DNA of 64,000 nt, from the NCBI GenBank assembly GCA_977862235.1, contig OZ374560.1:434001-498000 (forward strand), given 5' to 3'. The notes beneath the pieces are model-generated. The model saw nothing but the letters and a program-made list of their open reading frames with translations. It searched no databases and was not told the DNA's origin. The position numbers and the translations under genes were made by a program. The stretch comes from Dudresnaya verticillata. Lineage: Eukaryota. This document shows positions 1-64,000 of the stretch, one piece after another; position 1 is the stretch's first letter; each line of letters begins with the position of its first letter.

Positions 1-603
1 AGGCTCTGACCGCTTGCAGATCCGTGAAGCTGTGGTCTTGGAAGCATATCGATCGTCCAGTTTTTCGATCATCTTCTAAGGGTTTCGAACAACAGAACGA
101 ACCACTCGAAGGGGCATGTCTCATAAGTCCTTCATTCATCAGCTCATGATGAAATTGCTTGATTGACGCTGCGCTTTTGGAAAATCTTCTTCTGCAACAT
201 ATTCAGGCCGATCTTCGACTGAATGTGCGACTGACAAGTTCTTGGCATCACAGGCTGCCTCAATTCGAATCTTCCACAGGGAATAGTCGGACTTGTCATC
301 CAACTGCTTCACTTTGAGCTTGTCCGAGTCCGCCATGCTTTACAGGGAAGTTCAATGTCCTAGATGCACGACGCGTTCCTGAAATGGAAGCACTTATTCG
401 ATCCTGTTGGGCCCCATAACCTGTTAGCGGTATTGTATTCTGAATGAATATCTTTTGTTGGTTGTGCTTTTAGAAAAGCACAACAAAAGCTTTTCTTTTG
501 GTCCTTGGGAGGACGCAAGCTCTTTTTTATGTACTACAGAACTAAGCATCTCTTTCTCCGTAATTGTAACTATTGTATTACGGGAGAGTTCCTCTCCGCT
601 ACA
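1..603 (-). mobile_element. 5' end of a Ty1/Copia LTR retrotransposon (LTR about 422-603, PBS 407-421, degenerate gag start); continues beyond the window
   Basis: Minus strand reads ...CCGCTAACA|GGTTATGGGGCCCAA, a copia-type half-tRNA-iMet PBS abutting a CA end. The candidate LTR has imperfect inverted ends TGTAGCGG / CCGCTAACA. Confidence 0.75.
139..336 (-). pseudogene. gag: Copia gag N-terminal fragment with a premature stop
   Basis: KQLDDKSDYSLWKIRIEAAC resembles the Copia gag N-terminal motif (NY..W...M); it lies just downstream of the PBS. Confidence 0.7.
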
Positions 604-795
604 CAAACTAAAATGTTCACTGTGCTAAAGTGACAGCCAGCGATGGCTGATGGTAAAGCTGTTCACGGCAGCGACGTGAGATTGCGCAAATATGGAATCC
701 CTGATAGGTTTTACTACTTTTGGCAGAAATGTTACTTGTACTTCCGTGCAACGAATCAGTTTTCGATCGGGAGCTTCGGTTTCGCATTCTCCCAG

Positions 796-970
796 TGTAG
801 GTTACTCTCCAGCTTCGCACGTACACAAACCCGCGGGACTCGATCCCACGACCTCCATGGCGGACCAAGCAAAAAGACACCAATAAGCTATTGCCGCTTC
901 CCTGTGGATTTTCTTGGTGTAGTGCTGTGATGCCCCCTACTTAAGATCCTACTTCAGTAGGTATCTTCAT
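796..970 (-). repeat. Dispersed repeat copy 1 with a tRNA-like A-box/B-box core
   Basis: Reverse complement aligns by eye with 7005-7182. Core 833-897 reads TAGCTTATTGGT...GAGGTC GTGGG ATCGAGT CCCGC. Confidence 0.7.
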
Positions 971-1415
971 ATCAGAAACTGAAATTGTGGAAAGCCCATC
1001 GGAACCCCTTTTAGACAGAAAATAAACGATACATCCGACATTGTGGATTGCTTGTTCGGAACGTAGAGATTAGGTTTCTAATGGGTCTAGACTCTAGACT
1101 GTAGAGACGCCAGTGGTGAGGAGATAGCGGCCCGATGATGTTAACCTTATGGGCTTATGTACGCTGTGATGATGATGATGAAGAGGTGTGAAGAGTTGGG
1201 TGTGAGAGGGATTTAGAAGATGTCTGCTTGGGGAATGAAGTTGTGAAAAGCATGTGACAATCGAAAGTTTTCTGGATTTCAAAGGGTACTCTCTGTATTA
1301 TTGTGAATTAATCAATGCTGCATTCAGCGTTCCTGGTAGTGTCTAGATGTTGTCCGTATCTTCAAGCCAATAGGGGTGTTTAGGAGAGGATCGAAGAGGT
1401 ATAGAATATTATGCC

Positions 1416-1418
1416 TAT

Positions 1419-1491
<73 letters not shown>

Positions 1492-1505
1492 GTACATATA
1501 CATAC

Positions 1506-1592
<87 letters not shown>

Positions 1593-1606
1593 GTACATAT
1601 ACATAC

Positions 1607-1637
<31 letters not shown>

Positions 1638-1655
1638 TATACATACATATATATA
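1416..1655. repeat. (TATACA)n hexanucleotide microsatellite
   Basis: About 240 bp of ATATAC units, with the variant block CAGTACATATACATACAC at about 1490 and 1591. Confidence 0.97.
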
Positions 1656-4600
1656 GGCATAATAGTCAAAATAGTAATTCAAGCAAGAAGCCTGGTAGAC
1701 AGATGGATGTAGTAAATGCAACGATGTTTCATGTAAACTTATCAAGTGACGCAGTTATCATACTGGTGAGCGATGTGGCCATTTCGGGAGGCATTAGACT
1801 CTATCTCATGTTGTCTTAGCATCCCTCTGTTTAATATTGCTTGTTGCTTTCGTAAGGTAAACAGCGATAGAATACGCGAGCAGTGTGTCGGTACCAGGCC
1901 TCACCCCTTTTTACTGCATGCCCTACGGATCTTGTTATTTTGGTGCGGCGAAGATAATATAAGCGCTTTCGGAGATGCTGCCCTCTCGCAGATATGCAAG
2001 AAAAACAGTGGCTACTAATATTGTTGCTGCGTATTGTACTTTTTTTACATCGAGGCTCATAAGATGAATAAAGATCCGAAGGCTCAGAAGCGCGGGTTCG
2101 GAGGCCACGCTGCCGGGTGCTCTACGCTCGGCCTACGTGCGTTGATTGCTAGGCTGGCATACTCATGGATGTCCGAGGAGATCTGTAACCAAGTTGCGGT
2201 ACGTTGGCGCGCGCCATGGGCTCTCAGAGAATGAGCGCCACGGCCCAGTTCTGCGCACGTCGTAATGTAGCATGTTACTCCACAACTAGCGACACCGACG
2301 CACAGTGCAATGAAGCACTCGAACTAGGTACTATTGCCTACACTCGGAGTAAGGGCCTGGGGAAGGAGGCCGGATCTGTTCCGGATCGCACTTCACGGCG
2401 GCATATGAAATGTTAAGGTTTATTCGACGAGACGGTTGCTTCCTCAACTGTACGCTTAACAAGAAAGTTGAATATACCTTGACAGACGCCATAGCAAACA
2501 TACCGTTGAGAGTAGTTCTCCTTCCTGGTAGGAAGTTGCTACCTCAAGGTTCGACACAACATGCGATACACTAGACTGCAAAGATGAAAATGGACCACAC
2601 AAACGTTATTTATAACAGGATTTTAACTTGGCGATGGGTACAATACTTGCCGGCAGTTATGTCAAGTTTATCCCTTATTTGCTGGACGCGAATCACGCAA
2701 GAGGGACTTCGAGAAGGACCTGCCAGCAAGTTGGACGCAACTGCTTCTTCTTGACGAAGTCGAAATTGCACGCATTTATTATTGCTACTACCAAAACATG
2801 GTTTTCAAGCAAATGACGAAGGATATAGACGCACAAGTTTCTATTCTACGTCCATGGTGTATGTTGAAACATGTATAGTACCTTATGGGTGAGCATCACT
2901 CACTAAGGTACCAACACAATGGCATCCTGGAAAAACGTTAGTGGCGACTTGGGCCTCATGGGGAAAACACTACTGTACTGTAGCGAATCGCAGCGATTAC
3001 AGCGCGAGATAGTTGATGAAGATGGCCTATGCGATATTCTGTCATTAGCAAAAGTGCAGTTCCCTATTTCACGGGGAACGGGAGGAAGCAGAGCGCGACA
3101 CTGCAACTTAGCAACTGTTAACTTAACATTTATGCAAGTACTCAGCTCAGAGTGCAAACGGAGAATGAACGGCTAGAGGCAACAACAATGGAGGGCGGTC
3201 CAGGATTTATGCTATTGTGCAGTACTGTGCAAGTGCGGTTTTGCTACTGCATCCATCTGCTACAATGCGATGCACTGGAACTCAAATGCGTCCCTTTTTG
3301 TCGGCAGAGTATCAATTAATGTGGTGCGCATGTCATGGAGACGCGCTCTGTCATTGGGATTATGTATTTGGTTGAGACGAGTCATTGGCAGCTGCATAGC
3401 TTTATAGTTTTAAGACACCTGCACGAAGATTGCACATGGTGGCCGCGCCCTTACTAATGAAATTTGATTGAACCAGTCGATCCATCTTTTGACCGGTTGC
3501 TGCAGTCGTTATGATCGCACTGTAGCAACTTGCTACTATGCGGCCACACATTTGTATTACAACCTCCTCGATTCTGAGAGGGGCTCGAGCACAACGATAT
3601 TGCTACGCTGCACAGCGGGACAGAAAATTAGGTACTCTTGGCGAGATGAGTGACGAAGTGAGCACAGTCCAAAAGCGCACTACGCTAAACAACAAATAAA
3701 ATACAACAACACTACGAGGGCATGCAGTCGGGCATGCAGTCGAGGAGCACCAAAAACCCTGCTCTTCAGATCCCGCAAAAGTCCAAGGTCAACTACTTTC
3801 TGACGACCGCTTAAGGCCCTGAGCCTCTTGGCGTGCCGCATGACAACTCTACATTTAGGCAAGTCAACTTCCTAGCACCCTGGGGTACAGTACGCCGTCA
3901 ATAATAAGTTCGAATCCTACCATAAAGTTCCCCATCTCTCAATAAACATGAGAAAAAATCTGCCCCATCTTTCAGTAGCACAGCTTCACGCTTCTCGTTT
4001 CTCGGCGCACCAGCTTCCTAAAGTGCGTGCACTTCTGGACCAAAACTTCTGGTCGCTTTCAGTAGTGTACTATATATGTCTACTTCGGAAGACGGTACTT
4101 CAGTACTTAGTTGCTCTTTTTCTTGCTCTAGAGGGCCGAATGAACGTTCTATGATGTGCAGTGCATCTTTAAGCACAGAGTAATTATCGATTCAAGAAAG
4201 ATTACCCCCTTTGAGCAACCTTTCTAGAGAGAAATGAGAAACTTTCTGGGCCTTTTTCTCGACTGCGCTCCATTTAGAGAACCCGGGCTGCATTTGCCAG
4301 CTGTGGGATTTTAATGCCCAAAGGTGTTCGGGATTGCGTTTAAGAGACAGTTCGGTGGGAATGTTTTTCGGCGCTTCCTCTTTTGGTTCGCGCTGTGGTC
4401 TGTGTGACGTCCGGCTAAAACTGATCCTAAAATAGAGCCTCGTCTCTCTTTGATTGTGGAGCTGCACCTCAAAGCGATGTGTATAGACGGTGCCATCAAA
4501 AGTAAGTGATGGGTAGTGGCGTATTTTTTCGACCGGCATGACCCCACCGTACATTGCTTTCAGTGAGATGAAACGCAGAAGGGCCATGGAGATCTGAAAC

Positions 4601-7004
4601 GGTTCAGGAGACACGAAACGCATCTCTCATCACTGATATGTCCTACTCGCAGATATGCAATAATCGGTCCTGCTTTTTGGTGACAGACCAAACAACTGTT
4701 ACAGCATGAGAAACCCATTTTCCGGCGTCATTTCTTTACTTCTAGCTTCTAATGCAGATTTCCTGCTTTCAAAAGGATTATGAGCGAATGGTGCTTAAGC
4801 TATTTATCTGCTGTTAGACACTCTGTGTGAGACAGTCTCTCATATAAAATATCAAAGATGGCTCTTATCAAGAAGGGTCTGAAACAGTAACGGATTGGTG
4901 CAACTCTTGCTGTAGCGATAGGGCTCAAGAGGCACTCGATACCAGTGGTCTGCGTAGTGTGTGTAACAAAGTTTGGATAATCTGAGTTAATGTGCTGCGC
5001 ATCGTGAGAGATAGATAGTAGGAAAGGTAAATCTACCCATGGTTAGAGTAAAGAAGGTAAGGCAAAAGGAAAATGGTCGGCAAAGTTCTGCGTGGATCTC
5101 CCCCTTCGCTCAGGGACCTCAACCTAACAGACCGCCTTTATTGTTCCGATCGGCAGTGGATCCGTCGCCGTCGCCCGGACGCCCGTAGCCAACAGTAGGT
5201 GGAACCCCATGTCCGATCAGACAGATCAGCACACGCAGACAACGTGTGCTGTGCCGCCATGAGTTCAACCGTGGCACAAAATGACATCTACGGTAGTCAT
5301 CAGTGCAGTGACTTAGTCATCTAAAGGCTAATATACAGTATTAAAATGGGGGAGCGACAGGCAGTCGATCTCTTCGGCTGGGTCTGAAAGATTGGCCCAT
5401 TCTCTCATGGGAGAGGATCACTCTATCGGCGATGATTGCCAATACTGCCATCATCAACTTGCGGAGCTCACAATCATATTCATACCCAAGAAACGTATGC
5501 CTCATAGATGAGCTGTATCTACCAGAAGAGCTACAATGACATGTTCGTAAGCTAAGGAGTCTTCTTCCTTACATTGGAATTTTATAAGGGTATCGCCCTT
5601 CAAACAGGAGGAAGGCAAGCAATTGATCCAGGCTGTGCTCCCTGGTTTACATGTTTGACGCTCGATTTTCGAGGCGACTAAATGACCACAGCAAATAATG
5701 ATGCTTACTACCAGTTTCTTTCGCAAGTTCTTCGTGAATGCGTCACAATTTTCCTACTGAAGACAAGGCTAGTGTTCAGGTCTGCATATTGAGTAACGGT
5801 CGTACCCCCTGAACATGTATGGACACCACAAGGAAACCACAAGTTTTTCACTTCTAGCGCTCAAACGTACAGCACACTTCCAATAAATGAATGACCGACA
5901 AGCAAATAATCGAGATATCAGAAGACAAAACACTTTTCCCAGCGTGGGAGGAAGGGAAAAATAACTGAAGTAGTTATGTTCTCTTGATATTTGTATGCTC
6001 ACTCGCAGGATTCTTCGGAGCCTAAACCATTTTCTGGCGTCCACTACTAACGGTCCGACGGCGGGCAGAATGGTCAAGTGAGGAAAGGAGGAAAAATGCT
6101 AGCGCTTTATGGCTGTAGACTGCCTTTTCCCCACTATACAAAGACTTTTTTGACAATAATGTGTGAACGTCGGTTTCTGCCCTTTCGTTTAGCAAGCATC
6201 CCTTTAATAGCAATTTTCAGAGTAAGCCCCTTAAGGGGACTTGATACGCACTGTTTCTAACGCGGCGGTCATCAAGCTTGCGCCTGTTAACCGAAACCGC
6301 GACGCACTGTAATACTAAAGAGGTAAGGCGGGTGAGAAGGGAGATCTTCTCGCTAGATGGGGACGTGCCTTCTTTCTCAGCGAGGAAATTTGTAATGCGT
6401 TGCGCACCGCGATTAAAGCCATGGTGCACATGGCCGATGGAGCCATAGATATCCATAACCATCGGGTGAAGTTCGAAATGGTTGTTTTCGCAGAGGCAAC
6501 GATAGTGGCGGGCTTTTTACGTTTCTCGAGATTGAATCGCAAGATGGGCTCGAGACAGAGCACGGGATAAGGAAGAGTGGGGGGTTACGACCGAGACGTC
6601 AAACGCTTGAGCAGTTGGTGTGAAGCCACGGTCATCATCGAAAACGTACATACGAAGCTGATCACGACGAAGCTCGGGATGTTGGTCAGCGGTGCGATCG
6701 AGGTATCGTTGATCACGTGATCAACGATACCTCGATCGCCCGGTTGCTTGTAGCGCAAAATGATAAAGTGAAGACTCCACCTGCAAAGACAAAGACCAGT
6801 AGATAAATAATGGTACTCAGCGAACCATCGACACGACACCTAAACATGACTCGGATATCAATCTTCGTTGCAATCCGAGACCCGGACAACAAGCACCATT
6901 ATTCCACTCCGAAACTTGGTCCGGAAGCACGGTGGTCATACAGTACTAGACGCCCAGACTATGGCACTTTTCAAAACTTCTCACGCTGTCTCCTGCGTCT
7001 GGGT

Positions 7005-7182
7005 TATGTAGATACCTGTTGAAGTAGGATCGTGAGCAGGGAGCATCACAGTACTACACCAAGCAAAGCCACAAGCAAGCGGCAATATCTTAGTGGTTTC
7101 GTTTTGCTTGGTCCGCGATGGAGGTCGTGGGATCGATTCCCGCGTGTGCGTGTGCGTGCGAAGCTGGAGAGTAGTCTACACT
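7005..7182 (+). repeat. Dispersed repeat copy 2 (inverted relative to copy 1) with a tRNA-like core at 7079-7143
   Basis: GATACC..GAAGTAGGATC...TATCTTAGTGGT...GGAGGTCGTGGGATCGATTCCCGC...GCGAAGCTGGAGAGTA matches the reverse complement of 796-970. Confidence 0.7.
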
Positions 7183-10100
7183 CTGTACCGTTGGCCGTGG
7201 TTGCGTTCACATCTATACATAGATCTACGATGTCAGTTGCAAAGAAAATAGTACCACAACTCTGCAACTGCCGACCTTCGCTCGCCATCCCTTCAGCACA
7301 CGTGTACAATATTGTAATGGGAGGATTCAGGAAATGCTGTACAATTACTGCCCCACTACTCCGCACCCTTTTGGCCAACGAGAAGCCTTTAAAGTGGTGC
7401 CTGTGACTAATCGACGAGAGTGTGGAGGGTCAAGACGCTTCTCGATGACGGATAATGGTGGTGGACATGACTTGTACCCATGAGTATTCCTAGCCGATAA
7501 TATACATGCAGTCTAGACGCTTTGCAATGTTTACAGCTATCAGGTAGTGGGGAGCAAGTTTCGTAGCAATAGGTGATTAACAAAACCGCATCCTGCCTTG
7601 TGTAAACACACTTCTAATTCCTGAGCTCTTCGTGGCGGACGGTGCCTTGCTTGGATGTCAGTTGTACGTCTGGGAGCTCTGTGATACTAGCACCGCCGAA
7701 CTCAATTGCCCGTTTGCTACAGTATCCAACACGGACCCTCGGAATTCTCAGAGATAGAAGTGGGCGGTTACACCCATACTGTACTCCCCAAGGGCGTTTT
7801 GAATATTGGAGAAAGGCTATTTATTAATCATAGCATATGAATAGTAGCAATTGATGCGTTCTGGGGCCAATTCAAATGGAGCAGGAACGGTATAAGAAAT
7901 AAGGTAAATTTTTGGACTTACCGGTTGACTGTTAGGGCAGCTCGAGGCTCTCTTTTCGGCGCTCGGCGGGCTGCGTTGGGCTTCGGCGTCCGCGGTTAAG
8001 CAGAGGGTTTTGCCGTTGAGGTTGATGTCTTCTCCCTACCCGTATCTCTCTCAGTCCGCCGTTTATAGTGTAGAGTAGAGTAGTAGAAGTAAACTAAACT
8101 ACCTAGAATGCTAGCATTTGCGTATGTTCTACTGTAAAAGTAGCTTATTGATGGGTTTTTAGCCTGGTCTATACTACAGCAACTACTCCTTTTCTCCTCC
8201 ATCCCCCCGGACCGGCTTCTAGAAGCTTGCGGTCCTCGTCGCGATGGCCAATTCACCATAATGGCGGCGCTGCTGGCCATCGTCCTCATCACCAGCCTGC
8301 AGAATGCGGCATGGCGGTGATGAAGGACGGCGATAAGGAAGGAGGAGCACACTGTGCTCTCGTGTAAAAATATAAGTCCGAATAGGACAGTAATGAATAG
8401 GGCAATGATGTCCTAAATGTAGTGGTAGTCCGTTACACCAATGGCGGCTATTTTCAATGGGAATTGATGTCTGTCCTCGAATAGCGATACTTCTACTTCT
8501 AATATCGATCTTGACGATAACTGAATACTTGGAAAATACTCTCATCTGAGCCTACAAAGCAAGTAGGGTGAGACGCTTTAGAAACGTGTATCCATGATGC
8601 AGGATGTTGAGCCGCCATTGGCTTCAAACGTGTGGAAGCACAACTTCATTCGAGAGCGAACCCCGCAAAGGAAACCAAAACTACGCAGTAAGGCAGCCAG
8701 CTTGTCGTCTGAGAGGTCATGACCGCGGTTGAAGCCTTCTCGGACGGATACTTATCGAGACCATAAAATTGCTTCATATGCGTACACGGACGGCGTTCTT
8801 CTTCTATGAATCTTGCATCATTGTTTGAAACTATATCGCGTATGTAGATAGGCACTCTTCACTGAAATTCTGTGGTAGTCTTACGAAATGAGAGTACGTG
8901 TTTGCGTTGCAGGCTTCTCAGCGCTAAGAAAAGACGGGCTAATATATACGGGCTACACATTTCTGGGAAAGAATAGACTTATGGTTTGCATGACTGACTT
9001 GGCGGCCGAGACGAGTGGGTGTGGGGTAACGAGACAAGTTTGAAATTATATATCTATCGTAGAAGACATAGAATCGGAAACAATGCTGTTTGTGTTCCGC
9101 ACCATTACTTATTATGCAATACGGAATGAACAACCTTACGATTCGTTTTGAAAAAAGAATCAAAACAATCAACTTCAGGCGGAGAATCTCGCCGAGGTCA
9201 TCCATGCTTTGGGTGTGAAAAGAATGAGCATTTTTCCACCCTTATCGCATATGCAAATGTCTTTCTGGATTCGTATAGTAGGAACATCGGGTAATACACT
9301 ACATCTAACGCCATTCATGATATTTCAAGTGTTGCTTGCAAGAGATTATCGATTAGATATACGTACACCCTCTGCGAACTTCTAACGTACAGATTTTCTT
9401 GTGTTGTAGTCATGCAGTACGATATGCAAGATCATAGCTGGCTAGCCGGGTATTGCATCAGAGAGCTTGTGTCTTACTTAGAATAAGTATGCTGTTTGTA
9501 GTGTTATGAGGGCAAAAGAATTACAAGTACCCGCATTGATGCCTATTGAGCTGCAAGCTTTTACCTCCAAGCCTATCAATTGCTTATAGTATTAAAGTTT
9601 TCTGGATGATTCAAAAGTTGTCTTGAGTATCAGAACGTGTACTGCACCTTCGGCTATCAGTAGCAAAAGCCTTAGCTATTGCATCATTGTAGCCTCGGAG
9701 ACCTTGCACCTGCTCCCTTTTCGAGTTCTTGGATATCTCAGTGGATACTGTGTCAAATGAAAGTTGCACAGGAGGAAATAGACCATGCACAATGCACCAC
9801 TCAAAGCTTACTGGCCTACCATTGCATGTACCAGTCTCAGCTTGTCGTACACAATCTCATAGTTCCAGTCATACCTCAATGAGAAAGCTTGACAGACGTT
9901 TCTACACAAAACCGAATCCTACATCACTACAGACTTGCCGTATCGAAGAAATCCAAAACGGATGCCAGCGATGCGAAAGCGTGAGTTTTGTACCTTGACT
10001 TGTCAGCTCCCCCTCTTGTAGAGTTATATGTAACAGTAGACGATTAAATGGCTGAAACCACCACGTTCTTGTAGGAGGGATTCTCTCGAGTCTTTTTCTT

Positions 10101-10251
10101 GGCGGGCGATTAAACTTTATGTTCTTGCACAAGTTATCATGGTGTTCGGAACGTCAGTGCTCTGCAGGCCTTGTTGGTCAACAGCCTCTCCATTTGCAAG
10201 TCTCATGTCCTCAAAATCCACACCACTAGCGGATCACGTCCCCCCGTTCCT

Positions 10252-10257
10252 TATAAA
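10252..10257 (+). promoter_or_regulatory. Candidate TATA box for the Cys-rich gene
   Basis: TATAAA about 100 bp upstream of ATG 10358. Confidence 0.4.
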
Positions 10258-10357
10258 CAGTCCTTGGCTTCCGGCTCTGGCTACTCCACATCCTCTCAGC
10301 TTTGCTTCACACTCAAAACAGAATCTTTCGGGCCTCATTGTGGGTACCCAGCCAACC

Positions 10358-11092
10358 ATGTTTTGCTTTACAGGTATCGCACTGCTTCTTCTATCGCTCA
10401 CGACATCTACACTGGCAAGAAAAGGGCGGAACCCATGCCATCCCGGGCGCGATGTAGCCTTGTTGGGTGTACCCTGCGAAGGGATAGTACTTCCGCGCAA
10501 GTTTTGCAGGAGTTGTGAGATAGCGGGCTTTGACAATGAAGGATTTTTCAACGACTGTCGCGCCATTTACAACATTAAGGCCCCAGCATGTAAGGCGCAG
10601 CTGGACAAATACGTGCAGCTTAATGAGTGCGACACGGTCCGCAAGAGGCAAGTAGCCAATCTGTCAGATGAGAGCAACAGACTTGCCGTTGACTACTTTG
10701 TGTACTCCATCTGTGAAGAGTGTTGCGATTGCGTTCCAAGTGGTGCAACGTCAGATCAATATGATACTCTCAAGGGTACTAGCCAACTCATCAGTCTCGT
10801 TCGCGGGAACTGCCCAGCACACGCCCGCTTCGACATTTGCCGTATTTGGCCGGAGATAAGGGACTTGACCCTAACTGGAATTCCGCTTCGTTCCAATCTG
10901 CCCAAGATATGTCCGCTTATTGAACAATGGTTTCAATCTCCATTAAGCAAAGGGTGGCTGAGGAACAACAATGTCGTCATTTCCTTTGCTATCAAAAGGT
11001 TTTTGCGAACATTGAACAGGGTTGCGAAATGCCGGGATAAGAAGATATGGCAGCGCTGTGCAGACCTTGAAAGTGCCCAAGAACGCATTTAA
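10358..11092 (+). CDS. Intronless secreted cysteine-rich protein of unknown function (244 aa from ATG 10358)
   Basis: Signal-peptide-like start MFCFTGIALLLLSLTTSTLA; 16 further Cys including CEECCDC; uninterrupted ORF; ACCATG context. The upstream extension to 10139 looks non-coding. Confidence 0.8.
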   Translation: MFCFTGIALLLLSLTTSTLARKGRNPCHPGRDVALLGVPCEGIVLPRKFCRSCEIAGFDNEGFFNDCRAIYNIKAPACKAQLDKYVQLNECDTVRKRQVANLSDESNRLAVDYFVYSICEECCDCVPSGATSDQYDTLKGTSQLISLVRGNCPAHARFDICRIWPEIRDLTLTGIPLRSNLPKICPLIEQWFQSPLSKGWLRNNNVVISFAIKRFLRTLNRVAKCRDKKIWQRCADLESAQERI

Positions 11093-11745
11093 GAAGCAGG
11101 ATCTCAAGATTTCTGGTGCTCGATGATAGAGACAATTTTCATCGGAACTATGCTGTTCTCCTATTGATATTCTTGGTGACCGTATGTCGAGAAAGAGCAT
11201 GCTTCGAGAAACCTCGTGCTGAACCTATTCCTGTTTATCACTTTTTAGTTCTCCCGTTAAGCTTCTTTTCTGGTGAGTTGAGTATCCTGCTTCATCTACT
11301 TCAATCCCGTATGAATCATCCTCCATCACGACTCTTAGTAGGGACAATCTCTTAGTTCATAACTTGCGCCTAAAAGAGGCGTCTAATGTTGGTGCCAGCG
11401 AGCTCAAAATCTAACTGTTAACATCAGGCCTTCTTCATGTCTTTCGCTTTCCATTGTAAAGACAGTTGAAGCATGGATGATCTGCTGGCATCAACACCCG
11501 TTTCTCTATGGTTTTATGATTTACTTGATGAGCATCAGGAAAACAAGCTAATGTTACGAGCTCCTATCTGTGATTTTATTGTAACAGCTGCATTGCTCCG
11601 GTGATATTGTCCTTCACTGCACCACGCAACTATGCCGCGCCGTAGTTTTTCATATCCGATTCCAATCATTGCAGCGTCCTTGACTCCAAAATTGTCGTCA
11701 TGACATCCTTTCGAGCAGCGCGTTGCAGTAGAAACATTAGGGTTT

Positions 11746-12077
11746 TAATAATGAGGAGTGAAACACGTTGTGAGGAAGGAAGATAAGACAAGATGAATGG
11801 ATAGATCAAATAAGAAAGTGTAATTGAATGTGTTATAAAAGTTCTTCTCGTTCTGATGCCTTAGATCAAGAATGAACAAACCATTGAGGGTTCTTATAGA
11901 CTTTCTACTTCTCAGCTTGAGATGGTATTCTAGTAGTTCAGAAAGTCAACAATAATATAGACGTTACTACTGTATAAGTGGAAGTATTGTATCTTAGCAA
12001 TATTGTATTGATCTGATATTGCATGCATGTAATGCAATATCTCTAAGCAAATATCCATCAAGGATACAAGTTAGATA
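11746..12077 (-). repeat. 3' LTR of the Copia element
   Basis: Direct repeat of 16511-16842. Confidence 0.95.
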
Positions 12078-12173
12078 TTACTTCCTTTCTTGAAGTCAAC
12101 CAAGTGATTTGGAAGAGTTACTGTGTATTGCTTTTGTAAACTCACAACAAATCTTGCCGTCGAACATTAATAA

Positions 12174-13136
12174 TTATAGCACATCAACCATTGAACTTCC
12201 GACCTTGGTTAAGGCGTCGGCGACATTGATTGTTCCAGGAATCCAAATGAGGTTTTGCAGTGACTGAGTCTCATAATAATACCGAATAAGTTGAACATCA
12301 GCAAATATTGACTTGTCATTAGGAACATGACATGTAGATAGGGATGAAAAAAGGTCCTTGGAGTCAACCACTACAGAAAGCGCTACGGATCCACAGAGCA
12401 AAATTGAATACGTGGAACTGATAACTCGGCCATCATCTACTGCCTCGCTAGCAGCCAGAATTTCTACAGATGAACTAGATTTTGCTGGTCTTCTTGACAA
12501 GTGAGATTGCCAGCTTAGGACATGATATACAGGCCCTTTTTTGAGATCACCGAAAAGTAAACCTGAAACATAAGCGAGTTGACCATTTTCTGAAGGACTT
12601 CCAGCGTCTGAGAATATTAAAACAGTCAAGGGAAATTCCCCCTTAGCAGGAGTCTTGAAAGTCGTCACGGAACCGACTTTTTGAAGCTTTCGGATAAGAT
12701 GACATTGACGTATCATATCTTGGACTGATAGCGATGAACTGCGTTGTTGGAGATAGCTCGTGTAGAATGCAGCTAACGGACTAACATTTTGCCCTAAAAA
12801 ACCAATGGAACCATTCTTGGATGCATACTGGTGCTTTTCCAGTGTATTAAGTTCTTCATGAACTTGCTTTCGACGGATACGGGTAAATTCATAAGGAGAA
12901 ATATTTTTGAGTTTGGAATCAGCAGATATAGAAACCATACCCTCATTATCTTGTGTAATTTCGAGGCCGAAGAAATAAAATGTCCCCGGTAGATGTACAA
13001 TAGTTCCTAGGGTATAACGTTTTTCAAGTTCCTTGATAAACCATTCTCGAACATGTGACCTTCCAGAAATTAGCAGATCATCCACCACTTTGGCAATCAG
13101 CAGAACAAGGACTTGATTCTCCATTTTGTAGAACAA
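12174..13136 (-). CDS. pol: Copia pol, second part (RT VVDD motif and RNase H) after a 1-nt frameshift
   Basis: KVVDDLL, FFGLEI, FSDAG, SSSSVEILA, VDSKDL, NVADALTK. The frame stays open past the TAA at 12174-12176 to about 12095, suggesting a premature stop. Confidence 0.9.
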   Translation of the reverse strand: MFYKMENQVLVLLIAKVVDDLLISGRSHVREWFIKELEKRYTLGTIVHLPGTFYFFGLEITQDNEGMVSISADSKLKNISPYEFTRIRRKQVHEELNTLEKHQYASKNGSIGFLGQNVSPLAAFYTSYLQQRSSSLSVQDMIRQCHLIRKLQKVGSVTTFKTPAKGEFPLTVLIFSDAGSPSENGQLAYVSGLLFGDLKKGPVYHVLSWQSHLSRRPAKSSSSVEILAASEAVDDGRVISSTYSILLCGSVALSVVVDSKDLFSSLSTCHVPNDKSIFADVQLIRYYYETQSLQNLIWIPGTINVADALTKVGSSMVDVL

Positions 13137-16100
13137 CTGAGGAACATAAACAACTCTTGAAAAGACCCATTTCTGTTAAAGTACCATCGGAATGATGTTG
13201 CCATTTAGCACTGGCGTTCACTAACCCGTAACTAGCCGTTAACAAAAGCCAGTAGAATGATCGGTTCGGACACTCACGCGGTGGTATGACATATACATCT
13301 CGAGGTGCTGGTCCCGACTGTAAAAAGGCACTCTTGACATCAATTTTGCTAATGAACCATCCGAAAATTGTTGTGATAGAAAGCAATATTCTAAATCCCA
13401 GAGGAGAGCAAGACGATGAATCAGTCTTCAAATTGGTCTTCTCCTTTTCTTTGTTGCCATGTGGGGCAATGCGAGCTTTGCAAATCTTAGAACCATCATC
13501 ATAAACCTTGAGTTTGTACAGTACATGGCTGGAAATAATATTTGCATTACTAGGTACCTTTGATATGTGAACTTCTTCACATGTTCGAATAAAATTGTCT
13601 TGTTCAACAGAGTAAGAATTCTCTAGTACAGACTGAGGTAAACCTTGGGCAGCAGATAATATAAATTCCTTAGAGCCAAAGCGATCAAAGTATCTATTTA
13701 AAAATTCGTTCTCGGCGGAGCTCAAAGTGTGACCAGGACGCAGAATCATTTCTGCAGTGTTAGCCTGGCGAACCATAGATCGAGTCACCATTTGCCGCTC
13801 ATCACTTAAAACATCAGGGGTAGCAGTGTTCGGAACATGTGTAAGCATGTCAAGGTCAATTTCTTCCTCAGGGTTATTACCATCTGCATCTTGTATAGCA
13901 ATCTCTTCACCATTAGTTTCAGATTTAAAGTAATCCAGATCATCCACATCATCAGACACATTGTGTACTGGAAAATTTTGCATACATTCCCTATGTACCG
14001 ATTCGTCTTCCAACATTATGTTATATTCATCAGAACCAATGTCAATTGCCTCTTGGACAAGATGGGAAAAGTCGGCATCACTGGGCAGTGCAGGTCGTAC
14101 ATCTTCTATAGCTGCACAAATGGGCTTACCAAAAGAACCAGGTACGGTTATTGACCGAGACTTCTGATCATACGTCAGAACGGGGCGAGGGACACTCCAT
14201 TTGCCACGTTTCTCTGTAGGGTGCTTAATAAAAATTTCCACAAGGTCACCAGACTTGATCTTATTATCTAAAGTGGCTTTTGAACGCATTATTGCAGTCA
14301 ACTTCCGGCGTGCCGACAAATCTTCGTGTGCACGAATAATGTCAGGTGGCACAACAATTGGTGAATTATTTGGAAGCACAGGTCGAGTATATCCTTTGGC
14401 TAGCTCGTGTGCAGATGCAATGTTGTTTCCATAAAGATCATTTGATATGCGAATAGCTTGAATTATAAGAAGCCTTGCATTAGTGCTATGATTGGCATGT
14501 CTAAGTCGATTAAATATAGACTTAATAACCCGGTGCTTTGACTCTATAGCATTCTTGCTTGGACGGCGAGGTGGAGCAGGACGAAAGCTGATACCAAGTT
14601 GTTTGAGATAAGATTTAAAATCCGAATTGTTAAAGGCAGGATCACCTTGAACTGCAATTAGAGGCCAAAAGGTAGATATCCAACATGCTTCAAGAGAATA
14701 TATTGCATCTTCCATATTTTTGGTCGTAACGCATTGCCCTGAGGAATACCTGGACATCGAGTCCATTACATGGAATACATTTAAATCCTCGGGGAAAAAA
14801 TGATCAATAAAGACAAGATCATTAAAACCACGCGATAAACTATTTAGAGATACAGTACGAGCCTTTTTGGGCAGGTCTGTAGAGTGACAGTCACGACACG
14901 ACTCTAGAAGCTTCGACAAGTACGATGCACATTCATCATTCCATAGATTATTTCGTTCAAGTAAAGTCTTGATGTCATAGTAGTTGGAATGACCACAGAC
15001 GTGTGCATGAACCTTGTCTATAATATGCTTCAAATTGTTCCATTCAATAGAGCTAGAACTACTGACAAGGTTTTGAATAAACGCATTATCAATAGAAGGG
15101 TTTTGGGTACAAGTATTATCATATGGTGCATTTTGTACAAAACGGTCAGCAGGTAGATAGTCGAGAAAATCTTCTTTCACGATACGAATAGAATCCTGTA
15201 TTCCGGCATCATTCTGAAATGGGAGTTGTAAAAAGTTTCCATTCATATGCATAATGTTGCAGTGCTTCGTGATATTTTTGCCAATGACCCATTGAGACGA
15301 CCCCGAAATAATAAGGTGCCTGATACGAATAGTAATTCCGCAGTCACTTATTCCATTTAAATCCACGGAGCCCAATATACGTCTTACTGAACTTGAATGG
15401 GCGCCCTTTCCATACTGCCAGAATGGGCGGTCAGATACAGAGTCAGGAAGTGGTCCTAATTTACCGGACCAATGCGGTAAAATTAAAGGTGAGAGCTCAC
15501 GAAGCTCAACTATTCCCATGCCAGAATATGGAGCTCCATCATCAAGTAGTGGATTAGGAAGACGGGAAAGAGTTTCAGAAACAGAGCCATTATTCAGAGT
15601 TACCATGCTGAAATGTACTGTCTTAGTCCTAGCAGGGGTATTGCCAGTTTCAACCTGAGCTTGTTTCACATCGGTGGATTTGTTTAGCGGACATTCCGGA
15701 TCGATTGACCAGTGCCCTTTTTTCTTACATGCACGACACGTAGACTTCTTCTTGACTTCAGTAATTTCTGATGGAGTCATGTCAGAAATCTTTTTTCTGC
15801 GAGGCGGCTTCGTAGATTGAGGAGTAAAACCACTGCTGGAATTTAAAGTAGAGTTGGAGTTTCCTATGATATCCTTAGGACGGTCACATGTGCGAAGAAT
15901 AGTGGCTACATCTTCGTATTTGAATTTCCGTAGCATTTCAGCCGAAGTTGCAACAGCTTCTCCTTCGGCCTGACGGGGTGTAGCTGCTGCAAGGATAGAT
16001 ACACGTTGATTGGAATCTACCTTAGAATTAGCCAGCAGTAGAAACGAACATAACGACTCCGGTAATGTTGACTCCGTGGCTGTAGCGTTAAAGCGGCTTA

Positions 16101-16506
16101 AAACAGCATCAAAGCGCATTTCAAAGGTTTTAAAACCTTCTTGGTCACCACGTGTTGTACTTAGTAGAGATAAAAATTTCTGGAAGACATCATTCACAAC
16201 CGCCAGAGGATCGGCTTTGTGAAGAGATTTTGCTATTTCCATTGCACCATTCACGCCATGAATAGTTGCAGTATCCAGTTTCATAACAATGTCTTGAGCT
16301 CGACCATATAGCTGTGACTGCAGCATCATTCCTTGAAGCTCAGAAGGAATCTTATTAGTATTGCTGTCAGGTAATTTATCATGAAATGTTGACCACAACT
16401 TGACAGCATTTAGATAATGTTCTTGGTTTCCACGTCCATCGGTCCAGGGAGCATCCTTGATTGTCCACGAAAAATTGGGACGAGAGGGCAAATCAGCTGG
16501 GCCCAT
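13078..16506 (-). CDS. gag-pol: Copia gag-pol polyprotein, first part (gag Zn knuckle, protease, integrase, RT N-terminal half)
   Basis: CRACKKKGHWSIDPEC knuckle; LLDDGA protease site; H..H..CRDC plus FIDHF / QGDPAF / IES integrase triad; KARIAPHG, IDVKSAFLQ and YGL RT motifs. Frame breaks at the A run 13160-13163. Confidence 0.92.
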   Translation of the reverse strand: MGPADLPSRPNFSWTIKDAPWTDGRGNQEHYLNAVKLWSTFHDKLPDSNTNKIPSELQGMMLQSQLYGRAQDIVMKLDTATIHGVNGAMEIAKSLHKADPLAVVNDVFQKFLSLLSTTRGDQEGFKTFEMRFDAVLSRFNATATESTLPESLCSFLLLANSKVDSNQRVSILAAATPRQAEGEAVATSAEMLRKFKYEDVATILRTCDRPKDIIGNSNSTLNSSSGFTPQSTKPPRRKKISDMTPSEITEVKKKSTCRACKKKGHWSIDPECPLNKSTDVKQAQVETGNTPARTKTVHFSMVTLNNGSVSETLSRLPNPLLDDGAPYSGMGIVELRELSPLILPHWSGKLGPLPDSVSDRPFWQYGKGAHSSSVRRILGSVDLNGISDCGITIRIRHLIISGSSQWVIGKNITKHCNIMHMNGNFLQLPFQNDAGIQDSIRIVKEDFLDYLPADRFVQNAPYDNTCTQNPSIDNAFIQNLVSSSSSIEWNNLKHIIDKVHAHVCGHSNYYDIKTLLERNNLWNDECASYLSKLLESCRDCHSTDLPKKARTVSLNSLSRGFNDLVFIDHFFPEDLNVFHVMDSMSRYSSGQCVTTKNMEDAIYSLEACWISTFWPLIAVQGDPAFNNSDFKSYLKQLGISFRPAPPRRPSKNAIESKHRVIKSIFNRLRHANHSTNARLLIIQAIRISNDLYGNNIASAHELAKGYTRPVLPNNSPIVVPPDIIRAHEDLSARRKLTAIMRSKATLDNKIKSGDLVEIFIKHPTEKRGKWSVPRPVLTYDQKSRSITVPGSFGKPICAAIEDVRPALPSDADFSHLVQEAIDIGSDEYNIMLEDESVHRECMQNFPVHNVSDDVDDLDYFKSETNGEEIAIQDADGNNPEEEIDLDMLTHVPNTATPDVLSDERQMVTRSMVRQANTAEMILRPGHTLSSAENEFLNRYFDRFGSKEFILSAAQGLPQSVLENSYSVEQDNFIRTCEEVHISKVPSNANIISSHVLYKLKVYDDGSKICKARIAPHGNKEKEKTNLKTDSSSCSPLGFRILLSITTIFGWFISKIDVKSAFLQSGPAPRDVYVIPPRECPNRSFYWLLLTASYGLVNASAKWQHHSDGTLTEMGLFKSCLCSSVVLQNGESSPCSADCQSGG

Positions 16507-16510
16507 AACT

Positions 16511-16842
16511 TAATAATGAGGAGTGAAACACGTTGTGAGGAAGGAAGATAAGACAAGATGAATGGATAGATCAAATAAGAAAGTGTAATTGAATGTGTTA
16601 TAAAAGTTCTTCTCGTTCTGATGCCTTAGATCAAGAATGAACAAACCATTGAGGGTTCTTATAGACTTTCTACTTCTCAGCTTGAGATGGTATTCTAGTA
16701 GTTCAGAAAGTCAACAATAATATAGACGTTACTACTGTATAAGTGGAAGTATTGTATCTTAGCAATATTGTATTGATCTGATATTGCATGCATGTAATGC
16801 AATATCTCTAAGCAAATATCCATCAAGGATACAAGTTAGATA
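16511..16842 (-). repeat. 5' LTR of the Copia element
   Basis: Direct repeat of 11746-12077; followed on the minus strand by AGTTATGGGCCCAG. Confidence 0.95.
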
Positions 16843-17485
16843 GGGTTTCCTCCTTTTCTCAATCAAGGAGTCCTACACTATTTAAATCCGTCGGAGACGT
16901 TAGTTATCCTTCTCCAAGCCTCTCAGCAAAGAGGGCCTTAGTTCTGCTAACATATCTTTGCTCGACATACTGTATTTAACACCCGAGCAGCGGAACTCGC
17001 CTTGGAGTACTCCCGGCACAGGGAGCCTGGGGCAGTGCGGACAGGTGCAAACCCAGCAAGGGCCCCTGTCGGAAAAGAGTACTACCTGTACTCGGACCCT
17101 GCCAGCATAGGCAACGCTGTACACTGTACAATGTATGCTACCTCCTCTCTGCAGCAAAGCAGTGCCTAGACAGGCCTCTCTATCTGATTGGATGTGTTCA
17201 GGGTAAAAGACCAACTCCTAATTCCACAGACATCTCTCTTTTGTGCGTCCTTGGCAGGAAAGGAGCCATATCTCAGCAAGTAATGCCTCAATGTTTACCG
17301 TTTTAAGTGCATTAAAAAGCTAACACAATCATGTTACGCATATACAAGAAGCTCATGGATAGGATGAATAGCACGGCAATGAAGTTTACTATTGCAATGA
17401 GCTTTTGCGGGTCAGAAACGAAGGATTGCCAAAATCGATAACAAACGGATTCTCCATGGCCAATTTATATCAGGCGCCCGGCGCT

Positions 17486-17831
17486 TCACGCGCGCCGTGG
17501 CTCGTCGCGCAACCTGCCTGCTCCTGCCGCAACGGCAGTCCTCCTTCGAACTCTGCGGCCTGCTCGAGAGTCCCGCAGCCGCTTTCGCTGCTCAAAACGC
17601 TTGTCGGCCAGTTCGTCATAACGCCTGACATCAGCGATTGGCTCTCTGACGTCGTCATCGGTATCATGATTGCTTGATTTGGCCTTCTTATCCATATCAC
17701 GCCGGCGCTTCTCTTCACGCTTTTCGAGAGCGCGTAGAACAAGATCAGCGGTCAAACGAGCACCGCGACGTGTCTCAACGCGAATCCTGCCCTCGTGCTC
17801 CACGTTGGCATCTCGAAGCAGTTTTCTACCC
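17486..17831 (-). pseudogene. pogo/Fot1-type transposase 1, C-terminal segment
   Basis: GRKLLRDANVEHEGRIRVETRRGARLTADLVLRAL aligns with GRSLPRDADVEYAGTIRVDTKRGCNLTNDVVLNAL of the transposase at 44059-45063. It joins 18679 in frame once solo LTR E1 is removed. Confidence 0.85.
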
Positions 17832-17836
17832 TTATT

Positions 17837-18678
17837 TGTGGTATAGACGCTATCCGTGAAACGACTCCGTGGTCTACGTGAAAATAATCGAGAAATACGA
17901 ATTTCGAAATGACTCCGTGAATGTGCACGCTACGATGACAAACGTATTACAGTGCGCATACTGTGCGCGCGCCACGATGGCATTCGCAATACAGCACGCA
18001 TGCGATACGAAATCGCTGACACCTCCGTACGAATCCCGAGCCGACTTCGTGATCGGGCGCGCCACGATGGCATTCGTATTACAGTGCGCGCCCGATACGA
18101 AATCGCTGACACCTTCTTGACTTTCCCGTTGTTTCCCGCGCGTAACCGCACCGGGCCCACGAGACACGCGCACCTCCGTATGCATCGCTGGCGCACTTCG
18201 CAACCGCCACCATACGTGAGGCGACCGTTCGATGGAACCGAGGCCGTTACGAATCATTCGAGTACGAACCGTCTCCCGGATTGACGCGCATTCGTGCGCA
18301 CGTAGTACTACTTAGCCAGTCGTCTGGGACAACCTCCGAGGGTTTCCGGTAAGCGACTAGCGCCCGGACCTCGGAGTCTTCGGTAAACGCCTGTTTCTTC
18401 GAGTTCGGTGTCTTCGTCTTCGTGACCGCGGATACAGTCGAGCCTCGCTTTCGATAGCCCCGCGCACCCGGATTCATCCCCGGTGATCGATCGCTCGAGT
18501 TCTCCCTTCCGCACACGAATACGTTGACACCGTGGTCCTTCGTGTTGGTCGCTCCGCTCTACCACGCTACCACCCCTTTCCGTTTCTCCGTTAGGCTACG
18601 ATGCCACTCGTTAGGCTCCGAGGCCATTCCTTACAGTGCGAGACTTTCCCGCGTCACCGTGGACTTCGTTTTACCACA
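17837..18678 (+). mobile_element. Solo LTR E1 (842 bp, Gypsy-type)
   Basis: TGTGGTA...TACCACA ends; TSD TTATT at 17832-17836 and 18679-18683; imperfect tandem repeats in U3; homologous to 41909-42752. Confidence 0.92.
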
Positions 18679-19134
18679 TTATTCTTGAACTGCATTAGTA
18701 GTTTGGCCAGACTAACCTCATTATTTTCCGCATCGATGGTGACCCTCCCTATCAACGGCCGCATGTTGGTCTTGCCCAAACTGGCATCCCAAACGCCACT
18801 TTTCTTAAATCCTGCAATTATTGTTGGAGCAATAAGCGCCTTAGAGTAGGTATTATGTATGCATGCGCCTACATCGAAGGCATTCAAGACTCGCTTGACA
18901 CGTGCAGCTTGGTTCCGCTCTTGCTGTAAAAAGGATTTGTACACTCCGAAAACAGTGACATCTAAGGGCTAAAGGGCATTGGAGGTGTGTGACGGCAGAG
19001 GAATAACCCCAATACAATTGCTTCGGAATAAAGAAAGAAACTCATACTGAATTTGAGGCCCGTACCCGTCCAACAGGAACATTAGTTGCTGATGGTTTTC
19101 GCGTAGCTTGTGTGTCTCTAGCACGAAGCCCTTT
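18679..19134 (-). pseudogene. pogo/Fot1-type transposase 1, central DDE_1 segment
   Basis: FLLDGYGPQ...LPSHTSNAL*PLDVTVF...GFKKSGVW, the typical pogo P.HTSH.LQPLD motif with Q changed to stop. Confidence 0.9.
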
Positions 19135-19858
19135 TGTGGTGCAATTCACCGGTGCTCATTTGCCTCAAATCGCGGCCTCCCCGCCAGCAATGCACCTGGG
19201 GGCTGCCCCTGTAAGGCGCCCGGCCTGTAAGTCCTGCGCGCGGGTGGCAACGGGTGGCGGATTATGGTGGCGGATCTTCGCTAGTGTACGCTCTGTCAGC
19301 CACCCTTAATTTTTGTTAATTTTAGTTAATCCCTTTCCGCTGTCACAAATCTCCATATGGCACGCTCCCTTCCTCACTTCATTTGCGGCGCACCCGCGTG
19401 TACGTAGTATATTAGAGCTAGGGGCGCGCCCTCATTCAGTAAACAAGCCAAGATCGGGCTCTACGACACACACCTCCCTACCCTGGACCGACACCATCGT
19501 CGTCAGGAGGGACTCCAGTGCATGCGTACCCCTTCTTCATCATACAGAACCCTGCTTTCCCCTTTTCCTTTTGCTTTTCCACTATTTTAGGGTTCCTCCC
19601 TTTTTCTTTCGTCTCGTGGCGCTTTAAAGTCGCGCTACGGGGCTACTCCCCATGCTCTACCACACCACCCCCTACTACCGCTACCCGCGGGTCCTGAACG
19701 CCCGAGGTGTGTCCTCTGTTGTTGTTTTCAGCAGTGAATTTGCACCACATTTGGTCTCCCGACCTAGAAGGTCGGAAATTCCGATTGGCTACGTTTCTAC
19801 GCTACGGAACTACCATTCTTCACATTTTACTTTCTACATACATCGCATAATTTCTGCC

Positions 19859-22527
19859 ATGCCACTCCGTCGACAGCCGTCGTCGGCAAGGTCCGCCCCA
19901 TCGCAGCCTGGAGCTGCTCTGGTTACGCGAGCTCGTGCGCAGGCATGTCCTGCGGTCCAAGCCGCCTTTTCGGCAATGCCCAATGAGGGGGTTCCTCGTG
20001 TACCTCCCTCGGTGGAGGTAGTACCTCCTGACCCAGCCGGGGCTCTCCCGACTGGCCAGGTCCAAGGCGGGCAGCCAGCATCTCCGCCTTCGCTGCCCAT
20101 TTCACCATCGCCTATTTCGGCATCACTTCCGCCTATTCGGGAATGGGGTGTCATCCCAAGTCATTCGGGATACACCCGTCACCACGCGGATATCCGCTCT
20201 GCCGTCTGGCCTGAACAACGTACATGGCCACCGCAGAGGAACTTCTCACATCGTTATCCGCCCCCTGCGGCGTGTCTCTCCCCACCCATGCGAGGGTCCG
20301 AGGCAATCTCGTTATCTTCGAAAGAATCGAACTTGTGCTCAGCCACCTCATCACCGACCTTCGGGTCATCACAGTCGTCAAGCGACAATTGCAGCAGGTG
20401 CTATTCACCTTCGGAGTCGTCAACAGACTCCTCCATGAGGTCATCCTCCTGTTCATCCTTGTGGAGTTCCACATCTTCGGACCTGTCCAACCCGTGGTCC
20501 GACGAAGAAACAGAGATAATCTCGTTAGCTGGCTGCCGCCAAGGTGAGCATCTCGACGCGTACGCGACGCACCGCGCAAAACCTGAGGATTACCTCATGA
20601 CGACACAACCGGATTTCCTGGAGTACACTGGGCATGAGCTATGCGGCCAGAACCCTAAGCGGTGCGAGGCCACCATGCCCCCAGTGGGCATCAGACGGAG
20701 ATCTGCTCCACAAGCCGGGGAACGCCCCCTTGTAACTTCAAAAAATGAACTTCAACATTCTCGGTCACAACCTGCGGAAGTCGGCAGTGCCATTTAAATG
20801 GCCACTGACATTCCGGCTCATGGCAATGAGGAAATTCTCCCACCCCGTGCGCCTCGAGTCCTCACGCGGAGATTCACGAGGCTTTCCTCTGTACTGACAA
20901 GGGACTACGCCCTACGACGACCCTGGAGAAGAATTCCACAGCGTGCTAAGCGGGGAATCCGCATCATGCTTGGACGGAATGCTGCGGTCTATGCCGATTT
21001 CGGCTTATCAAAGGTGTCTGTGACACGTTCTGTCACGGTGCTAGACACTTGTTCTGACCCGAACCTTATTCGGCAGTCGGAACTACAACGGGTACTCCCC
21101 GAAAACGAAGCAACAGTGCGGTACGGTCCGCTGCTAGACTACCGAGACGAACGCGGAAAGCCGCTGAATACCTTCGGGATTACCAGCCTTCATGTGGCCA
21201 TCGGTAACGTCAATACAGAAGTTGACTTCATAGTTGTTGGAGATCTCTCCGTGCCTGCCGTATTCGGCGCTGACTTTTGTGATGAATTCGTCGAGGCCAT
21301 ATGGCCTGCCCGGAGAAGTGTCGAGTTAGCTTCCGGACCCTCCGTTCCAATAGTTCGGAGAATGCACAAACGCGTGCTTCGGGGACCGCCCCTTCCAAAC
21401 TCTCAGGAGTACTCTCCACTTCGCGGTCGCGTATTGCCTAAGATGCGAGTCACCCGTCCCGTTTGGCTGTGTCCGCAAGCGACGACCTGGGTCGAAGTGA
21501 CGACAAAGCGCCATGGTGTTCATGTGGTGATCCCACAGTCAAGTTTCCAAAAAGAGAACTCGTGCACTGTTCACGCAGGCGTTGTTTAGGTTGAACCTGA
21601 AAAACCCTTCCTGGTGCTTATCACCAATTATGGTCAACTCCCACTGAGGGTTTCTCCTCACCAAGTCATTGGCAACCTCACACCACATCCCAGTATGCGT
21701 TTATCCATATCACGTTCCCTCGCGGACCCGTTTGATGAAATGGGAATTCCCAATCATAGAGAGTTCGCCTTTCTGATGGTTCTACGCTCGACGGTTTCGA
21801 CTACCGGGGCATCATTGTGGGAAAGCCGCTCGATACTGGAAATGCGTCACACCGAACGGAGATGTCCAGGCAACAGCAGTGTGGTGTCAATCGACAATTA
21901 TTGGGACTACCAGGTAGTCCCAACCAAAACCAGAGCGATTTCGCTACTTGGTTTACTTGGGGACCATCCCAACTGGTTCCTGCTCCCGCTTCTAAAGCAG
22001 GAGCAGAAATATATATTGTGGATGGCCACGATAATTCTGACGAGGAATCCTCGAGTGACACATCATCGCGGGAATCTGCAAGCACCTGGGGACAAACCCC
22101 TTTCGCAGACTCTGAATCAGAGCAATCAAGCGGAAATTGTTCCATAGTCTCCGGAAAGCGGGGGAAAGTTCCCACTCCGCAAACTTCGATAATGCGAACG
22201 AGAATTCCCGAGGGCAAACACGTTCGCGAAGGCACTTCCCTACGGGATTGCCCGACAAGTAAAGCAGAAGTGGCTCCTCGTGTCAGACAATTGCCATTGG
22301 TGAAACCCCCTGTGCTGCTTACGCCCGTACCCGATCGAGCTCCTCGGGATCACCAAGTCAAGCTGAAAGATTGCCGAAAGCCGGCTATTCTCGGACTTGG
22401 TCGCAGAATTGCGAAGCACCGGACCGGTCTACCGATCAGGTACTGCTCTCCAGGCTCGGGGAAAGGATTGGCTGTTGCCATGGCCCCAGATAATTCTGGC
22501 CAATCATGTCCCATAATTTGGCAATAG
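19859..22527 (+). pseudogene. Element A polyprotein: Pro/Ser-rich N-terminus plus retropepsin-like protease, with stops at 20797 and 21589 and a frameshift
   Basis: TVLDTCSDPNLI...VDFIVVGDLSVPAVFGADFC; collinear with the open ORF of element B. Confidence 0.8.
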
Positions 22528-23238
22528 TCACCCTGAGCCCCGGCAGTGCACCACCGTGCGCCCCAACGACGTGAAGTCTTATTTCGACTAAGTCCGAAAC
22601 GGGCTACACGAAAAAGGGATATCCGTAGATGCTGCGACTAACGGGCAACGGCCAGGTCAGCAAGCAACTCCACATGATAGGGAAGTACCCTGAGGAGGCC
22701 GATGCGATATACCGTTGCCTGTTTTCCAACGGCGCGCGCATGACTGGTTACTCGATAAGCTCAATCCATCGTGCCGCATGCGGCTTCATCCGCGAAACTT
22801 TATCTTCAAATGGAATCATTCCATAATTTCCATTCACCTGCCGTGTGCAGTGGAGGGGCTCATTTGGCGAACACGTCACGAATCAGCTGGTCTACGTAGG
22901 GCTACAAAGTTTATCGCTCCAGCGGAAACCCGCAGTCAAGTAACCGCGCTTAAGCTTGAATTCAAGTCGGTTACGAAGCCAAACAAAATGTGCACATGTC
23001 ATGACACGCATGGCTTGCAGCAGGGGCGTTCTCCACGCATATCGCACTCGGGTTCGGTCAATAATACGCTGACCGTGTTCCAGAGGTACCAGCTGACTTG
23101 TTCAGCGGCGATGGAGAATTGCGGGATACCGCTCGAGATGGATCCACAGTCGACTGCTGCTGTGCGGCTGTCCATTACGGCCAATCTGCACACGGAGTAG
23201 TTGTGAATCGGCTACTCCTCCTTGTTGGGCAGGTCAAT

Positions 23239-23421
23239 GAGAAAGTGGTGGACCACGAGTACGCCAATACAGAGCTTCTGTTTGAAGTCAAATGGCACGG
23301 GTATCTGTCGTCTCATACATGGGAACCCATACAACATCTACCAAGGAGTCAAATAATCTCCTTCTGCAAACGGAAACACCCTGGCGTTCCGGCTACGATA
23401 GGAAAGGCGATGGTGGGCTAG
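23239..23421 (+). pseudogene. Isolated chromodomain (chromovirus integrase C-terminus) in element A
   Basis: EKVVDHEY...LLFEVKWHGY..SHTWEPIQHL fits the chromodomain pattern Y.VE.I..H...Y.VKW.GY...TWEP..L. Confidence 0.85.
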
Positions 23422-25609
23422 CGCCAAAACGGGACGCATGCAGGCAGCTGCTAAGTCCCAAATGAAGTGGACATACCACGTTGAAGAGTCGGGTTCAGGA
23501 GTCGATGCCACAGTAGACACCGCGCACACAATGGGAGTCCTGTACGCCACGGTGTAGAATCTCATTGGTCAGGCACGATAATAATTATCGCAGCACCAAT
23601 CAGACACACCCTACGCGCACCCACTCACCCTAGCGGTTGGCCGCAATTGATCACCTTCGTCTCTCTCGAAGTCGAATACGGCTAAGTCAACAAAGGCAAG
23701 CATGCCCAAAACGGAATTCCGTAATGACTACCCCGAGCCGTCAACGGCCTTGAGCATCCGTTCCCCATGAAGTGGGGAACGCCTTCGCACAGGTCGCATA
23801 CGAAAAGTGGATTCCCACATCGCAGAACGTTCGCGTCAAAACCGACGCGACGCTCCCTATCCCTCTATGTGCGGTGTCCCACAGCACTCCCTTTACGTCA
23901 GACCATGGAGGAACACCCCTACAAAGGCCACAGCAAACCGCTGTTGTCGCCTCCGAGTCGTCTACGGCTGAATCTACAAAGGCAATTATGCCTAAAACAG
24001 AATTCCGTAATCGCTAAGCTGAGCCATCGATGGCCTTTCGTACACCCAGCGGTAGGGGAATGCCCCCACACACGCTGCGCGTGCCGCCACATCGTTTAAA
24101 GAATGGTATCCAACACGACAGGGCGTCCGCGACCAAGCCAATCGGCATCAATCGGTATCGATTGGCATCGATATCGCGCGGCATTCCGCTCCTCTAGACG
24201 ACGCCTCGTCACACTCCGTCGAATTCCACTAGGCGTTGGCGGACCCACTTGGGCTCGCTCTACCACTCGACTGCGCGGGGAAACGCTGACGTTGGTGGTT
24301 TAGCGCAGAAGCACTTCTTCTGCAGATACCTGCTGAGGCACAATTGGCGTGGCCAGATAGCAAAAAGAAGCCGGTGCCACAGTGCGGACAGCCTCTGTCA
24401 ATTACGTACTGTACGCCATACTTCAGACTGCGATTGGGTGCCGTTTGAACTAATTTTAATTTTAGCCAATCAGATGCTGGAACTTAAGGAGCTGCTACCC
24501 TGGGTGATGTCGAGCTCGGCATAAGTCGCTTCACCGACACAAAGTCGATTTTAGACTAAGTGGCTGACTCGGTATGCGGAAAACGGATATCCGTAGCCCT
24601 TCCCTTAAGCTGGCAACGTGCAGATCCGCGACCACCCCGACACGATGGGGAAGTCCCCTGAGGAAGCCGATACGGCGTATCGCCGACGGTTTCCCAATGG
24701 CGCGCGCTTTTCAGCGCCTGCTCAAATGCAGTTCCGGACTTACCCGTCAAATTGGAAATCGATGCAGTTGAACCCCCTGCACTACAAGCCGAAATGGAAT
24801 CATCCCATTACACCCCCTTCAACCACCTCGGAATTGGGGGACCCCGTTGGACGAAATCGTCATGCCTTTGAGGTACCCCTTTTGGGCACCCTATCCAGGA
24901 AAACCCCGTTTGTATACTGCTCAGGAGCTCCTGTTCGCCCCTACTCCCCGTTTTGGCACGATATCCGCGCTTGGGAATTTCCCAACAACTCTACAAACGA
25001 GAATTCTCGTTGTTCGGGGTAGTGGCAGCCCGTTTTGCAAGTCTTCGACGTCGTCCTTAACAGACGTGGAGTTTTACGGGTTTGCCCCGATAGGCCCATG
25101 CTGGTCCAGACGGCCCTGACGCCCCACTGCCAAGACGAAGTCGCCACGAAAAAGAAACCGTCATCGAACTAAGTAGTGTATCTACAATACGCTTCCCGGG
25201 ATTCCGGTTCTACGCCCAAACACCTTCGTGTGTAGATTTCTACCTACGAACAATTGCAGAATGTGTACCGCCATAAGGACGTTGAAGCTATTCGGGCGAC
25301 GCTGGAAATGTTGTATTCAACTCTGTTTAAGTATGGTGTACGCGCCTTGAGCTGCTGCATTTTTATGGCCGTGAAATGGGGAATACCCCAATGCATTTGA
25401 CCGCGGACGCGATTTCGCAACAACTGCAATGCGGAATTGCCGCCTTTTCCGTACCGCGCCCGGTTCGGCATCGGGAAAATCGAGTATTGGGGAGAGCCCC
25501 ATGCTTAAGTCCATTCGTGGGCTTCCACTTTTGCACCTGCCATTCTGCGGTGACATCCGCTTGTTCGCCCGCACCTGCATTTTCCGTATTCGGCTGTTTT
25601 CTGTTTTAT

Positions 25610-25834
25610 GTCTTGTGTAGACCGTGTTTATACAGATGAAACAAAGTTCCACCAAAATAGCGAGGGTGGCCAGGGAGCTGGCACTGCACGATGTGTACGA
25701 ATTTCCTGATCCAATCACGTGGATCGCGCCGTTTGCTTCCAGCGCCGGTTAGAATTTTTGGCGCGAACACAAGTCTACTTACGTTCGCCGATGCCGAAGA
25801 AGCGAAGCATTCCCGGCATGCCTCTCTCTTTCCA
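25610..25834 (+). repeat. DIRS direct repeat A1
   Basis: GTCTTGTGTAGACCGTG...GCCTCTCTCT repeated at 29694-29915. Confidence 0.9.
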
Positions 25835-25910
25835 GAGAGGCCCCAAACCTTTGGCGGTAGGCACATTCAGAGCGGTCAAAAGTTACTAGGCCGAAACAAT
25901 ATCAACAAAC

Positions 25911-26585
25911 ATGGAGATAAGCAACAACCAGAAGCTCGTCGAAGATTTCCTGGCCAAGGCGAAGCTGGTCAACAAGGTCAAGACTCTCGCAGAGGCTGGC
26001 GTCGACACCAAGTGGGTCCGCGCCTACGGTTAGATCGCCCGGCGCTGCAGGGACGACAAGGACTTTGGCGTCACTTCGTATCCCTACGAGCAGGGGGCGG
26101 GTGTCGCGGCGTTTATTGGTGGCTTCTTCGAGCACCGTGACTGGCCTGTACGTCGCCATATGGAGAAACACTCTAGTCTGAGGGTGATCTGCGAGTACGA
26201 AGCGAACTACACTAATGCCGCAGGTTACTGGATGGCCTTTCACCAGGCAGCCATCGACCTTCGCCACGAGTGTTTCAACAAGACGGAAGTCGACGACGCG
26301 AATGTCTTCGACGTCTGGTCAATCGTCGCGATACGCTACGGTCTACGGGTTGTGGGTCTGCGCACGCAGTTCTACAAGATGTCTGCAAGGGACCCAACCC
26401 AACCCAAGATGACACTTCCCGTTCTGGAGCAGAGGAATGAAGTCGCCCCTGCTGATGATCTGACCGAGACCATGGGTAAGCTCGATACCCATATGACGAC
26501 TCAACGGATGAAGGCGGTAGCTACCCTGAACGCCAGCAACGCAACGAAGCTAGCTGGGAAAGGTGGCGCCGCCGGGGATAATTAG
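25911..26585 (+). pseudogene. DIRS ORF1 (gag-like), with one stop and one frameshift
   Basis: MEISNNQKLVEDFLAKAKLV...* then EKHSSLRVICEYEANY...; positioned between A1 and RT. The function is assigned by position only. Confidence 0.55.
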
Positions 26586-28581
26586 TTACCATCGACTCGA
26601 GGCACCCGCTTTGGCGCGAGACACAAGCCCGCGTAGAAGCATGGCGCCTCCTGGGCTGTTCGGAGTTCTTGTGCCGGGCAGTCCAGTTCGGAATCTTCGA
26701 GAACCCATCAAAACCCTTCATTCCTGGGGAGCGGGTCGCAATGGGCGAGATGCCACAGTCGGAGGACGGTCGGCGATTTGCATTCGAGGACCTCAGAGAT
26801 GGATGCCTTGCCGGGATATACGAGGAGGTCACCCCGCAGGCCGCCGACATTGCCCTCAAGAATGGATCCATCATCTCTTCCGCTTCGTCGTGTGGCAGGA
26901 CCAAGCGGATGGGGAGAAGAAGGGTCATTTGGTGGTGAACCTGAGCAAACGATCCAAGCACTGGAGAAAGGTAACAGTGCAGATGGAGTCTCTTTCCGGC
27001 TTTGCCACTTCGATTCAGAAAGGGGATCACTTTTTGTCCATGGACGTGCAGAGCGGATACCGCCACTTCCGCTTGCACCCCAGGATGAGGGACTGGTTCA
27101 TTTTCCGTTACGATGGTCGCTACTACAGATGCGTAGCGCTACCCTTCGGATGGGGGCTGTCGCCCCTGTGGTTTACCCAGCTCATGGCGTTGTTTGTGAG
27201 AATCCTCAGGGCGGCCGGCTTGCGCGTCCTGGCCTACCTGGACGACTTCTTAATGGTTCCATCGCCCCCCGGAACTGTTGCAGGTCCGTCACACCGCCAG
27301 GAAGCTCGGGCTTACGTAGAAGCGCTCCTGAAAACGTTGGGAATAACCAGGCATCATAGGAAAGGAGAGTGGGAAGGGCGCACGGTCATCGAGCATCTTG
27401 GAGTGCAGATCAACAGTGTTTCGATGCGCTTCATAGTGGAACCCCGCAAGCTGGCGAAGGTGCGCGCGCTGTCCGGGAAACTATTACGAAAGCCCATGCT
27501 GGGCCGTCGTTGGGTTTCCCGAAAGGCCGTTTCCTACTTCCGCGGTGTGTGCGTAGCACTATCTCTCGCGATGCCTTGGGCCCGCTTCTATACCCGAGCG
27601 CTGTACTGGGACTTGGGTTCGGCTTGCAAGAGAGACTCGCGCGGGCGGATTCGTCTGAGTCACCAGACCGTAAGAGACCTAAGGCGTTGGCGAGATCTCT
27701 CCCGAGACGAGTTGGAAGGAAGGCCGATGGTCCCTCACAGTGCGACAGCCGCGATCCATTCGGATACCGCAGACGTGGGATATGGCGGAACCCTCAACCA
27801 GTCCGATCTTTGGCCGGGCGTCGATGGCCATTGGCGCTCGCAAGGGATCTGGAGTTGGAAGGATCGGGCCGAGAGCATCAGCTTCCGGGAACTCAAAGCA
27901 ATTCGGATACTCCTAATGGGATCCTTGGGCAAGCGCGTTACAGCCCAAGGACATCGACAGCTTCTGTTGCATGTGGACAAACAAGTCGTGGTTCACATTA
28001 CCAACGCATTCGTGAGCGCAAGTCGGCCGATGATGAGGGAGCTTCGCCGATTGAAGTTGGTTCTGGATCAGCTCGGGTTGCGAATCCGGTCAGAGTGGAT
28101 ACCATCAGTCGCCAACAAGTTTGCAGATGGCCTTTCGCGACGATTCCCCCAAGCAGACTTACAGATCCGCAGGCAGTTGCGGCATTTCGTGATGGCTGGT
28201 ATGCAAGCTCCGAGGGACGCGTTCCGCTTTCGCCCCGTCGGGGAGCACCCCGTCATACAGCGGCGCCAAGCATACGCAGAGCTAGCGTCGACTTGGGACC
28301 CGGAGCAGGTGCGCCTTTTCTGCCCGCCGATATACCTGATCCAAGCCACGGTCCACAAGCTTCGGATCTCGAAGTGTCCGGCCGTGCTTCTGATCCCGGA
28401 CTGGCCGCGCCAGAACTGGCACCAGGCGGCGCTATCGTTGGCAACCTCTGTGAAGCAGCTTCCGCAGACGTCGGACAAAGTATGGGTAGGTCACAGGAAG
28501 ATCAACCCGGCATGGCGCTTGCTAATGCTGGAGGTCAACTTTCCAGCGGGCAAGAACACGGGACCCCTCGAGCAGATCTGA
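26563..28581 (+). CDS. pol: DIRS reverse transcriptase, RNase H and methyltransferase-like domain (N-terminus frameshifted near 26885)
   Basis: SMDVQSGYRH, LPFGWGLSP, AYLDDFL, HLG; RNase H SDTADVGYGG / RELKAI / VD / NKFADGLSR; MT-like FCPPIYLI..LLIPDWPRQNW. Confidence 0.92.
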   Translation: MAPPGIISYHRLEAPALARDTSPRRSMAPPGLFGVLVPGSPVRNLREPIKTLHSWGAGRNGRDATVGGRSAICIRGPQRWMPCRDIRGGHPAGRRHCPQEWIHHLFRFVVWQDQADGEKKGHLVVNLSKRSKHWRKVTVQMESLSGFATSIQKGDHFLSMDVQSGYRHFRLHPRMRDWFIFRYDGRYYRCVALPFGWGLSPLWFTQLMALFVRILRAAGLRVLAYLDDFLMVPSPPGTVAGPSHRQEARAYVEALLKTLGITRHHRKGEWEGRTVIEHLGVQINSVSMRFIVEPRKLAKVRALSGKLLRKPMLGRRWVSRKAVSYFRGVCVALSLAMPWARFYTRALYWDLGSACKRDSRGRIRLSHQTVRDLRRWRDLSRDELEGRPMVPHSATAAIHSDTADVGYGGTLNQSDLWPGVDGHWRSQGIWSWKDRAESISFRELKAIRILLMGSLGKRVTAQGHRQLLLHVDKQVVVHITNAFVSASRPMMRELRRLKLVLDQLGLRIRSEWIPSVANKFADGLSRRFPQADLQIRRQLRHFVMAGMQAPRDAFRFRPVGEHPVIQRRQAYAELASTWDPEQVRLFCPPIYLIQATVHKLRISKCPAVLLIPDWPRQNWHQAALSLATSVKQLPQTSDKVWVGHRKINPAWRLLMLEVNFPAGKNTGPLEQI

Positions 28582-29626
28582 TACTGGGCTTGGGGGTAGC
28601 GCAGAGGTTATCCTCGATGGTACCAACAGAGGGCCTGCGCCAGGCCTCAAAACTTATCCAAGAGTATGCCTGGGAGGACCGAACCAAAAGGACGCGCAAT
28701 TCTCAATGGAAGTGCTGGGTTAGGTTTTGCGAATCAGAAGGTCGGGTTCTTCTTCCTGTTACTGAAGCCCACTTCTTGGCTTACATTGGGTGGCTCATGC
28801 AAGAACGCCAGGCTGGTAGACGTGCAGTTAGTGGGTCTTCCATTCCCCAGTACTTGTCGGCCGTCCGACAAATGCAAATGACCTGCCTCGGCGTTCCAGT
28901 TCCCTTGTTTGAACTTGTGCCTCACCTGCTACGGGCATATTCAAAGTGGGAGGAAGACAACTTTCCTCAAACAGCTTTGAGATGCGGCGTATCTGCGTCG
29001 GTTGTTCAGCAGATATGGACTCTCGGAATGCAAACCGAAGACATGTCGTTGCTTCGTGATAGCGCGGCTTGCGTGTTCGCATACTGCCTCAATGGTCTCC
29101 GAGAAAGTTCTGTCATCAGCGTTGAAGCAGCCAATATCACGCTAACCGACTCTTCCATCCTCGTACGGCTGTCTCGTTGGAAAGGTCGACATGCTAGCCA
29201 GCAGCCACTAGTCTCATACGAACGATGGACAACCCTGGCATCTCCTGTTGATCTTTGGAACCTGTGGAACTCGCGACGGCCAGAACACCCCGTTTCTTCG
29301 CTCTGTCGGGTGATCGGCAAGATATTGCTGTGCAGACGCTCACAGCAGCGTTACAGCGCTGTTTAAGCGAGCTTTCCATCTTGGCGCCAGCTGGAGGGAA
29401 GTTCACGTCGCACTCTCTTCGAATTGGTGCGCATACTGAGCAAGTGTTGCTTGGCATTCCCTTGGAAGTACGCTTGGCTCGCTTCGGATGGGGCCCTCGC
29501 AGTTCCGAGATGGCAGCCTTGTATTTTGACCGTACCCTGAAGGTTTCAACAGCATCGTTTTGGTTGTTCGGTTGCCAGCCCCTGGTCGGCACCGGCCCCG
29601 TTTCCACCGTGGCTCCTGAAGAGTAG
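28580..29626 (+). pseudogene. DIRS tyrosine recombinase (frameshift near 29285)
   Basis: N-terminal helical region (QWKCWVRFC, QYLSAVR), then GLRESS, K, SHSLRIG, GW and LY catalytic residues. Confidence 0.9.
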
Positions 29627-29693
29627 CCCGGCCGTCGGTGCACAAGCGTCCCGCAGACGTCTGTCCGCTGTTGCGGTTGAGGTTGGGAGTTTC

Positions 29694-29915
29694 GTCTTGT
29701 GTAGACCGTGTTTATACAGATGAAACAAAGTTCTACCAAAATAGCGAGGGTGGCCAGGGAGCTGGCACTGCACGATGTGTACGAATTTCCTGATCCAATC
29801 ACGTGGATCGCGCCGTTTGCTTCCAGCGCCGGTTCGAAATTTTGGCGCGCACAAGTCTACTTAAGTTCGCCGGTGCCGACGAAGCGAAGCATTCCCGGTA
29901 TGCCTCTCTCTTCCA
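29694..29915 (+). repeat. DIRS direct repeat A2
   Basis: Close copy of 25610-25834. Confidence 0.9.
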
Positions 29916-32001
29916 CACCCACCCGCCCGTTTTCATGTCTCTCTCTTTGTTGTTTTGGCAGGGTACGGAAGTTCATTTCGGAGGTGGTGATTGGGCAAAA
30001 GTTGATTGACGTTAGCAGGGAGTCTGGAAGTGGTGCGAATGCAAGTGCAAAAGCGACTGAGGGAAAACCCCCTCAGTAGTGCGCATCGCGTACTAACCCC
30101 GCGGGGTGTTTTGCTCAACCAAGTGCGCGTCGTTGACGGAAGACCAAGCACGTTCCACCCCCGAAGTACGCTCTGGTTCCGAGCTATCGGGAGGGGCGCT
30201 TCACCGCCAACCCTTTCGGGTCGGCAGCCCGGTCTGTGGTTTCAATTTGGGGCTATTTATACCAGACCCCCCGGGCGCGAAATTACAGTGCACTTGTTCG
30301 CGAAGGTTCGAATCCCACGGGAGCACAAAGGGATCCAACTTATTTTCTTAGTTATTGTTGATATGTATGGGCTGCTGAAAAGCCCACGCCCGTAGCTATA
30401 GGTTCTTTGGGCGGGGGTGCAGCCTAAATATCCTGCCGGACCATGCGCAGGCCGCGCGTCTAGCAGGTCACCTTTAGACCGTAAATGAATTTGTTTCACC
30501 CCGCGTTGGGGCCCCGGATGCTCCGGTCGACTACAGAAGATGCCGGTATTCGGCTGTGAAGGCAGTCACAGGCGCCACCGTCGAAGTGGCGGTGGCTCTG
30601 AATACTCTGGGACTTGTCGGTTTTCGACTTCATGCTCTTTTGAAGTGCACAATGCTGCACAGGGGAAAGGTCTCATACACGGCCCATCTATGAAACAAAT
30701 GGTACAGGGCCGCAAGAGGCCGAAAAAGGGGCCGCAACAACCCGGTTAGCCGAAAGGTTACCACGATTACTACAATTTACTTACAGCGGTCCGGACCGGG
30801 CGTTCCACTGGAGGATAAATCGGGGCAAGAGAAGGACCAATCGGTCCCCCTCGTGGACCGAATTAAGGAAACTGCTTGCGCATGGAAAGGAAGGTTTCGT
30901 AAGCACGAGTGAAACGAGAGGTTGTGCGGTACAAGCCGTCTACCAGCCGACACCATCTGCTGATGCCGACAATAAGTTTAGAAGTCGTATTGCGACATGA
31001 GAAAATGGCACTATTGCAGTATGTGCCTGCTGAGGGACACAAGGCAATATTAAGTGGTATACACACCTGGTGTTGCGCATGTGCATCCAAGCACACGATG
31101 CAAAGACGGGGAACCCCCACCCCCCTGAAATACCGAGGGTCGCGCCAGTTGCTGCAAAGCTCCGAAGGCGTATTGCGGTTCATCCGCTTGCAGTACTGAC
31201 ATCGCCATGATGACCAACGCCGGAAGCAGACAATCTGCAAATTCGCGAACCCGGCCGGGGAAGTCCCCCATTTTCGAAAGGGCCCCTGTTTACTCATAGG
31301 GGCGAGCTCAGACAGCAGAAATCCGCATTCAAGATGGAGTTAGTGGGTTGGGCTCGCAGAGGCTCACCTCTTAACGGGGGGGAGATGTGGTGCAATTCAC
31401 CGGTTCTCATTTGCCTCAAATCGCGGCCTCCCCGCAATGCACTTGGGGACTGCCCCTGTAAGGCGCCCGGCCTGTAAGTCCTGCGCGCGGGTGGCAACGG
31501 GTGGCAGATTATGGTGGCGGATCTTCGCTACTGTACGCACTGTCAGCCACCCTTAATTTTAGTTAATTTTAGTTAATCCCTTTCCGCGTGTCACGAATCT
31601 CCAAATGGCACGCTTCCTTCCTCACTTCATTTGCGGCGCATCCGCGTGTACGTAGTATATTAGAGCTAGGGGCGCGCCCTCATTCAGTAAACAAGCCAAG
31701 CTCGGGCTCTACGACACACACCTCCCTACCCTTGACCGACACCTTTGTCTTCAGGAGGGACTCCAGTGCGTGCGTACCCCTTCTTCATCATACAGAACCC
31801 TTTTCCCCCTTTTCCTTTTGCTTTTCCACTATTTTAGGGTTCCTCCGTTTTTCTTTCATCTCGTGGCGTTTTACAGTCGCGCTACGGGGCTACTCCCCAC
31901 GCTCTACCACACCACCCCCTACTACCGCTACCCGCGGGTCCCGAACGCCCGAGGTGTGTCCTCTGTTGTTGTTTTCAGCAGTGGATTTGCACCACACCTT
32001 T

Positions 32002-32860
32002 GCCCAATCCAGGATTATGGATGTATCTGCACCAGGAGGATCGCGATGGTACAGATAGCAATCCATCAAAACTTCATGAAGCGACTGCGATATTCCACGA
32101 ACGGTGCGAAAGTGAGGACGAAGGCCAGGATAGACGATAGCTGGCATATAAGCTTGCCCATCAGCAGATATCACAGGCATAACGGTTACTCGGTCAAGGT
32201 CGCCCTTCGTTCGAACGGTTTTTTGGCTGAGTTTTGCGCCCATATTCCCCACGCCTTTACGGAGCGATCTACCGACCATCTTGGAGAATGAGGCGCCTGC
32301 CTGGTCCATATTGAAAATGCACTTGGCTTCGTGAATGTGGTAACGGTCCATTGCTGCCTGAACGCGAGAAATATGCTCGGTCACATGTTCGGGGCTCATG
32401 GCCTCTACGCGCTGTTTCTCAACTTGGGAGACGCTGTGATACCCAAGGTTGTTTCTTGCCATGAGGTTGTCAACACATTTCATCGACGGACGGTTGTCGG
32501 CAAAGCCGATGCGGTCCTGATCCTTCTTTGAAAGCATTTCCACATCTCCTGCACCAAGTCCATCACACCTTGTTTCGTCAACGGCGTGTTATTGGTAGCG
32601 AAATAACGTATGGCAGCACAAATAATGACCTCATGCCTGGCGGCAAGTTTGCGAGGGCGACCAGGCGAGACACGAAGAAAGTGAATATCTCTCTGACTTT
32701 CGGGCTGTGATTCCGGGGCATTCTTCGTCCAGTTGCGATATGCTGTGCGAAGCACGCCGACGGTAAGATTGTGTTTCTTGGCTAGGCCTTCCCATGTAGA
32801 GCTTTCAGAAGAGAAGCGCCCGAAGATTGCGTCGCGAAGCTGTTGGTTTTCGTCCGTCAT
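32002..32860 (-). pseudogene. pogo/Fot1-type transposase 1, N-terminal segment (HTH regions, GRP motif, first catalytic D)
   Basis: PGRPRKL, IFNMDQAG, RVTVMPVISADG..MPAIVYPG; ...LDWAK joins GFVLET at 19134 after removing element A; frameshift near 32540. Confidence 0.9.
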
Positions 32861-33524
32861 GATGGCTTCACAGCTCTGTCGCCTTGGTGGTGGTTCAACT
32901 CCATAAAGCCGTTGTCTTGTAATGGCACGCGCTCTGTGGGATTCAAGGGCGCAGTTTGAAAGCAGGATGTACCCGCCATTGTATCTTGAACTTGGGCTTC
33001 GGGTGGGTGCATTACCGTTTGCGGCGCTGCTTGTTTGGCGGTAACCATCGCCGTACTGTCGGGTCTTGGCAGGGGAAACCGTTCCGACGGCGTCTGGTTT
33101 CCAATTGTCGAATTTGGAAAATCTGTTGACTTAGGAGTTGGACTTTTACCCTGCCTGGGTACAGGACTGTATTGTACAATACGACGCTCCGTGTGGAAGA
33201 ATGAGCCGCAGCCGAGTGTTGGCGCACTGTAAGTCATGTGTGCGCATTAAGGTGTAAGACGCCCACTCGCATCAAGCTGTAAGGCACGCACAAGCGCCGT
33301 GAGCTGTACGGACGATGCGCCCCGCTGGCGTCCCTGCTGGCACCAAATTTGATGGCGAATTGCCATTGGGTAAGTTATTGTGGCCGCTCACGCGGCCCGA
33401 CACGGTACTGCCACTAATCCGCATTTATAGCTGACAACAGTACTATTAGATGAATAATTACAGCTATAATAGCTTAGAATAGCTAATTGGAGGTAGGAGC
33501 ATATCCGGCTCTGCTATACTCAAT

Positions 33525-33553
33525 AGGCCCCTGAGCCTGCTACTCAGGGGCCT
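33525..33553. other. Perfect 11-bp hairpin
   Basis: AGGCCCCTGAG-cctgcta-CTCAGGGGCCT. Confidence 0.8.
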
Positions 33554-36500
33554 CCTGAATAGAACCATACGGTGGGTTTGGGTTTTTGCCCTTTTTCTGG
33601 AATTCACAGACTCACCGTATCTTTTTCCCCTTTCTGGCGCTCTACTAGCCTTGTCTCCGCACGACGGAAGCTCTGCGCGAGCGGGGTAGCGCCGCCCTTC
33701 CTTTTTACCCTTTTCCCTAACCGTTCAACTCTTAATATGGTTTTTTGCCGTGCTTTAGCACCACCTGCCTCGCGATTCCCCTTATCTGTGTGGTGCAAAT
33801 CCACTGCTGAAAACAACAACGGAGGACACACCTCGGGCGTTCGGGACCCGCGGGTAGCGGTAGTAGGGGGTAGTGTGGTAGAGCGTGGGGAGTAGCCCCG
33901 TAGCGTGACTGTAAAACGCCACGAGATGAAAGAAAAACGGAGGAACCCTAAAATAGCGGGAAAGCAAAGGAAAAAGGGGAAAACAGGGTTCTGTATGATG
34001 AAGAAGGGGTACGCACGCACTGGAGTCCCTCCTGACGACGAAGGTGTCGGTCAAGGGTAGGGAGGTGTGTGTCGTAGAGCCCGAGCTTGGCTTGTTTACT
34101 GAATGAGGGCGCGCCCCTAGCTCTAATATACTATGTACATGCGGGTGCGCCGCAAATGAAGTGGGGAAGGGAGCGTGCCATTTGGAGATTCGTGACACGC
34201 GAAAAGGGATTAACTAAAATTAACTAAAATTAAGGGTGGCTGACAGTGCGTATAGTAGCGAAGATCCGCCACCATAATCTGCCACCCGTTGCCGCCGGCG
34301 CGCAGGACTTACAGGCCGGGCGCCTTACAGGGGCAGTCCCCAAGTGCATTGCTGGCGGGGAGTCCGCGATTTGAGGTAAATGAGCACCGGTGAATTGCAC
34401 CACATCTCCCCCCCGTTAAGAGGTGAGCCCCTGCGAGCCCAAGCCACTAAATCCATCTTGAATGCGGATTTCCGCTGTCTGAGCTCGCCCCTATGAGTAA
34501 ACAGGGGGCCCTTTCGAAAATGGGGGACTTCCCCGGCCGGGTTCGCGAATTTGCAGATTGTCTGCTTCCGGCGTTGGTCATCATGGCGATGTCAGTACTG
34601 CAAGCGGATGAACCGCAATACGCCTTCGGAGCTTAGGAGCAACTGGCGCGACCCTCGGTATTTCAGGGGGTGGGGGTTCCCGGCTTTGCGTCGATACACA
34701 ATCGTGTGCTTGGATGCAAATGCGCAACACCATGTGGGTATACCACTTAATATTGCCTCGTGTCCCTCAGCAGGCACATACTGCAATGGTGCCATTTTCT
34801 CATGTCGCAATACGACTTCTAAACTTATTGTCGGCATCACCAGATGGTGTCGGCTGGTAGACGGCTTGTACCGCACAACCGCTCGTTGCACTCGTGCTTA
34901 GGAAACCTTCCTTTCCATGCGCAAGCAGTTTCCTCAAATCGGTCCACGAGGGGGACCGATTGGTCCTTATCTTCCTCCGATGGGTCCTCCAGTGGACCGC
35001 CCGGTCCGGACCGCTGTAAGTATATTACAGTAACCGTGGTAACCTTTCGGCTACTCAGGGGTTGTTGCGGCCCCTTTTCCGGTCTTTTGCGGCCCTGTAC
35101 CATTTGTGTCATAGATCGGCCGTGTATGAGACATTTCCTCTGTGCAGCATTGCGCACTGCAAACGAGCATGAAGTCGAAATCCGACAAGTCCCAGAGCAT
35201 TCAGAGTCACCGCCACTTCGGCGTTGGCGCCTGTGACTGCCTTCACAGCCGAAGACCGGCATAATCTGCTATCGACCGGAGCATCCCGGGTTCCAATGCG
35301 GGGATAAAGCAGCTTTCTGCAGAAAACAGCCGAATACGGCAAATGCAGGTGCGGACGAACGAGCGGATGTCACCGCAGGATGGCAGCTGCAAAAGTGGAA
35401 ACCCACGAATAGACTTCAGCATGGGGCGTTCCCCAATGCTCGGTTTCCCCGATGGCGAACCGGGCGCGGTGCGGAAATGGCGGATATTCCGCATTGCAGT
35501 CGTTGCGAAATGGCGTCCGCGGTCAAATGCATTGAGGTAGTCCCCATTTCACGTCCATAAAAGGGCAGCGGCTCAAGGCGCGTACGCCAGACTTAAACAC
35601 AGTTGAATACAACATTTCCAGCGTCGCCCGAATAGCTTCGGCTTCCTTATGGCGGTACACATTCTGCAATTGTTCGTAAGTAGAAATCTACACACGAAGG
35701 TGCTTTGGGCGTAGGACCGGGATCCCGGGAAACGTATTGTAGACACACTACTTAGTTAGATGACGGCTTCTTTTTCGTGGCGACTTCGTCTTGGCAGTGG
35801 GGCGTCAGGGCCGTCTGGACCAATATGGGCCTATCGGGGCAAACCCGTAAAACTCCACGTCTGTCGAGGACGACGTCGAAGACTTGCAAAACGGGCTGCC
35901 TCTACGCCGAACAACGAGAATTCTCGTTTGTAGAGATGCTGGGAAATTCCCAAGCGCGGATATGGTGCCAAAACGGGGAGTAGGGGCGAACAGGAGCTCC
36001 TGAGCAGTATACAAACGGGGTTTTCCTGGATAAGGTGCCCAAAAGGGGTACCTCAAAAGCATGACGATTTCGTCCAACGGGGGCCCCCAATTCCAAGGTG
36101 GTTGAAGGGGGTGTAATTGGGATTGTTCCATTTAGGCTTGTAGGGCAGGGGGGTTCAACTGCATAGATTTCTGATTTGACGGGTAAGTCCCGAACTGCAC
36201 TTGAGCAGGTGCAGAAAAGCGCACGCCATTGCGAAACCATCGGCGATACGCCATATCGGCTTCCTCAGGGGACTTCCCCATCCTGTCGGGGTGGTCGCGG
36301 ATCTGGACGTTGCCAGCTTACGGGAAGGGCTACGGATATCCGTTTTCCGCATACCGAGTCAGGCACTTAGTCGAAAATCGACTTTGTGTCGGTGAAGCGA
36401 CTTATGCCGAGCTCGACATCACCCAGGGTAGCAGTCCCTTAAATTCCAGCATCTGATTGGCTAAAATTAAAATTTGTTCAAACGGCACCCAATCGCAGTC

Positions 36501-37519
36501 TGAAGTATGGCGTACAGTACGCAATTGCCAGAGGCTGTCCGCACTGTGGCACCGTCTTCTCTTTGTGGTCTGGCCACGCCAATTTAGCCTCAGCAGGTAT
36601 CTGCAGAAGGAGTGCTTGTGCGCTAACCCACCAAGGTCAGTTTCTCCCCACGTAGTCGAGTGGTAGGGGGAGCCCAAGTGGGTCCGCCAACACCTGGTCG
36701 AATTCGACGGAGTGAGACGGGGCGTCGTCTAGACGAGCGGAATGCCGCGCAATAGCAATTCCAATTGATGCCAATGGACTTGGACGTGAACTTCCTGTCG
36801 TGTGGGGTACCACTTTTGCGAATGACGGGCGCGGAGGCATTCCCTGACCGTTGGGGTGTGTGAATGCTCAAGGCCATTGATGGCTCAGATTAGCGGTTAC
36901 GGAATTCCGTTTTGGACAGGGTTGTCTTATTTAGCCGCAGACGGCTTGGGGGAGGCAGCAGCGGTTTGCCGTAGGCTGTGTAGGGGTGTGCCCCATATGA
37001 TTTCATTAATGGGTTCTGCGGGACGCCGCACATTAGATTGGTAGGGAGCGTCGCGTCGGTTTTGACGCGAACGTTCCGCGGTGTGGGATTCCACTTCTCT
37101 TGTACGACCTTCGCGAAGGCGTCCCCAATCCATGGGGGGACGGATGCTTCATGTCGTTGGTGGCTCGGGGTAGTCATTACGGAATTCCGTTTCGGGCATA
37201 CCCAGTCGGGCACTTAGTCGAAATTCGACTTTGTGTCGGTGGAGCGACTTATATCGAGCTCGACACCACCGAGGGTGACTGCTGCCAAAATTCCGGCGCC
37301 TGATTGGCCAAAATTATTTTTGGCTAAACGGCAGCCAATCGCAGTCACAATCTTGGCGTACAGTCCCCGAGTCGCTGGGACGACTGGTACATTGCAGTTG
37401 CTCGTCTATCTCCCCATCGCGGCTAAGTCCGCAACGATTCGAACTGAGCAGATGCCCTGCATAAGTATCGCCGTGGATTTATCCCGTCATGGCCACACTC
37501 ATCGTAGCGGGTACACCAA

Positions 37520-37678
37520 GCCGCTTCATGTTATGATAGGATGCGTTTTGACTCCGCGGCAAGTTGTGAATGGGTTTCCATGTCTGCGGCGCGAACGGAC
37601 ATCCGTACCACTTGATCTCAAACAGAAGTTCTGTATCGAAATATCCGTGGCTTACCACTTTTTCAATGACATATTCGT
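37520..37678 (-). pseudogene. Isolated chromodomain remnant in element B
   Basis: Minus strand translates EYVIEKVVSHGYFDTELLFEIKWYG...TW, then frameshifts. Confidence 0.75.
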
Positions 37679-38442
37679 CGTGTTGCGGGGTGTCCGCATT
37701 ATTTCCTGGCGCTTGTATCAGCGCGGTATCGGGCCCAGGTGGGTGAGGGAGATCCTCTTGCAGCGTGTCATGCCGCGATGTGGACGACGCCAGAGTTGCC
37801 GAAATTCGGCGGCTCCGTCTGAGAGCGCCTTCCGGCGGTTAACCGCAGGAATTCCTGGAGAGCGGAGTCCCGCGTAGTGGGGAGTTGACTGGATATTCCA
37901 GAAGCTGCACCGGAACCCGCGTGAGTGCTTTGCGGGCCATCCGCGGTATTGTTGCGAAATCGCGCCCTCGGTGGTGCAATTGCGCACGAAGCCATCCCCG
38001 CGGGGTGAAGTTATCGGAGACGACTTGTTGCGCTGTTTCTTGACTGCGGATTTCCGCTGGAGCGATGAACTTCGTAGCGCAGCGTAGACCCGCTGATGTG
38101 TGGCTTGTTCGCCAAATGAGCTTCTCTACTGCACACGGCAGGTAAAGCGAAAGTATGGGATGATTCCATTTGAGGGCGAAGTTTTGGCGGATGAAGCCGC
38201 ATGCATCGCGATGAAACGGGCTTATCCAGTAACCGGACAGGCGAAGCCGTTGGAAAACCGACAACGGTATGCCGCATCGGCCTCCTCAGGGTACTTCCCT
38301 ATCATGCGGAGTTGCTTGCTGACCTGGCCGTTGCCGGTTAGTCGGAGCATCTACGGATATCCGTTTTTCGCGTAGCCCATCTGGGACTTAGCCGAAATGC
38401 GACGTCTCTTCGGTGGGACGCACGATGGTGCGCACGCCGGGG

Positions 38443-41166
38443 TCAAGGGTGACTGTTGCCAAATTCTGGGATCTGATTGGCCCCAATGTTTGGGGCCAAA
38501 GCAACAGCCAATCCTTGCACATAGCATGGCGTACAGTTCATGAAACGCCGACCTGTCCGGTACTTCGCGATGCTGCGACCGAGTCCGAGAATAGCCGACT
38601 TTCGGCAACCATTTTTCTTGACTTGGTCGTCGCGAGGAACGCGTTCGGGTACGGGACTATGGAGCACAGGGGATTCCCCCAGAGGCAATTGCCTAACACG
38701 AGGAGCCACTTCTACGTCAAGTAGGAGCTCATCTACAGATGCCAATTGCACACTTGTGGCTGCAAACTTTGTCGGGTAATCCCGTGGGGAAGTACCTTCG
38801 CGAACGCGTTTGTCCTCGGGAACTCCCGCTTGTATTATCGACGTTTGCGAAGTAGGGACTTTTCCCCACTTGTCGGAGACTGCGGAACAATTTCCGCTTG
38901 ATTGCTCTGATTCAGAGTCTGCGAAAGGGGCTTGTCCCCAGGTGCTTGCGAATTTCCGCGATGATGTGTTACTCGAGGATGCCTCCTCATAATTATCGTG
39001 GCCACCCACAATATTTAATTCTGCTGCTGCTTGAGAAGCGGGAGCAGGAATCAGTTGGGGTGGTCCCCAACTATACAAAGTAGCGAAATCGCTCTGGTTT
39101 TGGTTGGGACTATCTGGCAGTCCCAATAATTGTGGATTGACACCACACTGCCGTTGCCTGAACACCTCTGTCCGGCGTGGCGAATTCCCAGTATCAAGTG
39201 GCTTTCCCACAATGATGCTCCGGTAGTCAAAACCGTCGAGTGTGGAACCGTCAGAAAGGCGAACTCTAACATTGGGAATTCCCATTTCGTCGAACGGGTC
39301 CGCGAGGGAACTAGATATGGACAAACGCATGCTGGGATGTGGCACGAGTTTGCCAATGCCTTGCTGAGGAGAAACCCTCTGTGGTAGCTGACCGAAATTG
39401 GTGACAAGCACCAGGAAGGGTTTGTCAGGTTCAACCTGAACAACGCCCGCGTGAACAGCGCACGAGTGCTCTTTCTGGAAACTTGACTGTGGGATTACCA
39501 CTTGAATACCATGGCGCTTTTTCATCACTTCGACCCAGGTCGTCGCCTGCGGTAGCAGCCAAACGGGACGGGTGACTCGCATCTTAGGCGATACGCGACC
39601 GCGAAGTGGAGAGTACTCCTGAGAGTTTGGAAGGGGCGGTCCCCGAAGCACGCGTTTGTGCATTCTCCGAACTATTGGAACGGAGAGTCCGGAAGCTAAC
39701 TCGACACTTCTCCGGGCCGGCCATATGGCCTCGACGAACTCGTCACAAAACTCTGCGCCGAATACGGCAGGTACGGAGAGATCTCCAACAACGATGAAGT
39801 CAACATCCGTATGGATGTCACCGATGACAACATGAAGGCTGGTAATCCCGAAGGTATTCAGCGGCTTTCCGCGTTCGTCTCGGTAGTCTAGCAGCGGACC
39901 GTACCGCACTGTTGCTTCGTTTTCGGGGAGTACCCGTTGTAGTTCCGACTGCCGAATAAGGTTCGGGTCAGAAAAAGTGTCTAGCACCGTGACAGAACGT
40001 GTCACAGACACCTTTGATAAGCCGAAATCGGCATAGACCGCAGCATTCCGTCCACGCATGATGCGTATTCCCCGCTTAGCACGATGTGGAAGTCTTCTCC
40101 AGGGTCGTCGTAGGGCATAGTCCGTTGTCAGTACAGAGGAATGGCTCGTGATTCTCCGTGTGAGGACTCGAGGGGCGCGGTATGGGAGGATTTCCTCATA
40201 GCGATGAGTCGGGATGTCAGTTGCCGTTTCAATGGCAGTGCCGACTTCCGCAGGTTGTGACCGAGAATGTTGATGTTCAACGTGCGAAGGTACAAGGGGT
40301 CTTTCCCCGGTTTCTGGAGCAGGTCTCCATCTGATGCCGACTGTACGAATGTTGGCGTCACACTTTTTAGGGCGCTGGCTACATAGCTGATGCCCCGTGT
40401 ACTCCGGGAAATCCGGTTGAGTCGTCATGACGAGATCCTCTTCGTGTTCACGAAGTGCATCGAACATGTGGAGATACCCACTGTTATAATGGTTTGTAAC
40501 CGGGATCGTCTCGGTCTCGCTGTCAGACCAAGGGTTGCTCAGTTCCGACGATGTGGAACTCCACAGGGAAGAGCAAGAGGATGTTCTCATGGAGGAGAAG
40601 GTCGATGACTCCGAAGGTGCAAAGCACCTGCTGCAATTGTCGCTTGACGACTGTGGCGACCTGAAGGTCCGTGATGAGGTGGCTGAGCACCAGGTCGAGT
40701 CTTCCGAAGGTAACGAGACTGTCTCAGACCCTCGTATGGATGGAGAAAGACACGCCGCAGGGGGCGGATCAGGATATGAGGAGTTCCTCTGTGGTGGCCA
40801 TGTACATTGTTCGGACCAGACGGCAGAGCGGATATCCGCGTGGTGACGGGTGTATCCCGAATGACTTGGGATGACACCCCATTCCCGAATAGGCGGAAGT
40901 GATGCCGAAATCGGCGATGGTGGAATGGGCAGCGAAGGCGGAGATGCCGGCTGCCTGCCTTGGACCTGGCCAGTCGGGAGAGCCCCGGCTGGGTCAGGAG
41001 GTACTATCTCCACCGAGGGTGGTACACGAGGAACACCCCCATTGGGCATTGCCGAAAAGGCGGCTTGGACCGCAGGACATGCCTGCGCACGAGCTCGCGT
41101 AACCAGAGCAGCTCCAGGCTGCGATGGGGCGGACCTTGCCGACGACGGCTGTCGACGGAGTGGCAT
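38443..41166 (-). CDS. Element B long ORF (about 907 aa from ATG 41166): Pro/Ser-rich region, retropepsin-like domain, beta-rich post-protease domain; no RT/RH/IN
   Basis: Uninterrupted frame; TVLDTFSDPNLI...PAVFGAEFC; no YxDD or integrase motifs seen anywhere in the element. Confidence 0.75.
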   Translation of the reverse strand: MPLRRQPSSARSAPSQPGAALVTRARAQACPAVQAAFSAMPNGGVPRVPPSVEIVPPDPAGALPTGQVQGRQPASPPSLPIPPSPISASLPPIREWGVIPSHSGYTRHHADIRSAVWSEQCTWPPQRNSSYPDPPPAACLSPSIRGSETVSLPSEDSTWCSATSSRTFRSPQSSSDNCSRCFAPSESSTFSSMRTSSCSSLWSSTSSELSNPWSDSETETIPVTNHYNSGYLHMFDALREHEEDLVMTTQPDFPEYTGHQLCSQRPKKCDANIRTVGIRWRPAPETGERPLVPSHVEHQHSRSQPAEVGTAIETATDIPTHRYEEILPYRAPRVLTRRITSHSSVLTTDYALRRPWRRLPHRAKRGIRIMRGRNAAVYADFGLSKVSVTRSVTVLDTFSDPNLIRQSELQRVLPENEATVRYGPLLDYRDERGKPLNTFGITSLHVVIGDIHTDVDFIVVGDLSVPAVFGAEFCDEFVEAIWPARRSVELASGLSVPIVRRMHKRVLRGPPLPNSQEYSPLRGRVSPKMRVTRPVWLLPQATTWVEVMKKRHGIQVVIPQSSFQKEHSCAVHAGVVQVEPDKPFLVLVTNFGQLPQRVSPQQGIGKLVPHPSMRLSISSSLADPFDEMGIPNVRVRLSDGSTLDGFDYRSIIVGKPLDTGNSPRRTEVFRQRQCGVNPQLLGLPDSPNQNQSDFATLYSWGPPQLIPAPASQAAAELNIVGGHDNYEEASSSNTSSRKFASTWGQAPFADSESEQSSGNCSAVSDKWGKVPTSQTSIIQAGVPEDKRVREGTSPRDYPTKFAATSVQLASVDELLLDVEVAPRVRQLPLGESPVLHSPVPERVPRDDQVKKNGCRKSAILGLGRSIAKYRTGRRFMNCTPCYVQGLAVALAPNIGANQIPEFGNSHP

Positions 41167-41908
41167 GGCAGAAATTCTGCGATGTATGTGGAAGGTAGAA
41201 TGTGAAGAACGGTAGTTCCGTAGCGTACATAACGTAGCCAATCGGAATTTCCGAACTTCTAGGTCGGGAGACCAAATGTGGTGCAAATCCACTGCTGAAA
41301 ACAACAACGGAGGACACACCTCGGGCGTTCGGGACCCGCGGGTAGCGGTAGTAGGGGGTAGTGTGGTAGAGCGTGGGGAGTAGCCCCGTAGCGTGACTGT
41401 AAAACGCCACGAGACGAAAGAAAAAGGGAGGAACCCTAAAATAGCGGGAAGGCAAAGGAAAAAGGAGAAAACAGGGTTCTGTATGATGAAGAAGGGGTAC
41501 GCACGCACTGGAGTCCCTCCTGACGACGAAGGTGTCGGTCAAGGGTAGGGAGGTGTGTGTCGTAGAGCCCGAGCGTGGCTTGTTTACTGAATGAGGGCGC
41601 GCCCCTAGCTCTAATATACTATGTACATGCGGGTGCGCCGCAAATGAAGTGGGGAAGGGAGCGTGCCATTTGGAGATTCGTGACACGCGAAAAGGGATTA
41701 ACTAAAATTAACTAAAATTAAGGGTGGCTGACAGTGCGTACAGTAGCGAAGATCCGCCACCATAATCTGCCACCCGTTGCCGCCGGCGCGCAGGACTTAC
41801 AGGCCGGGCGCCTTACAGGGGCAGTCCCCAAGGGCATTGCTGGCGGGGAGTCCGCGATTTGAGGTAAATGAGCACCGGTGAATTGCACCACAATCTGCCC
41901 TTCAATAT

Positions 41909-42752
41909 TGAGGTATAACGAAGTCCACGGTGACGCGGGGAAGTCTCGCACTGTAAGTAATGGCCTCGGAGCCTAACCAATGGCCTCGTAGCCTAACAGA
42001 GAAACGGAAAGGGGTGGTAGCGTGGTAGAGCGGAGCGACCAACACGAAGGACCACGGTGTCAACGTATTCGTGTGCGGAAGGGAGAACTCGAGCGATCGA
42101 TCACCGGGGATGACTCCGGGTGCACGGGGCTATCGAAAGCGAGGCTCGACCGTATCCGCGGTCACGAAGACGAAGACACCGAACTCGAAGAAACAGGCGT
42201 TTACCGAAGACTCCGAGGTCCGGGCGCTAGTCGCTTACCGGAAACCCTCGGAGGTTGTCCCAGACGACTGGCTAAGTAATACTACGTGAGCACTAACACA
42301 CGTCAACGCGGGAGACGGTTCGTACTCGAATGATTCGTAACGGACTCGGTGCCAACGAACGGTCGTCTCACGTATGGTGGCGGTTACGAAGTGCGCCAGT
42401 GATGGATACGGAGGTGCACGCGTGTCGTGGACCACGGTACCGTTACGCGCGGGAAACAACGGGAAGATCACGAAGGTGTCAGCGATTTCGTATCGGGTGC
42501 GCACTGTAATGCGAATGCCATCGTGGCGCGCGCGATCACGAAGTCCACTCGGAATTCGTCCGGAGGTGTCAGCGATTTCGTATCGCATGCGTGCTGTAAT
42601 GCGAATGCCATCGTGGCACGTGCAGAGTATGCGCACTGTAATACGTTTCCCATCGTGGCGTGCGCATTCACGGAGTCACTTCGAAATTCGTATTTCTCGA
42701 TTATTTTTCACGTAGACCACGGAGTCGTTTTGCGCAAAGCGTCTATACCACA
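41909..42752 (-). mobile_element. Solo LTR E2 (844 bp)
   Basis: Inverted homolog of 17837-18678; TSD AATAT at 41904-41908 and 42753-42757. Confidence 0.92.
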
Positions 42753-43099
42753 AATATGGGTCTGAGGGACCTAAAAGATATCTTTACAATCCGTCTGTTA
42801 CCTCCATTATGGTTATCGCATGTCCGGCTATGAACGTTGCCACTAGGAGACGCTTTTATTTTGATAAAAAGTACTCTGTTCTAGCCCATGTAGCCATGAG
42901 CCCCTAATGTGGGAACGCTTGGCCCATACAGCAACTTCCTGTATGAGGACGCTGAGGATGAGGCCTTTGCTTTTTTTGCGGTTACATTTTCTTGCGCCAG
43001 CACCAGAGCAAAGCAGACAGGCATAACCTTAACCGCAGCCGAGCGCACACCGTCGGCGCCTCCCAACAAGCCCGCTTGTGGCCGCTCCCGCCCGACCAC

Positions 43100-43295
43100 A
43101 CCCCGCTCTCGCCAGCCGGCATGCTTTGCCGGCCGCTCCCGCTCGAACGCGCTCCCCCACGCCCCAAGAACACGCGTGCCGCCGCTGCCGCCTCCAAAAC
43201 AGCCCGCGCCTGCCCAACCCCTTTCTCGCCCGGGTGGCATACTTTGCCGGCCGCTCCCGCTGGAGTCTCTCGCGCTGGAGCGAGCTCCCCCACAC
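43100..43295. repeat. GC-rich imperfect direct repeat
   Basis: GGCAT(G/A)CTTTGCCGGCCGCTCCCGCT occurs at about 43117 and 43236, each followed by GCTCCCCCAC. Confidence 0.7.
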
Positions 43296-44058
43296 CGTAG
43301 GTTCACGCGGGCCCCCAGCGGCGGCGGTCCAGGCGACTGTGGCTACAACAACGGTCGCGCTGGCCACGCCGTGTTCCAAGCGGCCAGCCGCCGTTGCCTG
43401 ACTGACACACCTGTCCTCGTCGTCCCTCTTGCAGCCCATCGTGGTCTGCGGTATTTGGTGTTACACAAGGGTAATCCATACCTAGTCAATAGGCACTTTC
43501 TGAGGAAAGCAGAGCTTGGGGGCTACTGGCACGTTTGAGGGTCGGCATCAGATGGATGTGGGTGCGACGTGTCGGCTGGGTTGCTTTCAGAAGCACTGGG
43601 AGAGCGGTTGTTTCGACATGTGTGATGCAAGAGGCGAGCGTTATGACGGCTTGATGGATCGGTTGAACTTCGGCCGACCTGCATGCCGCTCAAACGTCTC
43701 GAGAGACGATAGAGAGATTGGCGGGATCCGACGCGCGTGAGAGCCCGCTGTGGCCCGGCGCGCTGCACCCAACTCCGCTATTGGGCTCTCGTGCTCTCTT
43801 CCAGCGTGGAGCGCCCACTCTCGCGCCAGCCGCGCCCGAGGTCCGCGTCCACACACCGCAAGCTTGCGGAGCCCCGGAGGCATGAATCCGGGTGGTGTGT
43901 AAAATTGTGTGATGTGTTGGGTGGGGAGGAGGAGGGGGCGACGGGGTGTAGCTTGCAAGAATTCGACTTACTCATCCGGGTACGCTGTTTGTTTTACTGT
44001 GAAAACGTACGTTTGCACGTGCACCTGTGTTCTACTCATGGAGCTACTCTCGAAGCTT

Positions 44059-45063
44059 TTAAACAGGCTGACGCCCTATTGACTTAAGCCAGGCTTCTGT
44101 CTTCAGGCGGTTTACGTTAACTTTCGAATTCGAAAGCCTCCGCAGGCGACAGCGTTCTTTGCGTGTGAAGTAAAGACTCTTTAGTAGAAGTAATCTTTGG
44201 GGAGCAAGGTCCCTAAGTCGCCGAATATCGCCGGCTGGTTCGCGGTAGTCTAGTGCTTCTATTGAGCGCTGCTTTGCGTTCGCGTTTGCGGTGCGCCTAG
44301 AATCCGTTTTTGCAAGAGCGTTAAGGACGACGTCGTTCGTCAGGTTACACCCGCGCTTCGTATCCACGCGAATAGTTCCAGCATACTCCACGTCTGCATC
44401 CCGAGGCAGACTTCTCCCTCTGCTTGCAAAAGATGTTACTAGCTTCTGTAAAGTTTGCGGCCTCTTGTCTTCCACATCCGACTTAGAACTGCTGTTGAAT
44501 AAATGTGCGAGATTTAGAACGTTAGTGACTCTCCGTTCACGGTCCCATATCCCTGAACGATGGAATCCCTCTGTAATGTACCGCGGCACCACAGACCGAT
44601 CGTATGCGTTGCGAATGAATAGAGCAATGTCAAACGCATTCAACACGTTCGGTCGGGACTTGCAAGTCCTTGTTTGACGAGCCGCAGAGTGGATTTCATT
44701 CTGCAACGCAGCTCTGTAAGACGAAAACACGGAGACATCCAACGGCTGGCACACGTGGGAAGTGTGCGAGGGCATCGCAATAGTCACAATGCGGTTACTT
44801 CTAAATAGATGAAGCGTTCGAAACTGAACAAGGGAACCATATCCGTCAATTATTAAAAGAATATAGGCCCTATTAGTACGCAAAGACTGCGTTTCCACAA
44901 CAAACGTCTTCGCCCAGTCGAAAATAATGGCTGAGTCAACCCCCGGTATTTCGCGTTGATACAGGTAGCAAGGTGGCAATATTTCTTGCAATGTTTGAAC
45001 GCTGTTAGGTTTTAAGCGCCTGTAGAGCGCCTGTTTTCCTGGATACACAATAACTGGCGTTAA
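44059..45063 (-). pseudogene. pogo/Fot1-type transposase 2, DDE_1 and C-terminal part, cut off by LTR C
   Basis: PVIVYPG, LLIIDGYGS, MPSHTSHVCQPLDVSVF, GFHRSGIW; collinear with transposase 1. Confidence 0.92.
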
Positions 45064-47350
45064 TGTGGTGCAAGGGGGGGTGAGCCCCTTCTTCGCTGAA
45101 AGCGGAGCGACAAATACGTCGACCGACGGAGAAACCGCCACCGGTGCTCACCACCGCCGTTAGCGCACGAACACGTCATCGACGGCTCACTGGGGCGCAC
45201 GCACACGTTGCGCACCGCGCGTCATGCGGGCACTGTACGGTGATGGGCCGATATGGCGCCCCGGGGCACTGTAACACGGATCTAGATGGGATCCGGATCC
45301 GGTATCCGGATTGGCTATCTGGATCGCCTGCGCTGTAATGTAAGCGCCTGTAAGGCTGCGAGTGTCTCATTGCTGGCCCGGATCCGGATGGGGATCGGGA
45401 TCGGACAAGTATTGGATTAGATGAAGGGCGCACGCTCTACAGTACGCGCGCGCACGGCTGTATGGCGCACGCGTCCACGTGTGTGTGTAAGCGCCCACGC
45501 AGGGGGTTCCGCGGCAACCTGTCAGGCGCGCGGCTTCATACGATGGGTGATCTGTCAGACGCGCCTCGGGACGACACGTGTCCCAAGTTCCCGCGCTACG
45601 CACCCGCACCGCCGCCGCCGCACCGTCGTGCTATACTTAGGTAAGCCGTCCCAGACGTAGCAGTAAACGCCCGGGCAAGCCGGCCTTGGTCCAGACTTCC
45701 CCATTCCGCACACGCGTACCCTCCGCTACCGCTGCCTACGGCCTAATCGTCTACCTCCCGTGCTTCCACGATCAACCACCGTCGTTGACGTGTTTCCTTT
45801 TTGTTCTCTTTTGTTCTTCCTTTCCGCCTCGGACGTTTACAGTCTGCCCAAGGCGTGTCAACCGCTCTACCACAAGCCGCCCTAGGCGAGGTTACTCACC
45901 GCCACGGGCGTCATTACCCTCCAAGCCCCGAACTGCTCGGCGGTGTTTCGTCCAGGACGTTGGCACCACATCTGGTCTCCCGACCTAGAATTTTGCTACG
46001 TTTCAACGAGTGCCTCCGTCGTGTGACGTCCGACTTTCCGTCTTCAAACGTTTGTCGCCAATCGTCCGCGACTTTCAAGCAACTCTATGACTGCATTATG
46101 GCCTCACGACCGCCGCCGTCGCGAGGCCCAAGTCCAAGAAGACCGTCATCGCCGCCTGGGAGTGTCCCCGCGTCAGAATGGTCGCTACAGCGGATGAAAA
46201 CAAGATCAGGGCGCCTCGTGAGCCCGCAGATCGCGTTGGCCTTCCCGACACGACCCCCGGGCCACGGCCACGCAGGCTCCCACGCGTCGCTTAAAGGAGG
46301 AGAGTTACCTCCCCCGCCGACGCGCATTCCTGTTCCCGTCCTCACCTCAGTCACCGAGGGATCGGCCCTCCGCACCTACCGCTCCTACGTTGACTCGGCT
46401 GATACTGTACAAGCCGAGCAACAGCGCGTCGTAGACGGAAGCCAAGCCGACATCGTCGAGGAACAACCGGAACTTCCGAACCAACCAACCATCCCCGTCA
46501 GCAACGATCAGGGGCACTCCGCGGAGCGCAACTTCGCTGACGACCCATTGATACCTGGGGCATGCTGCCCCACTCCCCACGGCAGTGCCGGTTACTCACC
46601 GGCTAAGCCGAAGTCGCCAAGCCAAAGGGCTGAAGGAACGCCCAACCGGTCAACCCCCGAAATCCATCCGCCAACGGCGTCACCCTCGGCCGTCCACGTG
46701 AGTAACTTAACGATACCACGCGAACAGATCCGAGAGGTATGTGTCCTGGAAGACGATGCTTTGCTCGCTAGGATCGCCGGTTTGTTGGACGACAGTGTCG
46801 GAGGAATCGCAAGTCGTCTACAGACGTTGGAAGAAGATCGAGACGGCGCCCTACAAGGGCTTCGCTCCGACCTTGACCGTCTATTGACGAACCAACATGC
46901 CCATGGCTAGGTTACCCAACCACCGCCGGCAGCAACGGTCCATTCTCACCCTGAGCTTAGCTCACTCGATCGCTTTCAGCGACTGGCGACTCGCTTAGAG
47001 CGTCTTGACACCGCCAAGTGGCGCAACGGTCCACCGTCGGGCGAGGAGAGCTCGTGCGAAGACCGTCATAGACGCAATGATCTGAAGAGACGCCGCCGCA
47101 AGCTGCGTCATAGACGGAAGAAGAACCGTCATCGACATGGGGATTCATCCTCGTCCTCTTCGGACTCATCAAGTGACGGAGAGTCATCCGACTCTTCGTC
47201 TGAAGACGACGACTTCCCAGCTCTTGGCAGTTCCGCAAGACCTCGCGGAAAGCGGTTCAAGGGGTTGAAGGAACTACGCCCTTCCAACCCCCTTTTCGAT
47301 CAGCTGCTATCGTATAGGACTTATCGTCTCCAAGATGTAGGGCAGAAACG
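45064..47350 (+). mobile_element. Gypsy-type element C, 5' part only (LTR 45064-45970, PBS 45973-45990, gag-like ORF from 46098)
   Basis: TGTGGTGC...GCACCACA; the same 18-nt PBS as A and B; ORF MASRPPPS... reads past one TAG (46910) to ...LLSYRTYRLQD. No 3' LTR in the window, and the right boundary is approximate. Confidence 0.85.
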
Positions 47351-47441
47351 CCCAAGGCGCGTCCGGTCGTTATCTTTACTTACTCAAAAGTCGTGACGAT
47401 GTGCCCGAGAAACTTGTACAGCTGTCGAACGGCTTCCACGC

Positions 47442-48197
47442 TTGGATACCAACAGCATGCGACTAGCTGGGGACGAACGCAGGTCAGACCACAATGCCCA
47501 CACGACAACCAGACTTTTACGAACCCAGAACCAGACTGATATGCCTAAAACAAAGGTGGGAAGCGATGGCCCCGCCGAAACGGGGACAGGCGGCAAGAAC
47601 AACGCGCCTCAGAAGGCCGGCAAAAAGCCGGGCGCAGGGGACAGTAACGGTGCAAGCTATGGCCATGCTCATACGGGAAAGAGAGTGGTTGCGGACACAG
47701 AGTAAGGGGACGTTCTGCTTCATACACCGGAGAAGAAACCGCAGATGCGACCCCGGCCGCCGAAGGTCTACCGCTGTCCAGTTGTTCGGCGTCGCGTTCT
47801 TCGAGAAGGGGAAGACTTATCAGCGGAACAATCTGGTTCGGATGGCGAGGCACCTTCTGAGTATAGCACCGATGGCTCGGGTGCAGAGAATAACATTGAA
47901 CGCGAAGCGTCACCTACACCCTCCCCCAAGAAGGGGGTCAGGGAACGGACGAGCAACGGAGGAAGACGGGTTTCAACACATGTCTCTGGTTCTGCGGAGG
48001 AAAGCGGCACGAAGCGCGTTCATGATAGAAAGAGGCGCAAGGTGACCAATTCAGGTGCATCACAAAAACGAACATACTAACAGAACCCTGGACGGGCGTC
48101 AGCTGATGACTCTTCGGAAGCCGAACGGAATTCAGATACCGATGATGAAGCGGGCATAGTGTGGCGCAACACTAAGGGGCCTCCGAAACGGACGTAA
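47442..48197 (+). pseudogene. Low-complexity, charged ORF remnant with in-frame stops; function unknown
   Basis: ORFs 47442-47705 and 47745-48080 are in the same frame and continue to 48197; NLS-like RKRRK. Confidence 0.35.
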
Positions 48198-48870
48198 TCG
48201 CCCGGGCCAAGTGGGACAGTCGGCCCAATCAAAAAGGCACGTTTGGCCAGCCGATGACAGTGCGGCCGGGCGGACGCCGGTGAACATGCGCAAGAGACAC
48301 ACGTGTCCAACAAGTGTATACGTGTGTCAAACGTGGCCACCAACGACACCCAAGCGCATCACGTGGCCCGCTGTACACGCATGATCAGTGTGATCGGATC
48401 TGGAGACAAGCGAAAAGAGGAAATTGGATTTGACCGCAAGTGAAATCAAGAGAAAGACAGCAGAAAAATCAAGCGAAAGTCTAACTCATTTGGCCAACCA
48501 CTAACGCAAAAGTACTTGGTTTCGTCTGGTAAGGGTGCAACATTGGCCCGACGCCGGAACACAAGTAGATATTATGGCCGACGGGGAGTAACCTCGGCCA
48601 CTAGCTGTAGAATAGCGCTTGATTAGCTCCAGTGGCCGATTTTGGGCCTACTTAGGTGGCCACAAACTACGGCTCGGCCAGGATAGGTACGAAGCCGTCC
48701 CGCCAGAGGTTGGGAGTAAAGCGTTGCAACCTTTTCCCAACTCGGCCATTTTCCACTGCTCAAGGTCCGCTCTACGTTCGGGCGTTTGCTACGAAATCCG
48801 ATCAGTCTTCCTGGTCCTTTGGGGTCTCATTTCGGCGCCGCACTCAGTGGTGCCTTTCGAGATACTACAC

Positions 48871-51047
48871 ATGGAACCTGGTCAGCGTACGGGAACACGG
48901 AAGTACACTCGCCGCACTCACAAAAAGGGAAAGAGGCACGAAGGCAATCTCCTCGCCAGGTGCAAGAAGCAGCTGCGGCAGCTGCAAGCATATAACATTA
49001 AGAAAATGAAATGCTGCCCTGACAACTGCTTTGCCGACATGGAGCCGGTTTTTCTCCGTGCAGAAGCGCGACGTGTGCTGGTAATGGGTGCTGACGATCG
49101 GTGTGAGTACTTAGAGACGCTACTGAAGCCAGAAGCAGTCAAGTTTCATTTCGCCGGGAAGCCAGTGTGTTACGTTTTTCTGCACCGTGCATTCGGATTC
49201 TCACGCGACCTGCAAGACTTCGTGAAGGGCACTCCAAATGGTCGTAGAATTGTGATGGGCGGTGTCGAGGGTGGAGCGAGAGATGCCCATTCCGAACAGC
49301 GAGATGTCGTCATTACGTTCCTGGAAAGGCTGGCAGAATCCACAGCGGAGTGCATGCCAGACGTTGAAGAGCTGCATTTGCCTTACTTTAAGAAAAAGGC
49401 AGTTTATGACTTGTATGTTGAAGAGCACAAAACGCTGTCTCGAAAATGGACTCCAGCAGTACCGAGCTACTTCTATGACAGGTGGAAGAAACACTGTCGT
49501 AGAATCAAGGTGCGGGGGTTGCACAAGTTCACAAAGTGCACAGAATGTGAGGCCATACGTGACCTCCTTTCAAAGGGCGGTACTAACTCCAGTGCGACTG
49601 AGGGGCTGCGCTGCCGTCGAAGGAAGCATCTGGACTTAGTTATGAAAGAGAGGAGGGAGTACCGCAAAAAGTCCGAGATGGTTGAACTGTACCCACCGGA
49701 ATTCTGTTCGTTAATTATTGACGGGGCAGACCAGTCTGCCTTCGGCCTGCCCCACTTCCCAGTGACCACCGAGAGCACGACAGGGCACGCATTGAAGGAA
49801 AAGCTCTTCGGCGTGCTGGAGCACGGACCGTGCAAGCCGTTGTACCTATACACGAGACAGCAGAATTCGAAACGGGTGCAAACCACATACTTGAAGTACT
49901 GCACCGAATGCTCATGATCAAAAGGGACAAAGCAGAGTTGCGAGGCACGCTCTACGTACAAGTGGACAACTGTTCCCGCGAGAACAAAAACTCATTCTTC
50001 ATGCCGTACTGCGAGAGCCTAGTGGCGCGGGGTGTATTCAAGGAGGTGCACGTCAGTGTTTTACCCATAGGGCATACACACGCAGACATTAACCAAGCAT
50101 TTAGTTGCACATCCAGAAGCCTACGCGGGAATGAGGCTGTGACCATGGAAGACCTTTTGACAGAATTTTCACAGTCATACACGCTGCCACCTGTAGTGAA
50201 CAGACTACTGCACGTCGCTAATTTCTCAGGCTTATGCAAGTCCGCGCAATGTATTGGCAGGGTTGAAACCTTTTTTCAATATCGATTCTTCAAGTTCAAT
50301 AGAGTGCTTGGCTCTGCACCTACCAACGCCCGTTATGCTACTGGTTGTTCAGTGTGAGATAATTGCACCGATGACTTCACTGATTTGGACACAACATCGG
50401 AACAGAAAGGTTTCATTCTTTTTGTGCCAGACATCCGGAAAACACCACACACGACTGCGAGGAGCCCACCTGACATGACAAAAGTCAACCACCACCTGCG
50501 CACCGAGGAGATGCGAATCAACTCAACCGCAAAAATGGCATCGCTTCCCGCATTGCGCGACCACGTGTACAGGGACAGGGAAGAGCCTTTCCACTGAAAC
50601 ATTGATGACTGCTTTGAACTAAAAGGGACGTACAAACCTGAGCCGGGGGGCGCAGTGGAGGAAGAGGTTATGCAAGGGGAGGTCGCAGGACCTAGTTTTG
50701 ATGTGCCGACCGCAGACCTGACCTACACACCCAATACGTTCGTCGCCGTCAGTCCTGACCCGAGAGATGTGCAAGATTCCAATGCCACACCATTCTGGCT
50801 CGCCGAGGTCATACATGTCATCCGCAATGCGGGGGATTTCATCCACCAGCTCCACTTGCACCGGTACGAAGTGCATGGCGTCGATAGACCGTGGACAGGG
50901 CGTTACAAACCGTGCTCCGTGCGCGGCAAGCCTTGGAAGGAGCGCATATCTGTCAATGCGATTTGGACAGAGTTCCCAGCGTTTTCCAAGCCAACCATCC
51001 CCTTCGGAGCGAGGAAGAAAAGCTGTGAATCACTTATGCAATCTTGA
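48871..51047 (+). pseudogene. Sola-like DDD cut-and-paste transposase with Cys-rich N-terminus and a C-terminal beta-barrel-like domain (one frameshift, two stops)
   Basis: CC..NC, KCTEC, IIDGADQ, QVDNCSRENKN and PIGHTHADINQAFS motifs. ORFs 49830, 50385 and 50655 share one frame. The superfamily label comes from memory of the DNC..ENKN / GHT signature. Confidence 0.8.
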
Positions 51048-51213
51048 GTAACGAGGCCAGCATCATGTTGTAAAGTCGCATCCGTTAAGGGAGAGAAGCA
51101 GGACACCAGTAGAGCGAAAATGTGCCCGTATACAATCGGCGTTGAGGTTGTACGTTACCTACGTGATATGGATTCGGAATAAGTTCTGTGTCTGCGGGAG
51201 GTGAGGCCCTGTT

Positions 51214-51233
51214 GAGCAATACTGGTATTGCTC
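51214..51233. promoter_or_regulatory. Palindromic site 1
   Basis: GAGCAATAC-TG-GTATTGCTC, 9-bp arms. Confidence 0.5.
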
Positions 51234-51453
51234 TTTAGGTATTCGCCAGGGTGAAACATTACACCTGTTACTTACGCAACAGAATTGGGCCCAGACAGAA
51301 ACCTATGCATTTTTTGGCGCGTGGTTGCGGGAGATATCTGTTTTCAAGATGGGTTAATTTCCATTGGCGAAAACCTATACACGTTTTCAGATATCGCATT
51401 ATTATTTGCTATTAAACTAATATTGATGCCGAGAGCTCCGAAGACTTGTTAGT

Positions 51454-51469
51454 CAATACTGGTATTGCT
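51454..51469. promoter_or_regulatory. Palindromic site 2 (same core)
   Basis: CAATAC-TG-GTATTG-CT, 16 nt identical to site 1. Confidence 0.5.
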
Positions 51470-52204
51470 TTTTGCGTTCTCTCCTGCACCGCAAACTGAA
51501 ACCTGTTCCGCAGCCTCGTGCCCGTCTACATCGAGGGCTCGCTCCCACAGCCCTACCGTACACGTGCATCCCCATGCACGCCGCTTCATGTACCCAGTTC
51601 CCGTCATGTCGCCATCGCAAACCGCCCCTTGGAGGGGCATGAAAAGGCCAACGCCGCGCGATTTGAAGCATTGTGTTCTTGGCCGTCTTGCGTATTGCGC
51701 TTCAGATCGAGAGCGAAGCCTTTTCGAGTGTTCCTGGATCCACACGGACTCCAAATGTGTCGCGGAAGCCATCGCAGAGATACAGACGCTTCGAAATTCG
51801 AAGAGTCTGTGGCCCTTCAAGGGCAGTAGCCCTTCTCAAGGGCAGCAGCCCTTCACATTCTTGCGAAAGGGAACCTTCTTTCCGCGAACTAACACCAATA
51901 CCGCCACGATTCTCGCATGCTTGAGCTAATCGGAATCGGGATTCTGTCTGTGGTCCGACCGCGGGCCTTTGTCCGTCCCGATCACAGACAACATGCGCTG
52001 TACGATTCGAATGAGAGCATCGTGTTCGCATACGAATTTTAAGTCGATCTCGAATGAAGGAATTTGTACGGACTCAGATCAATGTGCGTTTGGTTCTGAT
52101 TAGGGTGTACAGGCGCGCGTACAGCAGCCTGTTTTGCTCGTCATAATTGTTCACCACGTTTCTGCACTGCGCGGCATCATGATCAGCTCTACTTCGGCAC
52201 AAGT

Positions 52205-54788
52205 ATGTCTCGTGGCGAACTGACCCAATTACGACAAGAACCTGCACTTACTCGCACCCAAACATGGCAGGGGGAGACGAAGGAAGAGCGCTGAAGTGCC
52301 TGCCGACGAATGAACCTGTATGAGTGTCCTAGAGGCAGCAACGGCGCTGTTCATGGAGGTGATGGATGGGTCTGTCAACATCCACGTCGATCCGTAGGCA
52401 TGCGTCCCGCTCACAGACATACGGCCTATTGTCAGTTCTGGTGTTGAAAGGCTGAAGGTCATATTCCGCGGAGACCCAAACCCACATTTGGGATCCTCGA
52501 ACACCGGCTTTGTAGCTGGGTCAGACGCACCGATACTTGTGAAGCTTTCCGTTACTCTACGTGGCTACACCATGACTTATCTCAGAGCCAAACAGAATCC
52601 TGACGGCTCAACCTCTCGGAGCAGCAGGTGAAGGAGGTTTATGAAGCGCGTTCCGAGTGGCATGGCATTGTGGACGGGCTGCAAAGAGTTACGGCCCTAC
52701 TCGAACTTTTCGAGAAAGATTACAACAAGTGGAAACAGTTCGCACTTCCGGTCACCGTGTTGAAAGGAGGGCACAACATTCAATTGCTTTGGCAACTGGC
52801 CAGACATCAGAACAAGAAACATGACTCCGCGTTCTATATAGAGACGAAATTTTACGATTCGATGAGGGGGCTGAGAGAGGAAGCGGACAGACTGACGGCT
52901 GTACATAATGGGAAGGCCCCCAACTGTAGTGCCTGTCGCACGTGCGTACGATGTGTGCAAACACCGCACGGATAATACTATTAAGCAAACAGCAGGCATG
53001 GTACTTCGTCTGCACAGGAAAACGATCGCAGAAATCGGGAAGATAATGAACGACACGTTACCAGAGATGGCCTCGCGTCACCAACTGCACGCTTCCGGGA
53101 GTGTCGTGGATAAGATGACTGCAATGCAAGCTATAGATTGTCGAATTTTCAGGCGTTTCGCACACATATCAACTTTTCGGTCATCACGACCGTTCATGAA
53201 CGCAGGGATTTCCGACGAGGGCGTAGAAATACAGATTGCGACTCTGTGCCGTCTGCGGGAACTGTCCAGAGGTCATCATTTCAAACCAATGGGTCACAGA
53301 TTTACGACCGAGCAATTCGAGAAGACCAGTGCAGCGATGCAAGAGGTCGGCAAGTTTGAATTCGTCCGAGAGCAAATGGAACGGCCACCATCCATGAAGG
53401 TACTGCGGTCAAATATGCTAAGGAGCACGAAACTGGATGTTGAGGTATCCATAACAGGGGAAACGATCATGACCTGTTGAAATCTGTACTGCAGATGTAC
53501 AGGGATACCTGCCCTCAAGAGGCTCCGCTGAAGCTAATGAAGTATCGCGACAACATCGTCATGTCGGCTCAGGAATCTCAGCGAACGGAGACCCCGGCGG
53601 AACACTCTACCCCAGCAAGTGCTGAAGAACCTTCAGAAATGGAACAGAATTCAGTTCTTCAAGAAGGTGATCAGAGTGGTAAACTGGCAGTAGGAAACGA
53701 AACGAATCCGTGTCCTGCCTGCAACAGCAGATCATTTGGGTTCTATTGATACACCAGCAGTACCAAAAGGCACAGAGCCGGATACAGAACCAGAGGCTGA
53801 TGCATGTACTGAGGAGGGTGTGACAGGGGGTGTTGGTGGTCGCATGCATACTGCAACTGCAGCAGCCGCATCTGAATCAACACTGCAGTCAGAACGACTG
53901 AATACTGGAAAGGCAGGCGACGAAAACGGAAGTGTCGCACGAATCGACTACCTGGAGCAAATGAAACTCACATGTCTGCAGGTGATGTGGCAGAGGTACG
54001 ACTCCTCCGTCCGCAATGAAGGAAGCACGTCGTTCGACCTTTTGATTACGAACCCCCTACGGTACCAAGAGTTCACAATCAGGCACAGGCAAGACCTATG
54101 ACAACAGCGATGTGGAGATCAAGGTCCTTGTCGGGTTCGACAGAAGGGTTGTTGTTCCAGGGGGTGGTTTGTTATCTTTACGTCTTTTCTACTCTTTCCA
54201 ACGTTTCATGAGGCATTTTTGAAGTACCATTTCACGTGCCCTGCGTACCCGCACGTCTTCATGAAAGATACAAAGTCAATGCAAGCACACCGTGGGAACA
54301 GCATGTCTCAAAAGGTCGTGGAAATTGCTGTCTTTGCGAGAGCTCCAGGGGAGCATCCGTAGGGGTTCAAACCGGACCTGTCTAGTAACTACAACCAGAT
54401 ACCACCCCCGTAAGGCCGTCGTTTCGCTGGCGTTTCCCGAGTCCCTGTACCGCAAGAAAAACTGCACATGCCCTCTACAAAGTCCCCAGTACTCGTGGAG
54501 GAAAAGAACCCAAGCTTAATATCTGAGATGATGGAAACATTCTGCCGGGAAGAAGGGTCCGTTATTGATAATTACGGGGGTACCATGATGACAGCAATTG
54601 CAGCGCTACGGACCGGGCGTTCATGTACGTCCATCGAACAGAATCCTGAAACTTTCGGAGTAGTCCACCAACGACTCATTGGGCTAACGAAGAACGATTT
54701 CGAAGCTACGAGGACGAAAGAAGTATTCGGTGAGGCGAAACGAGCTTGGCAAGGGGGGAGCCTGGCCCATGAGGGGCGGCCCTACTGA
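52205..54788 (+). pseudogene. ParB/Srx-like domain fused to a beta-class amino (N6A/N4C) DNA methyltransferase; several frameshifts and stops
   Basis: ParB-like: IRPIVSSGVERLKVIF...PILV...GIVDGLQRVTAL...LARHQN. MTase: FDLLITNP[P]YG (C-run frameshift about 54053-54057), RRVVVPGG-WFVIF, EKNPSLISEMMETFC, VIDNYGGT, AALRTGRSCTSIE, i.e. motif order IV-VI-X-I-II. Confidence 0.8.
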
Positions 54789-56741
54789 GGCCGAAACCCC
54801 ACTTAGAGGCACGACGGGCGCAGTGGTGGACTCAACCACGCCCGCGGCCTTGCCCTCCGCGTTGAAAGAGAACAGGAGACGGAGTTGGGGCCGTCGACGG
54901 CCCCGCGCCAGCAGAATCGCGCGGCACGAAGGGTGCCGCCGCTGCGGGAACTTTCCCCGACCCGGAGGGCGTTGGCGACCTCGACCGATGTAGGTCGAGC
55001 ACCATTGCCGCCGCTGGCACCGCGGAGCGCGACGGCTGCTGCGCGGATGCCCTTCCTCGCGTCGACGCGAGTTGAGTGCTCGCATGAGCCGTCGGCCATG
55101 CGCAAGGCGGGCCAGTCGGCTGAAAGACACGAGCCACCGCTACTGGGCGCGGGGCGGCAAAGGCAGACCACTCGGGTGCTTCACTTTCGTGCCCTGCGCC
55201 GCGGCAAGGGCCACCGCCTCTGACCAGACGTCAGCGTCGGGTGTTGGGGTGGGGTTGGCATCGACGCCACCCGCCCCGGCAGCAGAAGCCCGCACAGGAG
55301 CGCGCCCGGCATCGCTTAGCGCACCCGTCGATGGGGGTGCTCCTTCTGGCGCAACCGTCGAAGGTTGCGCCTCTGCCGCAGCGACAGTCGAAGGTCGCTC
55401 CGTGGCTGGCGCGGCCGTCGAAGGCCGCGCCTCCCCACCTGCCGGCGCCTTTGGCACCGGCTCTGCAGGACCACCCACTGCGACTGACTCGGTCGACGTG
55501 GTGGGGTGGATGACCGGCGCCCCCTCGGTAGGGGCGCCGCCCACGATAGGCTCGCGTGACTCCATCGCCGCGTCGATGCTGGCGATGGGGGAAGGAAGGG
55601 GGAGCTTGAAAGCGTCGAAGCTTGGAACTTGCAGCGCTTGTCGACAAGGGGCGCAGCACGCGGGTAGTTGGCGGTCGTGCTGAGCGATGGCCAGACCGCC
55701 TCCCCCCGGAGCCGCATAGACGGCTCCCTAAATAGCCCGTCGCGGCTCAGAGCGGGCACACCTGACGTGGCATCGACGCCCGTCACCGATGGACGCCCAG
55801 AGGACGCCCGGGGGCCCGCTGGCCAATCCCGGGCGCCGTCTTGGCCACCCCCCTGCTTGCACGTCGTAACCCTCGCGACCGAGGCGTTTGCGCTTGAAGC
55901 GGGGTTGTGTGGCATAGCTGTAAGACCAGCTGTGCCACACACGCGTAGCTGTAAGACCAGCTGAGCCATGTGTGCACCGCTGTGCGCACGCTGTCAGCCG
56001 GTGGCGCCGAAGCCCCGCTGAACTGTAAGGAAGTGCGCTGTGGCGCCCGCGCGTGCACGTGTACGCGTGTGACACTGAAACTCCCATGTAATTTCTACGT
56101 CTATTTTGTGTAGTGTACAGCACTGTCTAGTGTAAGCGGCGGTCGAACGCCCTGTTGTCCCGCGCGCCGTGCGCACGCACTCCGGCGTAGGGCCGTTGAG
56201 TGCGTGACATGCGCGCGCGTACTCCGGCGTCGAGCCGTTGAGTACGTGTGCACCGTTTCGCCCACGCGCGCACCCGGGGTACCGTTATCCGTACGCGTCG
56301 ACGCGTGTCGGGGCGCGTCGCCGCACCTCCCGGGTTGGTGCCGCCGCAGGCCCTGTAGTATATTTAGTAGTGGCCCCTCTGGGCTTGAGTAAATAAGGCA
56401 AGCCAGCCTACGCCAGGCTTTTCCCTTTCTGCTTTGGGCTTCTTTCCCAGTCCTTCACCCTACGGCTTCCCTCTTTCCCTAGCCGCCTAGGCTTTCCTTT
56501 TCCTTTCCCTACCGTCAGCTGCGTGCCGCCCCACGACGGAGACGCAGGGATCCGGCCGCTGCCGCCCGCGTACGGTCCGCCCCGTTCGCGCTCAGGATTC
56601 GACGCCGTTGATCCGCGACCGTCGACGGCGCGCGCGGCCGACACCACCGCTCTACCACCACCATTACCACTTCGACGGGTCTGGGTGCGACTACGAGACC
56701 AGCCGCTCTAGAAGTCAGTTCGATCTGACGTCTATGCCACA
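54722..56741 (+). mobile_element. Gypsy-type element D remnant: GC-rich 3' internal region plus 3' LTR (55908-56741)
   Basis: 10-bp inverted ends TGTGGCATAG / CTATGCCACA; purine tract GAAGCGGGG before the LTR; LTR motifs shared with A, C and E; AAAGA at both 54717-54721 and 56742-56746. Confidence 0.75.
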
Positions 56742-57124
56742 AAAGACTTGACGCAGCGAAACGCGTACTGCAGAAAAGTACGGATGATCACGAGGAGCCT
56801 GTCCGGAAGAGATGAAAGTGAAATTACACCGGTCGCCGGTAAGGACAGGCCGGAATCGGGCTCAGTACCAGGATTCCTTGTCACGTGCGACATTGTGACG
56901 GCATGTCGCGCGAACTGATGCGTGTCGAACAATGGATGGTTTGCCGGAAAACGGATGGGTGATGCAAGACAGTCTTGTCACTGGTTACTGAGGGATGCAG
57001 TGTGAGGGACAGAGCCACGAGGTGGAATTGAATAAGTGCTACTAGTCGGTGAGACGACGGGTCACCTGTTGCGTTTAACATAATTCCGGCGGAAGATACT
57101 GTCCAAGGACTGTTACGCAGCTAC

Positions 57125-57670
57125 CTACAAAGTTGGTTCCGGTGGGTAATTGGCATATTCACATTCAGGCGGGTAGCAGTTGCTGTACCCGGACATCTTG
57201 CAATCAAGGCAAATAACTCTCTTTCTATTGCTTCTGTAACGGGGCCGTCTCCTGAAGACCTTGGAGGAGTTTCCAGCTTCAGTACTGGCACTTGGTGACT
57301 TGGGGTCTCTGTTCGTGGCGGCGGTCTCTGCTGCAGCAGGGGCAGCTTTCAGGGCCCGGCGACGGTCTTCCTCCCAATAAACCTTCTTCTTAAAACTGGG
57401 AAAGATTGTTTTGTCGTATAAGGTAAATTCGAGCTCTTCCACACCATCCATATATTTCCCTTAATCTTCCGCTGCAATCATCGCAGTGATTATGGGATCC
57501 ACACCAACGCGCTGAATAAGTCCGTCAACGGATTCACCAGGAAGATACATGTCTTGCACTGATCAGGTGCCTTTCGTGGTGCTTTCCGCAGCCGTTGTAG
57601 TCACATTTTCGTCTACAGCGGGGAAATGTTCAAGATCTCCCCTGTTGCGCTTAACCCCAACAGACGACAT
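57125..57670 (-). pseudogene. Unknown small gene remnant ending in a Cys cluster (CLDC-x6-C-x4-C), two in-frame stops
   Basis: ORFs 57563-57769 and 57125-57451 are in one frame separated only by single stops. Confidence 0.4.
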
Positions 57671-58654
57671 AGCTTTCAGAATTCTTTCCGGGCGCAACAG
57701 TTGAACCTGGTATTCGCTCGAAATGAGCGCTCGCCGTGGTAAGTGCAACACCGTGCGGTGAGAGAACACCAGCTCAAATACAAATTCAGCCCGCCCTTTC
57801 CTTGACGGTGTTCAACCTGAAAATAGGTACAATAGAAAGTACGGAGTTGTCAGTAATAACGCACCACAGGTGCGATGTGAGCAGATGAGCCGTGTGCAGG
57901 GATGTTGAACACTTCGCAGTGTCCAAGGGCGGCCCGGGCCCGGTGGCAAATTGCGGCAAGTCAGGCCAGGCCCGCGGGCCATTGGCGGGGACCCGGGGCA
58001 ATTTCTGAGAAATATTTCCGGAAAAGTTCAGAGGAAATTCGGGACATTTCAGGGGCGCATTTAGCTGTGTGCGGACGACTAAAACTTCGGAACGGCTAGG
58101 CTTTAGAGCACGTGGTTTCCACCGTTGTTCTCAGCCCGTTCTCCTCTGTTGAATGCATGTCAGAAACGAGGGGTGTTTTTGATTCTGTTCAAATTGGAAA
58201 ATTCTGAAGATGTAAAAATCAGTGTTACCAGTTGCCTTTGGCGCCATCCGTGATGGATAAATTTCCTCGCTAACCTTCGGCACCGTGCTGCTGCTGGCTC
58301 GGCTGAGTCGGTGGATGTCGGCGGTGCCGCCAGTGGCAGCGTAACCCCTTGTCCCTGAGCCTCTGCTCCTTTTCGAGACACCGCTGCAGACCTCTTCGGG
58401 GATCCAGTCGTGCTATCGCCCCATGGCCGACCCGATTCAACACCTGGAGACTCTCGGGGCACTAAGACCCTCGGTTTTCACGCCCCGGCTCGGTATCAAG
58501 AACTACAACAGTTTTGGCGTCTTCCGGCAAGGGGCTATCCACACACCTGTACCCTCCAGATGGCACGCCCCACTCGCGGGTTGGCGGCCCTCTCGGCGAC
58601 CCCTCCGTACCGGGATAATTAAAAAAGAGGAGATAAACACTTTATGACAAAGGA

Positions 58655-61600
58655 ATCTCTGTTAAAGTACCATTGGAATAATGTCGCCATCTAGCACTTG
58701 CGTTCACTAACCCGTGACTAGCCGTTAACAAGAGCCATTACAATGAACGGTTAGGACACTCACGCGGTGGAATGACATAGGTATCTCGGGTTGCTGGTCC
58801 CGACTGTAAAAGGCACTCTTCACATCAATTTTGCTAATGAACTATCCGAAAATTGTTGTGATAGAAAGTAATGTTCTAAATCTCAGAGGAGACACCCTTT
58901 GACGATCGTCACTTAAAACATCAGGTGTAGCAGTGGTCAGAACATGGTTAAGCCTGTCAAGATCAGATTCTTCCTCAGGGTTATGGCCATCTGCATCTTC
59001 TATAGCAATCTCGGAAGCATTATCATCCCTATTTTCACGATATACAGCAGAAATAGTTTCAAATTTGAAGTAATCCAGAGCATCCACACCATCTCATACA
59101 TTGCGTCATGGAACGTTTGCGTAAATTCCCCATGTAACTATTCGTCTTCTAACATCATTTTAAATTCATCGGAACAAATGTCAATTGCCTCTTGGACAAG
59201 ATGGGAAACTCAGCATCACTGGGCAAATGCAGGTCGTACAACTTCTATAGCTGCACAAATGGGCATACCAGAAGAACTAGGTACAGTTATTGACCGAGAC
59301 TTCTGATCATACGTCAGAACGGGGCGAGGGAAACTCCATTTTCCACGTTTCTCATTAGGGTTCTTAATAAAAATTTCCGCAAGGTCACCAGACTTCATCT
59401 TATTATCTGATGTAGCTTTTGAAAGCATTATTGCGGTCAACTTCCGGCATGCCGATAAATCTTCGGGTGCAAAAATAATTTCAGGTGGTACAACGATTGA
59501 TGAATTATTTGGAAACACAGGACGCGTATATCCTTTAGCTAGCTCGTGTGCAGATGCAATTTCTTTTCCATATCGATCATTTGATATGCGAATGGCTTGA
59601 ATTATAAGACGCAGGCCTGGACTAACGGGACGTCGACGATTCACGGCGAGGCCGGTGAGCTGGAGAATGCGGGAAACCAGTGGTGAAACTAACGAATGGT
59701 ATTCAGTAGTAGGATTTGTTCCCCGGCGCGTGGCCAGGAAAGTAATGAGCTTTTGAAGTGCGCTACGGCATTCGGGGCCAATGCCTCCGTGAATGTCGAA
59801 TCCCAGCGGCGGAAACGTAATACAATGTGCTGCACAAGCAGTGCGATACTTGCGATGCTTCTCCCGTTCAGCGACTTGGGCGGCTCCTGCAGGAATTTCA
59901 GATGCCTTGGATACAGCACGAGCAGTAGAGGGAGTCACAATAGTAAGATCATAACCAATGCATGAATCAGAAAAGGCGGGATCATCCAACACCAAGTCCA
60001 ATCGTCGAAGATCGTCCTGTAGATGAAAGGACTGCTCTCTCGTGACAGAAAGCCCGATAGACGGGTGACGGAGACGAGAAAAAAGGAGATCCCTAATAGA
60101 ATTGTGACGACGAGTGGACCCATGGGCACAGGGACATGTCGAAGCATGATACCACAAACGGTCAAGGGAAACCACGCGACCAGAAACGGATAGACACGCA
60201 GAACAAGGGAGGTCTGGCGCAAATACAGGTGCGCCCAAACGCAAGTCGATCATGGTAGCCCATATAGCAGGTGACACAGAGCTGCCTCGGCGTGGATCGG
60301 GGAATGCGGTAAAGGCCATTCGAGATTCCAAACTACCACAGGAGAGAAGTCTGGCCCTTTTCACACGATCTTCTCTCTCAGTCGAACGGGTGGAGGGCCA
60401 GTAATTATCCACCAAACGAGCGTGAACCTTCGCGGAGAGTTCTTCTTGCAAGTGGGGGATGTAACCTCGCTTTCAGGTGCGAGAGAGGAGAGTTGAAAAG
60501 TGATAATCGCTAGATGATCCAAACCGAGTACACAGGATAGGAGAGCCGAGCACAGTTAGAGAATCATCGTGAGATATAGTAACATGGCACCCGTTAGCAG
60601 TGACAGGGATTCGAGAGGGACGGCGCCACCACCAAGCAGTGGTTTTGGAAAGATTGAGATGGAAACCAATCTTAGATCCTTCCGTTGCGAGGAAAGAAAG
60701 AACTGAACCGAGCATACTGCGAGGCAGGAGGAAAGTTCCATCATCGGCGAAGAATACTTGCAAAGGCATAGAGAAACGGGTACGAAGGAGACACAAGAGA
60801 GGTTGCAGGACCAATGCAAACAATAGAGGGCTAAGTGGATCACCCTGATGAGTGCCGGATCGACTATGGACAAGGAATGATCCAAAGTGTAACGGAGCCA
60901 CGGCCGTATATAAAATGGATCCACTTTTCCAGACCCGGGCAATGCAGTACCACTTCTGAGAGTATCAAGCTTCGCTCGATGGCATTAAATGCATTCGCAG
61001 CATCCAAGCTCACGAGTACCATGTCTAAGTCACGTAGTCGAGTCGCTCAATAGCGTGAAGCATGTATGATCGCTTCTGCACCCCCTGAAACGCCTACAGA
61101 AAGTTGAAGAGGGCAGAGGACTGCAATACAGGATCACGAGTAACCTTAAAGGCAATTATTCGACTGATAAAACGCCTAAGAAGCACTGAAACAGCTATAG
61201 GACGCAACCGAGAGTTGTTAGCCTTAGGGAGGCCGATGAGAGTGCCACCAGCTAGAAATGAATGACAAGCTGCTGGCAAGTGCCCATTGACGGCATGGGT
61301 AACAAACAACGTTAGCTCTGCCAGCACAGACCGCGACGGATCGGAACCACCCGGCGTAGAAGCTAGGATTTTGAAGACAGCGGGACGAAGGCCAGGACAA
61401 GAGGAGCTTGGCATGGAGAGTAAACCCTTGCGAACTTCAGCCTCTTCAAATTGAAGCGCGGGGGGGAGCTGAATGGAATCAAGAGGAACAACAGGGCGTT
61501 TCGGAGCGGGATGTAAATCTTGAAGCAGACGGGCGTTGAGTGCCGTGGGTTGAGCAGGAACCGAATCCTCGGTGAGAATCGCACAGGCTTTAGATAAGTA

Positions 61601-64000
61601 GCCATCCCTGAACGCATTACGACAGCGGCTCAAGCGCAACTCCGCAACGGAAGGAAGGTGAGGTGGTGGCAGGCGTGAACGTAGATGTGCAACTTGAGCT
61701 TCAGAATATAACTGAGTCCATTCACCGCGCATGGCCAGATGGACTCTGTGGCGAATACTGTTGTGCAAGGAGCGGTTTCTGCGGTTGCGAGGCTCGTGCA
61801 GACCATTTTTGCGGAGTACCAACTTCGGAGTGACAAGAAGACGCTCAAATGCCTGGTATTGGAGAAGAGAAGTGTTTGCAGAATTAAACGAATGTAACAG
61901 GTAGTAATAGAGATCGATTACAGGTAATCGTAAAGAGTTGGGGATGTATGTCAGAGTAGGAATATGGGTATCACAAATAGCATTCAGAGGAGGACAAGCA
62001 CCCACAGTGGGAAAGGTCATTGGTGGCTGGAAAGAACGGGTTCAGGTGCTGTGTCCATGGGGGTGTCTCGAGGACAGTCATTGGAGGGCGAAGGGGGCGA
62101 GATTGCAGGACGGCGAGGAACCAAGGCAGGGGCATCTACAGCATCACGATTCGAGCGACGAACCAGCTGGGACCCATCCGAATCGAGGACAGGATCTCCA
62201 GAAGGACGGGATCGGGGTAACCCGTACCGACGTCGCTTGGCGGCGAGTGGAATCTCGCAAAGCGGGAACGCATGACCCTGTTGCGCCCGACCAGCCGTGA
62301 CGAGCTTAGCAAAGAGAGCTTTCGATATGGCGCAGTGCTTCGGAGAAGAAGGGAGCAGGGCGCCAAGAACAATCAAGGGCTTCAAGTCGGGTGCTTTCGG
62401 TGCGGAGAGAGGTAGTAATGGCTGCGATATCGTCTAAATCAGTCACGGAGGTCGCCAAATAGAGGACCGGCGACACCGAAATGGTCGGGACAACAACAGC
62501 ATCAGCATCCTTCGCGTAGTCCAGAAATGTAGTATACGCGGGAGCAACATGAGGAAGGTCTGCGGCCCCCGCACAAACATAGAAAGCTCGTGCACTATCC
62601 GTGGTGATGATTGAACAAGGGCCAGGAAAGCCCCCGACTTTCAGGGCAGAGCGGAAGTGAGCGGGGGAGTCGAAAGGACTAACGTTGGCGGCAGTGGAAA
62701 CCTTAACAAAGCGCTTAGCGTGTGAGCCGACGAGGGTGCGGTTAATGCGGCGGACATCACTCTCCAGGCGACGAGAGATAGGCTGTTGAGACGGATGTGT
62801 GGGAGCTTGATTTCCATGACGTCCAAGCATAGGAAGCTGGCCGACAGGACGTTTGGGCAGGTGAGTGGAAAGGGCGGCGAGATAGGGTCGAGGCGAATCT
62901 GGGGAAGAGGCGGCGGGAGCAGCGGTGGGAGAGATGACATGGGCGGAGGGGTCGGAGATAATCGATAAGAGGCGCCGCCGAACTGGTTTCCCCGGCAAAA
63001 CAGCGGAATTAAACCTTGAACAGCTGGCAACGGCGTCAGGCTAGGAGCGAACTGAGCTATCGCGGTGTCGTTAGCAAGATCGACGGTCGACAACAAGGGG
63101 GCACTTAAGCTGAGGAAATCAATGACTGCATGTGTGAGGGCGGTGAATGTAACAGACTTAGAGCCCGGATGCGTAGGTGTGGAAGGGGCACGAGGGTTTC
63201 TGGCGGAATCGGGCATGTCGGAAACAGAAGCGCCCGAGAACTTCGGACAAAGAGGACAAGAAAGCGCCAACTTTGACTCTATATAATTCTTGCTTGGACA
63301 ACGAGGTGGAGCAGGACGAAAGCTGATATCAAGCTGTTTGAGATAAGATTTAAAATCCGAGTTTTAAAGGCAAGATCACCTTGAACTGCTATTGGGGGCC
63401 CAAAGGCAGATATCCAACATGCCTCAAGAGAATATATTGCATCTTCCATATTTTTGGTCGTAAGGCATTGCTCTGAGGAATACCTGGACATCGAGTCCAT
63501 TATATGGAATACATTTAAATCCTGGGGGAAAATGATCAACAAAGACAAGACCATTAAAACCACGCGATAAATTATTTAGAGATACAGTACGAGCCTTTTT
63601 GGGCAGGTATGTAGAGTGACAGTCTCGACACGACTCAAGAATCTTCTACAAGTACGATGCACATTCATCATTCCATAGACTATTTCGTTCAAGTAAAGTT
63701 TTGATGTCATAGTAGTTGGAATGGTCACAGACGTGTGCGCGAACCTTGTCTATACTATGCTTCAAATTGTTCCATTGAATAGAGCTAGAACTACTGACAA
63801 GATTTTGAATAAGCTCATCATCAATATAAGGACTTTGGTTACAAGTATTATCAGATGATGCAGTTTGCACAAAGCGGTCAGCAGGAGATAGTCTAGTAAA
63901 TCTTCTTTCACGATACGGATAGAATCCTGTATTCCAGCATAGTTCTGAACTGGGAGTTGTGACAAGTTACCATTCATATGCATAATGTTACAGTGCTTCA
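58655..64000 (-). mobile_element. Decayed copy of the Copia family at 11746-16842, interrupted at 59609-63270; continues beyond the window
   Basis: 58655-59608 matches about 13169-14469 (with an internal deletion near 58890), and 63271-64000 matches about 14536-15270; many stops and frameshifts. Confidence 0.93.
59609..63270 (-). mobile_element. CRE-clade non-LTR retrotransposon coding region (RT plus restriction-like endonuclease), frameshifted
   Basis: LRPIAV..LLRR, DAANAFN, GTHQGDPLSPLLF, FADDG; C-terminal CSAC...HASTC knuckle, RRHN, RLD...YDLT, EREKHRKY, GG. Confidence 0.88.

Follow-up and report, generated by a model that had tools for sequence, protein, structure and literature searches.

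The window analyzed, i.e., the whole stretch of 64,000 nucleotides, originates from a florideophyte red alga and represents a nest of transposons. A gene located at positions 10358–11089 has homologues in Chondrus crispus (cluster of 57% match), Eucheuma (55%), and Gracilariopsis (42%). The elements were delimited by self-comparison of the window and inspection of their termini. Every long terminal repeat (LTR) of the families A/B, C, D, and E starts with TGTGG and ends with CCACA, except for one family E copy ending with CCTCA.

Element A (19135–31996, plus strand) is flanked by the target duplication CCTTT, and its LTRs, located at 19135–19749 (5′) and 31386–31996 (3′), are 94.8% identical. 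It harbors a nested insertion bearing a reverse transcriptase (RT; 25610–29912), to which the RT at 26554–28578 belongs, rather than to element A itself. Element B (33789–41892, minus strand) features the target duplication CAGAT and a 5′ LTR (41277–41892) showing 98.6% identity to the 3′ LTR (33789–34404). In both elements, TG...CA LTRs, a target duplication, a primer binding site (PBS) 0–5 nt past the 5′ LTR, and a purine tract ahead of the 3′ LTR were found. Both also retain chromodomain remnants, that of element A being located at 23242–23400 (plus strand; Pfam PF00385, E 1.9e-06). The open frame of element B (38443–41277, minus strand) contains a protease-like region with 41% identity to P0037, a full chromodomain Gypsy Pol bearing the RVT_1, RNase H, integrase, and Chromo families. 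Since RT and integrase families were not detected in the scanned open reading frames of A and B, and the chromodomain and the Gypsy-Pol-like protease region are kept, these elements are, judged from their sequences, non-autonomous chromovirus (Ty3/Gypsy) derivatives. A homologue search with the full element B frame and an IMG/VR search with P0037 returned no homologue and no relative, respectively.

For families C, D, and E, the window contains LTRs and a broken gag-like region only. Family E is represented by two solo LTRs, both flanked by 5-bp target duplications, namely at 17837–18678 (plus strand; TGTGG...CCACA, duplication TTATT) and at 41909–42752 (minus strand; ATATT). The 5′ LTR of family C is located at 45064–45970 (plus strand), whereas the family D LTR (55908–56741, plus strand), featuring neither PBS nor target duplication, is likely a 3′ LTR. 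The TGTGG...CCACA ends, the sequence word described below, and the PBS of C suggest that these three families are also kin to Ty3/Gypsy elements.

The 11-mer shared by four LTR families

The first-pass annotation of this region reported an 11-mer, CGCTCTACCAC (box 1), in families A/B, C, D, and E at 83–113 nt ahead of the LTR 3′ end. All five sites listed there were confirmed, being located in family E (18555–18565), the 5′ LTR of element A (19653–19663, with a C>T mismatch), the 3′ LTR of element A (31900–31910), family C (45863), and family D (56648–56658), all on the plus strand. Three further LTR copies, absent from that list, were identified on the minus strand, namely at 33875–33885 and 41363–41373 in the 3′ and 5′ LTRs of element B, and at 42022–42032 in the second family E LTR. 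Box 1 is present in eight of eight LTR copies of the four families, one of them carrying the mismatch, and its end is separated from the LTR end by 83 nt (D), 86 nt (A/B), 97 nt (C), or 113 nt (E). Allowing at most one mismatch, nine occurrences were counted in the window versus 0.83 expected, and none of 100 shuffles reached nine. An internal copy in element A (24256) was rejected as a functional site because it is not conserved in element B, where its homologue (36660) shows two mismatches; it is attributed to chance or local structure.

No other 11-mer is common to all four families, and they share no 12-mer. The previous observation that these families are hard to align was corroborated, as none of the local alignment scores for the six family pairs exceeded the maximum of 100 shuffles; the antisense contexts quoted for E, C, and D also proved correct. 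Given that the island has lasted while the LTRs diverged past alignment, we infer that the 11-mer is a selected motif. It was not found in a copia LTR of the same window, a single control featuring another PBS.

In predicted folds, box 1 is mostly unpaired (0.65–0.88, versus 0.46–0.53 for the leaders). This accessibility is counted in favor of the tRNA docking proposed below. An accessible single strand past a hairpin would also suit protein binding, and the 11-mer might represent a protein-bound cis element, i.e., a downstream promoter or 3′-end signal on DNA or a Gag/packaging signal on the RNA leader, the match to a tRNA being secondary. The word is situated amid repeated CTAC/CCAC units by pyrimidine tracts, and further islands are shared, namely CGCACCCG by all four families and CACCGGTGCTCA by A/B and C. 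A precedent is described in PMC4974528 for Ty1, whose CYC5 is complementary to the D-stem yet works through another partner. However, no conserved internal partner beyond shuffles was obtained here, the best complements of the 11-mer in a search for a CYC-like partner reaching 8/11 (B) and 9/11 (A), within shuffle range. This explanation, considered rather unlikely, also leaves unexplained six additional paired bases in family C and the fact that box 2 and the PBS, both described below, name the same tRNA isotype.

Primer tRNA and its complementarity to box 1

An 18-nt PBS, the complement of tRNA-Tyr nt 59–76, was located in element A (19752–19769, plus strand), element B (41257–41274, minus strand), and family C (45973–45990, plus strand). 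The 18-mer occurs three times in the window, each copy lying directly (2 nt) past a 5′ LTR, so that the PBS is indeed common to A, B, and C, as noted previously; for families D and E, no PBS was found within the window. The corresponding tRNA-Tyr 3′ end reads TTCTAGGTCGGGAGA.

ARAGORN and Rfam detected no tRNA in the window, and three surrogate tRNA-Tyr, namely L001, L035, and the C. merolae gene, stood in for that of the host. In Chondrus, tRNAs are described as bearing atypical introns (PMC13578239). L001 was obtained by scanning metagenome contigs for the PBS complement and a T-loop, which returned this one locus. It represents an intron-bearing tRNA-Tyr(GTA) and pairs with the PBS over 18/18 positions after addition of CCA, in agreement with the tRNA-Tyr-like character originally ascribed to the PBS. 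Based on this match, tRNA-Tyr is identified as the primer of A, B, and C. L001 probably, not firmly, originates from a red alga, as judged from sequence; in a tree calculated from 34 of the 46 best Maf matches (those of 150–400 aa), the Maf gene beside it was placed in a seven-row clade with a Gracilaria protein at moderate support (92/67). Two IMG/VR and six GTDB matches to the PBS pattern were considered as relatives with LTRs and rejected; none has the word upstream of it, and all appear fortuitous.

The D-arm word sought in tRNA-Tyr is TGGTAGAGCG at nt 17–26. L035, a virus record with giant-virus-like gene neighbors, stems from an IMG/VR search whose pattern was restricted to tRNA nt 1–16; of the 15 loci obtained, it was the one tRNA-Tyr. 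It carries the acceptor stem demanded by the PBS and the exact D-arm/anticodon stem complemented by family C, where an extended box 1 (45857–45872, plus strand) pairs with nt 17–32 over 16/16 positions. In-register pairing with L035 amounts to 12 positions in D, 11 in E, and 10 in A/B, and these values were reached by none of 300 LTR shuffles in C, D, and E, and by 3 of 300 in A/B. The control copia LTR, whose PBS differs, scored 6, similar to its own shuffles.

The idea that one tRNA matches both the PBS and the 11-mer was upheld in part: L035 combines the acceptor stem with 10/10 pairing to box 1, but matches the PBS over 15/18 positions only, and L001, the sole perfect PBS match, pairs with box 1 over 8/10 positions (13/16 in C). 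The final C of the 11-mer is conserved and unpaired with every surrogate, which predicts a host tRNA-Tyr D-loop without nt 17. The modifications D20, m2,2G26, and m1G37 are common in eukaryotic tRNA-Tyr and would weaken these duplexes. The C. merolae tRNA-Tyr, compared by eye, matches box 1 over 9/10 positions, and features A at position 26 and a different acceptor stem (PMC3728597). Both likely red-algal tRNA-Tyr, i.e., L001 and the C. merolae gene, thus possess A26 where the word requires G26, and this is the main result against pairing of box 1.

Shuffling of the flanks with the 11-mer fixed indicated that the pairing of C is exceptional (reached by 0/1000 and 1/1000 shuffles in two runs); for A, B, D, and E, the null was not beaten (74–459/1000 and 136–453/1000). 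When L001 was used, the best value was achieved for B (37/1000). Flank energies were ordinary in four of six copies, which fits the protein-bound cis element introduced above. The 13-nt (E) and 14-nt (D) matches obtained among 21 tRNA-Tyr genes are partly circular, these genes having been chosen by a D-arm pattern, and were not counted as support.

Of 23 non-Tyr control tRNAs, two (Asn, 11; Ala, 10) reached an equal or better match to the word, which alone is not Tyr-specific. Alternatively, the word may pair with the D-arm of another abundant tRNA with a short D-loop, which is not the primer, and serve packaging or RNA dimer formation. A tRNA-Asn (L046) reading GTGGTAGAGCG matches 11/11, including the final C, and D and E are without a PBS in the window. 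This is nevertheless regarded as very unlikely, since 11 nt was the longest match of any non-Tyr control across the families, and a GUA anticodon is the only one suited to box 2.

The word had also been proposed as a target of 5′ tRNA fragments, and 5′ halves (nt 1–35) would span the paired region. Targeting by small RNAs follows a 5′ seed-match rule, however, and the in-register complementarity ends at nt 17, leaving tRNA nt 8–16 uncovered and thus providing no 5′ seed match. Moreover, decay rather than retention in four families would be anticipated for a silencing site. The proposal is hence regarded as hardly probable at all.

Box 2 and the upstream hairpin

A second box, TTTACAGTC, absent from the earlier annotation and newly described here, is the complement of tRNA-Tyr nt 30–38. 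Box 2 was identified in the 3′ LTR of element A (31870–31878, plus strand), in the 5′ (41395–41403) and 3′ (33907–33915) LTRs of element B (minus strand), and in family C (45836–45844, plus strand), beginning 27–30 nt ahead of box 1; it is absent from D and E. The 5′ LTR of element A, in which box 1 carries its mismatch, contains a one-base variant (19623–19631). Seven box 2 sites were counted on both strands of the window, four of them in the A/B/C LTRs, and the box arose in 17–40 of 20,000 flank shuffles. In L001 as well as in L035, it pairs with nt 30–38, one of the pairs being G-U, and spans the entire anticodon loop. As a predicted anticodon complement, box 2 names Tyr independently of the PBS.

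In A/B, box 2 forms the exact 9-nt loop of a predicted 8–12-bp hairpin. In the 5′ LTR of element A, this is a 12-bp hairpin at 19611–19643 (plus strand; z −3.3), whose loop consists of the one-base variant; its counterpart in the 5′ LTR of element B is located at 41383–41415 (z −3.2). Across its four copies, the hairpin is closed by C-G, U-G, or U-A, and with so few copies the single compensatory pair is within shuffle range (259/500). The hairpin lies beyond shuffles in B (1/300), A (5/300), and, weakly, C (12/300), and within shuffle range in D (145/300) and E (85/300). In family C (45825–45855, plus strand), box 2 is partly in the loop. The A/B hairpin folds better on the sense strand, whereas that of C folds better in antisense (−17.7 versus −12.5).

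The antisense preference in C would be in line with another explanation, in which the antisense of the word acts as an A-box for Pol III or is left over from the 5′ half of a captured tRNA-Tyr, and has been retained because it binds TFIIIC or drives antisense transcription. In all four families, TGGTAGAGCGG is compatible with the loose consensus of an A-box. Furthermore, a search of IMG/VR with the two-box pattern yielded 45 matches, all 45 being antisense to tRNA-Tyr(GTA) genes, a result that also speaks for tRNA-Tyr as the partner of the two boxes. The loci are phage tRNAs of class II, with the word located at nt 7–19, the A-box position, and not in the 3′ strand of the D-arm. Class II phage tRNA-Tyr has the word at nt 8–19, followed by GACTGTAAA, resulting in 13 + 12 nt of identity with C, and this context accounts for the final C of the word. 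On the other hand, the PBS match of these phage tRNAs does not exceed 6 nt, a B-box at one mismatch was found in one of six LTRs versus 9–17% by chance, and no Rfam tRNA match at E up to 10 was obtained for three stretches that together include B, C, D, and E. Positions that are free in an A-box are invariant in these LTRs, and a neutral relic would have decayed along with the remaining LTR. The closest known counterparts are the Helenus TRIMs, non-autonomous elements with tRNA-like LTR segments and 5-bp target duplications, which, according to PMC10886601, keep A and B boxes and are smaller than about 1.3 kb. The 8-kb elements studied here, featuring no B box beyond chance and no match to a tRNA model, differ from Helenus/TRIMp3, and an A-box or captured tRNA is deemed clearly unlikely.

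Two further arrangements do not correspond to the observed order of features. In a half-tRNA priming site, the complement of the anticodon arm would come immediately past the 5′ LTR; here, box 2 is situated about 115–125 nt inside the LTR and the 3′-end PBS after it, so the layout is not that of such a site. A read-through relic of the primer, also considered and rejected, would be expected 3′ of the PBS, and the word lies 5′ of it.

The co-folding suggested along with the original idea was run on a segment of element B with nt 17–38 of L035. All 22 tRNA bases were paired in a three-way junction (−38.2 kcal/mol); with a segment shorter by 3 nt, the hairpin stayed closed and 14 bases were paired (−36.6). 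The closed hairpin and the three-way junction are thus predicted to be two near-equal states.

Predicted primer contacts and known systems

The best explanation for these findings, which we hold to be slightly more probable than its negation, is that the 11-mer serves as an extra docking site for the primer tRNA-Tyr on the element RNA, contacting nt 17–26, and extending to nt 32 in C, with box 2 of A/B and C predicted to contact the anticodon loop. The case for extended pairing is strongest for C and A/B. The earlier proposal that the RNA grips one tRNA at two sites agrees with the Tyr PBS, the complementarity of box 1 to the surrogates, and the anticodon box. Its designation as bipartite does not stand: a bipartite PBS of the Ty1/Ty3 type comprises an 8–10-nt 5′ PBS and separate T-arm segments, whereas the PBS here is a single 18-nt block. 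Box 1 is an additional contact next to a full-length PBS, and "bipartite PBS" is the wrong label.

A TATA-like site 230–290 nt upstream, with transcription presumably starting about 30 nt past it, would place the boxes on the 5′ leader, in U5. Annealing of the PBS would remove the acceptor and T stems of the tRNA and free its weak D and anticodon arms. The predicted energy of both arms together is −6.8 kcal/mol, compared with −16.7 for the 10-bp box 1, −29.8 for its 16-bp version in C, and −5 to −9.6 for box 2, so that the two boxes would outcompete these arms. Box 2, displayed in the hairpin loop, may be the first site met by the anticodon, and this contact might subsequently spread to form the three-way junction. 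The outcome would be a pseudoknotted primer–template complex of the HIV type, which might select or hold the primer and pace the start of minus-strand synthesis, the boxes being displaced after synthesis of about 90–130 nt. An elaboration, to be regarded as speculative and rather improbable, is a T-box-like leader, in which a hairpin loop presenting the Tyr codon UAC captures the Tyr anticodon, the D arm is then opened by the 11-mer, and the 3′ end pairs with the PBS. Approximately 40 of 76 bases would then be paired, and primer choice, perhaps the charging state, would gate reverse transcription.

The principle of extra primer pairing is known from HIV-1, Ty1, Ty3, and Gypsy, and the arrangement predicted here would be a new one. 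In HIV-1 and HIV-2, the A-rich loop and the primer activation signal likewise combine a full 18-nt PBS with pairing from 5′ of the PBS, and a hairpin loop is complementary to the primer's anticodon loop (PMC3185550). There, however, the anticodon and T arms of tRNA-Lys3 are contacted near the PBS. The contacts predicted here involve the D-arm 3′ strand and the anticodon arm of tRNA-Tyr, 90–130 nt upstream, in a Gypsy-type element. In Ty1, too, the D (DHU) arm is complemented by additional boxes, which are required for primer packaging and initiation, but its PBS comprises 10 nt, its boxes are located 3′ of the PBS, in GAG, within 28 nt, and its primer is tRNA-iMet (PMC4974528). In the Metaviridae, the RNA of Ty3 (PMC5371799) and of Drosophila Gypsy with its two PBSs (PMC1635307) pairs, beyond the PBS, with the T and D arms. 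Their second sites are located at the RNA 3′ end and bridge the ends; the boxes described here are predicted in U5 and would, provided that R is not long, be confined to the 5′ leader. Extended or bipartite primer pairing of Ty1 and Ty3 is also covered in PMC11381356.

The combination of a full PBS with contacts to the D-arm 3′ strand and the anticodon arm 5′ of the PBS, involving tRNA-Tyr in a red alga, was not found in the literature searched; entries in Repbase, articles behind subscription, supplements on bioRxiv (PlantRNA 2.0), and two older studies might be relevant to it. A possible close precedent are LTR families of Candida, which reportedly feature extended tRNA pairing. Extended primer pairing has so far been worked out in few model elements. 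If the predicted contacts are real, they would indicate lasting selection on such pairing in a non-model lineage and turn the word into a marker of a single red-algal Gypsy clade; genome-wide co-variation between the U5 boxes and the primer tRNA that the PBS specifies would then be expected.

The relationship to chromoviruses is apparent from the chromodomain and protease remnants of A/B, which are related to full chromodomain Gypsy Pol; in contrast to chromoviruses, RT and integrase matches are missing in A/B. In green plants, the majority of chromoviruses are primed by tRNA-Met or prime themselves (PMC6317226), whereas the PBS of A, B, and C points to tRNA-Tyr.

Primer-site island and internal 11-mer copy

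Immediately 3′ of the 18-nt primer binding site (PBS), which is complementary to the tRNA-Tyr 3′ end, the LTR elements A and B (one family) and family C were found to have a further island in common, GCTACGTTTC.ACG (19788-19801 and 45995-46008), representing a candidate packaging or structure signal. For the internal copy of the 11-mer otherwise common to the LTRs of all four families (24256-24305 region), a 9/11 complement is located 29 nt downstream, giving a local hairpin, the counterpart of which in element B is less perfect. The class II phage tRNA-Tyr genes among the IMG/VR loci (L056-L100) are sited in tRNA clusters and start with GGGAGAGTGGTAGAGCGG or similar.

Copia-family copies

The copia-like element (11745-16856, minus strand, RVT_2) possesses LTRs that are 98.6% identical, with termini other than TG...CA, and is bordered on either side by AACCCTA. 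The PBS of this element, GTTATGGGCCCAG, is similar to the half-tRNA-iMet type and overlaps with the start codon. The second copy of this family in the window is decayed and harbors an inserted non-LTR-type RT element (59612-63271, minus strand).

Nested and neighboring insertions

Within element A, a nested insertion (25610-29912) featuring direct terminal repeats of 221 nt (96%) encodes an RVT_1 frame, and its downstream frame had no match in the Pfam search; we take this insertion to be DIRS-like in appearance. Element B is separated from the solo E LTR by 16 bp only (41893-41908), and LTR C breaks a DDE_1 transposase frame (44059-45147).

What the first reader, a model, noticed from the sequence alone, without database searches (positions are those of the whole stretch)
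48871..54788. DNA-transposon locus carrying a ParB-domain + amino-DNA-methyltransferase fusion gene
Seen: about 1.2 kb downstream of a Sola-like transposase, on the same strand and similarly decayed, fragmented frames reassemble into a ParB/Srx-like domain (R...L...PILV...IVDGLQR...LARHQN), a possible HTH, an acidic linker and a full set of beta-class MTase motifs (NP[P]Y, PGG, K-P, DxxGG T, AA..GR..IE). Known: ParB-MTase fusions of this motif order are typical of phages and prokaryotic mobile elements, and (N/D)PPY usually indicates N6-adenine specificity. Inference: a eukaryotic cut-and-paste transposon that carries its own DNA-marking enzyme, for self-recognition, activity control or escape from silencing. 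I could not find the element's TIRs, so physical linkage to the transposase is not proven.
Basis: partly seen in the sequence, partly recalled or inferred. Interest (0 to 1): 0.88.

Follow-up and report, generated by a model that had tools for sequence, protein, structure and literature searches.

The report
Dead transposon carrying ParB-methylase gene
This is a broken copy of a cut-and-paste jumping gene, likely from a red seaweed, that carries a second, bacterial-style gene predicted to bind and methylate DNA, likely the element's own; the same pairing is already published for a brown-algal transposon.

Summary
52329-54767 is a pseudogene (6 frameshifts, 3 stops) of an intact family of about 750-1190-aa proteins: ParB/Srx fold, helical region, acidic linker, beta-class amino-methyltransferase. 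48871-51047 is a broken DDE transposase (DUF7869; likely Sola1). No TIRs were found; both ends look truncated. The family motif is DPPY; the window's N and frameshift are likely decay, and 6mA versus 4mC is open. 24 of 36 long relatives lack an intact DPPY-type motif. Extras: a GGCC array before the transposase, a ~95-aa domain found on either protein, a BAH-like transposase tail. The kind is known: Ectocarpus Sola1-1_Ec32 carries a ParB-like/methyltransferase gene (PMC12477816), Bostrychia elements carry related cargo, and this scan noted it before in three other genomes. Function is untested here and I found no assay in print. New member of a known kind.

The parts
47368..47445 (+). Remnant (last third) of a ~95-aa beta-rich domain that sits at the C-terminus of many family methylases and at the N-terminus of some family transposases; likely the truncated left end of the element
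   Evidence: Own HMM: 7.5 bits here, best of 62 control 2-kb segments 2.1 bits; tblastn to P0138 residues 77-102, E 0.006. Domain sharing:
47451..48197 (+). Low-complexity, charged reading frame with two internal stops; likely the decayed linker behind that domain
   Evidence: Sequence; P0138 has a disordered linker at the same place (pLDDT under 50 at 109-258); no significant sequence match, so inferred from position
48205..48747 (.). Array of 15 GGCC cores (10 YGGCCR) directly upstream of the transposase; candidate binding or target sites
   Evidence: 15 in 561 nt against 3.3 in shuffles, largest 9 of 1000; highest density in the window; top 5-mer GGCCA 16 times, 0 of 300 shuffles reach it
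48871..51047 (+). DDE transposase pseudogene, DUF7869 family, likely Sola1; one frameshift, two stops, and N in place of an invariant D at 50091
   Evidence: PF25273 E 2.9e-39; 43 relatives; RNase H/DDE fold of relative P0138: Mos1 Z 8.1, integrases Z 7.3-7.9, rmsd 3.2-3.7 over 131-146 residues; D invariant in 29 of 29
50720..51030 (+). C-terminal transposase domain predicted to have a BAH/Tudor-like barrel
   Evidence: P0138 residues 865-968 match DNMT1 BAH1 Z 7.0 (rmsd 3.6, 83 aligned), AIPP3 BAH Z 6.8, ORC1b BAH Z 6.7 (middling Z); window aligns across it
51214..51467 (.). Two exact copies of a 14-bp spaced palindrome (51217, 51454) in the spacer between the genes; unexplained
   Evidence: pattern taken from the data, and 1.7 matches are expected by chance at 2 mismatches, so only a lead
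52329..52930 (+). ParB/Srx-fold domain of the accessory pseudogene (W-H-G-I-V-D-G-L-Q-R at 52658-52687)
   Evidence: 129 relatives, best E 1e-31; model of relative P0130: PadC Z 9.4 (rmsd 2.7, 97 aligned), Pnob8 ParB Z 9.0, sulfiredoxin Z 7.5, KorB Z 7.5
52931..53550 (+). Conserved helical region; HTH possible, not shown
   Evidence: tblastn of relatives; helices in the model; Pnob8 and KorB alignments run on to residues 382-386 with rmsd 4.3 and 10.6
53551..53930 (+). Unconserved acidic linker
   Evidence: Alignment A2; pLDDT under 50 at 480-567
53934..54767 (+). Beta-class amino-methyltransferase domain, broken: motif IV at 54051 reads N-P then frameshift (family DPPY), motif I at 54567 after it
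   Evidence: family profile hits M1.HpyAVI E 6e-18; model matches CcrM Z 23.9 (rmsd 3.2, 228 aligned), M.BceJIV 23.1, M.MboIIA 22.0, N4CMT 19.6, M.PvuII 18.8

Best explanation
This is a dead, end-truncated copy of a DNA transposon family (likely Sola1, likely red-algal) whose intact members carry an accessory ParB-fold/amino-methyltransferase protein that likely binds the element's own repeated palindromes and is predicted to methylate DNA there. Shown: the two broken genes, their folds in intact relatives, their repeated co-occurrence and co-divergence, the motif array. Inferred: the ParB part likely gathers the protein on the array (possibly nucleotide-gated, as in bacterial ParB), the DPPY domain would add 6mA or 4mC nearby, and the mark would favour transposase expression or end recognition, or keep host silencing off; lineages without DPPY would keep only the binding role. 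Confidence splits: real linked cargo about 0.9; self-directed binding about 0.6; self-methylation by DPPY members about 0.45.
For: Intact single-ORF family: 33 of 35 relatives of 750 aa or more hit PF01555, 30 at or above the cut-off. Folds. L001 holds a DUF7869 transposase head-to-head with a family methylase 1.9 kb away. Identities of five pairs track each other, r 0.97, best of 120 permutations. A ~95-aa domain occurs on 13 of 36 methylases and 5 of 43 transposases, and its remnant lies upstream of the window transposase. The window copy sits in a 97%-supported group whose 4 other members all have DPPY. Ectocarpus precedent.
Against: No TIR or TSD: 10 candidate end pairs against 9 in the control. 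Only 1 of 6 family loci fetched shows a transposase, though the other five are 1.6-3.6 kb. 24 of 36 long relatives lack an intact DPPY-type motif. No significant motif array upstream of the L001 transposase. Nothing ties the array to the protein. The host is not identified by any search.
Confidence: 0.55

Rival explanations
1. The accessory protein is mainly a DNA-binding or scaffolding factor, a TnpA-like helper for the transpososome or an anti-silencing binder; catalysis is dispensable.
For: 24 of 36 long relatives have altered motif IV while ParB residues R75, W162, G164, D167, G168, R210, N213 stay at about 90% or more; a group of 17 rows without DPPY persists as long ORFs (support 88, not starred); a domain is shared with the transposase.
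Against: 17 of 42 rows keep DPPY/F with motif I across deep branches, including all close relatives of this copy.
Confidence: 0.27
2. The enzyme marks host DNA broadly or at new insertion sites rather than the element itself, changing host chromatin in the element's favour.
For: Beta-class enzymes usually read short sites that occur genome-wide (established knowledge); YGGCCR occurs 87 times in the window; the transposase tail is predicted BAH-like.
Against: The array is concentrated inside the element (10 of 87 YGGCCR in 561 nt); a ParB fusion suggests local loading.
Confidence: 0.12
3. The two genes belong to separate elements that happen to be nested side by side in a repeat-rich region.
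For: The window is a nest of LTR, DIRS-like and DDE remnants; no TIRs; unequal decay; related accessory genes move between superfamilies in red algae.
Against: L001, three contig-length pairs, co-divergence and the shared domain.
Confidence: 0.06

Closest known systems
Sola1-1_Ec32 of Ectocarpus and its 1104-aa ParB-like + DNA methyltransferase accessory gene (PMC12477816; passages and supplement rows read; figure and sequences not seen)
   Same: Same two-domain accessory protein beside a Sola-type transposase, similar length, same proposed role (binding and modifying its own sequence), same open 4mC/6mA question.
   Different: That element is 21.5 kb with 282-bp imperfect TIRs, AACCG-CGGTT ends, a 4-bp TSD and the gene on the opposite strand; here the genes are in tandem (head-to-head in L001), about 7.4 kb survives and no ends were found. 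Sequence homology to the Ectocarpus protein could not be tested.
Plavaka accessory genes PAG2 and PAG3 of Bostrychia and other red algae (bioRxiv 10.1101/2025.02.11.637652; abstract, section 8 and methods passages read; supplements closed)
   Same: Red-algal DNA transposon cargo with a PF01555 methylase (PAG2) and a ParB-like domain next to inverted-repeat arrays (PAG3); mobile among superfamilies.
   Different: There the methylase is fused to SET and ParB to a 2OG oxygenase, in separate genes of a three-gene cassette; here ParB and methylase are one ORF, with no SET or 2OG Pfam hit in 51 relatives. Supplemental Table 6, not seen, may list Sola carriers.
Beta-class amino-methyltransferases (CcrM, M1.HpyAVI, M.BceJIV, M.MboIIA, M.PvuII, rotifer N4CMT)
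   Same: Fold and motif order, IV before I.
   Different: About 20% identity; fused to ParB and carried by a eukaryotic transposon; target base and site unknown.
Phage ParB-terminase-locus methylases and eukaryotic clades derived from them (PMC4738411, passages read)
   Same: ParB and methylase association; phage hits lie beside terminase and portal genes.
   Different: Phage matches cover only the methylase domain at 24-28%; the passages read describe no rhodophyte ParB + permuted methylase clade.
VANDAL/VANC anti-silencing transposons (as cited; otherwise recalled)
   Same: Works-like model: accessory protein binds motif arrays in its own element and changes its epigenetic state.
   Different: VANC is non-enzymatic and causes loss of 5mC; Mutator superfamily; no homology tested.

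Membership tests
Beta-class amino-methyltransferase (PF01555) | Profile hit above cut-off | tested here: met
   30 of 35 long relatives; the window's last fragment alone is below cut-off
Beta-class amino-methyltransferase (PF01555) | Permuted fold, motif IV before motif I | tested here: met
   CcrM Z 23.9; DPPY at 605, motif I at 780 of P0130
Beta-class amino-methyltransferase (PF01555) | Intact catalytic [DNS]PP[YFW] motif | tested here: not met
   Not met in the window copy; met in 12 of 36 relatives, including its closest
N6-adenine DNA methyltransferase | Adenine, not cytosine, is the target | not testable with these tools
   Top folds are 6mA enzymes (Z 20-24) but 4mC enzymes follow closely (Z 18.8-19.6); a DPPF 4mC enzyme, M.BamHI, is recalled, not checked
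ParB/Srx fold | Structural match to ParB/Srx nucleotide-binding domain | tested here: met
   Seven ParB/Srx-type chains match model residues ~50-220, best Z 9.4, rmsd 2.7, 97 aligned (model of relative P0130)
ParB/Srx fold | Pfam ParBc or PDB sequence-profile hit | tested here: inconclusive
   None; only GmrSD_N E 0.02 and DndB E 5e-4; too distant for profiles
ParB CTPase clamp | CTP binding, sliding, HTH recognition of a parS site | not testable with these tools
   DGxHR-like motif, upstream R and downstream R..N conserved; their role as nucleotide contacts is recalled; R171 kept in only 37 of 72
DDE cut-and-paste transposase | RNase H fold with invariant acidic residues | tested here: met
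   (D535, D538, D618, D658, D660 invariant in 29 of 29); window has N for D660
Sola1 superfamily | Sequence similarity to curated Sola1 transposases | not testable with these tools
   No curated Sola1 sequence held; resemblance of DNC..NKN and GH..D motifs is recalled; the Ectocarpus carrier is Sola1
Sola1 superfamily | TIRs and 4-bp TSD | tested here: inconclusive
   None above control; both ends appear truncated
Sola2 | DFxENY, SDG, FATSHGK motifs | tested here: not met
   Compared by eye with the Sola2 alignment, PMC3627910 file S10 part 1 of 2
Sola1-1_Ec32-type accessory gene | ParB-like + amino-methylase ORF beside a Sola-type transposase | tested here: met
   architecture only, homology untested
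PAG2 (Bostrychia) | PF01555 fused to SET (PF00856) | tested here: not met
   No SET hit in 51 relatives or in 10 more by precomputed domains; the window copy's 3' end may be lost
PAG3 (Bostrychia) | ParB-like domain fused to 2OG oxygenase | tested here: not met
   All 35 long relatives align to the window's methylase region instead

The most novel reading that the evidence does not exclude
Intact members run a miniature bacterial-style system inside a eukaryotic transposon: a nucleotide-gated ParB clamp loads on the element's own GGCC-type array, spreads, and lays a private 6mA or 4mC mark that licenses the transposase, whose BAH-like tail and the ~95-aa domain shared by both proteins couple the mark to transposition. 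It would be the first enzymatic self-marking transposon shown in eukaryotes, co-inherited across deep element lineages.
Probability: 0.17. Interest if true: 0.82.

Novelty: new member of a known kind. Interest (0 to 1): 0.4.

Why it matters
The pairing is known but, in the papers read, only predicted. This work points to intact DPPY enzymes (P0003, P0130, P0195) with likely partner transposases and a candidate motif array, so the question of whether a eukaryotic transposon methylates itself with a bacterial-type mark becomes directly testable. The split into DPPY and motif-less lineages gives a natural control. The window copy itself is dead and is useful only as a pointer.

Tried and rejected
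No host genome is held, so copy number and ends could not be read. No sequencing run was listed; no evidence either way. Word-indexed search with the middle fragment found nothing, though relatives exist. The Atlas gave no result. Viral contigs: 0 of 2 candidates. Prokaryotic genomes: 2 of 46 candidates, methylase C-terminus only. PHROGs and phage tblastn: methylase domain only. Of 13 metagenome loci, 7 (L007-L013) match the methylase domain only and were not counted as family. TIR/TSD searches negative, including Ectocarpus-type AACCG/CGGTT ends. Motif array upstream of the L001 transposase, or upstream of either methylase gene: not significant. No solved fold was listed for the shared ~95-aa domain in whole-protein searches; it was not folded alone. 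P0013 and P0125 were dropped as repeat-driven false hits; 12 near-duplicates were dropped before the tree; the first tree run did not finish. The tree has only 4 prokaryotic rows and says nothing on the donor. Bao 2009 and Yuan and Wessler 2011 are not held; Iyer 2011 is known only as reference 50 of PMC12477816. Nine paper searches showed no assay of such a protein and no account of the shared domain; the library lacks most subscription journals and Repbase Reports.
Full report
Setting. The window is a nest of mobile-element remnants: a Copia element with LTRs, Gypsy-like and DIRS-like pieces, DDE_1 fragments. No host genome or run was available. A red seaweed is my inference, from recalled look of these elements, intron-free long ORFs in the relatives and the red-algal literature; no call names the host.

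The accessory gene. Window fragments alone score weakly. A full HMMER search with the ParB-like fragment (52604-52972) returned 129 cluster representatives, best E 1e-31. I scanned 51 of them: 35 are 750 aa or longer family members, 33 of these hit PF01555 and 30 reach the cut-off; 14 shorter ones and 2 repeat-driven false hits do not; none hits SET or a 2OG family. All 35 align to the window in collinear pieces. Against P0003 the window gene is 42.7% identical with 6 frameshifts and 3 stops. An AlphaFold model of the relative P0130 (pLDDT 78.8) matches beta-class methylases at 570-825 (CcrM Z 23.9; 4mC enzymes Z 18.8-19.6) and ParB/Srx proteins at about 50-220 (PadC Z 9.4, Pnob8 ParB 9.0, sulfiredoxin 7.5, KorB 7.5, SerK 7.0, SbnI 6.0, Atu1540 5.9). 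The fusion is therefore real, not a chance join of frames.

Catalytic state. Motif IV is DPPY/F in 12 of 36 long proteins and altered in 24. In a FastTree tree of the methylase domain the window copy groups (97) with four DPPY proteins, and 17 rows without the motif form a weakly supported group. So this lineage likely had an intact active site, and the window's N plus frameshift are likely decay. The target base is open.

The transposase. DUF7869, 43 relatives at 46-66% in the core, 51% to P0138 with 1 frameshift and 2 stops. The model of P0138 shows an RNase H/DDE core and a C-terminal barrel resembling BAH and Tudor domains at middling Z. Five aspartates are invariant in 29 of 29; the window has N at one. 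It lacks Sola2 motifs (by eye). Sola1 is likely but rests on recall and on the Ectocarpus parallel.

Linkage. L001 has both genes head-to-head; the other five family loci are too short to tell. Across these three, L001 (methylase partial) and the window, methylase and transposase identities correlate at r 0.97, best of 120 permutations; with five points this is suggestive, and three pairs are inferred. A ~95-aa domain is C-terminal in 13 of 36 methylases and N-terminal in 5 of 43 transposases. P0003 lacks it and P0138 has it; the window fits that layout, with a remnant at 47368-47445.

Ends. The remnant begins where a gag-like frame breaks off near 47360, and GC rises from about 0.5 to 0.65-0.7 after 54700. 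No TIR/TSD pair exceeds the control. I infer that both ends are lost.

Motifs. A GGCC array lies at 48205-48747; it was picked after scanning six motifs, but it is the window's maximum and beats all shuffles. L001 shows no such array by the same test but has two long perfect hairpins mid-spacer; the window spacer has twin 14-bp palindromes. No link to the protein is shown.

Mechanism. Most likely the accessory protein binds its own element through the ParB/helical half and, in DPPY lineages, adds 6mA or 4mC that helps the element stay active; motif-less lineages would act by binding alone. Every functional step is inferred.

What is known. PMC12477816 (passages, supplement rows) reports Sola1-1_Ec32 with a 1104-aa ParB-like/methyltransferase gene and proposes the same self-modifying role, citing green and red algal parallels. 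The Bostrychia preprint describes methylase-SET and ParB-2OG cargo moving among red-algal transposons; its supplements are closed and may bear on Sola carriers. PMC4738411, PMC6431247, PMC3627910 and PMC5751038 (passages) add background only. Earlier notes of this scan report the same design in three other genomes (unchecked).

Verdict. Real, linked, dead here, and a new member of a published kind. What may be new is the family survey, co-divergence, the shared domain, the active/inactive split and a candidate array. Interest 0.40.

Noticed in passing
P0138, P0139, P0156, P0157, P0171 (N-terminus); P0130 and others (C-terminus); window 47368-47445: An unnamed ~95-aa beta-rich domain occurs on either the transposase or the methylase; no Pfam hit; by recall it resembles the plant CACTA TnpA-type domain, untested.
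   Followed up: partly
window 50720-51030: Transposase ends in a predicted BAH/Tudor-like barrel, a possible chromatin reader.
   Followed up: partly
window 51214-51233, 51454-51467, 51789-51803, 51812-51853: Cluster of palindromes in the spacer between the two genes.
   Followed up: partly
L001 3501-3559: Two adjacent perfect hairpins (13- and 16-bp arms) in the middle of the spacer between the divergent genes.
   Followed up: no
L001 2595-2960: Seven loose AACGG/ACGGT-type motifs upstream of the transposase; not significant by k-mer test.
   Followed up: partly
window 11745-16809: Copia-type LTR element with LTR copies identical over the 300 nt compared and a long pol frame; decayed relatives at 58655-59612 and 63271-64000.
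   Followed up: no
window 26554-29366: DIRS-like element: reverse transcriptase frame (PF00078 E 4e-12) overlapped by a second long frame that looks recombinase-like by recall.
   Followed up: no
window 17881-22949 and 38030-42707: Two inverted copies (80-94% alike) of a Gypsy-like element with long gag-protease-like frames; nested inverted repeats between them.
   Followed up: no
window 44059-45147 and 31890-33130: DDE_1 (pogo/Fot1-like) transposase fragments on the - strand; PF03184 E 6e-13 for the first.
   Followed up: no
window 10040-11092: Intact 350-codon frame for a cysteine-rich protein with a likely signal peptide and no Pfam hit; possibly the one host gene here.
   Followed up: partly
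window 6694-6739 and 1404-1700: A perfect 46-bp palindrome and a 12-bp tandem array.
   Followed up: no
L003 2900-3125, P0077 C-terminus: Some family methylases end in a cysteine-rich, PHD-like finger instead of the shared domain (by eye).
   Followed up: no
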